Of a DNA stretch of 64,000 nt, positions 1 to 64,000 are shown piece after piece (the stretch's first letter is position 1; every line of letters begins with the position of its first letter). The stretch spans positions 19,406,001-19,470,000 of the forward strand of contig OZ004615.1 of assembly GCA_963924565.1 (NCBI GenBank), in the 5' to 3' direction. Below the pieces are notes generated by a model, which searched no databases, was not told the origin of the DNA, and worked only from the letters and a program-made list of their open reading frames with translations. Made by a program: the position numbers and the translations under genes. Origin of the DNA: Ascidiella aspersa. Taxonomy: Eukaryota.

Positions 1-3000
1 TTTTTATTCTAACTTTTGCTTGCGAAAATCGTACTTTTCTAATAAAAATATCTCAGTTTTACAATAGGTTCAACTGCACATGTCACGGGATAAATATATT
101 GCTAAGCACTTTATTGCCGCAACTGAGTCTAGATGGGTAAGGTGTCATTGTGTGACGTCATGGCGCACAGTTTAAGAATCCATATGAATAAAAATTGAAC
201 TATTAGGCTCAAAGAACCAATGCGCTACGAACGATTATTTTATAGGAGATCGGGCAAGTAGAGCAAATTGCACGCAAAGGTTACATGGGTTTTACGTACA
301 CGTACAGGTGCAGCACCGAACGAGATAAAAGTCCCGAGTGCGAGTTTCACGGATACACGGCCTATCAGGTCGGTGGTCGACCACAGAACGCGAAAACGAC
401 GCCGTAAAAATTTACTACAGAAGCGAAAAGACCGAGCTGAGAGATTTTCGGCGAAAAAGCGAGCGAGACAGGAAAACAAACAGAACCGATGAGCGGTTAC
501 CATAACGGAACCAAACAGTGGCCGACCAGCTGCTGGGACCCTTTACGACTCTTGTGTGGGGGGTTGTTATATGCGCGCGTGGCCGGGCATACTTTGACCT
601 GGGCTTTATATTGCCTTGGCCACTGTAAGAAGTCGGGCGCGCGCTGAAAATATGCCCCGTTGTGTATTCTCTCGTTAAAAGGTTACCACCTATGTCGAGA
701 AGGGCCGAGCGAAAGCGCAATGTATACGGATCGCGAAACGGTTTATTCGCCAATCAAGCGACGTCACACAAAAGGCAATGACGCCGCAACCTTCAAAGCG
801 ACTTTTGAGCTTGCTCGAAACGTTATCGTCCAGGCGCGTCGGCATAATTGACTCGAAATTGGCCTCGTTATAACCGTTTGTTGACCCAAGATAGCAAAGA
901 TAACGCCAAGGCCCGCAATCCTAAAGAGTCCGGGGCATAAATATTTATATCGACCAATGTTTGCCCTTCTTATAAATGTGATGAAACAGAAACAGCCAGA
1001 CTTGCACAATAAATCATGGGACGAAAGCTTGATTTGCCAATGCGAAGTTGCTGTTTAAAACTGCCAATATTTGCCTTACCCAACGTTGAACAGTTCAACT
1101 GCTTTATAGGGTATACCAGTATATTAATAGTTTACAAGACTAATGGTGAAATAAAACATACGAAAAACCATCCCTTTTATAGATATTTCCATTTGCATTA
1201 AGTACAGGGGTGTGTTTTACTTTTGATGAGTAGAAGATGAACGGTTTGATGTCACATAACACGCACCGGGTTATTAACAAAAAGTTTTTTTTATAGAGGA
1301 CAGTTAAACAATTTATCTAAAACTTGATTCGTGTGCCGATAATATTCGGGAAAATATTGCAGGTTTGGCAGTGCTTTCCAACAAATGCGTTCAAAAGAGA
1401 ACTTAAGCCTTGTTTACGTCAAGGTTGATCTAAACATTTCCCTATACACGTAAATATACGAGAATTTAATACAAATCTAACCCTTAAATTGCCTACAAAA
1501 ACATCAAAACGCTATTCCACACACGTCAAACGGGATCCCGAAAATTGCCGGTGCTATAAGGTCTAGGCCCCAGCCAGATCCGGGCTTATAAAACGTTCAC
1601 CAACAATCTGCAATTGCTGGATCTTTGGTGGGAATAAGCCAGCTTTTAAATGCCTGTGGTCGGAAAAGGGCCCAAGCTAATTAGCGGATTTATGCGCATT
1701 TTCATGACTTGGAGACAGGGGCCGGAGAGCGATATAATTGCCGCTTCATAGTGTTGAGAAAATGTGGAAATGCGTAGAATTTGGGAACGTTAACTTGTGT
1801 GTTCGAGCGACGTCGACGGTTAGTGCCAGATTACAGGCTGCCGATTCTCTTTTTTTGAGGCTTACGTCAGAGATTTAGAATGGCGTCCATGTAGAAATTA
1901 GATTGCGGGCGGAACTGGAAATCGACAGTTTTAAGAGAAATAATTGCTACCAACCCGTGTTGAGAAAAGTAAAACGTGCAGTGAATGGTTAAAAGTGATG
2001 TATTGCGATTGGTCAACAGCTGCGCGCGCATCAAATCCAACACACAACTTTGAATTTTGTCAGGTTGGCCGCATTGGTTTAACAAATTGGAGTCCGCGGA
2101 CCCCTGGCGGCCCATGATAGAGGTTCAATGAGTCGGCACAACAGCATCTTTTGGATTATTATTTAATTTATGAATAGTATTAGCTGAATCACTTCATTCC
2201 TAATGAATTTTAACGATAATAACGCATATGACAACTTGTCATGAACTGTACGAATTTTGTGAGTATAAATTGAATGCTGGAATATTTATCGTATAGCATT
2301 TCGCCAACAAATCGTTGTTTATCGGAGTCTGTCATTATGTTAACGAAACAAAGGGACCCGACAGGTAAAAACGATTGACAACCAACAAGTTAAGGGTGCG
2401 CAAACAATTCCGGCTTAAAATAATAATGAAGACGTACAGAAACCGGCCATAAAACGCAACGCGTGTCTGAACAAGGATCCTATGGCCAACACAGCCAAGT
2501 TAGGTTGATTTTGTGGCGCAGGACAAATAGTCCCAACAAGCAAATCTACCCGACAAGGTACAAGTGCCAAAGATTTTTATCGAGGTCGAGTGCTTTTGTG
2601 TCCTTTCCCCCAAGAATACCAACGTCGTATTGTCAAGTTGCTGATTTAAATGCCGATTCACTCTTTGGAGGGCGAGGTTACTGGGTGAAAAAATGGCGCG
2701 GTTGATATATTATCAAAAAAAAATTTAGATCCCTTCTCAATGAGCTGTCTAGAGCTATGCTAACATTTTTTAGGGGGGTTGTCCATGTAACGAACTTTCA
2801 GAATTATATTCTCTTTTTTTGTTTTTCAGCGGTAAAAATCTCATCTTAACCATTCACAAAAGCACCCCTTTATAATTTTTAAATCATTCCTTTAGGGATA
2901 ATTAATATCCGTTGTATAAGAACCAATGGTATAGGTCACTAAAATCTGGTTTACGTCTGGGCAGGCATTTCACGTTTGTTCAAGCAAGTTTGGGTGATAT

Positions 3001-3833
3001 TTGAAAACCCTAAGGCAAGAAGACAATGGAGACAACTGGTCCAAGAGCAGCTTTAGAAAGAGCATCGAAAAACCGGCCAAACACTGAAGAGAGCCAAGAA
3101 CGCTCAGGTCAAAACGAAAAGCCGAGTCATTTTTAGAGAGAACCCAGCATTCAAGCTGGCGTTGAAACACAAGCCAAAAGGGCCGCTGCTGTATAAATAT
3201 GTATTAGAGGGAGCGGTGCAAGCTGGCCGGACGGTAGTGCGACAATCGGCCGGCGTCGGTTTTGATCTTCAAGGTTTAAATTGCCGTTGAAAAAGCTACC
3301 GCGCCTAAAATAAACGTCGCGGATCAATTGGCAAACGTGGGTGCTTTGTGGTGATGACCTTTGCCGCTGCTGGTTAAGCTCACCTAAACGACAGCTGTCT
3401 TTGTTTGGTCCTCATGACAAAGGAAGGGGCCAATTTTTTTTAACAATTGTCCCCAACCGCAGCACGCTCCTTGGAACTGTGTCCAATTCAAACTTGGAAC
3501 GTCCAACGGGCGACGGCCGCCTGCACTTCCCCTTGGCCTGCGTCGTAGCCGCGCACACGGCACGTTTTTTGCGTCGAAACCGTGGCTATGTCACGTCCCG
3601 CGCTTTTTTTAGAATCGCTTGTTGGCCGAAGGCTTTGAACGCGAGCGAACAAAGGACTTACGGCGCGACCGCGAGGAACTTTGCGGTCGGAATTCGACGT
3701 TGGCTATATAATGTCGGGGCAGTTTTCCTGTTTTGTCCCTCGATGAATGTTGCGTTGAGCTTTCAAGAAAGCTTCAGGACGTTGAGTAATTATATGACTC
3801 GTTTTATTATACAAAAAAAAAACGTATTTCAGT

Positions 3834-3977
3834 CACGTTGCACAATTCAAGTCTGTTAAAAATAACGAGTCCGGGTAAGGTCGTTTTCGAAACAAAGGCA
3901 TTGATCCAGTAAAGTTATTTAAATGGTCGAATCTAAGTCATGAGTATCTAAAAATAAATCGAATGTTACACAACCTG
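3834..3977. mobile_element. Degenerate AAGTC-rich MITE relic
   Basis: Internal AAGTC/GAGTC motifs. Ends CACGTTGCACAAT ... GTTACACAACCTG form only an imperfect TIR, and there is no clear TSD. Confidence 0.35.
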
Positions 3978-6428
3978 TTTTACATGTACAACAAGCAGGA
4001 CTAACACCTTTAAGTAAAAGTTAGGCAAGTCATTACAATAAGTATAGAAAAATCTGTTTTTTTTAATATTTATACTCAACAAAACAAATCACAACGAAGT
4101 AGTGGTGTTTTTGTTAGACAGCCTTTATCGTGCCTTGCATTAGGCAGATGCCTGTTACTTTGCGGCGGGATAATTTGGTGTTAAAAAAGTATCGTTTTTG
4201 CGTTACTTTTAACGTCCCGTAAGTTACTCAAGCCCTTTTTATTTCAAACTGACCTTGTGAGCATTTATCACAAGGGCTACGTGAGTTTTTCGGTCTACAA
4301 ATTAGTGGCGATATAATTGGGCGGATAGAACACATAGCAAGCACGGCGACGTACGGTATTTAACGTCGACCGGCTTTCGCGCAGACGGGAGGGCAATTTG
4401 CCTAGAAAAAATCTACAAATTTGCCCCGAAATTGGGCGTATCCTGCCCAAGAATGAATCATCTGGCCCCAGTTTGTCCCAAAACACGCGATTTTGTCCTT
4501 TAAACCAAACTAAGTGGACAACGACGCCCGGCGTTTTAAATTGCATTGTGGCCTGGGCCGATCTAAATTTAGCTTTATTCGGTCGATCGTCCGGGGCCTT
4601 GGGGTTGAACGGCCGGGCCTTAATTGCCGGGGTTCCAATGGCATTGGTTAATCGCGTAACGCAATTACGCGGTCGGGCCGCGGAACCGGCGCGGTCGTGC
4701 CCAGCGCGGCCAATCGACCCGCGCCAATTTCCCGCCAAGTTTCGACCGCACAATGCCGCGCTTTGTTTCAGGCGCGCAAGTGATGAATCGTAATTGGGCC
4801 GGAGAAATAAGGGGAAATTTGCCCCTGGTTCATGCAGATACTTCAAAATTTAGTTCATACAGACATGGGCTTCAGGTATGGACTTCCTTTTTGCAAATGT
4901 GCTGTCGGAAACGTGTAACAGACTGCTTTTTTTACGTCTCTGTAGGGGGCAGATTGCAACTATTAATATTTAGGATTTACAATTAATAATATTCCGTGTT
5001 ATGCTATAGCCCCACTACAAGTGGGAGTACTCAAAATGTCTTGTTGTTGACACATCGCAAAAAAAATTGTATAGTTTACCATTAGGTCAGTTAATTATGA
5101 CATTGCGGAAAACCAGGCTTTCAGTAAGTTCAATCACGGATAACCAAGAAATCTGTACGGTTTTGCCTGACCCCTTTTTAGTGAATAAAAGCGAAGGTGG
5201 AAAAGTGCTTTTCGAAGTAGTCATAAAGCTCTCTTCGGTTCCAGAGCCGGGCGACTGAGGAGCTCGCAAACAAAAAATCCGAAATGCTAAACCATTATTA
5301 AGTTTACTTACTTGTGCAGGGTTTCGGCAGAGCTAGGACGGTCGGCGTGTAGCAGCAGGTGGCCAGAAGTAGAAAAAAGAGGCGAAGCAGCGACGAAAGT
5401 TGATTTCTACTGAAGCTTGCAGCCGTTGAGCCCGAGCAGTCGGTTTCATATTGCTTTGTTTTCGAACACTTTAAAACAGTCGCGTTCATCGTCCGACAAA
5501 AATCGACTCGGCTGCTCGAGTCCGTCCGCGAGTTTGTGACGTCATCACTGCGATGACGTAATGGCTTGTGACGCGGCGGCGCGCTTACGAGGCGGCGTCG
5601 GCGCGCGCAGTGGCATTGCTGCTTGCGTTCATTGTTCGGGCGAGGTACATCCATAACAGGGAAGCACACAAGGGCGAGGAACCTGCCAGCTTTTCGCTCT
5701 TGGTGGGAATGAAGGGGCGGCCAGTTGGTGTCAGCTCTTGACGCGACTCGTTCTACATTTTCGCTACGGTTTTTATGCTGAAATTCTGCGGAAAGACAAA
5801 ATATATGTTCGTGGGTGTTCATATCTTTGGGCAGGTGGTCGTTTTTCGAAAAGGCAAGATTGGTATTCTAAACTTAACAGGGGTACACCACCATAGTTGA
5901 AGGCAATGGTTGTCAACTTTGACGACCGCGTAAAATGGCTTAATGCTGTGAATGCTTACCCCTTGTGTTTAAATCTCAAGTTTACTAATGCCTTTTCAGG
6001 TTATAAAGCCGTATATTTTAGATTGCAGATCGAATAATGTGGCAAACATGGACTACAAATAGCTGCACGCGCAATACTATTACCCCAAACTCCACAAAAA
6101 ACACCTGGGAACTACCAGCGTGCCACCGGATAAACCTTTACGTATCATTAGTCACGTCTACCACAGATCGGGGACCAGTGTTTTTTAAGGGTTGTGGTTT
6201 ATGCAAAGGTTGGAAACCGCTTTTTAGCTGCTTCAATGAGGTAAAAGCTTCAGTAAAACACTGTACAAGGGAGATCAGCAAACCAAGGCCAAATGTTGCA
6301 AATCTGCAGCATTAAAGCGACGGATTACATATAATCCTTAACAACGGTTTTCCGACGTGGCCTTAATGAATAAATTTGACACATGTGCTCGATTAGGGCG
6401 AGCAAAAAAACTCCCGTTGCTTTTCTGC

Positions 6429-6484
6429 TGCATTAGATGCATTTATTCTGCTTTAGATGCATTTATGTTGTATTAGATGCATTT
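6429..6484. repeat. 20-bp tandem repeat, ~2.8 copies (TGCATTAGATGCATTTATTC)
   Basis: Units tgcattagatgcatttattc / tgctttagatgcatttatgt / tgtattagatgcattt are directly visible. Confidence 0.85.
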
Positions 6485-6857
6485 CAAACAAACACGCCGG
6501 TTGTAAGTGCACTCTGTCGTCATCTAAGTCGCCGCAAAATCCGCCTGCAAGTCCATAAATATCGTGTTTGTTGCCACTCAGTCTTGCCGTCCCACTTGCA
6601 AAGATTAGCGCGCGTAAAGCGCTTAGCGCCGGGCAAAGCAGACAACTTTAAAACGGTGCACTGTTACGGATCAAGGTATTTGCGTCGGCTTGGAATTCTT
6701 CCTGGAAGCGCGTGTACATACAGACAGGGGACTGAAGTATTCCGAGGGACCCTGTCGCCCATAACGGCAAGGAAATCGCAAAACTTTCACCGAAATACCT
6801 TCTGAATGCCAAAATAGACGAAACGGCGCCAAACAAGCAGTGTCGAATTTTGCTCAC

Positions 6858-6973
6858 ATTAACTGAAGATGATACGCAAGCTCTTATCGAAACGTCTTTA
6901 TAATTGAGATGTTGTCGAACTACTCGACCTTTTATGCTTTGCAGTTGATTATCAAGCAAATTTGCTTTTACAG
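6858..6973 (+). mobile_element. Penelope-like/retrozyme-type short element with minimal hammerhead core, family A
   Basis: ATTAA-CTGAAGA(6863-69)-T-GATA[10 nt]TATC-GAAA-CGTC-TTTAT. The tail ...CTACTCGACCTTTTATGCTTTGCAGTTGATTATCAAGC aligns with the minus strand of 25757-25833. Confidence 0.75.
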
Positions 6974-8005
6974 TTGAAAATAAGCTAAGAACTTGCACAA
7001 AATATGTGATCGCTTTTCCAACTAACGCAAAAGTAGACCGCCGGATTCCTGTTTGATGGCGTCACGCAAGCCGAAACTTTTTCGAGAAGGATCTTTAAGG
7101 TTTTCCCCCTCCCCCAATTTTAATTCATCGGCGTGGCGTTTGCGTACAACTATACACAGCGACAGCAGAAAACGGGCTTCTAAACGGTTATTTTTCAACT
7201 CGACCGGGATTAGCGGCGCTGCTGGGACCCGGGCGCATCGATCACTGCATTTGTAAACGGATTCCATTGAGGTTTACAAGCCGACTCGATCGCCACGTGG
7301 TAAAGGCTGCTCTATAGCAGCAGCGGCCGCAATATGAGGCGACTTTCAACTGGGCTTGAACTGCCAACTGCGCGGGTGGCCTCAAAACGGTGGCTTGCTT
7401 CAAAGCCGACGATCACATTGCAACAAAATAACAACAGGCCCGATCCGCGCGCGTTTTTCCAGGAAAAAACCTCCTTTCATGTTTGTTTCGGCAACGGTGT
7501 AGCGCAATCGCCGACAAAACGTCGCAGAATGCAAACACGATTTCCCTGAGTAAAACAATGCCCACTTTTTTGGCAGTTGCGGCACGCTGCGCTCTGGTTT
7601 ACACTGGAGCGTAAATAAAACTGTGCAGTCAATTTTCAATCGACGTTTCAAATACATCGCAAAATGCCACCAGTTTTGAACCCAACCGGAAACTAGTTTT
7701 AGTTGAAAATCGTATACAAAAGTTATTTTTTACCAATTGATGAATAAGTCTAATCAAACAAGCCTGTACTGATAATTTTGGCGATGTATACTGAGTTCTA
7801 CAATCGGGGTGTATGTGTATTGAATCTTGAACGATTGGTACTATGTTTTGGCCGACACTGTACGATTATATTTCAAGAATTTATGATGTAAATCAAACAT
7901 ATATACGTTGTCAAGAACAAATGTTTTTTTCTGTACACAGATTTCTTTAATTTATGTTTTACATTTTTTTTCCACACCAAAGGTTTCTGCTATACACCAG
8001 TCATG

Positions 8006-8461
8006 AAGTGTTGTAAACAAGTCATTTTTAAATGGTTCAAGTCTTAGTCTAAGTCATCAACTAGCCAAGTAAAGGCCAGTCAAGTCGTTAATATAGCAAG
8101 CTAACTTCAAGTCAAGTCTGTGTCATAAAAAATAAAACCTTAACTGATAAAGTCGTTTGATTATGAGCAATAACTCGAATACAAAATAACGAAAACGCAA
8201 CATATAGCCAGCAAATTATTTTTAGTGCACCAATTGAAATAAAAAACATCATTTTATTGAAAACTTATTGAATGAAATAACTTGATTTTAACCCAAGTTA
8301 TTTGACACAATGACTAAAGTCAAAGTCAAGTAATTTGTACAAAAGATTAAGTGAAGTCAAGTTGTTTTAACCAAAATACTTAAGTCAAGTCGATTCATTT
8401 CAAAACAGTGACTTAAGTGCACTTAAGTCTATAGTCATTGACTAAAGTCATTACAACACTG
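8006..8461 (+). mobile_element. AAGTC-rich hAT-like MITE, most complete copy
   Basis: TIR (A)AGTGTTGTAA ... TTACAACACTG. Flanks CAGTCATG/CAGTTTTG match 6/8 (degraded 8-bp TSD). Dense AAGTC/GACT subterminal repeats, with homologous segments at 10.6, 31.5, 37.9 and 42.8 kb. Confidence 0.8.
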
Positions 8462-8586
8462 CAGTTTTGTCAACCTGAAACCCACTATATTATAAAGTGT
8501 CCCGTGGGCAACTTGTTGACGACAATAGACGGCCACTCGATATTCGACGGCCCACCTACTGCAGTCAAAACAACAACGCCGCAGCA

Positions 8587-8620
8587 CCTACCCCTACCCC
8601 TACCCCAAACCCCAGCCCCC
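8587..8620 (-). repeat. (CCCCTA)n-like hexamer run, telomere-variant-like; potential G-quadruplex on minus strand
   Basis: cctacccctacccctaccccaaaccccagccccc contains five C4-5 tracts. Confidence 0.6.
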
Positions 8621-9246
8621 ACTGTGGGTACGTATCCCCTTTCACTTGCATTTCGACAACTCGTTGGGGGGCTCGATTTCAACGCTGCCCCCGTCTGTTT
8701 GGTTTTGGGTCAGCGACGAAACGTGCACCCCACGCAAGCCCCCGAATAATGCACAATGCCCCCGGGTAAAAGATCAAGCCGCCGGGGTCGGGATGAAATA
8801 AGGGGATACGTTTATAGCATGTTGTCGGCTATTGTACCCTTAAAGTAATTGTCATATGGAGCAAACTTTAGATTGAGCATGAAAACGAAGGCTGAATTGT
8901 CAGATTTCTTCGAAAAATGCAAAGAATGAATATCAAAGCTAAAGTAAACTGGCCTACAAATTCATCGTTTTATAATTCCACCAAGAACAGACGGAGGCTA
9001 CGTCTAATAAACGATTTCGAGGGTAAAACTAACGTTTTCTGTATGGTTAACACATAAATTAATACCTTGTTTACACAGTGCTCAGCACAAACTGTAAGCT
9101 TGCTGAACAATGTTATCCATTTAGTGCCAGTGCAGTATTGTATTAAGCCACGATATGCTAATCTCTTTTTTTTCGTTTATTTGTTCAATGCCACCTAATT
9201 AATTTCTTAAATGTTTGTTTTTTTGTTTCGAAATTATTATCTAAAC

Positions 9247-10147
9247 CAGTGGTCTCCAACCTATGGGTCGCGACCCCAAGTCGGGTCGCCTAAAATTTTT
9301 CTGGGGTGATGTTGTTGTTGTTGTTTCGTTTGTGCCAAGATTTTGCATTATTCCGGGCTAGATTTTGGGGCAGATGTTGGCCAGCCAGTATATTGTTTGG
9401 TCGTCCAAATTCTTCAGACCATGCACTCCATGCGGTGCTCGTAGAATTCTGCACTCCTCAATGACGTGATCTACGGTTTGTTCTTCCGCACCGCACTCGC
9501 AGTCGGGGCTAGGCCCCATTTGTACATTGTTGAGCTAAAACGCCCAACACCTGTTCTCAACCGGTTAACAGTGATGTCACACTAATAGACGTGACTGAGT
9601 ACATAGCAAAGATAAGCCTTTCTACATAAACTAGGTGTTTTTAGCTCTTAGGACCTGCTAGGTTACAAATATTTCAGCAAATATTTATTTTTGGACTTTC
9701 CGTTTTCAACCACATGGCTTTGTTTAACGAAATTCAGCGCAATGAGCATTACTAAAAACGAAACATCGTAAATCGCTTGGAAGTAGAGCATGCCATGCGG
9801 TTATGCTTATGCAAAGTTTTTTAAAACTGGTGGACACTATGCAGGCGCAACCATCACACAAAATGCAATTTAGTGTTGAAACAATTTGAATTTTATGTGT
9901 TCGTTCGTGTGCTAAATTTAAATTCATAATTCAAATAAAACTTCCTAAAAGAAATCATTTTAATGCACAAATGTAGCTACAGCTTTTTAATGTGTATAAT
10001 TTACGCATATTTGCTCATGTTACTTAGTCCCAGCATTATTATATATATATTTTATTCCTATCTGAAAACAAAATGGGGTCGCAATGTAAATTCTGATTTT
10101 ATTTTATTTAAATTGGGGTCGCTTATTGAAAGGGTTAGAGACCACTG
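9247..10147. mobile_element. Non-autonomous hAT (Charlie-like) MITE carrying a nested LINE fragment
   Basis: TIR CAGTGGTCTCCAACC / GGTTAGAGACCACTG, subterminal GGGTCGC repeats at both ends, and 8-bp TSD ATCTAAAC/ATTTAAAC (7/8). Confidence 0.9.
9313..9570 (-). mobile_element. 5'-truncated non-LTR retrotransposon 3' end (I-group, Ingi/Vingi-like ORF2 C-terminal zinc knuckle)
   Basis: Minus strand reads VNRLRTGVGRFSSTMYKWGL / frameshift / SPDCECGAEEQTVDHVIEECRILRAPHGVHGLKNLDDQTIYWLANICPKI* (stop at 9358-60), then a short 3'UTR and (CAA)n tail. Flanked by GTGATGT direct repeats (9306-12, 9571-77). Confidence 0.85.
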
Positions 10148-10559
10148 ATTTAAACAACATAAAAGCAATAATTGTGTCTAAATCGACATGCCCGTCGCCA
10201 AATGTATTACTCATCATTGTTGAAAAAGGTGGCTAACCAAAGTCAAACTAAATTCGGCTCAAGCCTTGTTAATATAACATCCATCTACTGGGCCCGATTT
10301 GGCACTGTTAGTTCAACAGTGACCACATAAATCGTAACACTGTTTGAATATACTTTAAGCGACTGTGATAGGAATAATATTCAAAAGATTAACCTAGTTC
10401 CAACGTGTTTGATTAGATGGCGTGCGAATAGCCTTGTCTTTGATGGGCGCCCTACCTCATCGTCAAGTGCAGGCGTATATTACCAGAAATGAGCTCATTA
10501 CGCTGTCCGAACAAAGGGTACAAGTTTAAGGTTATTTGATTCTTCCATTATTTTCTTAG

Positions 10560-10972
10560 TTTTTTAAACTAGTCCTTCTGAAGTGACTTAAGTTACAGTC
10601 AAGTAAATTTACAAAGTCCAAGTAAACTAAACAATTAGTCAAGTCAAGTCCAAGTTACGTAATTTTCATCTAAAACAAGTTCGTGTTCAAAAGACTTGAA
10701 AAAATGGTGAACACGTTCCCAACCTGAGCAATATTTCGCTTAGCAAGCAACACAAACGAAACGTAAAGCAAGTTAATATTTTTACATTCATTAATTGGCG
10801 TGAATAAGTATATTTAATTAAATCACTAAATTCTTAAATTCAGTTCAAGTCGCATAGATGATGTTTAAGTCCAGTCATTCATCCAATTAATTCAAGCCAA
10901 GTCATTTGAAACCAGGGACAATAAAAGTATGCACTTAAATTAACTCAACTGACTAAAGTCATTACAACATTG
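10560..10972 (+). mobile_element. AAGTC-rich MITE copy (5' end degraded, start approximate)
   Basis: 3' end GACTAAAGTCATTACAACATTG matches the 8006-8461 terminus, and there are many AAGTC motifs. Confidence 0.7.
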
Positions 10973-13419
10973 TGTTTTCTTGGAAAAATTTGGCGTTTTT
11001 TTTTTCAGAGCGCTGCTTAAATTTGAGATAGGTATTTCGAGGACACGCCAAAAACAGTTTTCTTACGAGTTAACGACATCCGACTTAAAACAAACCGCTT
11101 AAAACAAATAACGGCAGCAGTTAAAAATAATTGAGCAATTTTCTTGAATAAAAAGGCAAAACAAACAAGCATCGGAAGGACGCATGCCGATGCATAAGCG
11201 TCCTAGAGAGAGGGAAAATGTATACGTGAAGTGTCGAAAAATGTTTGTTGCTTCAATTCATTATATTCCGACCTTGGCTGGCCGATAGCGATCGGGAGTC
11301 GCGGCCCTTCGGAACAATTTAGTCGCAATTACTCGGGTCGAAAAGCACCCTCCCCCATTCCCGGCCCAAAACTGCCCTCCATTCAAAGGCGGGATTGGCA
11401 GATAGCGTCGGCGTCATGGCCGATAAGCATCAGTAACATGTTGCCAGCATTGAGGCCCTGGCCATTTGGCGTATACGCGTTCTTAAAGACACTGCATTTG
11501 TGCTTTTTGTGTTGGCGCTCTCTCAACCTTTGCTTGCGCATATGTCGGGCTCGATATAATTGCGCACGCGAGTGAGGGGCAGAACGATTTGTCGGCGCGA
11601 GTGAAAAGCGTAATTGCACGGGAAAGCCTAAATTGCGAAAGGTCGGTGCACGCTTTTATCTTTCCCGTGAGCCTAAAGTTTATAGGCCATAGTCCAATCT
11701 TGCAATTGGTCGACCATCGCAGTTTTGCAAAACGGTAGGCTACTTTAAAAAATGAATAGTAGAACAAAAGAAAGACAGAAGGAGTATGTATGAAAAGTGG
11801 CACACGCAAAAAGTTGCTAATTAATTTAGTAAATTGTTTTTTATTCTTTGACTGATGTTAATACAAATGCGTATTAAAAGCTCTTAATTTACATGGTGTC
11901 AATCTGCCTATTTGATTTTGACATTCATATTCAAGCAAATTTAATTCTATTTTGAAATTATTTTAATAAATATAATAAAACCATCTAGCAGGACAGCCAA
12001 GAAAGTGTTAAAAGTCCGTAGTCGTGTGTTTCTTTCCACCGGTTTTTACATACACCCGGATTACGGATATAGCGAATCAAACTTAAAGGTTTCGTGCGGC
12101 CTTGCACGTTTTATTGCTAAGAAATCACTTCAAACCTCGCCGTAACCTCTTCCACAACCTTCAGGCAAATCTCAAGATTGGCGACTTACCAGAGAAAAAG
12201 CTTACTGCAAATTACAGATCAAAGGTTCGCAACCTATCCTTTCAAAACTACACTGACGCATATTAAACGGCAGTGATAAGTCAATGGGTGAGTGAAGTGC
12301 GCATTTTTGTCAAATTACTCAATCTAACTTAAGTCTTTGATGCAAAGTTACCATATATGACTTGGTCATTTAGCTAAATGACTACAGCCAAATGATTACT
12401 TTCTTAACGGTTTAGAGGCAAAAAACACCCCTTTTTGTAAAAAAAAAACAATTCTTGTAGTTTTGAACGCCTAAACAAAAAACTGTTTATAAATATGTTT
12501 AAGTATGAGTGAATTTGGTTAACTGATGTTTGAAATTGGGTTTGCTTTTCTAACTGGAAATAAAAGTTTGAATTTAAGACGGGCCATTTCCACGAGACGT
12601 TTACCAAAAGCGAGGATTCAATTCCTAACTTGAACTTGCATCAGCTTCAAACGAGGAAACATTTTGCTAATAATCAGGTCCGACGTGAAACCACTTTATG
12701 CCGCGCCTTGAAATTGGCACATAATACGATGCAATGCGGTCTACGTCTAAGTCATGAGCATCAAACGATGATGCCAAACGGCCAAGCTGCTCTCACATAA
12801 ACTCTTAGAAAACGCTCAATCGCTGCACAAAATTAGACAGCTGTGAGTGGACGAAAATGCCTCGGCAGGTGTCCTTGACTCAGTCGCCCAGCATGCATAT
12901 CTATACATCAAAGCGAAACCGCCAGCGTAATTGGCCTTCTTGTGCGCTTGGGAAAATCGCCTTTAATGTATAAGATATGTGTCGCAGGCCTACACTTAAA
13001 ATTGCGAAATACACTTAGGCGCGGCGCCGGTTTCTTTTGTTCTGACTTATGACCTTCTCATTTTAAACGAGAACTTGCCGGTCCGGACGCCGGGAGTCAC
13101 GTTTTTCAAAATACGTCAAACGTAATTTCTGCACAAAATCTATGCATTTTTTGGATAATCGTCAAAAACGCAAAAAAGAGGAAAATTTTTAAAGCGGGTT
13201 AAATTTCGAAATATTGTTAAGTTAAGACAAAGCAACTGGTTAACTCGTTTACGACGAACTTATTTATGTTTATAAAAAAGGTCTGGACAAACTATAGCTT
13301 TAAGATGACACAACTTTTAAACAAATCACAAGAATAAACTGAAAACCTTAAAGCCAAAAATCATCCAAGAAAATAAAAGTTTTCACAGAATATTTTGATC
13401 TATAATAGAGCTTTGAAAC

Positions 13420-13639
13420 AGAAACTTTTGTACACTAAACACGGATCTGTTCATAATCTTCAGTAGAAAGAGAGTGGCCCAAATAATAGATAAAAGATTC
13501 ATTCTTTTATTAGCAAACGTTTCGGCAAGTGCTTTTGCATCATCAGTGCGGTAAGTGAGGCTAAGATAAAAACGAGTCACTATATAGAATCTTTTATCTA
13601 TTATTTGGTCCACTCTCTTTCTACTGAAGAAACTTTTGT
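13420..13639 (-). mobile_element. Hairpin insertion with hammerhead-like core, family B
   Basis: 44-bp inverted arms 13457-13500/13587-13630 (1 mismatch). The loop on the minus strand reads GCA-CTGATGA-T-GCAA[6]TTGC-C-GAAA-CGTT-TGC-TAATAAA. 12-bp direct repeat AGAAACTTTTGT at 13420-31 and 13628-39. Confidence 0.8.
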
Positions 13640-16600
13640 GTTGTAAATGTTCTAGTAGTTAATACTTAATATTGGAACTTAAATTGCCTATTTTTTGTCC
13701 CAAAGTGTAGTTATAAGTCCGGTACCAACCACTCGCCTTGTGTGTTCTTTTTAGGCAATCCAAAAAAAGTGAAAGGCCCGCTTTTAAAATAACGTCAGTC
13801 GCCAAAAAGAGGAGAGGACAGCCCATTTTTTGTTATCCCCAAACCTCGTCACTTCTGAAGCGCAACGGGCACCTTGCAGCAAAAACGACAAGACATCGGC
13901 GCCTTTAAAGTTCACCCAGCGGCGGTCAAGGACCCGATTTCCGGCGGGAAAGGCCGGGTTGGGCCCGATGGGCCCCAAAAATCGAACACTTTCATCGCCG
14001 GCGTGCGCTCAGGAAACCGGCCATCGCTCTTGTCACGGTACGACCGGCCAAACATTCCTGTTTCCCCTCAACAATACCCAAAAGATCGCATGACGTAATT
14101 TGTGACGTACAGCACGTGGGTTGGTGGAAAACGGAACCGTAAATTCATCGCGGGAATTGACAAAGCGAAAGCGAACGCTCGTGAACGTACTCGGAATCTT
14201 AGTTGCATAAATTAAACCAGCATTTTTTTTTCGCACCGCATTTGTCACATGGGGCTTACAAGCCAAAATGTACCTCCTTAAAAAAAATATGCTAGATTTT
14301 ATACCGCTAAAAAATGCCGCTAAATGTTGGAAATACGATGCCTGGAGACTTTGCCTTGGAAAATGCCAGCCGCACGAGGGATTTAGGTATACAAAAATCA
14401 CCAACAAAATACACTTATGTATTAATGGAATAAAATAAACATGGGGGTAACGACCAGGTTTAATAAAATAATTTAAAATTTTGCATACTGTGAATTATTG
14501 CTCTTATTCTATTGCGACGACGGTAAAAAAACTTTAATTTATTATTAGTTGATTTTCTTACGGAATTAGGTTTTAAACTTCTTTGATCAGAAGTCGTATT
14601 TTCCATTTCGGAGGTTTGCATGTTTTGAGTCGAATATTTAACGAAGGAAACGATAAGATGTCTTTATAGAATCTATACGATTCGGTTTTATGAATTTTAT
14701 GACAAAATATTGCGCACTAAATTCATGTGAAAAATTTCCAACAAAGAAAATCGCGTTTTGAATACAGGTCTGGGGCGCAGATATATCGCGTGTATATTTT
14801 TGACCTTTGAACATTCGTAAAACCAACGATATGCGAATCAGATTAAAATCGACAAAACCTTTTGTGCCGAATTAGCGTGGATCGATTTTTCGCTTTGTTC
14901 ACTCCCAACGATTTGGGATTGACAAATGGTGTAATCGTTAACGGAAATTCGACCCCAAATAAAACTAAACAGCATTTTTTCTGACGTAAATACATCTACG
15001 TGAAAAAAACTTAATGTGAAACCTAAGAAAAACGGGCATTCAACGTTGCGTAAAATCATACACTAATTTAGTAAATAAAATGCAAGTTTCTTAAAATTGG
15101 CCACATTGAGGTAAATGCTTTTAATAACATTCATTTTCTAAATATTACCATGTCGAAGTCGATCTAATCGATATTTTGAGCTTTAGAATACGTTGTCAAG
15201 CTGCATTACAGATGTACCTAATTACTTCCAGTCATCGGCATTTCGGCAGCAAACAACAATACCATAACAATCGATTTTACAAGCCAAAATGCGACTTATA
15301 CTTCGCCCAACAAACAACCAAGTGCAGTTAACCCAGCAAAAGGCTCTAGGAGGGTGGATCTGTGGTATCAACCTGTCTTTTGAGCCCATTTATAACTTAT
15401 TTCAAACTTCGTCTGTCGCTTCAAAAATTGGGCTACATTATTCCGCCCTATTCTCACTCAAAATATGCTTTTTTAAAATTTTTTTTTTCATGTTCTCACC
15501 TGCTTTTGTCAATATAGAAAATTCGCCTTTCAGCTAAATGGGGTTCCTCAGCGGCGGCGAAAAATGCCAAAGCGTGGCGGTGATTGAAAATTAAACGTCC
15601 GGTTTGTGCTAGGCCAAAACGTTAAAACGACGGCGGCATACGCGACCCTTGTTTGTCGATTTGTGAGCGATTGAGTGTAATTACCCTAATTGTGAGCGCA
15701 AAACAGAGCAGACGTTTTCGGGTGCTAATTATCGTATTCGGAAGCCGAAGTGCTGTACGACAAGACACCAAAGTGGTCAAATCTGGGCAGCGACACTAGT
15801 TAAAGTTAGGAAGTGGGAAATTGGATGGGCGCTCTTTTGCTAAAAATGTACAAAAATCTTGACAAACTTTCGTACAACCGTTCTTCGTCTGGTCAAAGTA
15901 TAATTTAGCATTAGACAAATACGGCAATCAACAAAGATTTGAATAATGTTAAAATTCAAAGTACGTTTGGCAATTAAACCCATCCATGGGGAATACATTC
16001 TTTGAGCATAAAATCTGATAAAAGTAGGTGCCCGACCGTGGCCTGCTGCTGTGAATTGTAAGTTAAGCGTCTTCTCCAATAATAATAATCCCTGCAGCCG
16101 CGAACGGTCGAATTTCCGCGTACGCTTGCCGAGTCTGTAGCTACTCAAACAACTTGTATTTGCACTCGGGGCATAAGGCGCACAGAAATAGGCCCCAACA
16201 ATCCATCTATCCTTGTATAATTCGGCGGCGCGCCTCCCCACGCGGCTAAACTACCTCGTCAAGCGGCGTACAGCCGTCGACTTTCGCTGCCTGCGCCCTT
16301 ACCAGCGACGCACTGTTTCTGCATAAACACAAGGCAGAAAGCAAATACCGTTACGGCTATTTGGCTTTCTCTTGCTAATCGATTTAGGGCTGCTTTGCGT
16401 TGCTTCCCGCGCCAGACAAAAGCACTGCACTACAATAGTCAAAAAAGGTGCCAGATTCTGCGGCGATCCGGGCGCTATTTTCCCGTCGATGGAATTGTCG
16501 CGACCCGATCCTATGATGTCGCTCTTTACTGGGCACATATTGCTGCTGCTCGCACCGCTTCCTCTGCTTGCTATTTGCTTAGATCCTCCGAGCCACTTCA

Positions 16601-18189
16601 CCTTGACAAGTGGTAGCAATCGGCTTTTTACCCGCACTCAAATATCGCCAATCGCTTTTTCGCCTTGCCCACCGAAGCGTGCAGCTAAAAAGGGCTTTCC
16701 TTGCTGAGGAAATAATGTGTGATCAACCTTTGCCTTGCATTGGATACGCAACCACAGCAAATTATATTTTAGTTTTCAAATTTAACCTAAATAGGTCGAC
16801 CGCAAACTATAAGTTAAACTTTTAACATAGCGTATCAAATTCAACACAGTTTTTTTTATTATAATTAGAGGAAACTTTACGGTGCGGCTATTTTTCAAGA
16901 AAGTACAGAACTGAGATTGTCTTAGCAAAGTTAAAAAAAAGGTTAAAAAAACATGAGTTTAACAGCGTTTTTCTAGGCTGAGTTGCTGCCTTTGAGGGCT
17001 GCAATACGTAAAAAAACAAGGTTAATTTACCCTCTGAGCTATTTCTTGACCCTGAGTAACGAAGAAAATTGGGGTTTGGGGCTCGTGCTGACAGGCGGAA
17101 TCATCTGTAACCCCCTTTTTGGCCCCAGCCCAGGCGCCTGGGTTCGTATCCCCAGATATGCATTCTAGAAAGTCAAGCCAGTTCCAAAATGCCTTAGATC
17201 GATGGCTTTGCTATTTACCTCTAGGAAACGGAAGGATTTAAACATTTTTCACATTACTCCGAACATACTTTTTCGGTAACTTTTAAAATAAAATTTTACT
17301 TCATTAATAAAACGACGTTAGTAGAATAAAAATGGCCATTACCAGATAGGTTATGCACTACTGTGGCGATAAAATACAATCACACGAAAATTTAACTTAA
17401 ACGCCTAATTTTAAAAGCCTAACGGAAGTCTGTTTGGTTATATTTATAAGATAGCACAATAAAACAACAAATACACTTTCAACACAGAATTGCAAGCTTT
17501 TAAGCGACAAGTATTTGATGTTTTGTATTTTAAGTTTTGTATTTGATCTTTCACGACCAGCACGCAAGCCTAAATTCGCTTTTTCCGGAAATACAGAAAG
17601 TCTAACGTTTTTATTAATTTGTTTGAATCCGCTTTCATCGCCTAGCATAAAGGAAACAATAAATCAATATTTAGATTTTACCGTAATAAGTCAAAACGCA
17701 GCCGGAAAACGCACACGCTCATATTCGGCATTGTTAAACCCATTTTCGTAACCATAAAAATTCGTTCAAAGAAATTAATGCGGCAAATCAGCCTTTGAAG
17801 AACGCGCCGCCATTTCAAAGTCAAATTTTCCCGGTTTGCAAATCCACAGTGTTTTACCGGGTGCCCGTAAATTTTCAGCCGCCATCCGCAAGACACCTTT
17901 AAATGACTCAAACGCACCGAGCCGCCTTTTGCTTTGAATTCGTTGGGCGATTTAGTCACACGCCAAGCATGATAATAAAAATCAATAGTAGACCCAGGAT
18001 TGGAAACACTTTAAGCAAACCTTTAATGTTAAAGCGTTCATCTTATACAGTAAATTATCCCTAACAATACGATTGCACAGGAAAACGATTAGGTGTCGGT
18101 ACATAAAGTTCGACCTTTAACGTACATTTGAGTGACGTCATACACGTTAGCACACGTAAAACCTAGCCAACAACGTTTTGTCGCGTCTC

Positions 18190-18268
18190 TTAATGTTTGA
18201 TTAATCAGTGGTTCTTAAACATTTTCTTTTTTAATGTTTTTATCAGTGGTTCTTAAACATTTTCTTTT
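18190..18268 (+). repeat. Tandem duplication (~40 bp x2) containing a hAT-like terminus CAGTGGTTCTTAAAC
   Basis: TTAATGTTT..ATCAGTGGTTCTTAAACATTTTCTTTT occurs twice; no matching right terminus found. Confidence 0.7.
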
Positions 18269-20640
18269 CAGGGCTTTTAAGTGTCGATGGGAGCCACTTA
18301 AAAAAAAAAATTGTCTTTAATTTTCTTTTTAAATAATTCACACCAGGCAAAAACTATCCAAAAAACAAATGTTTACATCCCTTTAGGTAAATGATTTCAC
18401 TTCATACGATTTTACCACTACACGTTAAGGTATTATATAATTTTGTAAAGACCAAATGCTCAGTGACAATCATAGACAACTCGTCATATTACTGGGAATC
18501 TGCTTGCGCACCAATGTCGGCATTTTTAAGACAGGTCGACAACAACCGGTTTACCTAAAGGGCGCATTTTTTCTCTTGCGCCACAGCTAACTCTGTGCTA
18601 CTTTTGAGACAACCATTTAACCTGTTCGGCAAAGCCCCACTTTTATGAACGAGACCTGAAGGCTAGCCAGCACCTGGACTGCGCTTTCACTGTTCTACAG
18701 GCTGCCTGAAAACAGGCCTTTCTTACAGCGTATAGCGTACATCGGCGGCCCGGGCAGCGGCGACGGGCCCTGGGCCACAAATTGGCCGATCGTCTCGAAA
18801 TTTCACGCAGGAGCCGCAGCGGCAGAAAAAGGTCCCTTTTAACTCGCCGCAGACGGCTGGATCTCTCGCGCGCCCGCATTTCATCGCCTGGGCTCAGCTC
18901 AGCTGCAGCAGCAACAGCGCAGCCAGAAAACGTCGCTTTTCTGGCCTGGGCGCTCTGCTGGCCTTAATGGACTATCGCGCGGACCTCGGGCTTTGATCTG
19001 CGCTTCGTAGGCGCGGTCACGGTTGCTCGAAATTCGAGTCACGTGTTGCCTCGAGTGACCAATCGCGCGGCGCCGCTCCACTCGAAAGTGCTTCTTCGAT
19101 AGTAGCCTCTGAACTGCATTTTTTTGTTGTTTTTTACAGAACAAAACTTATATGGCCTTGCTTTTATCAGAGTGACTGCAAAATTTGCTTTTCAATTTAA
19201 ATTCAAGTTTTTGTAGTTTAGGTATGAATGCTCTAAAAAAATTCGGTATGGCGCAATTGCTAACAATCCAATGGTTTCACCTGCTATATCAAATCATACA
19301 ACTTCACACAATACATTCTCTCGCAATTAGCGCAAACTTTTTGCAATGGCCATACTAGCAATGCTTTCAAGTCAAGCCAATTCAGACTGCACAATTATCG
19401 GCATTTGATGATCGCACCAAAAAGGCTGTCCACTGACCATTTATTTCGTTTTCTCGCTAATACGAACCAGTCTTTACACACTGCAACCAAAACGTTCACT
19501 GGCTTGGAATTCCGATCACCAACAGTTTGCTAGCTTTATCTCTTACTTGAAAAGAACTCAACTCGAGGCTAAACGGCTTTTCGGAGTCTCGATTTTAACT
19601 GCTGTGCGCAGTGTACAAAGCACAAAAGCAGCGCTATTCGCAACAGTAAGCATCAGCAACAGTGAAAACCACCACCAGCACCGGCACCAGCAGACAACAG
19701 ACTTCAAACGTTACTCGCAGCTCGCGACGGTTTTTAGCCGCGGCCGCGTGTCTTTTGCCGCCGGTATACGCTTATTCGATTGCGCGGCAGATTAAGGACT
19801 GAAAGCCGGCGCTGGAATGTTTATAAATATCGCATGTCCGCCGCCGCCGACGACGACAACGAATCCGCCGCTGCTTTGTCGCTTTACGGACGGTTATTGT
19901 AGCGAGTGCTGGCCTCGGCCAATTTTTCGGACCAATGTGTTGATATATCTCGACCGTCGTTTTTAACTGAAAAAATAAACGCTTTAACGCCTATGTTCCG
20001 AATCCCGATGCAACTGAGGTCTTTGCGTATCTTCTCCCGAAATCAGCGGCTCCTTATCAGGATAATAACAGGATGCACTGAGGCTGCTGCTGCTGCTTCA
20101 GTGACTTCGTGAAACAATCCGACCTTCGGCATTTTGATCTGCGTCGTCATTGAGGCTGGTGTACTTTTGCGGCCTTGCGCTGTTCAATTAGCGTCTGTTT
20201 CGCTATTTGAAATAGTAGACATTTTTGGCGTAAATTAAAGGGCCAAGCTTTTTAATAAAAATGATGAAAAATGTAAAATACCGCTATAGATCAAGCGTGT
20301 TACATCATAGCAATTATAATATGACGTAAATCAGATCAAAAACTATTTCAAATAATACTTCACAAGTCATTCGAAATTTAACGCAATTTGTCAGAGACCA
20401 CTAAATGTTCCGCAGGTGTTCGTTTGTGGATTGAGAAAGGTTATTATGTTCAACCAAAGCTTTTGTGATATTTGAGGCACTCGAAACTTTCGCTTTATCG
20501 AAATACCGCGAGAGAGCAACGTATTTAATCTCATTTTCAAGTTCTATCGGTGCAATAAAAGCCCACTTCAATTCCTATCAGTGCAAATTTCAAAAAGTGG
20601 ATTATTTTTAGGTACACTATGCACGGATCTGTAATTTAGG

Positions 20641-20773
20641 TTAATAATAATTGTCAAAGTCTAAAAGGTCGAGGAAATCGACATCATCTTGATGAAGAAG
20701 TTTCTTTTAACTGATGATGATACAAGCGCGTATCGAAAAGTGGATTAATTTTTGCTTGTATATTATTATTTAA
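20641..20773 (+). mobile_element. Hairpin element with hammerhead-like core, family A (cleavage region degraded, right arm partly deleted)
   Basis: Inverted tail AAAAGGTCGAGGAAATCGACATCATCTTGATGAAGAAGTTTC followed by TTAA-CTGATGA(20711-17)-T-GATAC[6]GTATC-GAAA-AGTGGA-TTAA; same junction as the 25.8 kb copy. Confidence 0.7.
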
Positions 20774-22818
20774 ACGCAATTTGTAAGTGACACAAAGTAA
20801 GCATAAAAAATTACAACCGTCGATTGTGTAACCTTCCAAGTTTAAACTCGCTCGGAACGAGAACGTGGCAGCCTCCAACCATAAACCCAAGTAGGCTACT
20901 CTCAGAAGCCAGAGCGAGCAAAAATACAGGTTGCGCCGTGTTTTTGCGGCGCGTTAAAACCTAACCTGAAGCGACAAATCGGATTGGTCATATTAATCAT
21001 CACCTCACCACTCTACACAGGCTCAGCGCCCCAGTCAGCAGCAGTCATCTTCGGTCGGCAACAATGTCGCAAACTGCAAAGGTCGCGCGTCGCGTCGCCG
21101 CCACCCGGAATCGCGCGACACGCGACACAGACGCTCGGCGTCTAATACTTCCGAAAAAGGTGCGATGAGAGCTTGTGGGGTCTGCGCGGGTTTTGTGCCT
21201 TTGTCTCAACTCTAAAGCCTAAACCCGAAGCAAAACAAACGAAAGCTGGCTGTTTTGTCACTTGAGTGGCGATCCTCGGCCGCTTAGAATGCAACTGCGA
21301 GACGCTGCTGCTGTACACCACATAACGTGGCCGGATGCAGCATTGCGAAACATGCCAAATAAACACCAGCGACAAAATACGTGTAACATCACGCCACTGA
21401 TCCAGCAGTCTTTCGCTACAAAGACGTATGGCCCAATACGCCTCCGACATCGAAACGGCCAAGTAGCCAGCATAGAGTCCAGGGAATCAATCACTATTTA
21501 CAAGTCCTGCATGTCAGGATGGAAAGTCGCCCAGTGCTGCTTCTGGTCATCGGCGCTCTTCCGAAAGGACGCAAACTTGTGCGTGACTCGGGGACATTTG
21601 GGTCGCGCGGTGCAGAACGCATCCAAGTGACGGCGACTAACATTGATTAATACGCGGCAACTTGACAGCTGGATTAACCTGAACGAGGCGATGGCGGGCC
21701 GTGGTTGTTGCCAAATGCCGACAAACTTATACACACGTGGACTTCAAGGCCTTGGTGGCGGTCGATGGGACAAGCGGCCAAATTTAAGGCAACAACAGTT
21801 TTTGTGCTGCCGATTAAAATGCATAAAGCACGTTGGTCGGTGAAATATTTCTTTTTTTGTTTGTTTATTATTAGATTTGAGCCACCCTTAAACACTAATG
21901 AATCCTATCGTAATTAATCGCTCACGATACAGTATGTTTCCGACCTTAAAAATATGGCAGTTGTTACCATGAATCACAAATTAGTCGAATGAGCAATCTA
22001 ACTGGACCAGCAGTCCAGCATCTGTGAACAATTATTTCAATGACAACATTCTAGTTGGTGCTTTACTTATTTCGTACAACGCAGTTATTTAAACCAAAAG
22101 AAAAAAACGCATTTAACGCAAAAGTGAGCGAAAAACGCCAAGCGCTGAAACTGCATTTGCCGAGAGAGAATAGGCGATCTGTTCCGAAAACATAGGACAG
22201 TAATCCGATGTATTTGCTGACGCGTCGCCTTCTCGTATAACAACGCGATTAGAGCGCGCGCGCGAGCTAGCATCAGGTATATAGGCGGCGGACGCGAGTA
22301 TATACGGGCTTGGATGGGTCGCGCTTTGATGTGCCTATGTACAGAGCGGCGTTTGATCGGGGCCTGTGTCAATAATAACTCTACAGTTTTATGATCTTCT
22401 CATTGGACGACGCGCCGTGCCCCGAACGACATAATGTCCGAGCGGAGTTGGGCCGACATTTTTTTCGGAAAGGAGGGGTCGCTGCCATATATTAGGGGGG
22501 GCATGTAGAGGGGTTAGTGGGCGGACTGCGTTGTGGTCTGAACTGCTAAAATAAAAAGAAAACGGAAACTTTTTAAGGGAATGTTTTTATTTGTCCCGAG
22601 AATAATATCTTTCCACAACGATACAGAAAATAGGCGAACCTATATACAACGTTGTTTTAAAAAGCTCTCAGCACACTTTGTACAAAACAATAGCATTATA
22701 ACTTATTTGAAAACTATTATTAGTATCGTAATATCATCACTTATCCTATGAACAATGTGCATTAGAGTCACATGCTTGTCTTAAGTTGTCTGTAGGCCTA
22801 TTCGGGATACAAATATGC

Positions 22819-22868
22819 TATTTTCCCAAACCTAAAGAGTTCCACGGAACTTAGTTTGAGAAACAAAG
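22819..22868. mobile_element. Tiny hAT/Charlie-like MITE remnant
   Basis: TTTTCCCAAAC...GTTCCACGGAAC-TTAGTTTGAGAAAC resembles the termini of Charlie-type MITEs; ends are degraded. Confidence 0.3.
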
Positions 22869-24748
22869 CTATTAGGTGGTAATGTGTTATCATGAAACAA
22901 TTCAGATAACGGTTGTTTGCTAGATCAGACATTCTAATTTATTTCGCAAACGTGGCGAACATTTGTACTAAAACAAAAACGAGGCCTTATATCAAGTGAG
23001 GGCCCCAGTCGCCAGGAAAGCGACGTTTAGTCGCTTCGATTTACTCCCAGCTTACAGCCCCTAAAAGCCGCAAGCCGTAAATTTTTCGCCGCACTTACCA
23101 CTCTCGTTTTTTACCGCGTACACTAAATGCAATTACAAAGCAAGGGCGCATTTGAGTTTGCTTCCTAGGTTTGTCGGGCTAATGCCGCGCGTAATTGACG
23201 GAGCCAATAAAACGCCGATTTTCGCTTTGTTCGCTGTCGGCCCCCTTGAGTAATTTACAAGCGCGCAAATATTGAAAGTTTGGACAATAATCCAACTTTG
23301 AAACGCCCTCTTGGAACGGCGATACCGGCAGCTTTCCCGACGGCAAATATAGGGACGCTTTACGAATGACTAAAACTGGTTAGGCCTCACAGTATTTGTT
23401 CAAAGCTGCTCGAAATCATTCTCCTTTCTTTTTCGGTTCGGAACGTTATTGACAACCCTATGAAAACATAGACATAGTTATGTCGCCCAACGTTAGTACC
23501 CTGCATTATTTTTGGTAGTTTTTTTTACTTTTTGAGTGCGCAAAGTTGGACATAAACACAACGTTATTATTAAAGATTTGACAGGTCTATAGCGACACCT
23601 TGCGGAACTTTTTTTCAAGCAGAATCACGATCGATTACTCACTAAAATAGCAAACAGATTCTTGCAACTCGAGGACGTGACATTTAACACAAAACAGTTT
23701 CTTTGATAAAACATACAGCTTTTTCACAACAACTAAAAATAAAATGGTTTGATGCTTTTGCCCAATCAATGTTTGAAGACTCATGTATGAGTCTATATTA
23801 CCATATTTTTTAAACTAATAAATTATTTTATCAGTTGCTGGAAGAATGACGCTCTGTTGAGCATTGAATAATAACCACACTATAAGGGTGTTTAAACTTA
23901 TTATGCAAATTAAAAACGTCCTGCTTGTTTTATGATATACAAAGAAACATTCATACATACAGTAGTAAACGTTTCGTTGTGTAACACAACGTTAGCTGCT
24001 ATATAGGCAATTCTACAAGCCCAAGTGTGCACCAGTTGTACCTGTTTTAAAGTGCCAGTTATGTTCGTGCGAAGCTCTGCAAGTCGTTCTACCTGACGGA
24101 TGACATTTTAACGGTTTTCATTAAAAATAAATTACACTCAGCAGAATCATCACTCAACTTGTTAAACGCAAAATACATCCGTATATAAGCAATTCACCGG
24201 CGGTGTTGTTTATTCAGATGATATAAAGGGCGTATCTTTATGGAATCTAAAACCATTGGCAGCAGGTTTCTGCTTGTCGGTCACTGTCCTGCTGACGCGT
24301 ATATTAAGACGCGATTAACCCCCACCCCCCCCCCCAACAATTTTGAACATTACTTCTATCAGGTTTCACCAGTCATACTCTTGCAACCTAATAAAATACC
24401 CATCACTTTAGTAAAATAAACCATCATTTTAAATAACATTTCAATTGCGGGCCAACAACATTTACCCAGCCCTCCTCCTCCCACATTTATTAGGGGCGCA
24501 TGCATAGTCATTCGATCGGCGCGAATTGCTTGCTGACATATAAACAAGCCCGGAGACGATACGTCAGGATCGCAGGGCGGCAAGGTCGCTCGGGCGTTTA
24601 ACAAGTCGCGACAATTGACGTTCAAGTTCGCGGCCGAGTGCGTACGCGGTTGCTGGCACGCAGAGCCGCGTAGACCACCCGTACACAAGTGTGTGGCTTT
24701 TTCATTGGGCGAGACGACCTGTCGTGGCTATTAGAAGCACCAGAAGAA

Positions 24749-24836
24749 TGGCCCTATTGTCAAGCCGTTGTTTCGCCGCGATATCACCGATGTCGTTCTC
24801 GACGCGATGTCAAGGGTTCGAATCCCGCGAGAGCAT
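24749..24836 (+). pseudogene. Possible tRNA-derived SINE head / tRNA pseudogene
   Basis: Perfect B-box GGTTCGAATCCC (~24815-26) and a weak A-box-like TGGCCCTATTGTCAAG upstream; no complete cloverleaf. Confidence 0.3.
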
Positions 24837-25071
24837 CTTTTGCGGTTTCAATTGCGGCCGTAAAGCTTGCGTAATGGCGGCTTGTCACGGATCCTTCGGA
24901 AAGAACAAAAGGGTCGGTGTCACTTTCGCCGATGAACGATCGTTTCAAGATACAAACCTCAAAAACCTCTTCATCAAGTTCACACAAAAATCTCGGACGT
25001 ATTGCCGTCATTATATGTTTGGTTAACGTTCGAAGGAAACTGCGTTGGATGGTTTACACAAGATTGATAAC

Positions 25072-25326
25072 CAGTGATGTAACTGATTTTGAAATGATGT
25101 AATTGATTTTGAAATGATGGGTCCAAGTCAAGTGAATTGCGAAAAATAAAAAATCAAGACCAAGTCCTTATCGGAGCAAATCCAAGACAATTTAATTGCA
25201 TCAACATAAAAAGTTACATCATTAAAAAAATGGCAAAAATTAAATCGGAGTCAAGTCTTTTGTCCCAAATTGTCAAGTCAAGTCATTTATAAATTGTGAC
25301 ATGGGTGCACTTAGATTACATCACTG
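25072..25326 (+). mobile_element. AAGTC-rich MITE, short subfamily
   Basis: Perfect 11-bp TIR CAGTGATGTAA/TTACATCACTG, internal AAGTC repeats and an internal 20-bp tandem duplication; TSD not convincing. Confidence 0.75.
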
Positions 25327-25726
25327 CCTAACCAATTCCGCTATCAGTGAACCTTGACTACCATTCACGTGTGGCCAACAATATATCGAGTAACAAAAGT
25401 ATAGCACTGAGTTACTACGATGAAATACGACACCTTACTCGCTTCGTTAACTGCATGCCTATGTTTATCCATACAAGAGCGACGTGAAAATTGGAACTGG
25501 GTCGCTTCAAGGTTCAAGACTGTGCACCTTTGCTTGAACCACCAAGACCACACACCGGTGATATCGTACAGTTGCTGCTCCTCATGCGGAATTAGACATC
25601 CTTTTATTATTCCTCTAGGTGTCAGAGCGGAGGTAGTTTTAACGGTACTTGATATTAGCGACACCGCATTCTCTCCAAAAGAAAAAAATGAACAAATCAT
25701 CATGCTGAAATATTTTTTTATAATTA

Positions 25727-25949
25727 GCCATTAACATGGGTAAACTTTGCACATATCTGTAATGTATAGCTTGATAATGTACTGCAAAGCAAAAAGGTCG
25801 AGTAGAACCACATCATGCTAATTAAGGCGTTTCGAGTTTGTATCATCTTCAGTTAATGATGAAACGCCTTAATCAAGATGATGTCGATGTACTCCACCGT
25901 TTTGGCTATGCGATTTAACATCACGCCATTAACAATTTGACTAAACTTT
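25727..25949 (-). mobile_element. Hairpin element with hammerhead-like core, family A
   Basis: ~50-bp imperfect arms 25784-25833/25861-25911. Minus strand ATTAA-CTGAAGA-T-GA[7]TC-GAAA-CGCC-TTAAT (25857-25821). Flanking direct repeat GCCATTAACA...TAAACTTT (25727-48, 25925-49). Confidence 0.75.
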
Positions 25950-26291
25950 TAGGCAATGTCGGTATAATATTTTCTGCAGGTGGTTAGACAATTAATTGAA
26001 TAAATTTGACGATAACGAAATTTCTATTTTCGAACGCATACGTTTTTATAAGTGCGATAAAAATAACGGATAGAATATAATTTTAGCGGCGTACAAAACA
26101 AAGAGGTTATGCAGAACTGTGGTGCTCATGATAATGTTCCGACACCAGATAATAACCCAAATATACATTTCTTCCTGAATTCAATGAAACATTCACACAT
26201 AAAAGTGTTAATAACTGAGATCTAGCCCTTCGAAGCTGCTTTTTGACCAACGAATACGGCTTACGTATAATTAGTACACCGAAAGCCATCG

Positions 26292-26410
26292 CAGACTCAC
26301 CGAATCTGTTGATCTATGATGCAAGCAGAGCAGACTAGAAAAACAACTAGCCTGCAGTGAGGTTCGAACTCACGACCTTCGGACAAGCCGGGACCGTCGT
26401 TCTACGGTCT
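26292..26410 (-). mobile_element. tRNA-derived SINE, copy 1
   Basis: Minus-strand T-arm GTGAG-TTCGAAC-CTCAC (26373-26357). Body (AGACTCAC..GAATC.GTTGAT...ATGCAA...TAGAAAAACAAC) is shared with copy 2. Confidence 0.7.
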
Positions 26411-26900
26411 TCCTGAATTTGCGAAATACGACATTCGTACGACTTCGTTGAATTTGCATTAGGCTTTCTGTGGAAGAAAATAAATTGTTGTGGTCATCCG
26501 TGGATCGAAGATATAACAGCTTAGGTACCCGACTTGGTTCTTAATAACATTGCATTTCTTTTAAAGGGCTAAGTTATCGACATCCAGTAAGCAACCCTAA
26601 CGTTAAGGGCAAGTTGTTTTCTAACGTTACGGGCAGGTAACTGTTTCTGGTTTCAAAAACTTAATACGCCATTGCAAAACGTGTCTATCCACAGCAAAAT
26701 GTTTGCGATATAGCTAAAAAAAATTCCGAAACGTCTTAACCTTACCATATATTGCATTAAGATATCAATTTTAAGATATCAAAAACTCGTGCCCAGATAA
26801 ACATATAGAGGAAACATGGATTTATATGGTTATCCCCCCAGTAAGTTACCCCGTAAGTGGTAAACTTTAACTGTAGTATGTTACACCGGGAGGCTTTAAT

Positions 26901-27020
26901 AGACTCACTAAACGAATCGGTTGATTACATTCCAGGATTTTCATGCAACCAAGGCCAGGGTAGAAAAACAACCGGCCAACGGTGGGGGTCGAACTCACAA
27001 CCTCGGCCATACCTGTTGTA
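26901..27020 (-). mobile_element. tRNA-derived SINE, copy 2
   Basis: Minus-strand GAGGTTGTGAGTTCGACCCCCAC B-box/T-arm next to TAGAAAAACAAC, as in copy 1. Confidence 0.7.
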
Positions 27021-28094
27021 TGTCATGCGTTCGTCAGGTGCGAATCGGAAGACGCAAGGATCATTTTGAGGTTGGCCACAGAACATTTAGAAAATTGTAA
27101 AGTTAGGAAAAACTTTAGTTTTATTCGTTTAATTCTTTAGTTTATTTTACAGTATATTCCAAAGGTTCGCATTTACAGTTGCATTAATGTGTGGGTTATT
27201 ATAAATTGTCCTTCTTCTTTTAACATTTAGAAGTTATTCTTGATTACTTACACATTTCAGTTGATCACAACCAATTCAAGCAGAACTTTAAAAAGTGAGC
27301 CTCGGAATATTTTCAAAACAAAAGTGGGCCACAAACATACAAAGGTTAAGAGAACCCCTGTCTCAAATCCTATTTCCCACCCAACAACATAATGGTAAGG
27401 GTATATAGCTGGCCACCAAACTCCTGCGCTAATTCCCCACATCGACGAATGTGGGGCGAATCGGCAGGAACTCGCGCGCACCTGGCCGGCCACGGTCGCG
27501 TCGATTTCCCGATGTTTGTTTATTTAAAAAGATTTCCTCGCCGGCCGCCTTTTGGCGAGGTGACAGTTCACAAATGGAAGCTGTCAGTTTGGGAAGATGG
27601 AAGAGGGGTTAAAATGTCGCCCGGGCGCGCGTGGAAATGTTTTCAGACAGGAAGGACGGACTGATTGTCATTTGGTATGTTCTTAGAGCGAAAAAAAATC
27701 ACAACGGGTCTACAGGTGATCCTCCTAAAATTGCCAGGGCTTGATATTTTAAAAACTGAACGGCACTGGTTTGTAATGTTATTAGTGTCACTGTAGTATA
27801 TTTTGTTGCACCAAAATATACTCATTGTAAAATTATGTCACCGCTGCACGTTGTTTTTTATCTTTTTAAACTTTTTTTCAGTGAAATACATCTAACAATT
27901 TTTGTTCTTTTTTTAAACAACAAGTATGTTTTTAAGTCTATAAATTTTAGAAATGGCTGGAAATCATTTTTCCAAGAAATGATGGGAAAGTGCACTGATG
28001 CCGAAATCTTCAGTATTTTGACAACAATATTTACCAAAAAAACGTTGAGTTCCAGCTCCTGCGTATTTGGTTTCTGCTTATAGTGTTGTAAATT

Positions 28095-28288
28095 ATACCT
28101 GGCTTTCGATCATAATGGTTGGATGTTGAAGTAAGACGTAGTAGAAATATCAAAGCCCATATAGCAGTATAGGTATCATTTTGAACGTTTCGAATATATT
28201 ATTATTTATTTTCAACATTTGTTCATTCAAAATGATACCTATACTTCTGTATGGGCTTCGATAGTCTTACTACGTCATACCTGGCTTT
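28095..28288 (-). mobile_element. Hairpin insertion with degenerate hammerhead-like core and perfect 12-bp TSD
   Basis: 51-bp arms 28135-85/28226-76 (45/51) and TSD ATACCTGGCTTT (28095-106, 28277-88). Loop on minus strand TTGAAAA-T-AAATA[6]TATTC-GAAA-CGTT, three transitions away from CTGAAGA-T-GAATA. Confidence 0.75.
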
Positions 28289-28859
28289 GTTTCAAGGCAT
28301 GCATTGGTTTGCCACAAATTGCAAGACGGCAATTACTAAGTCGATTGCCTTTGTGCGAACCCAATCATTAATCGTCTCTCCAACATTACCGCAGAACCAT
28401 GCATTTGGGCTCATCTAAAACCGCATTTCTCCACGACAAAAAACGGACCTTGTAGAAAATTCGCCCGGGACCACGCGGTTTAGAGCGGTGCCGTAAATAA
28501 ACAAAGATCTCGCGACGAGGAAATCCTTAAAATTGCTATTTAGACAAATCCTCATTTTTGCGAAAGGTTTTAAAGCCAAGTCCTCTCGTTTTCGGCCTAG
28601 AGCCATAGCGCCGGGCTGTTGAACCCACAACCTTCGTGGTCTATGCTTCGGGAGATCTATTTTCATCTTCAAAGCCCGTTTCGGACCTTGCGGCGGCACG
28701 CGAGCCGTATCCGATTAGCTGGTGTGACATCACAGGCCTGCGTTTGTTTTGTCAACAATCACCGGGATTGTTTGTTGGCGGTGACGCAACAAGAGATTCG
28801 GCGGGAAATATCGGCACCTGTGTAAGTATATAATACTGGCGAGTGGTAGTCGCCTGGTG

Positions 28860-29312
28860 AAGGGGTTCTTGAACTTTTAGTATCGCGGACCCCTGAATAT
28901 TTTTTGAGGGGTGGTGTGGGCCAGGGTCGGCATGAAATTTCTAGAGATGACGTCATAAAACAAGTAGTCTTTAGGACATGCTTGTTTCAGTCCCACAAAT
29001 GTGAACCATGTTTCTCTGGCGATATATTTCTACTAACAAGGTTTTAGCCTGCTTTAAAAGGCTTAAAGTATAAAAGAGTATAATCTAAAATGGTTTCTAA
29101 GAAAAAATGTTAACGTAATTGCGCTTTTTTTAAAGATATATAGTTTCCTTTTCTAAAAAAGTAGTCAATTCCTTCTTAAGTAGTTAAATGTAGGTTCAAT
29201 GGTATATTTGTGATTGTAGATACAATGACATATTGTTATGTCATAAGATATCACCACATAAGATATCACCAACCCTCCTTTGGATCCCCGCCCCCGGTGC
29301 TAAGTACGCAAA
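28860..29312. mobile_element. Degraded hAT-like MITE
   Basis: Left end AGGGGTTCTTGAACTTTT..CGCGGACCCC; right end GGATCCCCG..CCCCGGTGCTAAG only loosely complementary. Confidence 0.4.
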
Positions 29313-30774
29313 TTTTCCCAGGAAATTGAGCTAGGCCACCGCAGCATACCATGACAACTTTAACCAGCAATTGACCTCTCGAAAGCAATTATATTTCGGA
29401 AATGTACACAAAGACCAAACGAGGACATTGAAATAAGCGTTTGGGATTATGCTAGCAATTACATAGGATGTATGTTGCCCTTGTGACTGACTTAACTAGC
29501 AGTCTGGTATCTCAGTGCACTCTGGCGTGTCGGAAGTATAATTTACAGCCACGTCGATGACAGATGCGGCTATATTTCTCAATTAAGCATTTGCTACAGC
29601 TCGTCTGTATTTCAACCTTGTGCAAATAAAACTTACGCTTCAAAGAAGCCTATACATCAAAGAAGATAAATCTGTAATGACATCTACTTTGTGCGTGCAA
29701 ATGAAATGCTTCCAAATAAGGAATGCCGCAAACGATATTTTGCAGCTGGTTTTAAAATGATTTGCAACTTTGAAATCGTCATGGAGTAGCTTGTTTCAAT
29801 TACTTAAGGCACGATTACACAATTAAATAAAAACTGATATTTTGTGACTGAGGCTAACTTATAAGTTGTTTAAACAAATTACTTGCATTTTAGTTCTTAA
29901 GGCAAAGGGTATACTACATAGTTTATTGACTGCCCTTATTTTAATTGGCTCATTAAGTTTCTTTTGCACTCTTGAATCACTTTGATTGCTATGAATGTTT
30001 TGTTACATTTTAATAGTTAAACTGCTTTAAAACTTCCCATATTTAAACTATTTATTGGTTTAAATTTGATTTGTTTGCTATGACAGTAACTTTGGACTTG
30101 CGCAGATACAGAACCTTGCTATTTGTAAAAAGCGACATCACTTTTGCTTAGTTATTTTTCGATTATAGATTAGCTTCTAATACCGTAATTTCAAAATTAC
30201 TAATACTAACACTGCTGTTGCAGTTATCCACGCTTAACGAAAATTATGCGCCGTGTTTGTTTACAATTTCCACAATAAAAAAACAAGAACGGTCGTTTTC
30301 TTTTCGCGAAATTCCACCGCGGCCTTTCCCATCGTCGCCTGTCAATCAAAGGGCTGCGCTTCGGTCGGAAAATCGCGTTAGCTCGGAGATGGCGACTCGG
30401 CTCACCTGTCAAGGCGCTCATTAATAATAATTGTTGCCGTCCGCTGGCAATTCCTCTCGGACGCGACTGGACGGAGATTACACGACGGGCTGGACACAGG
30501 CGGCGAACGCAGGAATTTTTAACTTGAACTTGCGCCGCTGTTCGTTTTCCAGCTTGCCGATCGTGCCGCTAAGAAGGCCTACTTCGTGATCAAACGGGCT
30601 GGTGAATTGTTGTTTTGAAATCCTACTTGCACAGTTACATAATAAGAGATTCGGGAAACGGTGGACACAGAAACTGTCAAGAAATCCGAGTTGTACAAAT
30701 CCTTGAAAACAAGACCCGTTAAGAAGTACTTCGAGGTTAAGAAATCGTTGGTCATCTTTTAGGTTCCTTTACAG

Positions 30775-30842
30775 CAGGGCTGAGCAATTATTTTTAGCAG
30801 AGTTCCGCATAACAATAGGAAAATATCTCAAGGGGTCGCGTC
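30775..30842. mobile_element. hAT-like MITE left terminus (right end not identified)
   Basis: CAGGGCTGAGCAA terminus followed by CCGCA and GGGTCGC subterminal motifs, like 34846. Confidence 0.35.
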
Positions 30843-31479
30843 TTTCTTAATTAGACTAGAATTAGAATTACCGAATTCGCAAACCTAGAAAACAAACTTT
30901 AAGTTCACCTATAGTATTAAATGTAAATAATTGATAATATAATGAATTTAGTTTTAATCGCAATTTATTTTCAAAGGAATTTGAATGGTCAAACATTGTT
31001 TAGCTAATATTAGTACTTCCAAAGCTTTTTAAACTCTAAAATTTACCTACAAGTTGTTCCGCCTAAGGAGTATCAATTTAAATTCTTTATTACTACTAAA
31101 AGCCAAAAAACTATAATTATATTGTTTTTTAATTCTACTCTCTATCAGACAATAACTTTAGCCGCAGACATTTTTTGATGTCAGCTTTAATCAGCAAAGT
31201 GACTTTGCGGTCCACCAGCAGAACAAAGGTGTGAAAGGCACTACTCACTACCATAGTTAAGACTGAGCCTCGTCAATTACAAGAAATGCAGGCCACATAC
31301 CGGTCCCAGTCAGCGCAAATCCACAGGTGGTGACTGCTATACAATTAGAACATTTTTCAGCTTTACCTGACTTTGTTGACATGGATTTTTTTCTCTTATC
31401 AACTCACTTCAATTGACATTGTTGTTCTTTGCAAATGGCAATAAAGTGTCTGTGAGTCGTCAATTTTAAAACAACTACT

Positions 31480-31762
31480 TAAAAGTCAAAATTAAATTTG
31501 GTAAAATCGCCCGATTGTAAATGAGCAATAATACAACTTTAAAAATAACAAAAACGCAACATGTTATCAAAAAAAAAAATTGTTTTGCTTGCAAAAACCA
31601 AGAAAAATGATCCAATTTTGTAAACAATGGTTTATGAAAACACTTCATTTTAACCGAATTTATTTGAATCGACTTAAGTCTAAGTTAAAGACTTAAGTCC
31701 AAGTCTGGTTCTTTGCCAGAAACACTTAAGTGCAGTCAAGTCATTGACGTAAGTAGTTACTG
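31480..31762 (+). mobile_element. AAGTC-rich MITE internal/3' fragment
   Basis: ATGAGCAATAATACAACTTTAAAAATAACAAAAACGCAACAT aligns with 8163-8203, followed by GACTTAAGTC repeats. Confidence 0.7.
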
Positions 31763-31944
31763 AACTGTTAAAAGTGTATCAAAACGTATAGGTTTTCCTT
31801 ATAAATTCAATGTTTATAAGTGTTAGGATTTTAAACGCGCAAACATTGGCGCACAGTCTTCCCGCATCCTAAAATCGCAATTTAGCCTTGACCATTTTCA
31901 GTAAAAAATTAACGATATTCGGGTGAAATCCGTACACTCGCGTG

Positions 31945-32356
31945 CAGTGGCGTAGCCAGCCGAAAATTTTGGGGAGGGGGGCAAAAAGTTTGAACTTTTT
32001 GTTTAGCTTTTGTCATTATATTTACCGCCGTAACGAACACAATAAGAATGTTAGCAAACCGTTTCGAGCAGCAACTGACTGAGTGTTAACGCAATACTCC
32101 ATTTCCAAGAAAACCATTCAAACAGCAAAAAATGACTTTTATGTAGTAAAACTACATTAATGTATAGCAAATGTAGTATTAACTACATCGTTTGTGACGT
32201 AACAGTGCATGACAATTGAAGGTGTGGCATGCCTGTGATCGACTGTTGTGGTACTGCTCACAAATGCTAAAAAAACAAAGTATTAAGAGTAAAATATTTA
32301 TAAATTTTTGGGGGGCCATGGCCCCTCAGCTCCCCCCCTCCCTGGCTACGCCTATG
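31945..32356. mobile_element. Non-autonomous hAT (Tip100-like) MITE
   Basis: TIR CAGTGGCGTAGCCAG / CTGGCTACGCCTATG, G/C-run subtermini, and perfect 8-bp TSD CTCGCGTG (31937-44, 32357-64). Confidence 0.92.
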
Positions 32357-34845
32357 CTCGCGTGCCCTATAAGTCCAAAGCGTTTGGTTGACAACCGCGC
32401 ATCAATCGAGTTTAATTAGTTCGCCTTTTCCGTATTTGTTTGTTTATGCTGCTGTGCAAGTAATGGATGTTTTGAGAAAAAGCTACAATAAAAGTGCACT
32501 GGCTGCGACCCCCGAATCGCTTCTCGCCACCAACTGAAGCTACTTGAGACGCGAGCACCGGACGTCAACATTTTGATGCATCAGTTTTCCGCAAATTGCA
32601 AATCTGTCTGGCATATACTAACTTGTGCAGCAAAAGGATGGTTAAAATCAGTACCATATACAATTGATGGCGGTTTTCTCAATGAAGTATTTTGACCTAC
32701 ACAGAGTAGTAACACAAACAACACTTTGTATCAGTAAGGAGATTAAGTATATTTCGACTAATATTACCGTTTTGTCTAAATTATTGCCCGTGTAAGGCTA
32801 TATTGTATGGCAGGCGTTAAACACACAAGTTTTAAACTTTGTTAACAAAGAATCAATGTAATTTATCATTACATTAAATTACTTGCTTATGTGCCACTTA
32901 TTTTTGTTTTAAAACAATATTACTTAAAATTTATTAATGAACAATTGGTCGCATCACTTTAAATCAAACAACAAATTTCAATATTTTAAATTTTAGTAGA
33001 ATATATATTTTTTTAATTTGCAAATCTTTTCAGCTAATTGTTTGAACTATTATTTCTGTTTTAAAATTTGACAACTTAAAACAAACACACTTTCGCTTGT
33101 ACGTTATATAAAGTGTTTCACCAGAAGTTGACCAACAATTCCAACAGTCATCCTGATGCAGTCTAAGGATGGTGAAGACAGTTGTTACCTTTTGTTGTCG
33201 ACAAACTGAACGTGTAAATCTTAGAAGGTATTGCGACGGTCCCGATATGGCACTATTAGCCTTCACCATACCCAGAAAATGTCAAATACTTTGATACATC
33301 GTTCAAAAACTCACTTCAATCTACTGAGAAGTGTGTCTCACCACGAGGGTGTTTTCCTTAAGTTTATAAAGTTAGGTTAACAATGCGCAACAAAGTTGAG
33401 GTGTAGAGAAAATAAAACGAAATCGACGTTTTTTAATGTTGAAACTAGTAAACAATTTTTAGTGCAAAGAACGTGTCAATTTTAGTGGTATAAAATAAAA
33501 AAAAAACGGAATTTTATCAATGTTGCCTTTTTTACTATGGTGATGACGTCAGTTCGTATCAGATCGAACAGCAGCACTTCTTGCCAAAAAGTAATTATAA
33601 TACAAAAATTTCGGGAAAAAAATACAAAGTATCAGGCTTCTCTAATTACAAACTGTATTTTGTGCAATCTTAAATCATATTTTTTGTTGTTAGTTTTAAG
33701 ATAATTACGAAGAATATGAATATACTGTTGCTGCCAGGCATGCCAGGCATACGAAGAATATGTTTTGTACGACACTATCGCTTATTTGTAGTATGCGGCG
33801 TGTGAAACAGAAATTTGACGGTAAAGTCGGGGCGGCGAAAGGTCGTGACGTAACAGCATTTTCGACGTATTTTAAAGTGAAAAAGATCCCAATAACAGTT
33901 TGTGAAATCCTTGTGTCGTGAAGAAATTCATGTTTAGGCTTCTATTTTTATGAAAGAATGCCGACAGCGATTCATGATATATAGTCCTTACTCATCTTGA
34001 AATCTGTAGTAATCTGCGAACAATTGAAAGGCCTATTTGATTTCGGGAATAGTGAAATGTGTTCCACCAGCAATCAAAAAAACATTTTAAATGTTATAAA
34101 ATCGGTGTAAAGTTGTTATACAAACGGAAATTGATAGATAGCGTTGAGTTAAATCGTACCATATGCCCTCTGTATGACCCCACATGTCCAACTGCGCTAG
34201 TCAAACAAGTCACAGCCCCGAATCGGGGTTGTTACAACATGGGTGACCCGACCCGCCCGTCGGGGGTAACGTCTGGGCGCCCCGGGTGCAACGGGCCCCC
34301 TGCTGGCTATTTACACACCCTCCAGGCCACATCGCGGCTTTTATGTTTATGAATGGCCAACGTCGCTTCAATATGTTGCGCGACGGTTTTCGTATTTGAT
34401 TTTGCGCTTAACTGAAATCACATTTTCAAGTGCGCGACCTTGAACTGACCTTTAAAAACGGGCACCCAAAAATGACTTTGGGACATTAAAAAAGTTTTGA
34501 CTTAACAATGCATCTTGGTTTGCTAATGTTTGTACAGGTTACAAGGCTTTAAAATTTTCTAACTTTTACATAGAAACGCAACTCACAATATTTCGTGTTG
34601 AGTTAAGGCGTTATTTTAAAATAATAGGCAAAGGGAAGGACGGACCACACATAAGAATATAGGTCTTCAATTTTTTTAAATTCTAAATTTCCTTTAAGGA
34701 TTACAAAAATTTGTGTAAGCGATACTTTTTAAAGACCAATCAAGCTATTTTACACACGAACATTAAGTTGATTCCAGTCAAATAACACTGACCCAAAGAC
34801 AACCCAAGTTAGTGAATAAAGTCATTACCACACAGGCCCATATGG

Positions 34846-35651
34846 CAGGTCTGCACAACTCAAAATGGTACAAGGGCCGCAGCAAGAAAAACATTTTCTT
34901 CGCGGGCCGCATATTAACGTTGATGCAATGGTATTCTATACTATTTCAGGTTGGCAAGAATATGTGATTTTAATATAGGCCTGTAATATTATGTTAATGA
35001 TTTGATCATATTTAGGAGACATAAAAGGCAAAATAGCAAAGCTTTTACTACAGAGTGTAAGAATACACACGGCACGGGACCTTTAGGCTAAAACATTCTC
35101 ATAAAAGTAAAGGCCCAAAAGGCACTGTAAAGCAAAGGACGCGATTTTGTTTTCTTTTAAGTAGTTCAAATAAGCGAACAAATAGTTAGGTGCGGAGCCT
35201 TCAAATCGCGCGTTGGATTTCACAATATTGAATATTAATAATTTTTTCAAAAAACAACTTGATTTACAGACAAATCCTTGTAAACCAGATTAAGCGGCCA
35301 AAACGCCCGACACAACGAATGGAATGTTCCGTTATGCAATATTACAGAACAGAAATTATTCTTAACAACCGTGCCAACAAATGCCAGTGTTGCACTGAAT
35401 ATGTGAATAATGGAAATCACCTTGACCTTTGCAAGATAAATGTCGACCTTAATTCCATATCAGTAACAGCAAAATACTCTAGCAAAACTAGCAATTCAGG
35501 TCAGACACAATAAACAGATCTTAAAAGATAGAAATGCCAGCTTAAATTTATCTGTCGACAATCATTTGAAATTAAATTAATAAACAGAAAAACATTACTA
35601 CGTCACGAGCCGCATTAAAAGGTTGCGCGGGCTGTATGTTGTGCAGGCCTG
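34846..35651. mobile_element. Non-autonomous hAT (Charlie-like) element, ~0.8 kb
   Basis: TIR CAGGTCTGCACAAC / GTTGTGCAGGCCTG (13/14) and GGGCCGCA-type subterminal repeats at both ends; TSD not preserved. Confidence 0.82.
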
Positions 35652-37474
35652 ATCAATAGTGAAGAGTTAATATCTATATTATTTTATTTCTAAAAATATA
35701 TCGTTTGTTTTAAACGTATGTTTCCGTTTGACAATCGGGCCTTGGTAGCTACCGATATAGTTAGCAACAGCATATTTAGAGATATAGTTGTTTTGCAAAA
35801 TCAACAGAAACAACACGAGTCGACAGACACGCTTCCGCGGTTATTTTAGGCTTGGTAAAACTTCAAAGCACTCGACGTTTCGTGATGCGATTTAAAAACA
35901 AATCTAGCAAAACTAGAGCGTCAATTTTTTCAAAGCGCGAGTCGAAATGACGTCTACAAAAAAAAATGAATTCGCGTTTCATTAAGTTTCGGATTAATCC
36001 TAGGCCAGGGCTAAAAGGCGCATTACGTAAATAAACATCCCGACTCGCAAAAAGGGTGCGATTGGCGCGAGGCGAACGTAACCCGAACGCGATTTCAAAG
36101 CGAAAAGCCTCTCCAATGTATCAAACACAAAATAAAGTGACGCCAAGCACAGAAGCCAACAGTAGCCGTTCGCTTTGATCTGCGGCGTGTTTTTGCTGTC
36201 CCGGCCGCCGCACAATGCAGTGTTACGTTTGCGGCGGCCCGTGCAGTTTATGTACAGATTAACCTTGTCTAGAATAACAGGGCTTCCGAGTCTGGGCTGC
36301 GCTGGAACGTATAGGCTACACCGACTGAGGCTACTGGACGAGCGAGAGCGGGCATTAGCGCACCGAGAAATGCCTGGCAGCCTATTTCTGTTCCCGTGTG
36401 ATCGATGTGTTTTGTGATGGGTAGCCCGGGCCAGGCATTGAGGCGGCGCTGTCAATGCCGTGTGGCCACGGCGTTTAGAGCAAGTTTTATTTTAAGTGGA
36501 GAAAAGTTAAGTTTCCGTCCAACAACTGTTCCTTCCTTCCAATGTAGGCGGTATTTCTCATCGTCGTTTGTGAATTTTGCACAGAACTTAAACCAAGAGA
36601 TACTATAACATTGACACATTACTATTAGGATACGATATTTCTATACCAAGCGGTACAAACTATACACCGGGAATGTTTGGATGAAGCAAAGAGGGTTACA
36701 GAAATCGGTTGACCTACGAACGATTTCAGCCAAATATGCCAATATATATAGCTGAAATGTACAGCGGTATAATTGCTATTGAGTTTCAAGTCTTGCACTT
36801 TGCCTAAACGTTTATCTAAAATCTAAATGATAGAGGCTTCACAGTGGTATTTCAAACTAAATGGAATGATCTTCTGTTGATAAGAAATGAAATATCCCAT
36901 AACTGGTGGCTTTTAGGATACTGGTTAGTGGTGGGCCACCGTAAACTTGGTTTAGGGTGGTGCAATGGAACCAATATTGAAGCAATCCCTCAACTCTTGT
37001 CCTCGACCCAAAAAGAGTGACAGATATATTCAGTGCAAGACGAACTGCGATTTCGATATCTGCGCTTTAGATAGATTTAAAAAGCGTATTCTTTAGAATT
37101 TATTGTCGTAATCAAAGTCAGTCATTTGATAAGCTAAAAAGAGCAATTTAGTTCGCCAAAGGACACCTTCAGCAGATCCTATTTCTATAATGAAACAATA
37201 TTTCTGTTTACATCTTTTAAGATGACTGACCTTGATTAAGACAGAAAAATCCAAAGAATATCTGTTTTATTTTGGATTGGATTTTGTTATACACTTACAA
37301 GGTCGAGGATAGATCTTGTTCATAAACATTCAGTTTATCATATTCAAGCAGAGGCCGAATTTTGCGAAGCGGCAGCAGGCTATACGACATACGTCATTGG
37401 CCAGTAGTGGCGAGCGGCGAAAGCCACGGCTGCGGGCGGCACTCGAGATTTGCCCGTCGATAAGAATTCCTGGA

Positions 37475-37502
37475 GGGTTGAGGGGTTGGGGGGTGGGGAG
37501 GG
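37475..37502 (+). other. Potential G-quadruplex
   Basis: GGG-TTGA-GGGG-TT-GGGGGG-T-GGGG-A-GGG inside a GC island. Confidence 0.55.
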
Positions 37503-37857
37503 TGGTTTAACACAGGGCGACGCTATCGGGATAAAAGGGGCCGGGATTCTCCGTCGGCCTGCTGAGCCCGGCGAGAGTGCCTCCATTTGAACGGGCCGCG
37601 TTTCCTCCTATCACCGGATTGATTTCGCATAAAGGCCCATCAATTTGCGTTGAGTGCTTCGCCGCCGCCGCGTCCCAACCCTGTCCAGCCTTCGCTTTCG
37701 ACTTTGCGCTTTCGATCTACGAGAGCCGCAGCTTATGAGCTGAACGCGGTTTCTTGCTCGATGCCGTGGTCGAAATGACCACCTTAAACATGAGGCATAC
37801 AGGTGGGGCTTTTTTCCACTTGGTAAAACGTTTATGTACAAATGTGTGATTCCCTAT

Positions 37858-37935
37858 CATTGTTGTAATGAAGTAAGTTATTCACTTGACTTAAGCCACT
37901 GTTTTTAAATTACTTAACTTGACTTATCGTAAGTC
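37858..37935 (-). mobile_element. AAGTC-rich MITE terminal fragment (reverse orientation)
   Basis: CATTGTTGTAATGA terminus; GACTTAAGCCACTGTTTT is the near reverse complement of 8402-8420. Confidence 0.65.
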
Positions 37936-37973
37936 TTTGTGGCAAATTAGGGGGCAAGTGGAAAAAGCCCACC

Positions 37974-38294
37974 CCTTTAAGAATATGATGGCTTCTTGAA
38001 ATATTGAAGACGAGTTTTTAATGCTAATTTAGCTTTGGTGGCGATTTCCAGTTGATTTCGTTCATTTACACATTCAAGGTGAATGTTCAAAAGGGTAACT
38101 TGGGCATTGCCTGCACGTTTCACTCTGGATGGGCGATTGATATACCTTTAGAAATATGATGAAGCTTCTTGAAATATTGGAGAAGAGTTTTTAATGAGCT
38201 ACTAGCGATGATGACTTCCAGTTGATCCCTTACATTTACATAAATTTAAGGTGAATGTGCAAAACAGTAACTTGGTTATTGGTTGCACGTTACA
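37974..38294. repeat. Diverged tandem duplication, ~171-bp period
   Basis: 37974-38122 aligns with 38145-38294 (GCTTCTTGAAATATTG, TTCCAGTTGAT, AAGGTGAATGT and GTAACTTGG shared). Confidence 0.85.
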
Positions 38295-41200
38295 TAGTAG
38301 TAAAACATAATACAAAAAAATACAACTTACGGGACTGTGTACGTAAAGAGGGTTTCTTTACTTATTATTTAATGCAACTTGTTAGCATTTTTTACAAAAG
38401 TATTGCAAAGGAAGTGCAAGTATTTCACAAAACAATAAAAGTGTCGTGCCAATTGCCGTATTTAGAGTTGGCCCAAAACGAACAAGTACAGTAACAAAAA
38501 CAGTCCAACGCAAAACCAATCATGACACTTAAGGCGTTAAATCATGAATCTAGATTGTTATTCATTGTTGTTAGGCGAATAGTTCGTTTACAATATGTCC
38601 TGTCTTTTAAACAAGTTGGATTCCATTTCACTAACTTTTCCAGTGAGGTTTAGCGGATGCTCATTTCGTTGTGGAATACGTAACCTATACAAAAGCACCT
38701 CGCATACGTAACCGTACAGACATCCAAGTCACTTTCAGCCCTGCCGTACAGAGAGATAGGAGCCTATACAGCGATCCACATTGGAATGGAAAAAGAGAGA
38801 ATCGTAGTCGACAAATGCACTGCGATCAATCGCGCCAGATGTAAGTAAAGCAATACATCATTCACTATCACACCCCTGCCTGGAAATGTTACGCTACGTC
38901 TTGGTTTGGTTTCTCGGACAAATGCGCCGACAGACGAATTACAACTCCACTTAGCCGTTTGAGAGCGGTTGTTTTTGTGAAGATGCCGCGAGGTATTCTA
39001 GGCGCAGCACCTCTTGACATGAAGCCGGAAAAAATTTAGCGAGTGAATTGCACATTACCGCTGCCAACGACAATTGTTACAAACTTGTGCGGTTTTTAAC
39101 TTTGTGGTATTCTTTAGAAAAACAGAAGGTGGTGTGCAATAAAGTAAAGTGAAGGCAATGCCTAAAACAAAATATATTTCCTTGTGTCGATAAGCAAGAA
39201 TATATATATGGGAATGCAGACACAATGTTTTGGAAGAAAAAGGGCAGTTTAGGAAATTATTTTAAATGATTACCTTTACACAGAGTGACGAGACCTTATG
39301 AACGTAATAGGAAATAAGCATTACATTTTTGCCTTTTTTATTGTAGCAGGTTTCCCAGTTACCAAGATGTCTATTTTAATTTGGGGATGATACAACTTTC
39401 TCCATTTCAGAAAAGGTCGAGTCTGTAAAAGATAAGAGATAGCAAACACGTGGGCGACAAGTCCAATATTTTGCCCACTTTGTCCTGTCGCCTAATGGAA
39501 GGAGGCAAAGAAACCCGGACTTTCCTGCGTCCAATGTTGTTGTGCCTTGAGTCTGTCGTGACAAGAACTGAAGAGGAAACGTAAAATCGCGTGTCACTTG
39601 ACAAACAAGATCCTTGCTGTGCCTTCGAGCCTCGCCTTTCATCGCAAATATAATAGCGGGTCCGTTGAGGCAACGTCCTCGAACCATTCGTTACATTTCG
39701 CGATAGATACCAAACAACTCTTAAAAAGCAAAAGCACGTCCAGCTTGAAACGGGAAGCGGGCGCACCGAGGCGTGACCTTTGTTTGTTTCCTCACAAGGC
39801 TGTTTACTGCGACGTCGCGCTCGCCAATAGACGCCTCCGTGTGACGTAACAAGAGAAACAACGCGAGGCGGCGACGGCCGGGAGAGTTGGCACCTTTTCG
39901 GTAAGGTGAGAGTTTTTTTTTAATTTATTTCAGTCGTGCAAAGTGCTAGTTGATTGGGCTTGCTGGCTTATGGAGTTTGCAAAGATAGGCTTGTTTAGGC
40001 TTGGACGTTTGGAGCATGAGTGAAGATTTCGCTGTCAAGCTGTACGTCCCGAAACTATTTGCCACGAGAGATGCTAAAACTTATTGTAATTTAGCAAAAC
40101 AAGCCATTCGTATGATGAATAATAAGGGCAAGCATGCGAGAATTTGATGCTCACTATTTAATACCTAGCTCATAATATTAAAAATTTATCTATTGCCTTG
40201 CAACTCAAACTTGGCAGCAAGTGTGTCGCCCATTTTTTTGAGATGCCACAACCTAAAAGACTTGGTAATCCCCGTTATAAATTAAAACAGGTACATTTAG
40301 TAACAGCGTAATATACGACATTGCAATTATTTCAGACTAAGTATAGTGAGCTTTGCCGCTTAAGACAGTCAAAGCGACTGGATTAAACCATTCTGACCCC
40401 ATAGCTCGATGATTTCCCGTAACCCTTGTGACGTAAGCGCGATTGGTGAGCTGTGGCGCGTTTATCATGCGAAAGAACTAAACGATTGCAAACTTAGTTG
40501 GCAAGCCGGTAGCAATTTCGCTAACGTTGCTTGTGTTGAATATAAGTAATCACTGTTTATAATATACTCGACTGATAACACACGGCCGCATGAAAGTTTC
40601 GCCTTCGCTCGTGTGTATAGGTCCGAGCATCAAGCAAACATGCGAGACGATTTGCTTTGAAGGCGAGGTTTACCGGTTGCGCCTTTTTTACCGCATTTCG
40701 CGCCCGAAAGCCGAAACTTCTTTGCGACGAGCGACGACCCCGCGGTCGAGGCGAGAACGCTTAGCCGTAAACTGTAACATGGCACCCGCCAAGGCGCGCT
40801 ATAAACCCGAGATGGAGTGGTCGCTTTGCTAATGGCGCGGTTCGCTTTCTTCGCGCTGCCGCGAGTGACCGCAAGTGACTGCGGGACGGGCGGCGAGATT
40901 TGCGCCGGGACGCATTCAAATCGGCGGCGGGCAGCGCGCCGCAGCGTCGGAATCTCGTTACGCGGCCCGCGGAACTTCGGCGCTCAATTTCCCGCCGATT
41001 TGCTAATCGCGTCCGACGCGGCGCCGGAGCCCGGCTAATATACAGGATTAGCTTGAAGGCGTGCTAATCGCGGTCGTAGCGGATAAGACAGCCTTTCCAA
41101 GTTGCAAGCAGCAAGACGCGTTTGGCAAAGGTTACTTGACGAGCAAAGTGCAGAGCGCAGGCTTTAGGTGGTTAGAATGCAAGTCGAAAGTCCGCTGCCC

Positions 41201-41939
41201 GTTAAGTCGGAGCTATTACGCCGATTGCAATCTTGTTTTGCTTAGCTTTGTCGATTAGTTAAGTTAATTCATGAGCAGGTATGTTAAGACATGGTGGCAG
41301 ATTGTATCAAGGCAAAAGAAAACTAGCATAGGTGCAGGTTTTTCTGTGTTTTGCAAAATTTGTGCATTGGATTTACCATTTTCGCCTATGTTTGGCTTGC
41401 GGAGTCAAGGTTTTATCAATAAAAAGCAACCAGAAAGCAAATATACAGGCGACTGGTAAATACAGAAGGACTTAGATTCGCACGCTCGCGCAGGTGCTCA
41501 CTTAGCGTGTAGTACGCCTCACAACTACACACAGTAGTCGTTCAGCGCTCGAGACATTCACCTTGTCGGAGTGTTGACTTAGCCGGTGGACACTTCCTAA
41601 AATTGCGGCGCGATTTCCGTAACGTTTCAACGCTCAACAGGCGTTGTAAAGCTGCCTTTTAGCGTAAAGCCTAAAGTCCGGTGCCGTCGGGAAAACACGC
41701 TTTCTGTTGTAGCTTTACCTTTTTGCCATAGCTCGTCAGGAGAGAAGTCCTTGTAATTTAGAGTTGTCAATGAGCGCTGCTGTAGGAATCGACTGTTTGC
41801 TGGATTTAAATTACAGAAAAAAAGCGGAGGGCAATTATAACGAGTATTCTGCTTTCCCGGAGAACTGAAAACGTGTTTTTGTCATTGCATTGTGAGAATT
41901 ACACTGGTTCGGTAAAGTAGTTGATTTTTGCATAAGTGG

Positions 41940-42104
41940 CGCTGGTTTAGAATCCTACTACAACGAACATTATTAGGGTGAGGGGTAGCGTTTTGGTTTG
42001 GGTAGCACCCTCACCTAAACGGTTACCCGCACCCTAACCCTCCAAATAGTGTGCATTGTTCTGCAGTTGTTTCAAAGCTGCGATAGGATTCTAGACTAAG
42101 CACT
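41940..42104. mobile_element. Small foldback/MITE-like element with ACCCTAACCC motif
   Basis: Ends GCTGGTTTAGAATCCTA / TAGGATTCTAGACTAAGC; internal AGGGTGAGGG/CCCTCACCT hairpin and a telomere-like CCCTAACCC. Confidence 0.5.
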
Positions 42105-42200
42105 AAATAGTTCAATTTTTGTGCCGTGTGATAACTGTTAGCAAATCATAAGCACACAAAATATATTTCAATGCAATATAACGTATACCTCAATGTGACG

Positions 42201-42535
42201 TCGCCAGACGTGAATTGCATTAAATTTGATTGGTCAAAATATAACTGAACGCTACATTTCTGAAGGACGTGAATAAAAATTAGCATCAAAAAGCGACAGG
42301 TTGGGGTTAAGGCCAGCCCGCTTAACTTTATGAGCCGCGAGATTTCAGATTTCAGAGTGTTAAATCGAATTCATTATAAAAACCATAATAAAGATATAAA
42401 GCGTCCGTAATGCATTTGCACACTTGCATCGGTATATAACAAACCGCGCACATACCAGTAAGCAATTAAACATCGTCGGATGTGAATTGCATTAAATTTG
42501 ATTGGTCAAAATAACAGAACGCCACATTGCTGAAG
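42201..42535. repeat. ~65-bp direct repeat pair, 272 bp apart
   Basis: 32-bp identical core GTGAATTGCATTAAATTTGATTGGTCAAAATA at 42210-41 and 42482-513. Confidence 0.9.
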
Positions 42536-42758
42536 AAGGCAAAGCTTAACAAACGCGGCGGAAACGCGTTTTTTGTCCTTACGGCTGCGGTGTCGGTGCG
42601 GCGCGCCACATCAAAGCGGTGTGTGGGGCGAGTTTATTGCCTGAAAAAGTCGGCGGAATTGCGTAGCGCGGAAGCGGGCGTTTTGTCCTCACAGATCGGT
42701 TTCGCGCGACCACCGGGAAAACTTCGACACGGAAAGACGCGCCTCTAAACGCCGCAGA

Positions 42759-43160
42759 TCGAATGAACATCGCGAAGGGTTTCGAGCGTTTCAAGTCTTT
42801 TGGCTCATGCGAACGCGTGTGGCATCTTTCCAGATTTGTAAACAAGTCATTTAGAAATGACTGGTCCAATTCGAGTCATTTTAAACATATAACAAGTCAT
42901 ATTTAGAGTCAACCTAAGTCAAGTCAAAAATTGAATATTAAACAATTAAAATTTGGCAAACTAGTGTGAAACTCAACCAAAAAACAACACATACCAAATT
43001 CAAGCAATTGTTTCGTATGCAAAACTTTTCAAAAAGATAAATAACCTAATTATATAATAAAAATTGTCGACTCGTCGCGGGTGTTGCTGCTCGAATGAAC
43101 ATCGAAACGAGTTACGAACGTTTCAAGTCTATCAGGCTCTGTGAACGCGTGTGGCATCTT
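42759..43160. repeat. 70-bp direct repeat pair flanking an AAGTC-MITE fragment
   Basis: 42759-42828 vs 43091-43160 (~80% identical). MITE 5' end CAGATTTGTAAACAAGTCATTT begins at 42831. Confidence 0.85.
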
Positions 43161-44734
43161 ACTACTGTTGTCGTTAATGTTGCTGTTCGAATGTGTGAAC
43201 TGTGGGTGGCCTTGAAGGCTCATCATAGACATAGAGCTTTGATTAAGGCACAGGAGGGCGTTTTTTATCACATGGCATATGGCGTATGCTGGGTTTTACG
43301 CGGCAAGTTTTGTCTTTGTGAATCACTGAGAACCAAATTTACAAATTAGAATCTGCATTTAAGTAATTTTAAGTGTTAAATTTTAACGATGTCGCCAGAT
43401 ATATTCTGGCAAGTTAAGTTTTAAATGAGTGCTTTGTTGGTTTCTTTAGAAAAGCGTAACCTTTAAGAAAAATGCCAACGGAAAAAATTCAGTTTTGTTA
43501 AGCCTCAATGAAAATAGTAATTGCACAAATTTGAAGACTCAATATCACATCTGCATATTGTCGCAAAGTTGCCCTTCAAATTTGCCTATTATGTGACGTC
43601 ACTCGTAAATAGTCGCGTGATATTCCTTTCCCGACTTGGTCGATTCTTAACACACCGTCGACCACCCTAACAAGCGCATACAAACGTGCGGGGCGTGCGT
43701 AAATAGAAAGGGTTCTGGTTGAATATTCGTTTGCATAAGAAGTGAAACAAAGAATAGAAATATTTCATTAAGTTTATTTGCTATATGTGCATCTGTATAA
43801 AACTTCCAATATCTTGCTTGGCCCTGGTGAAAACTCGAATAATTTGTTTTAACCTTTCTAATCTGAAGTTAACCACTTTTACAACGAAACGTAATTAGAA
43901 AATATATTTTCTTAACGACCATTTTCTTAGTGTGCGTAACAGGCACGCAATGCAAATTTGCTGCTTTCAAATCATAAGAGCTGCAAACTTACTACAGGTG
44001 GGCTTGTTTTATGGATTAAACAGGGTAAAACAATATACTGTAGGTTTTTTAATTCCAAACCTACTCTTGAGTTTTCATCTGCATGTGGCCAACCTGGGAC
44101 AGGGGTAAGAGTAGAATATATTTCTTACCAGAACGCTTAGGAATTCTCAGAGATGACGTCACAGAGTTGCGTCATAACGAGGTGTCTACAAAAAGTAACC
44201 CCACACACGCAAATAGAATTCCATAAAGCTTGTAGTCGTACTTACCAACTTACAAACTACAAAGGTTGTAGTCCCAAAATCTAAATTTTAAACTAGAAAG
44301 TGTCGGTCCTGGCGAAATACCGTTGTGCGGAGAGTTTTCCGTTTGCGACCCAGATAGACGAAGTCGCTCATTCCTCAAGGAATGCCGAAATTTTCTCACG
44401 CCACGGTTTCACACACGTTCGCTGTCAGTCAGGCCGCCCATATAGGACGAGACACACCGCGCGACTTTTCTAGACGTTATTCTTCGAGCGACAATCGTCC
44501 GTCGTTCGCGAACGCGCGCCGACAATTAGCCCGCGTGTATTGCCCGGCGCGGGCATTTAAACTCGAACGCCGAGACGGCCGGTGTCGGAGTCACCCAGAC
44601 TTGATTTCTGTCGACTGTGTTTTGGCCTGAGCGTAGCTTAACAAAGCACACGACTCCGCACGTATTGATATAAACTCTTCTGTTGTGTGCCACGGCGCTA
44701 ACTGTGAGACTGCCCCAGTCAGCTAATATCGCAG

Positions 44735-44774
44735 CCGATACCCGATACCGATTTGGGAAAGTATCGGATATCGG
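44735..44774. repeat. 14-bp inverted repeat of CCGATAC units (probable hAT-MITE core remnant)
   Basis: CCGATACCCGATAC-12 nt-GTATCGGATATCGG (13/14). Confidence 0.55.
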
Positions 44775-46800
44775 TTCTCTTTCGATATTTTAGGTTCGTG
44801 TCGGTGCGGATCCGCTAGTAAATTGTACGCGCATTTTAACCTTAGTTTATTATCTAACGCCGTGATGTCTGTCGTAAAAAGCGAAAATTATCTAAAAAAA
44901 GGCATCAAAACTAACGGTTGTTTAATAAAAAAAAGTCAATGAACAACCAAGCGTTACACATCTTCGATTTTACTAATCTAAAATATAGTAATGACATCAA
45001 TTTTAAATCAATCTCAAAACACTGAAACGCCGCAATACATTTCGATCACTGCGCCCGGCTCTGCAAGTGGCCACGGAAACGACGTCATATGACGTAGTTA
45101 TCTTGGTGCACCCCAACAAAACCGGACGCCGACCCTCGCGCGGCTACCGCAAGACAAAAACAAGAGACGCGGCCAAATACGGCAAGCCGAGTGTCTGGAC
45201 GTCAATCAGGGCGCCTTTTCACATGCCAGTATACGCATCCCAGTAGTTACTTTGGTTTGTTTGTAGCCCAAAACAGACCGATTCCCATACGCGAGGGCCC
45301 GGTAATGCGCATTAGGCGGTGCCGGTTTCTTTGGGAGTCCATTGTCGACGGTGATTTACGGTATCTGGTGAGAGTTCCTGTGCGTCCGATCCGCCGGCCC
45401 TTGTTTATCGTTCGGTCGCCGGCCCCGGCGCTTAGGGGCAGGCAGGCAGGCCGGGCGCGGAGAAGAAACTGATGGCAACAGGTTATCGGGGCCAGACTTC
45501 CCACAACACTGAAACTCGAAACGCCCCCCGATCGCTAACTGACGTGCTTTTTGCCCGTCACAATGTTGCTGCTACTGTCGCACACAATTCACTCCAGTCT
45601 GTAGGTTCGGCGGGGTTTTGATAGTGGGGCTGGAAAGAAATATCGATGCTTGTATTATATGTTCAACATAGGTAATTCGTCTGAAAAGTGTAATTTCTAG
45701 ATTCTATATTTGTGTAGCGAGGTGTTCTGAAGTTTTGATTGTCAGACTTTACGTTGGTAGCCAGATATATGAAATTTAATTTCAAACATAAATAATGCTA
45801 TAGATTGGGAAGCGTAAAGCTTGATGATTATATGCTGGTGATGAGATATCGAGAATTATTAGTTGTAGATTTAACGTCGAGAAAACATAAGTGAAAAATT
45901 TAAATTTTATAATGTTGTCAGCCACACAAAGAAAACATTTTTCATAAGGATTGAAGTTCCAGATTCTACTGGTAGACAGAGATACACGAGGTTAAGATTT
46001 TATGAGTGCGCTGTTATATACACGATTTTTTATTTTCAGATTAACGCTGTTGTACATTTCTAGAATCTATTTCAGCAGCCAGAAGACAAAATTTCGCAAG
46101 TTTGAGCATTACGGCAAGGTTACGAATCACATCCTTAACGGCAAAATGCCGTGCTGTATCACAGTCGGTTTGTTACTTTTGGGCATTTGTTGTTTAAGAT
46201 CATTGCTTTTATGTGGGCTTAGGGGTAAGACGTTTGACGCTTTTTGACTAACGAGTGTTCAGAGAATAGGTAAGGCATCTCTGTTGACAAGTGACAGCCA
46301 AATTTGTAGACACAAGGGTCAAACTAAAGCGAGAACTTCGCTGAAAGTGTGTGTTTTAGGTTAAGGTTAATCTGTGTATCGAGATAATTACAGACGACGC
46401 GAGGTGCTTTGAAGTCGGTTCCAGAAGAGATTTTGCATAGTTTAAAGTGGGCACCAGTGGGTACAGCACATCAAAACAACCCTCTGAGACTGCTTGGTTT
46501 GCAAAACCTTGTTTTTTATCAAATTCACGGTGTGTGGTACAAACCCCTGACACATAAAAGTGAAGCATAAACTAATCCCTTAAACACTTTTGAGGTAGTT
46601 TGTGATCAAAAGCAAATATGATAGACGGTTTTTGTGGAATGGTTAAATTAAATGGTGCTGAAATTACTGATCGTGTTTAGTTTATAGCAGATTGTTGAAA
46701 TATCCATCAGAATAATATTAATTTAAAGTTAACGTGGAGGCGATTGTGTAGATCAGACTAACGATATACTTAATGCACGCCCAAGGGTCCAGGTTGGATT

Positions 46801-47033
46801 TTAAGGGACTGTATTTAAGGTCTTAAAACATGCATTTCTAACTTAATAAATAAAAATAATAAATTTTGTATGGACAGGCTTATAGTAAGTCATTTTAAGT
46901 GTCATACATACAAACAGCACTATACATTTACGCCATACGGATAGCTCTGAACGCTCTACATGATTTGCATTGATTTGTTTTTATTCGTCGAGTAAAAACA
47001 GAATATTATGCAAACAAACCTTCAAACCTCTTA
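46801..47033. mobile_element. Possible degraded TTAA-type (Kolobok-like) MITE
   Basis: Starts TTAAGGG, ends CCTCTTA, internal GATAGCTCTGAACGCTCTACA; resemblance only. Confidence 0.25.
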
Positions 47034-47222
47034 GCTGAATATCCTTGTATTACAGGTTATAGAAAAAATGCAGTCATTATTATAGTTGCACTTAATATCA
47101 ATCTGGCAATCTAATTTGCCTTCGATGGACAAAATCAAATTAAACACGACGACTATCAGTATAGAAGAAAAAGAGCTTAAAGTCGCAAGCGCAATGTTAT
47201 TATTATTTTTTAAGATTTTTCT

Positions 47223-47346
47223 GTGGCCCGGTAAATGTCGCCGGGTAAATTAAAGGTCGGCCTTGTAAATTCTGCGGGACGAGTGCGGTTTTGCTAGAAA
47301 TCAGGACGGGGCGATTTTTCTACAGTCCTTCAAACTTCGGCATTGG
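47223..47346 (+). repeat. Dispersed duplicate of 50336-50456 (GC-island segment)
   Basis: GTGGCCCGGTAAATGTCGCCGGGTAAATTAAAGGTCGGCCTTGTAAATTCTGCGGGACGAGTGCGGTTTTGCT is nearly identical in both places. Confidence 0.9.
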
Positions 47347-48294
47347 CCAAAAGTGTATCGAAGAAAAAGAGCCGGTATCAAAGAAGAAGACGAGTACCGA
47401 AGAAATAGCGCTTAAAATCGAAAACACAATGCTATTTACGTCGAATAACATTGTAATTTCGCAGGCAAAATAGCAATATTCTATATGAGTTTTTTTCTAA
47501 TTTGCACTTACAAGGGGCAGACCAGATATGACGTAACTAACATTGCCGACCGCAGAAAAGCTTGGTCCGCTTCTACAGCGCTCTCTCGCTCGGCAATGGG
47601 ATCATCATTAGCGGGAGGTTTTTTTACGGTCACCGCCTTTAATCCGCGACTTTGTGCGCCTTGTAATGAGATAGCGCGCGGCGGACGTATCGGGCGTGCA
47701 ACTTTTCTGTAGATCAAGACGCTCTGCAGTCGCCGCGCGCTTTGCTAATCCTAGGAGACGTTTCACGCATAAGACGCGCATCTCGGATTGCCGCGGAACG
47801 GTTTTACGCGGTATGAAGCTCATTTCCATGTGTGGAACTTCGTTTAAATAATGTTTTAGTATTAAAAATTTAATGTAGATAGCCTACTGCTCGCATTGTT
47901 AATATGAAGTCTTTTCTCACCTGATTTACAAAATAATGTCTTTTATAATTCATAATAATAATCGAGAAAGCTAATAAAATTAAACCTGTATTTGTTCTTT
48001 AATTGCGAATTATTGTTCAGTCTTTTTGCAACAATTACTCAACATTTTTTTCTTTTTAAACAGTTACTGTCGATATAAAAATATTTTCAAAACAATTAAC
48101 TATCCTTTATATATATTGAAAGCAAACCTAACCTTAAACATTTTCACCATTTAGTTGCAGCTCTGTAGGATGGTCAGTAGTCGGGAAAATGTCGTAAACT
48201 GAAAAAAAAGTTTCGGGATAATTCGTCAAAAAAAATCGGAAGACACAATTGCTCACGAGGAAATCGTTTTTGCTAACTTTTCACCAATGCTCGA

Positions 48295-48436
48295 TCACGT
48301 GACAAGTGAATCGGGTTGGCGCCAATAATGATTGTGACGTCATGGATGACGACGACGTCGATGGTCACGTGGATTTGTTACGTCACGATGACGAGCGTGG
48401 AATCGAGACCGATACCGACCCTTTGTACAAGTGAGT
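48295..48436 (+). promoter_or_regulatory. Dense bZIP/bHLH ACGT-core cluster; alternatively a short first coding exon (ATG 48342, donor 48431)
   Basis: TCACGTGA, TGACGTCA, CGACGTCG, TCACGTGG and TTACGTCA within 91 bp. ORF MDDDDVDGHVDLLRHDDERGIETDTDPLY ends at AA|GTGAGT. Confidence 0.35.
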
Positions 48437-50335
48437 TTAAAATGATGTAAACTATTTTGTACCCATAGCAATGGTTAACTTTTTCTGTTAGCAGTTAAGT
48501 GGCCGTTAACAGCTACGACCAAGATTCCGAGACTGACTTTGTTTATTTTATGGCGAGGCCAAATCCATTTGGGCCAAAACAGCTTTAAATTCCGCCAGAT
48601 TTAAATCTGCTTGCTTTGGTTTTTTATCAGATTCCCCGGGAAATGCCGGGGCCGCCATTTGCTCGACAATCACAAACGATTTTGCGCTTTGAAAACGTAA
48701 ATTGGCCAATTTCGTATTTTGATTTTTTTAATAAAAAAACACTCAGAAAATGACCCAAAGAAAACTGCACGAAGCACAGATCGAAAACCTCGAAAATTAT
48801 ATGCAATTACATCTCATTTTCGCCGCAAATAATAAGGCCGTTTCGAATAAACGCAAGACAGTCGGAAACATCTGCAGATTAGAATCGTTCCGGAGTAGAG
48901 CTGAAACGAAGAGAGGGTAAAAAACCTTTCTTGAACCTAGCATTAAGATTCCCGCGTCATCTAGCTAGACATCGTCGGTACTGCTTTTTGCCTAAATGTG
49001 TCGCGCGACCACCCCGATAATCCCATTTTGCAAGGGGTAGCTGGTGAGGGGGTTAAACAACTAGGGGGTAAAAAAGAGTTCCCCATTAATTTTACATTGT
49101 TTCAAAAACATCGCTAGCTAAAAATAACTTGAAAACCCGTGCAGACGCCGTTTGACGCCTTAGCCCCCATGTAAGCCCCAAATATTGCGAAGAGGCCCCC
49201 AACGCGACCCCCTTTCGCAAACTATCCCTGTTCGCGGGCATGTAATTTCGGTTGCACCACAGGTTCAACGGTGGTTTTCTGCGGGCCAGCGTGCATCGAT
49301 TTCCGGTTGAAACGTTCGGCTTTTACCGATGCGCGCATTTAATTTGCACGTTGTGGCTGAGATAGTGCATGCATCAGCTGTGGAGAAATGAAGGTGTATG
49401 GCTTGCTTATGAAGAGGACGCGGCTTCTGCGACACCTTCTCCCGTTTCGTCGCAAAGTGCCCCCTGAAAATAAGACACCGACACCTATTTTGCCTTGCCC
49501 GCCACTACAGTAGTGTCGTGTGGCGATTTCGGCTCAGATTAACGCCTCAAAATTTGAGGTCAAATCACTTTGTGCGGGAGTGAGTTAGTCAAAGGGCCGG
49601 CCGCTGCCGAAACGAAAGTCGACACTTAAAGTGATCGATATCGACCGGAAAAAACACTTTTTATAATTTCAAGTGCTTTTTCATTTTTTGGAAAAGGATA
49701 AATGAATTTTTGATGGGATTCTGGCTTTGGTCACACCGTGGTTTATCGGACGTTTTCTACTAATTACAAACGACAAAATTATATTTAAAAAAAAAAACTT
49801 TCTTCATTTTTCCTTTACAAAATAGCACGACAAACAGTATGGGTTTTTTGAAAATCAATTATTTTTGTACTTATTTATTTTATCCCACGTTTCAGCACAT
49901 TTGTGGCTACCGGAAGAACTTCTTTTCAGTAAACACAAATCTGGCAGCAATGCCTACCCTCTTGTGATTTACAATAGCATTTTTTAATTGAGGACTGGAA
50001 TGGCTCAGCACCAACTGAAAGATCTCCCTATAAACAGACCGGCGATTTTTGACGAAATCTCGAATCAGCATTCCAAACCTTTAGCTATAGGCTCCCCCTA
50101 AGTAAGCGAAACGCTTCGAACGTGTAATTGGATAGACAGAGCATCACACTGGCGATCCGTTATCGCTGCCACGGGGAATCGTTAAACTGTCACGACTCTG
50201 GAAAAGGGCGCAAACTTCTCTGTCTGAAAAGTGATAGGCAAACTTTAGCGCCAGTCGCCTCCCCAATGGCACAATAAAACGGCGCCCATGAACCGGCCCT
50301 TTTTACGGCCTCGCGTTTGGCCGACGACGATTGCG

Positions 50336-50456
50336 GTGGCCCGGTGAATGTCGCCTGGTAAATTAAAGGCCGGCCCTGTAAATTCTGAGGGACGAGTGCG
50401 GTTTTGCTGGAACTTTGGTTGGGTCGTTTTTACAGTCGTATAAACATTGACATTGG
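50336..50456 (+). repeat. Probable source copy of the 47223-47346 duplicate
   Basis: Aligns with 47223-47346 and is continuous with the GC island at ~50130-50420. Confidence 0.9.
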
Positions 50457-51479
50457 AATTCGTGAGGAGTAAGAAAGGGAAGGTTTGAATTAAACCTTGT
50501 TCGAGTTGACACGCGTTTGTTATATTCCAGACAACTGTTGTTATATGGAATTGTTTTTTATGACTCCAGTAGAAATTTATGCAATAATTATCAGCGACAC
50601 AGCCTATGATTTAAAACGCTCAGATTGGCTTTTGAAAGAGAATCTCGAATAACTTAAAAGGGATGCAAAACAATGAAGTGTTTCGACGAGTATACTCGTT
50701 ATCTTCCTGGGCTGTATAAAATAATTAAAATAGCAATACATATTTGTTAACAAAAAAATAATAGTAATAATTACTCGTTTATAGATGAATAGTTTCTGGT
50801 TCCAAAAAAAAACAGAGCGATTCCACATAGGTTAGGATACCGTGCCTTTCTAAAAGCGTTCAGAATAGTCTGGAAAATAATTTACACTATCACTGAACTA
50901 ATTAGCATACCTTTTGTATACGTTTTACAAGTCGTATACCCTAACTTTGACCATGATGTTGGTATCTATATATAATTTATATATCACTTGGGTAAAGAGC
51001 ATACCCAATTAAGAAGCACTACTGTAGACACACGAAAAAATGTGATACCTCGCTTTAAAGAAAAATCATTGCCATGCGCAACGATAAATCAGAGAGCGAA
51101 TTAAGCTCTCCCTTAATGCGGTGAAATAACGACACCCAAGTTAGAACATAATACAATTTTATGACTAGAACTAGAACTTTGTCAAAGAGTTTTAAATTAA
51201 GGTCCATCGGGCAGGTGTTTCTAAGCGTCACCTGGGCCATCGCTGAGAGCAGACGTAATTTCGCGCATATAGACACCACATCAGAAAGGCCGTCTTGGCA
51301 TTTCCGTCGAGCCTTGTACAGCAGAGTACACGTTACCCTACCACAGCGGGCCGCGGAATATTTCAAAGTGTTGCCAGATTTGGCGAGTAACGATTTATTG
51401 TCTACTGTCGCGTGCTTTGGAACTCTTGTGCTGCCCGAACCGCATGTTTCGACTGTCGCTTTTATCTCGGTGACGTAAA

Positions 51480-51504
51480 GGGGGAGGGGGGCGATGGGTG
51501 GGGG
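51480..51504 (+). other. Potential G-quadruplex
   Basis: GGGGG-A-GGGGGG-CGAT-GGG-T-GGGGG. Confidence 0.5.
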
Positions 51505-51712
51505 TGAATGTTTGATGCAAATCCGCATGTCAACAAGAGCATGTTGACTATAGTAGATTAAAACGAGGGGAGGCCTAAACATTTTCGCTGCTTGGGATTC
51601 TGACTTAATTCCACGTTGTTTGAGGTGGGCCTATGATGTGGTTTAATAATAAAAAAAGTTTGCAACATTCGGACCAGTCAAGATATACCATTTCGATCTC
51701 ATACCTCTACAA

Positions 51713-52003
51713 CAGTGGTTTTGGGCCTGTAGGGAGTTCCCAAAAGGGGTAACTTGACAGTTTTATTGAGGTAATTTTGGCCGATTTTAAGATTACACCT
51801 TTAACCGCTTAAGAGCAAAAAGTGGCGTTCAGTTTTCGAATTGTTTATTGTTCAATGGCCATGTGAATGTCAATCATTAAGTTATTATTTTATCGTCCAT
51901 TAAATCGCTAACTTTATAATTAAAAAGGGTTAATTAACAATGGCAAATGTGGCAAGTTGGAGTCGAAATAGGGTAAGGACACTAAAAAGTTTTTGAACCA
52001 ACC
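51713..52003. mobile_element. Degraded hAT (Charlie-like) MITE
   Basis: CAGTGGTT ... AAAAGTTTTTGAACCAACC termini, GGGTAA subterminal repeats, flanks CTCTACAA/CTCTAGAT (6/8). Confidence 0.6.
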
Positions 52004-52709
52004 CTCTAGATATAAAAGTCCGGCCTTGCAAGTTGCAACAACTTGGAGTATATTTGTAGCCGTGAAGTTCAATTATGAGCCAAACAAATCAATAAGGAAC
52101 GGAAGTGGCTCCATAATCGTGTGAAACTCGCTTTCGTCGGCGCAAAGTACGGGCCTTTTCAAAGCTGCTGGATATTAAACACAAGTACATGGGCGTTTGA
52201 TTTGCTCGTGTTCGGCACGTGTGCTCGGTGTAATACACGCGCGGTCGCGACTCGAAAATAGCCATCAAACTACGGATTTAGAAGCTATTATCCGGCAACC
52301 TGCACCTTAGCACCGCCGTCAACCCCGCACTCAATGCCCACTAATCACAGTCCGTAACTGGCCGTCCCGTAAATCGCCTGTGAAACGCAGTATGGCTGTA
52401 TCCCGCGCGGGGTTACGGGGCGGTAAATTGCCGCTCGCCAAAGTTGTGCGAATGTTTTTGGCCGACGGGCGGGTGTTGATTAGGATGGCCGCTTTAAACG
52501 CGGAGCGCGATTAATTGGCGGCTTGCGCCTGAAATTTGGTGTTTTGAAGTTTCATAACGACTTTCGCTCTGGTGCTTTGCACGTGTGCGATGATTTCGCC
52601 CAATTTGCCGCCGAATCGGCCGCGGTTTGGTTTACTAAGCATACTATTTTACAAAAAGGAAAGAGAGTTTTTGGACACCATACACGTTTTTTTTAGTATT
52701 TTCAATAAA

Positions 52710-52821
52710 AATATCAAAGCCATAATATTCGATAAAATCAACATTTCGCAGTTTACAAACGTTTCAGCAATACCTCATGCCATCATCAGTGTAAACAAAC
52801 AAGTGAAGATAAAAGCGATAA
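52710..52821 (-). mobile_element. Short insertion with the best-preserved hammerhead-like fold, family B
   Basis: Minus strand 52796-52751 reads GTTTACA-CTGATGA-T-GGCA[8]TGCT-GAAA-CGTT-TGTAAAC (7-bp stem I). 25-nt tail and a 13/16 direct repeat at 52710-25/52806-21. Confidence 0.75.
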
Positions 52822-53184
52822 GACAAGAGAGACTGGTTAAAAAAGTCTAAAGGCAACGCTTTTAGCCGATCTCACTAACAACCGCGATATTTTCAAAAAC
52901 TAAGTTTCGTTGGACGGAGAAAACAATTGTTATTGCCTGGTTAAACGAAATGTACGAAGACGCCAATATTTTGACTAAATCATTTGTTGAAAGTTAAGTT
53001 GTATCACCGCCGCTAACCAGTTGCGAAAATGCTACGAATTTACAACACAACACGTTTAATAAAATGTAACAAGCTATTTTTTATCGCACCTTAAACACGT
53101 TTATTCTATTAATTGCTAAACATTTTTTTTGACATTTAATAACTAATATTTTGGCCAATTTTGTTTTGCCTTTTAATTATAAAA

Positions 53185-53394
53185 CGGTTATAATATGTTT
53201 CACGAAAATGAGGTTTATAGGTCTACTAAACTGACGTTCAGGGGTACATTTCCAAGAAACACTAAAAATCACAAAACGTTTACGCGGTTTTCAGCCGTCG
53301 TCTTCTATTTGAAAACCGGTTATAATATGTTTCTTGAAAAATGGGTCTGTTAAACTTACAATCTAAGGGGTAAATTTTCAAGAAACACTGAAAA
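53185..53394. repeat. Diverged ~80-bp direct repeat pair
   Basis: CGGTTATAATATGTTTC...AGGGGTA.ATTT.CAAGAAACACT.AAAA at 53185-268 and 53317-394. Confidence 0.8.
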
Positions 53395-56300
53395 CTATAT
53401 AAAATACTTTCTTTGACAATCCCCTTTTATCAGCGTTTCTTTAACCCTCTTAAATGGAATTTGCGTAAACCTGGCCCCTGACGGTCGACGCACAATCGTG
53501 CATTTACGGCGCGGCATCGCTTACGAGGCGCCGCTGTCCAAACCGCGACGTGTGCTTTTGTCGTTAGCGTTCGGGCCGCGCAAAAGCCACAGTGAGTTTA
53601 GGTGGCGATGGAACGCCACTTTAAGGCGCCAGAAAACGGCGTCATTCCAAACCGAAAAACTGCGCGTTTATCGACACAGAACATTTTACTGCGCTGTTTG
53701 TAAAGACTATATGACTTTGTTTGCGGAATACCGGGATCTGAGTTGGGATTCGGTTTATAAGTGAATGTAGCACTGCAGCAGTAATGTTACCTGAAAACAC
53801 TAGGCTTAACTGAAACACTAGACTCAGGCGCAAAATCTAAAAACAGTGTAGTAATTACTAGTTCTCCAAAAAAAAAATGGTAAAAGTAAATTGGTAAATA
53901 TTTTGAAAAAATAGATAACAAACCTAAATCAAGATTACTTAAACAACCTTCTGGAAAAATTCTAAGACAAAATGCCGTTAAATACAACGATCTAAAATAT
54001 ATGCATATTTTTTAAAATCCCTATTTAAAATTTATAGTTTTATAATCACGTTATTCCAACGGCGCGTACAAATATGCGCCGCGAAGACGCCCAACGCCCT
54101 CTACCAAAAAGCACTCTCGCCAAGCTATTTGAGACAACTTTAAACTGGTTAAACACGCGGCTTTGTTCGATCGAGGCAAAAGAGTCTCAGGCACCGGGAT
54201 AAGGGCCCTCAAATATAGCCGACATATTTTATTTTTCCTGAGGTCGTGGATATAGTTTATGCGACGAATTCGTAAACGATAAATCAAACTTCCATTCGTT
54301 CTTGTCAAAGTTGAAATTCTGGGAACAAAATCGTAATGACAGAGACAATTTTCGATGAGACTTTTGCTCTTTGGGCTGACTTCCATGTTTTTACTTGTTT
54401 GTGTGTGCTCCAGATCAAAACAATTTCGCACATAACAATCTGCATATATTTGAAGCTGTTTATGATTGATTAAACTTACCACTTTTAAGATGCTGATAAT
54501 GGCGTATAACAATTAGCTACATTAAAGAGATTTTTTAGCAGCAGAAATGCCACGGTTCGTTCAGGAGTTAACAAATATGGTTTCACCAAAAAACTATTTG
54601 TTAAATAGCACTTCATAGGATGTAAAAACCTGGATGTTTTTTAGGCGAAAACCGCTAAATAAATTGAAGGTTCTACAAGTTTCTAAGTTATAGGCATTCA
54701 AAACGGTGTCTATCGCGGTACCCCGCAGCCAGTATGAAACGACAAGCTTTAGAACCAACGGCCTTTTCGCCTTTCTTGTGCTTTACGTATAATAAAAAAA
54801 TGATGAGATCATTTTAAGGCTGCCAAACTAAAAACAAAATCATATTGCGGCACCAGCTAAATGCGACAGTAAAGATATTTGGGGGCGCACAATTTGTAAA
54901 TATTCAACCCCACATAAACAAAATGCCTGAAAATGTCAGAGCATTTTTTCAAAACCTGCCAAAAAAGGAGAATCAAGAACGATGGCAAAGGAAAAAGCGC
55001 AATTTGAAGCTACATATCTATTAGGCTTAAAACGAAAGTCAAACTGTAACGTGACGCTTTTTAAACTGTGTTCCAGGCATGGAAAAATCTTAATATTTCA
55101 TCTGCCAATCACACTTGAACCGTCCGCAAAGCAACAATCGCGCTTTTTCAGGTGTTTCATGTTTGTTATCCACTCATTGGCCAGATAAGACCCACAGCTG
55201 TTAGTTACCCGCAGCCAACACTATCGCCATTCATGGGTGGTTGTGACGTCATTATTGGCGTATTTTGAATAATGCCACTCTAAGACTTGGGAATAATAAC
55301 ACGCGGATTCTTACTTTCTTTTTATTAGGAAAACGTTTTTTTTTATACTCGTGTACAAGAAACTGTCAATTCATTTTCTTAAAATAGCTCTTTAGGCGCA
55401 AAATTTGGAATTTTTGCAAATCTAGAATATTATGCCACAACCAAAATTCAGAGGTATTTCGTAAAAACTCGACCTATTTGCGTGATTATTGGCGTCACAA
55501 TTGTTAACTTAGTATTTCACGAGTAATTGTGCGATACTCGTTATTCAACCCAGTTAAATAACTGGAAAAAATCCAATCCTCATTTTAAGTGGTAAATATC
55601 ACTGTGGTTCGAAAACGCCAAAATAAAACGATTTAAACCTGGGAATAAAACGATGATTTTAGTTATGCGTATTATTAGGCCGGCGATGTTAAACGATTTG
55701 GTTGCGGATTACAAAAACTTTTATCCCGTCACAGAACCACAAATAGACTACGCAACCAGCACTCTACTCGTCATCGTTCAAAACAAATCACGGCAAAGCT
55801 GTTCCATCAGCATTTCCAATATTTACTCTAGAAATGGATTCGAAATTTCCGCTTTCGCAGCTGAAGGCTACCGCCCAGCTATTGGCGCGATTGCGCGTTG
55901 CTGGGGGCAACCGAGCCTTCTGCGCAGCACAGTTCGTTTGATCTTCGAATCGGCGACGAATCTCGGCAAATAGTCACGGCTGCCAGCTTTCGGGGGATCG
56001 CTGCAAAGTGGTTTAAATGCCCGCCGGTGAGAAGAGGCAAATGCATTAGTGGGTGTAAATGTGGGGAAAGCGGTTGGCCCAGTGTGGGTGGGAACCGAAA
56101 GGTGTAAGTCGTTTTTGCCCGTTGTGCGTTTTCAGCGGAAACTAGGGATGATGTTATCTTTTTTTGATCTCGCTAATGTTGGGCAAGGTTACGCTTTTCT
56201 ATCTACAAATTTCGTAACGGATTTTATATTAAAAAAACGGAAAATACTTGCGTGCTATGTGTGAACAAATGGCGTTGCATAGTTTAAATTGCTTAAACTT

Positions 56301-59300
56301 TCATTTTAAAGTAGGCGATGGGACTCACAAGGCCTCAGGCTCACCGAGTTAAAACCAAATGGCCTAAGACACATTTAGAATATTTTTTTTTTGCATTTGC
56401 ATAGTTAAAATAGGCAAAAAAATATGGCCCTTGATCAGCCACTGCTTACATATTTGGTTTAAATACCTGTTTTATGAACATATCACATTATGAAAAGCAT
56501 TTTTAAATTGTTTAAAGTGTGTTTAAAGTAGACATCCAACAAAACTAAAAACTAATAACGTTTATTTCTTTGAAATTTGAACCTAGCTAAACAGGTCTCG
56601 TATTGCGGCAAATTATCTCCGGTTTAAATCCAGTCAACACTAGGTGAGTAATAATTCTAATTGATCTTTATGCAAATTAAGTTCTATCAATATTACTTCA
56701 TTCTCACAAATGTTGCTACAAGAACTAAACGAAGGATTGTAACATAACCAACTTTATGTCAAGTATTGTCAATTTCTGCCTTCCGCAAAATGTAATCGTC
56801 TTCGTCAGTTGGTGTCGGTTGAATTTCACAAGTAAATTTATTTCGTTTAAAACCAATTACCCAAGTCGGGTCATTTTGACAGATGTCTTAAACTAGATAT
56901 CACATGTTTTACATCATTGCGTTTCGTCGTTAAAATAAATCACCCTAGCGGCAAAAAAGATATCACGTACACCCTAAAATAGAGCAAACATCATTTTAAC
57001 GAGCAATTCTGGTTTAAAATCGGGTCAAATGTCTTGAAAACAATTGTCGACCACGGTGGATGAAAGCGTTCTTTGCACGACAACCAAAACGCAGAGTGAG
57101 GGCAATGGCGTCGATGGGATTTTAGAGTCGGCTCAGCCATTTCCGGGCAAGCGTTAGTCTAAAGACTGTGAAAAGAGCCCAGGCCATAAGCGTCGAGCAA
57201 AACGTCAGCGACTAATCGCATCGGAAATGGCCGCGATCGCTGGCTTCAATTACCTGTAACTGCTGCACTGACAGAAAGACAGACTCTCGCCCGTCAAGCC
57301 GGCGACGCGCTCCGGAATTGATGCGCGGAAATAAAAGCCCGATCGTTTGCGATTGAGCTATTTCGGCCGACAGCCAGCCTTCAAAGGGAGGCCGTGAATT
57401 TGAGTTGAACGCCAGGGACTTCAAACGGCCGCTTGTCGCTTTCTGCCGCAAGCCCGTTTAAGACAAGTCGCCTTGTTTCAAGGTTTAGCTATTTGCTGTT
57501 AGATTACCGGCGGTCAGCAACCGCGGTATAGCTTACCAGCAGTGTTACCGCGAAACAAATGCTCAGCATCCGTTAGGCCATTTGTACAATTTGCTCTTCG
57601 TGCATTTGAGTCACTTACACAACTTATAGGCGAGAAATCATTCTATTTTTCGACACAAATTCAAACCTAAACGTGGACAAATTGTATGAACATTGAAAAG
57701 CACAAAAACAAGTAGCTTATATACGCGATTTCGAAGTGTAATTTGTTTTGTCGTAAAACTTGATACATATTCCACAAAGTTTGTTTTATCAGGGCTCCTG
57801 TAGCTCAGCCTTATAATATGTATGCTCACTAAATTTAGCATTTGGTCAGTTAAATTCGTTTTTTAAAACGAGCACTGCTTTTCATCAAAAGCTTTGTTAT
57901 CCGCCAGAAACGTAAGGCACTAATTATAAGGCAAACATTCGGCCATAGTCGCACCAAAAGGAATTGAAAAAATCTCTAAAATTTAAAAGCAAAATCGCCC
58001 CACGATAAAATACTGCCCGCTTGACAAAGGTGAGTTGGGTAAAAGCGAAAAACCATTAAAGTCCGTTTGTCCATTACCGCCCAATCCGGACACTGACCAC
58101 CAGCTTTGAAGTTGGCCATTACGTCGGTTTTCCAGTTGGGCCCAGCGGTCGATTTGATCGGACTTAACTACATCTCCCATGTTATCGGAGTGCGCTGGAC
58201 ACCTGATCAATTTCACTTGCCCCCCTGGCTCGGCGCTTTGAACTAACGAGCCCGTATTGATACAAGTAATGCGCCCACAAATATGGACGAGGCTTTTGGC
58301 GAAAACATGCCGCGCTTCCGGGAATAAAAACACCTTTGAGCTCTCATGTTCGATTTTCGTTGGGGGGTGGTCCTTTCTTGAAGTATTTTGCTCTTGCGCT
58401 TATTATATTGGCACTTTCTTGTCAGGGATGTTCTCAGGGTCGTCACAAATCTTTAAAGGTCTTTGAATTTATTTTATGTGTAGATTAGGTGTTTTGAAGT
58501 GCCTTATTTTTTTAAACCATAGTTGTTGTGTTTAACGTGCGGCATTTGTACAATTTGTTTTGATTTATATTTAACATTTGTCGAGTGATAAAATTTTAGG
58601 TCCTTGAAAACCTATAAATTTTCTATTTGAATTGACTTTATAGAAAAGTGTGGCAAACCTGATTCGATATGTGCAGAAGTTGCGATTTCGTGAGAAGCAA
58701 ATGTTTTAGTATAATCGGGTTTAAATAACGAAAGCCAACGCCCTTAAAAACATTAGGACAAAATATCCCACCACGACCTTTTAAAGAAATGTATTTTTAC
58801 ACGTTACCGTTGTCGGCACTTCAAGAGTATGCCGTGTTGTCTTCAGACAAATCCTGGGTGTTACTTATTTGCTGACGTGTACTTGTCAAGTCAAACTTCA
58901 AATGTGAGAGTAAATACACCCCGGAACTAATCGCTTCAAAATATATTATTCGGTCATTACCAGTGAGCAGGCATTTTACACAGTGTTCCCTGTACTAAAC
59001 TGTCATACTGAGAATTTTTTTTTTCACTGAGCATGACCAATTTAAGGCTGATTAGGCCGAGTTTACCAACATAAGAAAAAAGTACACTTTTAAATAACAA
59101 CTATATAGTTTCTCCTTGTCTTGGTGCTTTTCGGATATGATGAGGTCAGCTGGCATGTTGCCGAAGCGGTGGCTACTAACTTTTATTACACTCGAAGAGA
59201 TCCTTATCTATTTAAAACGTTATCCAGGTTTTTGCTGAATTTTGCCCCAGAAAAATAGTTTTAAACTTGTAGCGATGCAAGTGCGCAAGAACTACATTTA

Positions 59301-60754
59301 ACTGCGCAAACGGTAATATCGTAAAGTGGGTTACTTGGAGGAAACACTAGTGTAAGTTTAACTTCCAGCGTCCTATTTTTCCGAGGACACCTTCGCGGAA
59401 TTTGTGCGCGAATTGATAAGCAGCAGAAAAACTACGTTTCGTTCCTGAAGCAACTCGAGTGGAAATGTCAGCTCAAGTCGGTTTCCAGGTGTCGGGCATT
59501 ATCGCCGGAATCTAAATCCGCGCGCAGTAACACGCTGTTACATTTGTAAGGCGCCCACAACACACGATTTGTGACCGCGCAGTTGCTCAGTTCAGATCGT
59601 ATCTTCCACAAGCCTTCTGCGGCAAGCGACATTCCGCGGTCCGACTTGTAACGTACGACAGGTGCAATTGTTGCACCAAAATTTCAGAATCCTTATACTT
59701 AACGGCCTGTCGGATGCCAAGCGCTACACTAACTGTCTTAATACTGTATTATTTTAAGCGAACGCAAATGAAATAAAAAAGACGTAAAACAATAAAGGCG
59801 GTCAACGTATAAAAAGGAGCAGCAACGTGATTTGCAAAAGTGTCAAAATGTTTTCCTATACCCTGCCAAAAGCCCAACTGCCATCATTTCCCTCGGCGGT
59901 TTACAACTATGCAACAAGGGACAAAATCGGTAACGAAAGAGTGTGACAGACGTGCAAACGATAAAATTAAGCTTGTAACGCAATCTAGTTCCGCGTTGTC
60001 ACCGACACGGAGAAAAGACGCGAAAATGCTGAAAAAACGCTCGGTTGAAACGACGTCAGGATAACTGGTTCTCAAGAAAATTTTAGGTCATGCTATGACG
60101 TAATGAATAATTTGCGGCTCTAAAATTCTACTATCTATACAAGACGCTTTGTTGTGTTTTTGAAAGAGAAATACAGAGCGCACAAAAGTCATTAATCGAT
60201 AATTTTAAAACAAATTAAAAAAAAACATATATTAACTTTCTTTTCTGTTTAAAAAAATAACCAATGTTTGTTTTTAGGAGAAAACAACTCTAAACAAACT
60301 AAATGACTTTGTAAAATCTTCCCGCACTAAATAATTTCCAGACTCATGTGTGACCTAAAAATGGAGACAAATCCGCCAGATTTCACGCAACCTGCAATTT
60401 AATTAATAAGCACTCTAACACGTGTTCCATGCGGCAACGAAATAACTCCACAGAATTCCTAATCTAGTGAGAAAAGGCTTGCTATAAAAATGTGTTAGTC
60501 GCATATGGACCTGTACAAAGAAACTTGTTCTCAGAAAATAGTAAATTAATCAGTCTCAGTAAATGAAGATCACATTGAGGTTAAACTTGACCGCATAGCC
60601 TTACAAATACATTTGTGAACCTTTTATTTGTTTTATTTTGATTATTATGTTTATTATTATTGGGTATCGGATCGTACACTATTCGCCACAATGCCGGGTC
60701 TCGTACAAATGAGTAGCATACAGCACTTAAACCTTAATACTTATGTTTATTCAG

Positions 60755-60854
60755 ATTCCGGATCTATCGATCTTCTTGCACTATCGCTGGCCGAAAACCC
60801 TGCTTTCCCGACGGGCGTCGAACTTATCAAAGAAAAGGGGGTGGTTGGATACAG
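60755..60854 (+). CDS. Internal exon A of a TSPN/laminin-G domain protein (TSPEAR-like N-terminus)
   Basis: Acceptor TTTATTCAG| and donor CAG|GTGAGT; 100 nt, phase 1 to 2. (D)SGSIDLLALSLAENPAFPTGVELIKEKGVVGY(R) resembles TSPEAR DLRPLDILAE...SGIRIVQVHGARGL as recalled. Confidence 0.8.
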
Positions 60855-61416
60855 GTGAGTTTTCAAATTGGGCGTTATACGGCAACAGTGGGATGCATAA
60901 AATCCTGTTAACCTCGAAGTACAAATAAGACATATTTGTTTTTACTTGCCAACATTGCGATCGTAACACTATTCGTTATACTATTGTAAGTATGGGAAAT
61001 GTTTAAAAGATACCTCGCACTTGAAGAAGGTTTGCATACAATTCTTTGAAAAGCCTTACCGGGTGTCGTGATGTCAGTAATGATGACGTATGTATAATCT
61101 TAAATAAACTTAAAACGGTCATTGGATAGCGACAGCATATGTGGGGCACTCGCTTTTTTCATTACTATTGACAATATTAGTTAGCTTTTTAAAGCAAATG
61201 TAGTGCATCACATAAATATTGGCAACAAAATTGTTGTTTGTTGCATAGGACTGTTAAAATTTTAGTTTAATATTACTATAAAAAACGCAGCGGTTTAGTC
61301 TGCCAGAACAATTTTAGCCAAGTTACACCATAGAAGCAAACATATATTAGTGTTGCACGATAGGTTATAATTGCCGTATCGACCAAATTTTCAAAAAACA
61401 TTTCGTTGACCTTCAG

Positions 61417-61567
61417 GTTTGACCCGGAAGCGCGGCTGTTCGGAGTCTACGCGGCAGAAGTGATGACAAAATGCAAATATTTCCCACACGAGTTTTCGTT
61501 GATCGTGACATTTCAACGGAAGACGACCAACAACGACAACGAGTACTTGCTAACACTTCTAGCCCAG
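61417..61567 (+). CDS. Internal exon B of the TSPN/LamG domain protein
   Basis: Acceptor CCTTCAG| and donor CAG|GTGAAA; phase-compatible with exon A. (R)FDPEARLFGVYAAEVMTKCKYFPHEFSLIVTFQRKTTNNDNEYLLTLLAQ carries the C-x-x-FP-x-EFS-x-x-VT ... NEYLLT signature. Confidence 0.85.
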
Positions 61568-61635
61568 GTGAAATGTTAACGACGCATTACACGCTCACGA
61601 AGTGTCTGACGTTATCTCTTTTTGTTAATGGGAAG

Positions 61636-61710
61636 CCATCCGTCTATTGGTGTACATCTAGATACTGTTTTCGAATGATTGATGTAATGGTAAAACTCGT
61701 TTTCGAATCG
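61636..61710 (+). CDS. Candidate exon C (possibly frameshifted or with shifted acceptor)
   Basis: Strong donor TCG|GTAAGC. An AAG acceptor gives in-frame PSVYWCTSRYCFRMIDVMVKLVFES, but a second frame from 61631 (GSHPSIGVHLD) fits the domain better and lacks an AG. Confidence 0.4.
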
Positions 61711-61992
61711 GTAAGCGTGGTATTTTTAGGCCGTTTGGTCACTCTTTTTTTTTGGCGAGTTAAATATAATTTTTGTAACGCTAACACCCCGAACAACATG
61801 AAAGACCTAAGAAAATATTATGAATCTCATATATTTTAGCCTTGTTTTGCAGTTACACTATAAATAGTACATACAGCTTAACCTTTTTTTGTGTATCGAT
61901 TATTATTACAGTGTATTTCTAGATTTTTGAGTTTTGTAGAAATAACAACTTTAGAACACTATATACGGATTTGTTCATAAGTTTAATGATGA

Positions 61993-62132
61993 AAATAACG
62001 GCCCAAATAGACGTTAAAAGCGACATGCATCACTGATGATGGCATTACAAATTGCCGAAACGTTTGAAAATAAAGCATGTCGCTTTTAACAACTTTAGGT
62101 TTTTTATGTTTTTTTAAATAAGCACGGCCAAT
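61993..62132 (+). mobile_element. Hairpin insertion with hammerhead-like core, family B, within the TSPN gene in sense
   Basis: Perfect 16-bp arms GTTAAAAGCGACATGC (62013-28)/62075-90 enclosing TCA-CTGATGA-T-GGCA[8]TGCC-GAAA-CGTT-TGA and AATAAA (62069-74). 25-nt tail and a degenerate AAATAA..CGGCC.AA direct repeat. Confidence 0.78.
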
Positions 62133-62222
62133 TTCGCTTTGCACCAATTTAAACGTAAGTGTCTAGAAATGTGTCAAGCCTACATTTTATTAACGTTTAG
62201 ATCCTCTATTTTATTTTTTTAG

Positions 62223-62266
62223 GGTGTTGACGTGATTGATTTTTTTAATGATTCGCCCCGGATTGG
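62223..62266 (+). CDS. Candidate short exon D, start of a possible second TSPN-like domain
   Basis: Acceptor TTTTTTTAG| and donor GG|GTAATT; GVDVIDFFNDSPRI(G), phase 2 matches the next candidate exon. Confidence 0.45.
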
Positions 62267-62394
62267 GTAATTTTAAATACCTTATTACTATGAGCAACAC
62301 TAGCAAACTTTCATTAACTTAAAACGGTGATTTTAATTTCACGCGTGATATTTGACTTTTTCGTGATATTTCACTCTCAAACGCTCGAAAGCAG

Positions 62395-62583
62395 GCTTGT
62401 CGAGGTGACAGGATTGTCGCGTTACAAATCAAATGAACCTCGGTTTCCCACATATTTATTGTCTGGATTTTTCCGTCTGTACATAATTCACCTCACATAT
62501 ACCCAACGTTACTGGGGTCAGGCAACCTCCTTTCGTTACTTTCATGCCGGCAATAAAGACACTTACAAAGTTTTTCGAAGAAG
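62395..62583 (+). CDS. Candidate exon E (3' boundary uncertain)
   Basis: GCAG| acceptor; open frame LVEVTGLSRYKSNEPRFPTYLLSGFFRLYII... resembles the G-x-x-x-V-x-G...FP-x-Y start of collagen/NELL TSPN domains; donor weak. Confidence 0.35.
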
Positions 62584-64000
62584 GTGTTTTCTACATACTT
62601 TGATAACCAAGTCTAGATAACCCACCGCTATTTTTAAGGGGTGAAATTTGAAACGAATTCTTTTTAAACTTATTACCAAGATTAAATATGAATTACCAAC
62701 CTTGTCAAACACAACTTTTCACCCCAGTGAACAACTGTGTTGTCTCATAGTCCACTTAATCCTTCATTTCCGTGCTTACTAGTATTTTAGCGAAGTATTA
62801 AGTTGCATCCAAATCACTGCGGCGGATATTTACGCAAAACTTCACACTTAACCTCGAAAAAAATACGAAACCTCAGGCCACACAAGGCGATATAAACAGG
62901 CGCACATAACTTGTAAAGGGACCCCTAAGGTGCAACAGAACTAATGTATTTTGGCTGTCGTTCTCGGGCAATTTTTTATTGAGGCCCACCCGTGCAGTTA
63001 TTTTAACAGTAAGGAAAACCGCTCGGTTACTCGTTTGCGAATGTCACTTTTGGCGTTGAAGGATTTACAGCGGTAAGTTTAACGGCCAAATAAAGTAACG
63101 GTTATACGTTCAAAAAACTCGCACGACAAAAAAAAATGAAAGTCAAAAACTGTCTAAATAATAATGACGGTTATTTGTAATGTTTTCCTGCTTCCTGGAT
63201 TTTAACGAGAGGTTTGCTAGAAGAATGTGTGCCGTGTTTTAGTTTTAGCACCTATACAATGATTCTGAACTGCCCAACTGATGTGTAGGACCAGGTTTAG
63301 TGAGAAGATACATATATTCTGTTATCAGGGTCACACGACTATAAATCCGACAAAACCAGATGTTGTTCTAATTCTGTAGTTAACCTCTGCGATTTGAGAT
63401 GGTGGATAATGTTGTCTAATCATTAAAAAATGTGCCGTGATACCGTGGCATAAAATATTTAAAACCAGTTGGCCTTTGATTATTAAAATGCAGGCAAGAC
63501 ATTGTCCTTCTGAAATAATTAGATTGATCTTCAGTTCCTTGACTTCGCCGCATCCTAGAAGCTGATTTTGCTTGTAATTATTATCGGCCATCTTGTCTAG
63601 GTTTGTGTCCCACTCCTGCATACGCTGTGTACTGTTAGAAAGTGGCCCATAATCGTTGACAATGTTAACTGTCAAACTAAAAAATATCAGGAATATTGTA
63701 TGCACACGTTTAAATATGTAACGTCAATAGTATAAAAAATAAATATCTAAAGAAATGTAAGTGTACGCTTGGCATCGGCTGTTGGGAAAAGGTAACCTGT
63801 TGAAAAATTCGAACTCATCACCTCAACTATACATGGCCGTCGATCTATCAAGTGTGGTATTTTGTGATAAAAGATAAGTCACTTCGTAATACACCCTTTA
63901 CGTCCTTAGAAACATGCTCTATAGCTTAAAACATTCTATAGACTTTCCTGTCGTAGTCAAAGTCAGTCATTATTAAGTTCTAGTCATTAAAAAGATGTTT

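What the first reader, a model, noticed from the sequence alone, without database searches (positions are those of the whole stretch)
6858..62132. Dispersed family of tiny hairpin retro-insertions, each built around a minimal hammerhead ribozyme core
Seen: seven loci (6858+, 13513-, 20706+, 25821-, 28183-, 52751-, 62030+) share CTGAWGA-T-[stem II]-GAAA-CG-Y-Y or a degraded version. Stem II pairing is kept although its sequence differs (GATA/TATC, GATAC/GTATC, GGCA/TGCC, GCAA/TTGC). Five loci show the same geometry: direct repeat, inverted tail copy, core, tail, ~25-35 nt unpaired extension, direct repeat (perfect 12-bp repeats at 13.4 and 28.1 kb; only a 7-bp arm at 52.7 kb). Known: CUGANGA...GAAA...UH is the hammerhead core; minimal type-I hammerheads with palindromic stem III occur in pseudo-LTRs of Penelope-like elements, which often insert with inverted termini and a short tail. 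Inference: these are ~100-220 bp non-autonomous PLE/retrozyme-type elements, at about one per 9 kb, that a MITE annotator would mislabel.
Basis: partly seen in the sequence, partly recalled or inferred. Interest (0 to 1): 0.9.

Follow-up and report, generated by a model that had tools for sequence, protein, structure and literature searches.

The report
Penelope-type hammerhead mini-retroelements, mostly dead copies
The seven small hairpin-like repeats are real copies of short retroelements of the Penelope type, each carrying the minimal hammerhead-ribozyme motif described for this group in 2014, so they are an ordinary though very abundant part of this animal genome.

Summary
Six of the seven loci carry CTGAWGA, one extra T, stem II, then GAAAC (6 hits against 0.43 expected). 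The seventh, at 28.2 kb, is not degraded: it carries the published U3-A8 covariant core.

Genome-wide, the two exact cores occur 2,044 and 2,021 times, against 6 and 65 for reversed-pattern controls.

The loci belong to at least five repeat families, each with 600-1,460 or more first-look candidates. All seven are flanked by target-site duplications of 7-18 bp. Copies have two outward-facing arms, or one copy with an inverted 5' piece. In about 90% of 60 copies examined, a ~30-nt "tail" sits on exactly one end. This is the published insertion signature of Penelope-like elements (PLEs).

The genome holds RT + GIY-YIG PLEs with the same kind of hammerhead. The 13.5-kb locus is a 5'-truncated end of a related PLE family. 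The other loci look like short non-autonomous derivatives.

I found no tandem units, no RNA circles and no read ends at the predicted cut. "Retrozyme" is therefore unsupported, and cleavage is untested.

Earlier follow-ups of this scan reached the same reading on other DNA of this genome. Verdict: new member of a known kind.

The parts
6856..6957 (+). Family 1 single arm ending at the short end, with no tail and no inverted arm. The hammerhead core is at 6863-6896 and helix I is decayed to 2 bp. An imperfect 8-9-bp target duplication lies at 6846-6854 / 6959-6966.
   Evidence: consensus arm positions 1-97, 86% identity.
13432..13627 (-). B-type copy. The inverted arm is about 13585-13627. The direct arm runs 13588 to 13432 and is 5'-truncated 41 nt upstream of the core. 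The hammerhead is 13546 to 13516, with a 1-nt deletion in stem II. The tail is 13460 to 13432. A perfect 12-bp target duplication lies at 13420-13431 / 13628-13639.
15155..15213 (+). Additional family 1 fragment (consensus arm positions 51-109) without a hammerhead.
20611..20735 (-). Family 1 single copy with an inverted 5' piece. Arm positions 32-125, including the tail, lie on the minus strand (20704 to 20611). Arm positions 4-33, the 5' part of the hammerhead, lie on the plus strand (20707-20735). The target duplication is 17-18 bp at 20593-20609 / 20736-20753.
25737..25924 (-). Family 1 two-arm copy. The inverted arm with the short end is 25924 to 25861. The direct arm with the tail is 25858 to 25738. 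The hammerhead remnant is 25852 to 25826; part of stem II is deleted and U16.1 has changed to C. A 10-bp target duplication lies at 25727-25736 / 25925-25934.
28107..28276 (-). E-type two-arm copy with the U3-A8 variant hammerhead at 28215 to 28184. The 10.1 base has changed from G to A. The tail is 28 nt, 28134 to 28107. A perfect 12-bp target duplication lies at 28095-28106 / 28277-28288.
52668..52824 (-). F-type single arm of about 156 nt. The hammerhead is 52789 to 52758 and is intact by the strict descriptor, with a 7-bp helix I. The tail is about 52700 to 52670. A probable 7-bp target duplication is present.
61955..62090 (+). Family 2 single copy with an inverted 5' piece. Arm positions 49-123, including the tail, lie on the minus strand (62028 to 61954). 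Arm positions 3-64, with an intact hammerhead at 62033-62064, lie on the plus strand. A 12-bp target duplication lies at 61943-61954 / 62087-62098; 4 of those bases could also belong to the element.

Best explanation
These are insertions of short RNAs copied into the genome by the machinery of Penelope-like retrotransposons (PLEs). They are mostly old and dead.

Each template RNA is the terminal module of a PLE unit. It has a few to about 70 nt of leader, then a minimal type-I hammerhead: CUGANGA or its U3-A8 covariant, one unpaired U, a 3-5-bp helix II, GAAA, a 2-4-nt palindrome in place of helix III, and UH. About 55 nt follow, up to a first reverse-transcription start site, and about 30 nt more (the "tail") up to a second start site.

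Inferred from published biochemistry of a lizard PLE: the PLE protein nicks both strands of an AT-rich target 7-18 bp apart and primes reverse transcription from both nicks. One nick uses the inner start site and the other uses the outer one. This gives two outward-facing arms that meet at a variable point, a tail on one end only, and a target duplication. Priming at another internal point gives a single copy with an inverted 5' piece.

The hammerhead is kept in every active lineage, with helices that covary between families. It therefore serves the element's own cycle, presumably as a dimer or with the help of the protein, and not the host. In the genomic foldback copies the cleavage site is buried in the long hairpin.
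For: Shown here:
- The core is enriched in the window, 6 hits against 0.43 expected. It is enriched in the genome too: 2,044 against 6, and 2,021 against 65 for the U3-A8 form.
- Eight motif classes in the window and the fetched loci have different helix II strands, different helix I strands and different palindromes (CG, GC, TGCA, TATA), and all of them pair. The unpaired base after A9 is present in all.
- Families are large. First-look candidates are at least 1,464, 762, 610, 935 and 713.
- Alignments of 30 + 30 copies with their flanks show the inverted arm, a variable inner junction and target duplications of 8-16 bp. The tail is on exactly one end in about 53 of 60 copies.
- All seven window loci have target duplications.
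- Single open frames with RVT_1 plus a C-terminal GIY-YIG domain exist. They carry the same kind of hammerhead 185 nt (group i, L063) or about 380 nt (group ii, L077) after the stop codon. Many group-i copies have a second hammerhead copy on the opposite strand nearby, and group ii forms a 3,422-bp tandem array.
- B-type units sit 748-751 nt downstream (three cases) or 1,165 nt upstream (one case) of a third reverse-transcriptase group with open frames of 407-848 aa. A fifth case, on C7, has an 880-aa frame on the opposite strand with a different spacing (x 40, 58).
- DNA read depth over the B copy falls from about 1,550 to 284 towards the 5' end, against about 4 in the unique flanks. Reads run on upstream into a conserved sequence.
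- A tail motif is shared by family 1, family 2 and the B type.

From the literature:
- The minimal hammerhead descriptor, the unpaired base between positions 9 and 10.1, the U3-A8 variant, dual motifs on opposite strands and single truncated copies are in PMC4209133.
- The inverted 5'-truncated copy and the 30-40-bp tail at one end are in PMC8557442.
- Cleavage and extension of both strands, two internal start sites that define the tail, and a protein-assisted hammerhead are in PMC11167929.
Against: - No Rfam hammerhead model hits the window, even at E = 10. This is expected, because helix III is missing, but it leaves no independent model-based call.
- Self-cleavage is untested. RNA reads of the B family show no pile of ends at the predicted cut, and 97% run on into unlike flanks. 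They look like passengers of other transcripts.
- No autonomous parent was found next to family 1, family 2 or long-form family 1 copies (0 of about 40 each, by coordinates; against 40).
- The two PLE groups whose DNA I could read lack the shared tail motif.
- The samples of 30 copies per family were chosen by similarity to foldback queries, so the class frequencies are biased.
Confidence: 0.85

Rival explanations
1. They are animal (non-LTR) retrozymes: short hammerhead-bearing units that are transcribed from head-to-tail arrays, cut themselves, close into RNA circles, and are copied back into the genome by a PLE enzyme.
For: The ribozyme class and the likely enzyme are the same. A 2026 preprint derives animal retrozymes from PLE terminal repeats. 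One fetched locus holds two E-like units in tandem (L052:677-982, period 155).
Against: None of the seven window loci is in tandem. The arms stop at a 5' end rather than running round into the tail. The RNA reads laid on the B copy gave no back-joints and no ends at the cleavage site. This last point is weak: it comes from one poly-purpose RNA-seq run, 6% of which was read.
Confidence: 0.07
2. They are foldback DNA transposons (MITEs) whose loop happens to resemble a hammerhead core.
For: Many copies fold into stable hairpins (z = -5.7 and -9.3) and have direct repeats at their ends. A weak microRNA-precursor hit (MIR2630, 36.6 bits against a gathering score of 144) covers the 28.2-kb hairpin.
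Against: - The arms are unequal, with variable inner ends.
- One end carries a 30-nt extension.
- Duplications vary from 7 to 18 bp.
- Single-arm copies and copies with an inverted 5' piece occur.
- DNA depth shows a 5'-truncation gradient.
- The B type is contiguous with a reverse-transcriptase frame.
- The core is 30 to 340 times over its control, and the helices covary.
Confidence: 0.03
3. Some copies have been taken over by the host as intronic ribozymes or hairpins that cut or regulate the surrounding pre-mRNA.
For: Two window copies (52.8 and 62.0 kb) keep an intact core. First-stage notes place several copies in introns, sense to the gene. I did not test this.
Against: The copies are decayed at neutral-looking rates. 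Four of the six window cores of the CUGANGA kind fail the strict descriptor. The monomer arms have no unusual stability (z about 0). In foldback copies the cut site is paired with the inverted arm. No RNA ends fall at the cut site in the family tested.
Confidence: 0.05

Closest known systems
Minimal hammerhead ribozymes (min-HHR) of metazoan Penelope-like elements (Cervera and de la Pena 2014, PMC4209133)
   Same: - The catalytic boxes match.
- There is one unpaired base between A9 and 10.1.
- Helix II opens with G10.1-C11.1.
- Helix I is short.
- Helix III is replaced by a small palindrome that can pair only between two molecules.
- The U3-A8 covariant is present.
[quoted passage not shown]
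- Most copies are single truncated motifs, some are paired on opposite strands, and a few lie in the terminal repeats of full PLEs.
   Different: The host lineage and the families are new. I found no paper in the held library that reports these motifs in ascidians. That the genome is an ascidian comes from earlier scan notes and I did not test it.
PLE insertion architecture: pseudo-LTR, inverted 5'-truncated copy, one-sided 30-40-bp tail (Craig et al. 2021, PMC8557442; Frangieh et al. 2024, PMC11167929)
   Same: - There are two outward-facing arms.
- Target duplications vary in length.
- Flanks are AT-rich.
- There are two alternative 3' ends about 30 nt apart, with the longer one on one side only.
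- The hammerhead lies about 55-90 nt upstream of those ends.
   Different: Here most copies are only 100-220 bp long, consisting of the terminal module alone. Families 1, 2 and F were not seen next to any reverse-transcriptase frame.
Animal non-LTR retrozymes (Cervera and de la Pena 2020, PMC7229834; Li et al. 2026 preprint, 10.64898/2026.07.22.740005)
   Same: They are short, non-coding, carry a type-I hammerhead and are thought to depend on PLE enzymes.
   Different: Retrozymes are head-to-tail arrays that give unit-length RNA circles. The window loci are dispersed single or inverted copies, and no circle was seen.
Twin priming of LINE-1 (5' inversions); recalled from my own knowledge of Ostertag and Kazazian 2001, not read here
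   Same: The copies at 20.7 and 62.0 kb have their 5' piece inverted against the 3' piece, with an overlap of 2-12 nt at the junction, all inside one target duplication.
   Different: The enzyme family is different. In PLEs the second priming usually happens at a defined internal start site, which gives long duplicated arms rather than a simple inversion.

Membership tests
min-HHR of metazoan PLEs | Conserved boxes CUGANGA (or U3-A8) ... GAAA ... UH in type-I order | tested here: met
   The boxes are exact at 6863+, 13546-, 52789- and 62033+, and in the U3-A8 form at 28215-. The 25852- copy is decayed and the 20711+ copy is truncated by the element's end. All family consensuses carry the boxes.
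min-HHR of metazoan PLEs | One unpaired nucleotide between A9 and 10.1, and helix II opening with G10.1-C11.1 | tested here: met
   All eight motif classes have the extra base: T in seven and A in PLE group i (read from the motifs). Helix II starts with G-C in six classes, G-U in the F type, and A-U in the one decayed E-type copy caught by the script; the E-type consensus has G-C.
min-HHR of metazoan PLEs | Helix III absent or minimal, with palindromic positions 15.2-16.2 | tested here: met
   The palindromes are CG, GC, TGCA and TATA, so ACGU-type sequences can pair only between two molecules.
min-HHR of metazoan PLEs | Helices covary between families | tested here: met
   Eight classes have different helix II and helix I strands, and all of them pair. 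This is a comparison of family representatives, not a tree-corrected test.
min-HHR of metazoan PLEs | Located in the terminal repeats of RT + GIY-YIG elements | tested here: met
   In groups i and ii the motif lies 185 nt (L063) and about 380 nt (L077) after the stop codon. RVT_1 and GIY-YIG were found together in one open frame for group i, and in overlapping frames for group ii. For the B type the evidence is coordinates and read depth only. It is not shown for families 1, 2, F and E.
min-HHR of metazoan PLEs | Self-cleavage (as a dimer or with protein help) | not testable with these tools
   RNA reads show no ends at the predicted cut in the B family. This is weak evidence and not decisive.
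PLE-type insertion | Inverted 5'-truncated copy, a one-sided 30-40-bp tail, and a variable target duplication | tested here: met
   Searches show exactly one tail in about 53 of 60 copies. Window loci have duplications of 7-18 bp.
Animal non-LTR retrozyme | Head-to-tail tandem units, each with a hammerhead | tested here: not met
   No window locus is tandem. Arms in 60 copies never run from the 5' end into a preceding tail.
Animal non-LTR retrozyme | Unit-length circular RNA | tested here: inconclusive
   No back-joints appear in the one RNA run laid on the B copy. Families 1, 2, F and E were not tested.
MITE / foldback DNA transposon | Fixed terminal inverted repeats and a fixed-length target duplication | tested here: not met
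   Outer ends come in two forms 30 nt apart, inner ends vary, and duplications range from 7 to 18 bp.

The most novel reading that the evidence does not exclude
Families 1, 2 and F may be dedicated parasites of a PLE that have been pared down to the hammerhead plus the reverse-transcription start module, about 95-125 nt.

The near-strict "one tail per insertion" rule would mean that a single RNA is copied twice, once from each of its two start sites, by a two-headed enzyme complex sitting on the two nicked DNA strands.

The usual 5' end of family 1 falls right after a splice-acceptor-like TTACTTCTCAG in a longer form of the family.
Probability: 0.25. Interest if true: 0.5.

Novelty: new member of a known kind. 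Interest (0 to 1): 0.25.

Why it matters
The finding shows that thousands of small "hairpins" in this genome are PLE debris with a ribozyme motif. They are not MITEs, microRNA precursors or host ribozymes, and this matters for repeat and non-coding RNA annotation.

The large, well-bounded families give a natural record of PLE integration: two start sites, priming of both strands and inverted 5' pieces. This record agrees with the only in vitro study of a PLE enzyme. It could be mined to test whether the two start sites are used once each per insertion.

Tried and rejected
- **Rfam.** Neither the gathering nor the E-value threshold gave a hammerhead hit. The only near-significant hit, MIR2630 at 28127-28285, is the 28.2-kb foldback itself.
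- **tRNA scan.** It found nothing.
- **First strict stem II scan.** This was corrected.
- **ORFs in the window.** Pfam on ten window ORFs found nothing, and no PLE coding remnants are present in the window.
- **Spliced leader.** The ascidian leader named in earlier notes was not found next to any hammerhead in my 310 kb of sequence.
- **Parent PLE for families 1, 2 and long-form family 1.** No copy lay within 3 kb of a reverse-transcriptase hit among about 40 copies of each (against 40). One family 1 copy lies 3.5 kb from a hit, which is too far to be its terminal repeat.
- **Cleaved RNA as template for the shorter arm.** In family 2 the shorter arms stop 3' of the cut site (29 of 30), but they do not pile up at it. 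In family 1 they commonly run past it. I rejected this idea.
- **Snap-back self-priming as the origin of the foldback.** It predicts equal outer ends on both arms, and the opposite is seen. I rejected this idea.
- **Hand-typed covariation table.** The B-type and E-type consensus cores are therefore cited from the listings only.

Full report
**Observation.** The pattern CTGAWGA, 4-30 bases, GAAAC occurs six times in the 64-kb window, against a mean of 0.43 in dinucleotide shuffles. The sixth, at 42530, has no repeat context. Reading the loci shows the shared layout: core, one extra T, a 4-5-bp stem II, GAAA, CG, then T and a pyrimidine.

Allowing it recovered the loci. Rfam finds no hammerhead at either threshold. 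That is expected for motifs without helix III.

**Families.** BLAST within the window splits the loci into several groups:
- Family 1: 6858, 20706 and 25821.
- A related set: 13513 (B type), 52751 (F type) and 62030 (family 2).
- E type: 28183.

Each type is abundant in the window's own genome (308.6 Mb, 75 contigs). First-look candidates are at least 1,464, 762, 610 and 935, plus 713 for a longer form of family 1.

The exact core CTGAWGAT, 10-22 bases, GAAACGTY occurs 2,044 times against 6 for the reversed pattern.

The 28.2-kb locus lacks CTGANGA but has TTGAAAA at the same place. This is the U3-A8 covariant described in 2014. That core occurs 2,021 times against 65 for the control, with the consensus stem GAATA/TATTC.

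**Is it a hammerhead?** Across the window and 80 fetched loci, a descriptor modelled on the published one finds eight classes. They have different helix II strands (GGCA/TGCC, GCAC/GTGC, GATAC/GTATC, GCC/GGC, GCT/AGC and others). They also have different helix I strands and different helix III palindromes (CG, GC, TGCA, TATA). All of them pair, and all have the unpaired base after A9.

These are the four features that Cervera and de la Pena list as arguing against chance (PMC4209133).

In this window only 52789- and 62033+ pass the strict descriptor; the others are decayed. The odd stem II of the 13.5-kb copy is a one-base deletion. In DNA reads, 329 of 888 carry the extra base that restores GGCAA/TTGCC. 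The copies next to reverse-transcriptase frames have the restored form too.

**Anatomy of the insertions.** I aligned 30 family 1 and 30 family 2 copies with their flanks. A typical copy has two outward-facing arms. One arm reaches a common 5' end, 6-7 nt before the core. The other arm is cut short at a variable inner point. The outer ends come in two forms about 31 nt apart.

The longer form (the "tail") is on exactly one end in about 53 of 60 copies, and it can sit on either arm. Target duplications of 8-16 bp are visible in many copies.

All seven window loci have target duplications: 12 bp at 13.5 kb, 28.2 kb and 62.0 kb, 17-18 bp at 20.7 kb, 10 bp at 25.8 kb, about 8 bp at 6.9 kb and 7 bp at 52.8 kb.

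The copies at 20.7 and 62.0 kb are single copies whose 5' piece is inverted against the 3' piece. At 20.7 kb the apparent GAAAAG box is partly target DNA.

The tail sequence is shared by family 1, family 2 and the B type. This suggests a common enzyme.

**Link to Penelope-like elements.** A GIY-YIG search of the genome finds two groups of retroelements whose DNA I could read.
[quoted passage not shown] It carries a minimal hammerhead 185 nt after the stop codon. Many copies have a second hammerhead copy on the opposite strand nearby.
- Group ii forms a 3,422-bp tandem array. Its hammerhead lies about 380 nt after the stop codon, between successive frames.

A protein search with the group-i frame lists further, distant reverse-transcriptase groups with open frames up to 880 aa. 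Crossing those coordinates with the B-type hits places B units in consistent positions:
- 748-751 nt downstream of the reverse-transcriptase match in three cases;
- 1,165 nt upstream in one case.

A fifth case, on C7, has the frame on the opposite strand with a different spacing. One element also has a hammerhead on the opposite strand upstream.

DNA reads laid on the 13.5-kb copy show depth of about 4 in the unique flanks. Across the element from 3' to 5' the depth is about 1,550, 1,240, 515 and 284. About 220 reads run on upstream into a conserved sequence. The B copy is therefore the truncated end of a longer element.

For families 1, 2 and long-form family 1, none of about 40 copies each lay next to a reverse-transcriptase hit. 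They look like short non-autonomous derivatives, but the samples are biased and the parent was not found.

**Mechanism.** The literature fits the anatomy closely:
- PLE insertions often carry an inverted 5'-truncated copy and a 30-40-bp tail at one end only (PMC8557442).
- A purified lizard PLE protein cuts and extends both DNA strands.
- That protein starts reverse transcription at two adjacent internal sites, and the spacing between them is the tail.
- It helps its hammerhead to cut, yet it does not need the cut for insertion (PMC11167929).

I infer that here each nick primes at one of the two start sites. This is inferred, not shown.

**RNA.** One RNA-seq run of the same species label gives low coverage of the 3' part of the B unit on both read orientations. 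Of the reads, 97% continue into unlike flanks. There is no pile of ends at the predicted cut (13516/13515) and there are no circle joints. This gives no support for cleavage or circles, but the test is weak: 6% of one run, a standard library, one family.

Genomic foldback copies fold into stable hairpins that bury the cut site (z = -5.7 and -9.3). Single arms have ordinary stability.

**Comparison and novelty.** Every sequence feature of the published minimal hammerhead is met, and so is the PLE insertion signature. The retrozyme and MITE definitions fail on tested features.

I found no paper in the held library reporting these motifs in ascidians. That the genome is an ascidian rests on earlier scan notes and I did not test it.

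Earlier follow-ups of this scan reached the same reading for other stretches of this genome. I checked their claims only where stated. This is a new member of a known kind.

**Left out.** Full-length B-type elements could not be read.

Noticed in passing
L027:1331-1400 (minus) and L041:1110-1180; genome-wide: Family 1 has a long form with at least 70 more bases at the 5' end (at least 713 first-look candidates). The usual 5' end of the short form falls right after a splice-acceptor-like TTACTTCTCAG in the long form. The 2014 paper reports the same relation between an intron end and helix I for Drosophila virilis Penelope.
   Followed up: partly
L062:394-3147 (G000:C11): A small contig carries bacterial-looking genes: a 571-aa frame with a GIY-YIG domain like an excinuclease, and a Rho-like ATPase frame. 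It is probably a bacterial contaminant or symbiont contig in the assembly.
   Followed up: no
G000:C2 0.33-1.03 Mb, C3 0.07-0.36 Mb and 39.11-39.43 Mb, C1 0.003-0.06 Mb, C5 0.17-0.27 Mb: Many of the best F-type matches lie near contig ends, at spacings of roughly 75-130 kb. They share one orientation per end, with the 3' end pointing outwards. This looks like large subtelomeric segmental duplications that carry one insertion.
   Followed up: no
G000:C9:23485701-23494499 and C2:30628752-30640503: These are head-to-tail arrays of coding PLEs. One has a 2,671-bp period with open frames of 698-816 aa. The other has a 3,422-bp period.
   Followed up: partly
window 13364-13771 (table 5): One contig of run X2 skips 408 bases that include the whole 13.5-kb element plus about 70 and 130 bases of flank. 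It may be a haplotype without the insertion, but it is not a clean empty site.
   Followed up: no
window 28127-28285: There is a weak Rfam hit to a plant microRNA precursor family (MIR2630, 36.6 bits, gathering score 144). It is simply the foldback of the E-type element, and shows how such copies can be misannotated.
   Followed up: yes
L052:677-982: Two tandem units of 155 bp are related to the E type, with a decayed core. This is the only head-to-tail arrangement seen in the sample.
   Followed up: no
whole window: The window holds 4 exact matches to the first genome-wide pattern, where the genome average predicts about 0.4 per 64 kb. This stretch is about ten times richer in these elements than average.
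   Followed up: no
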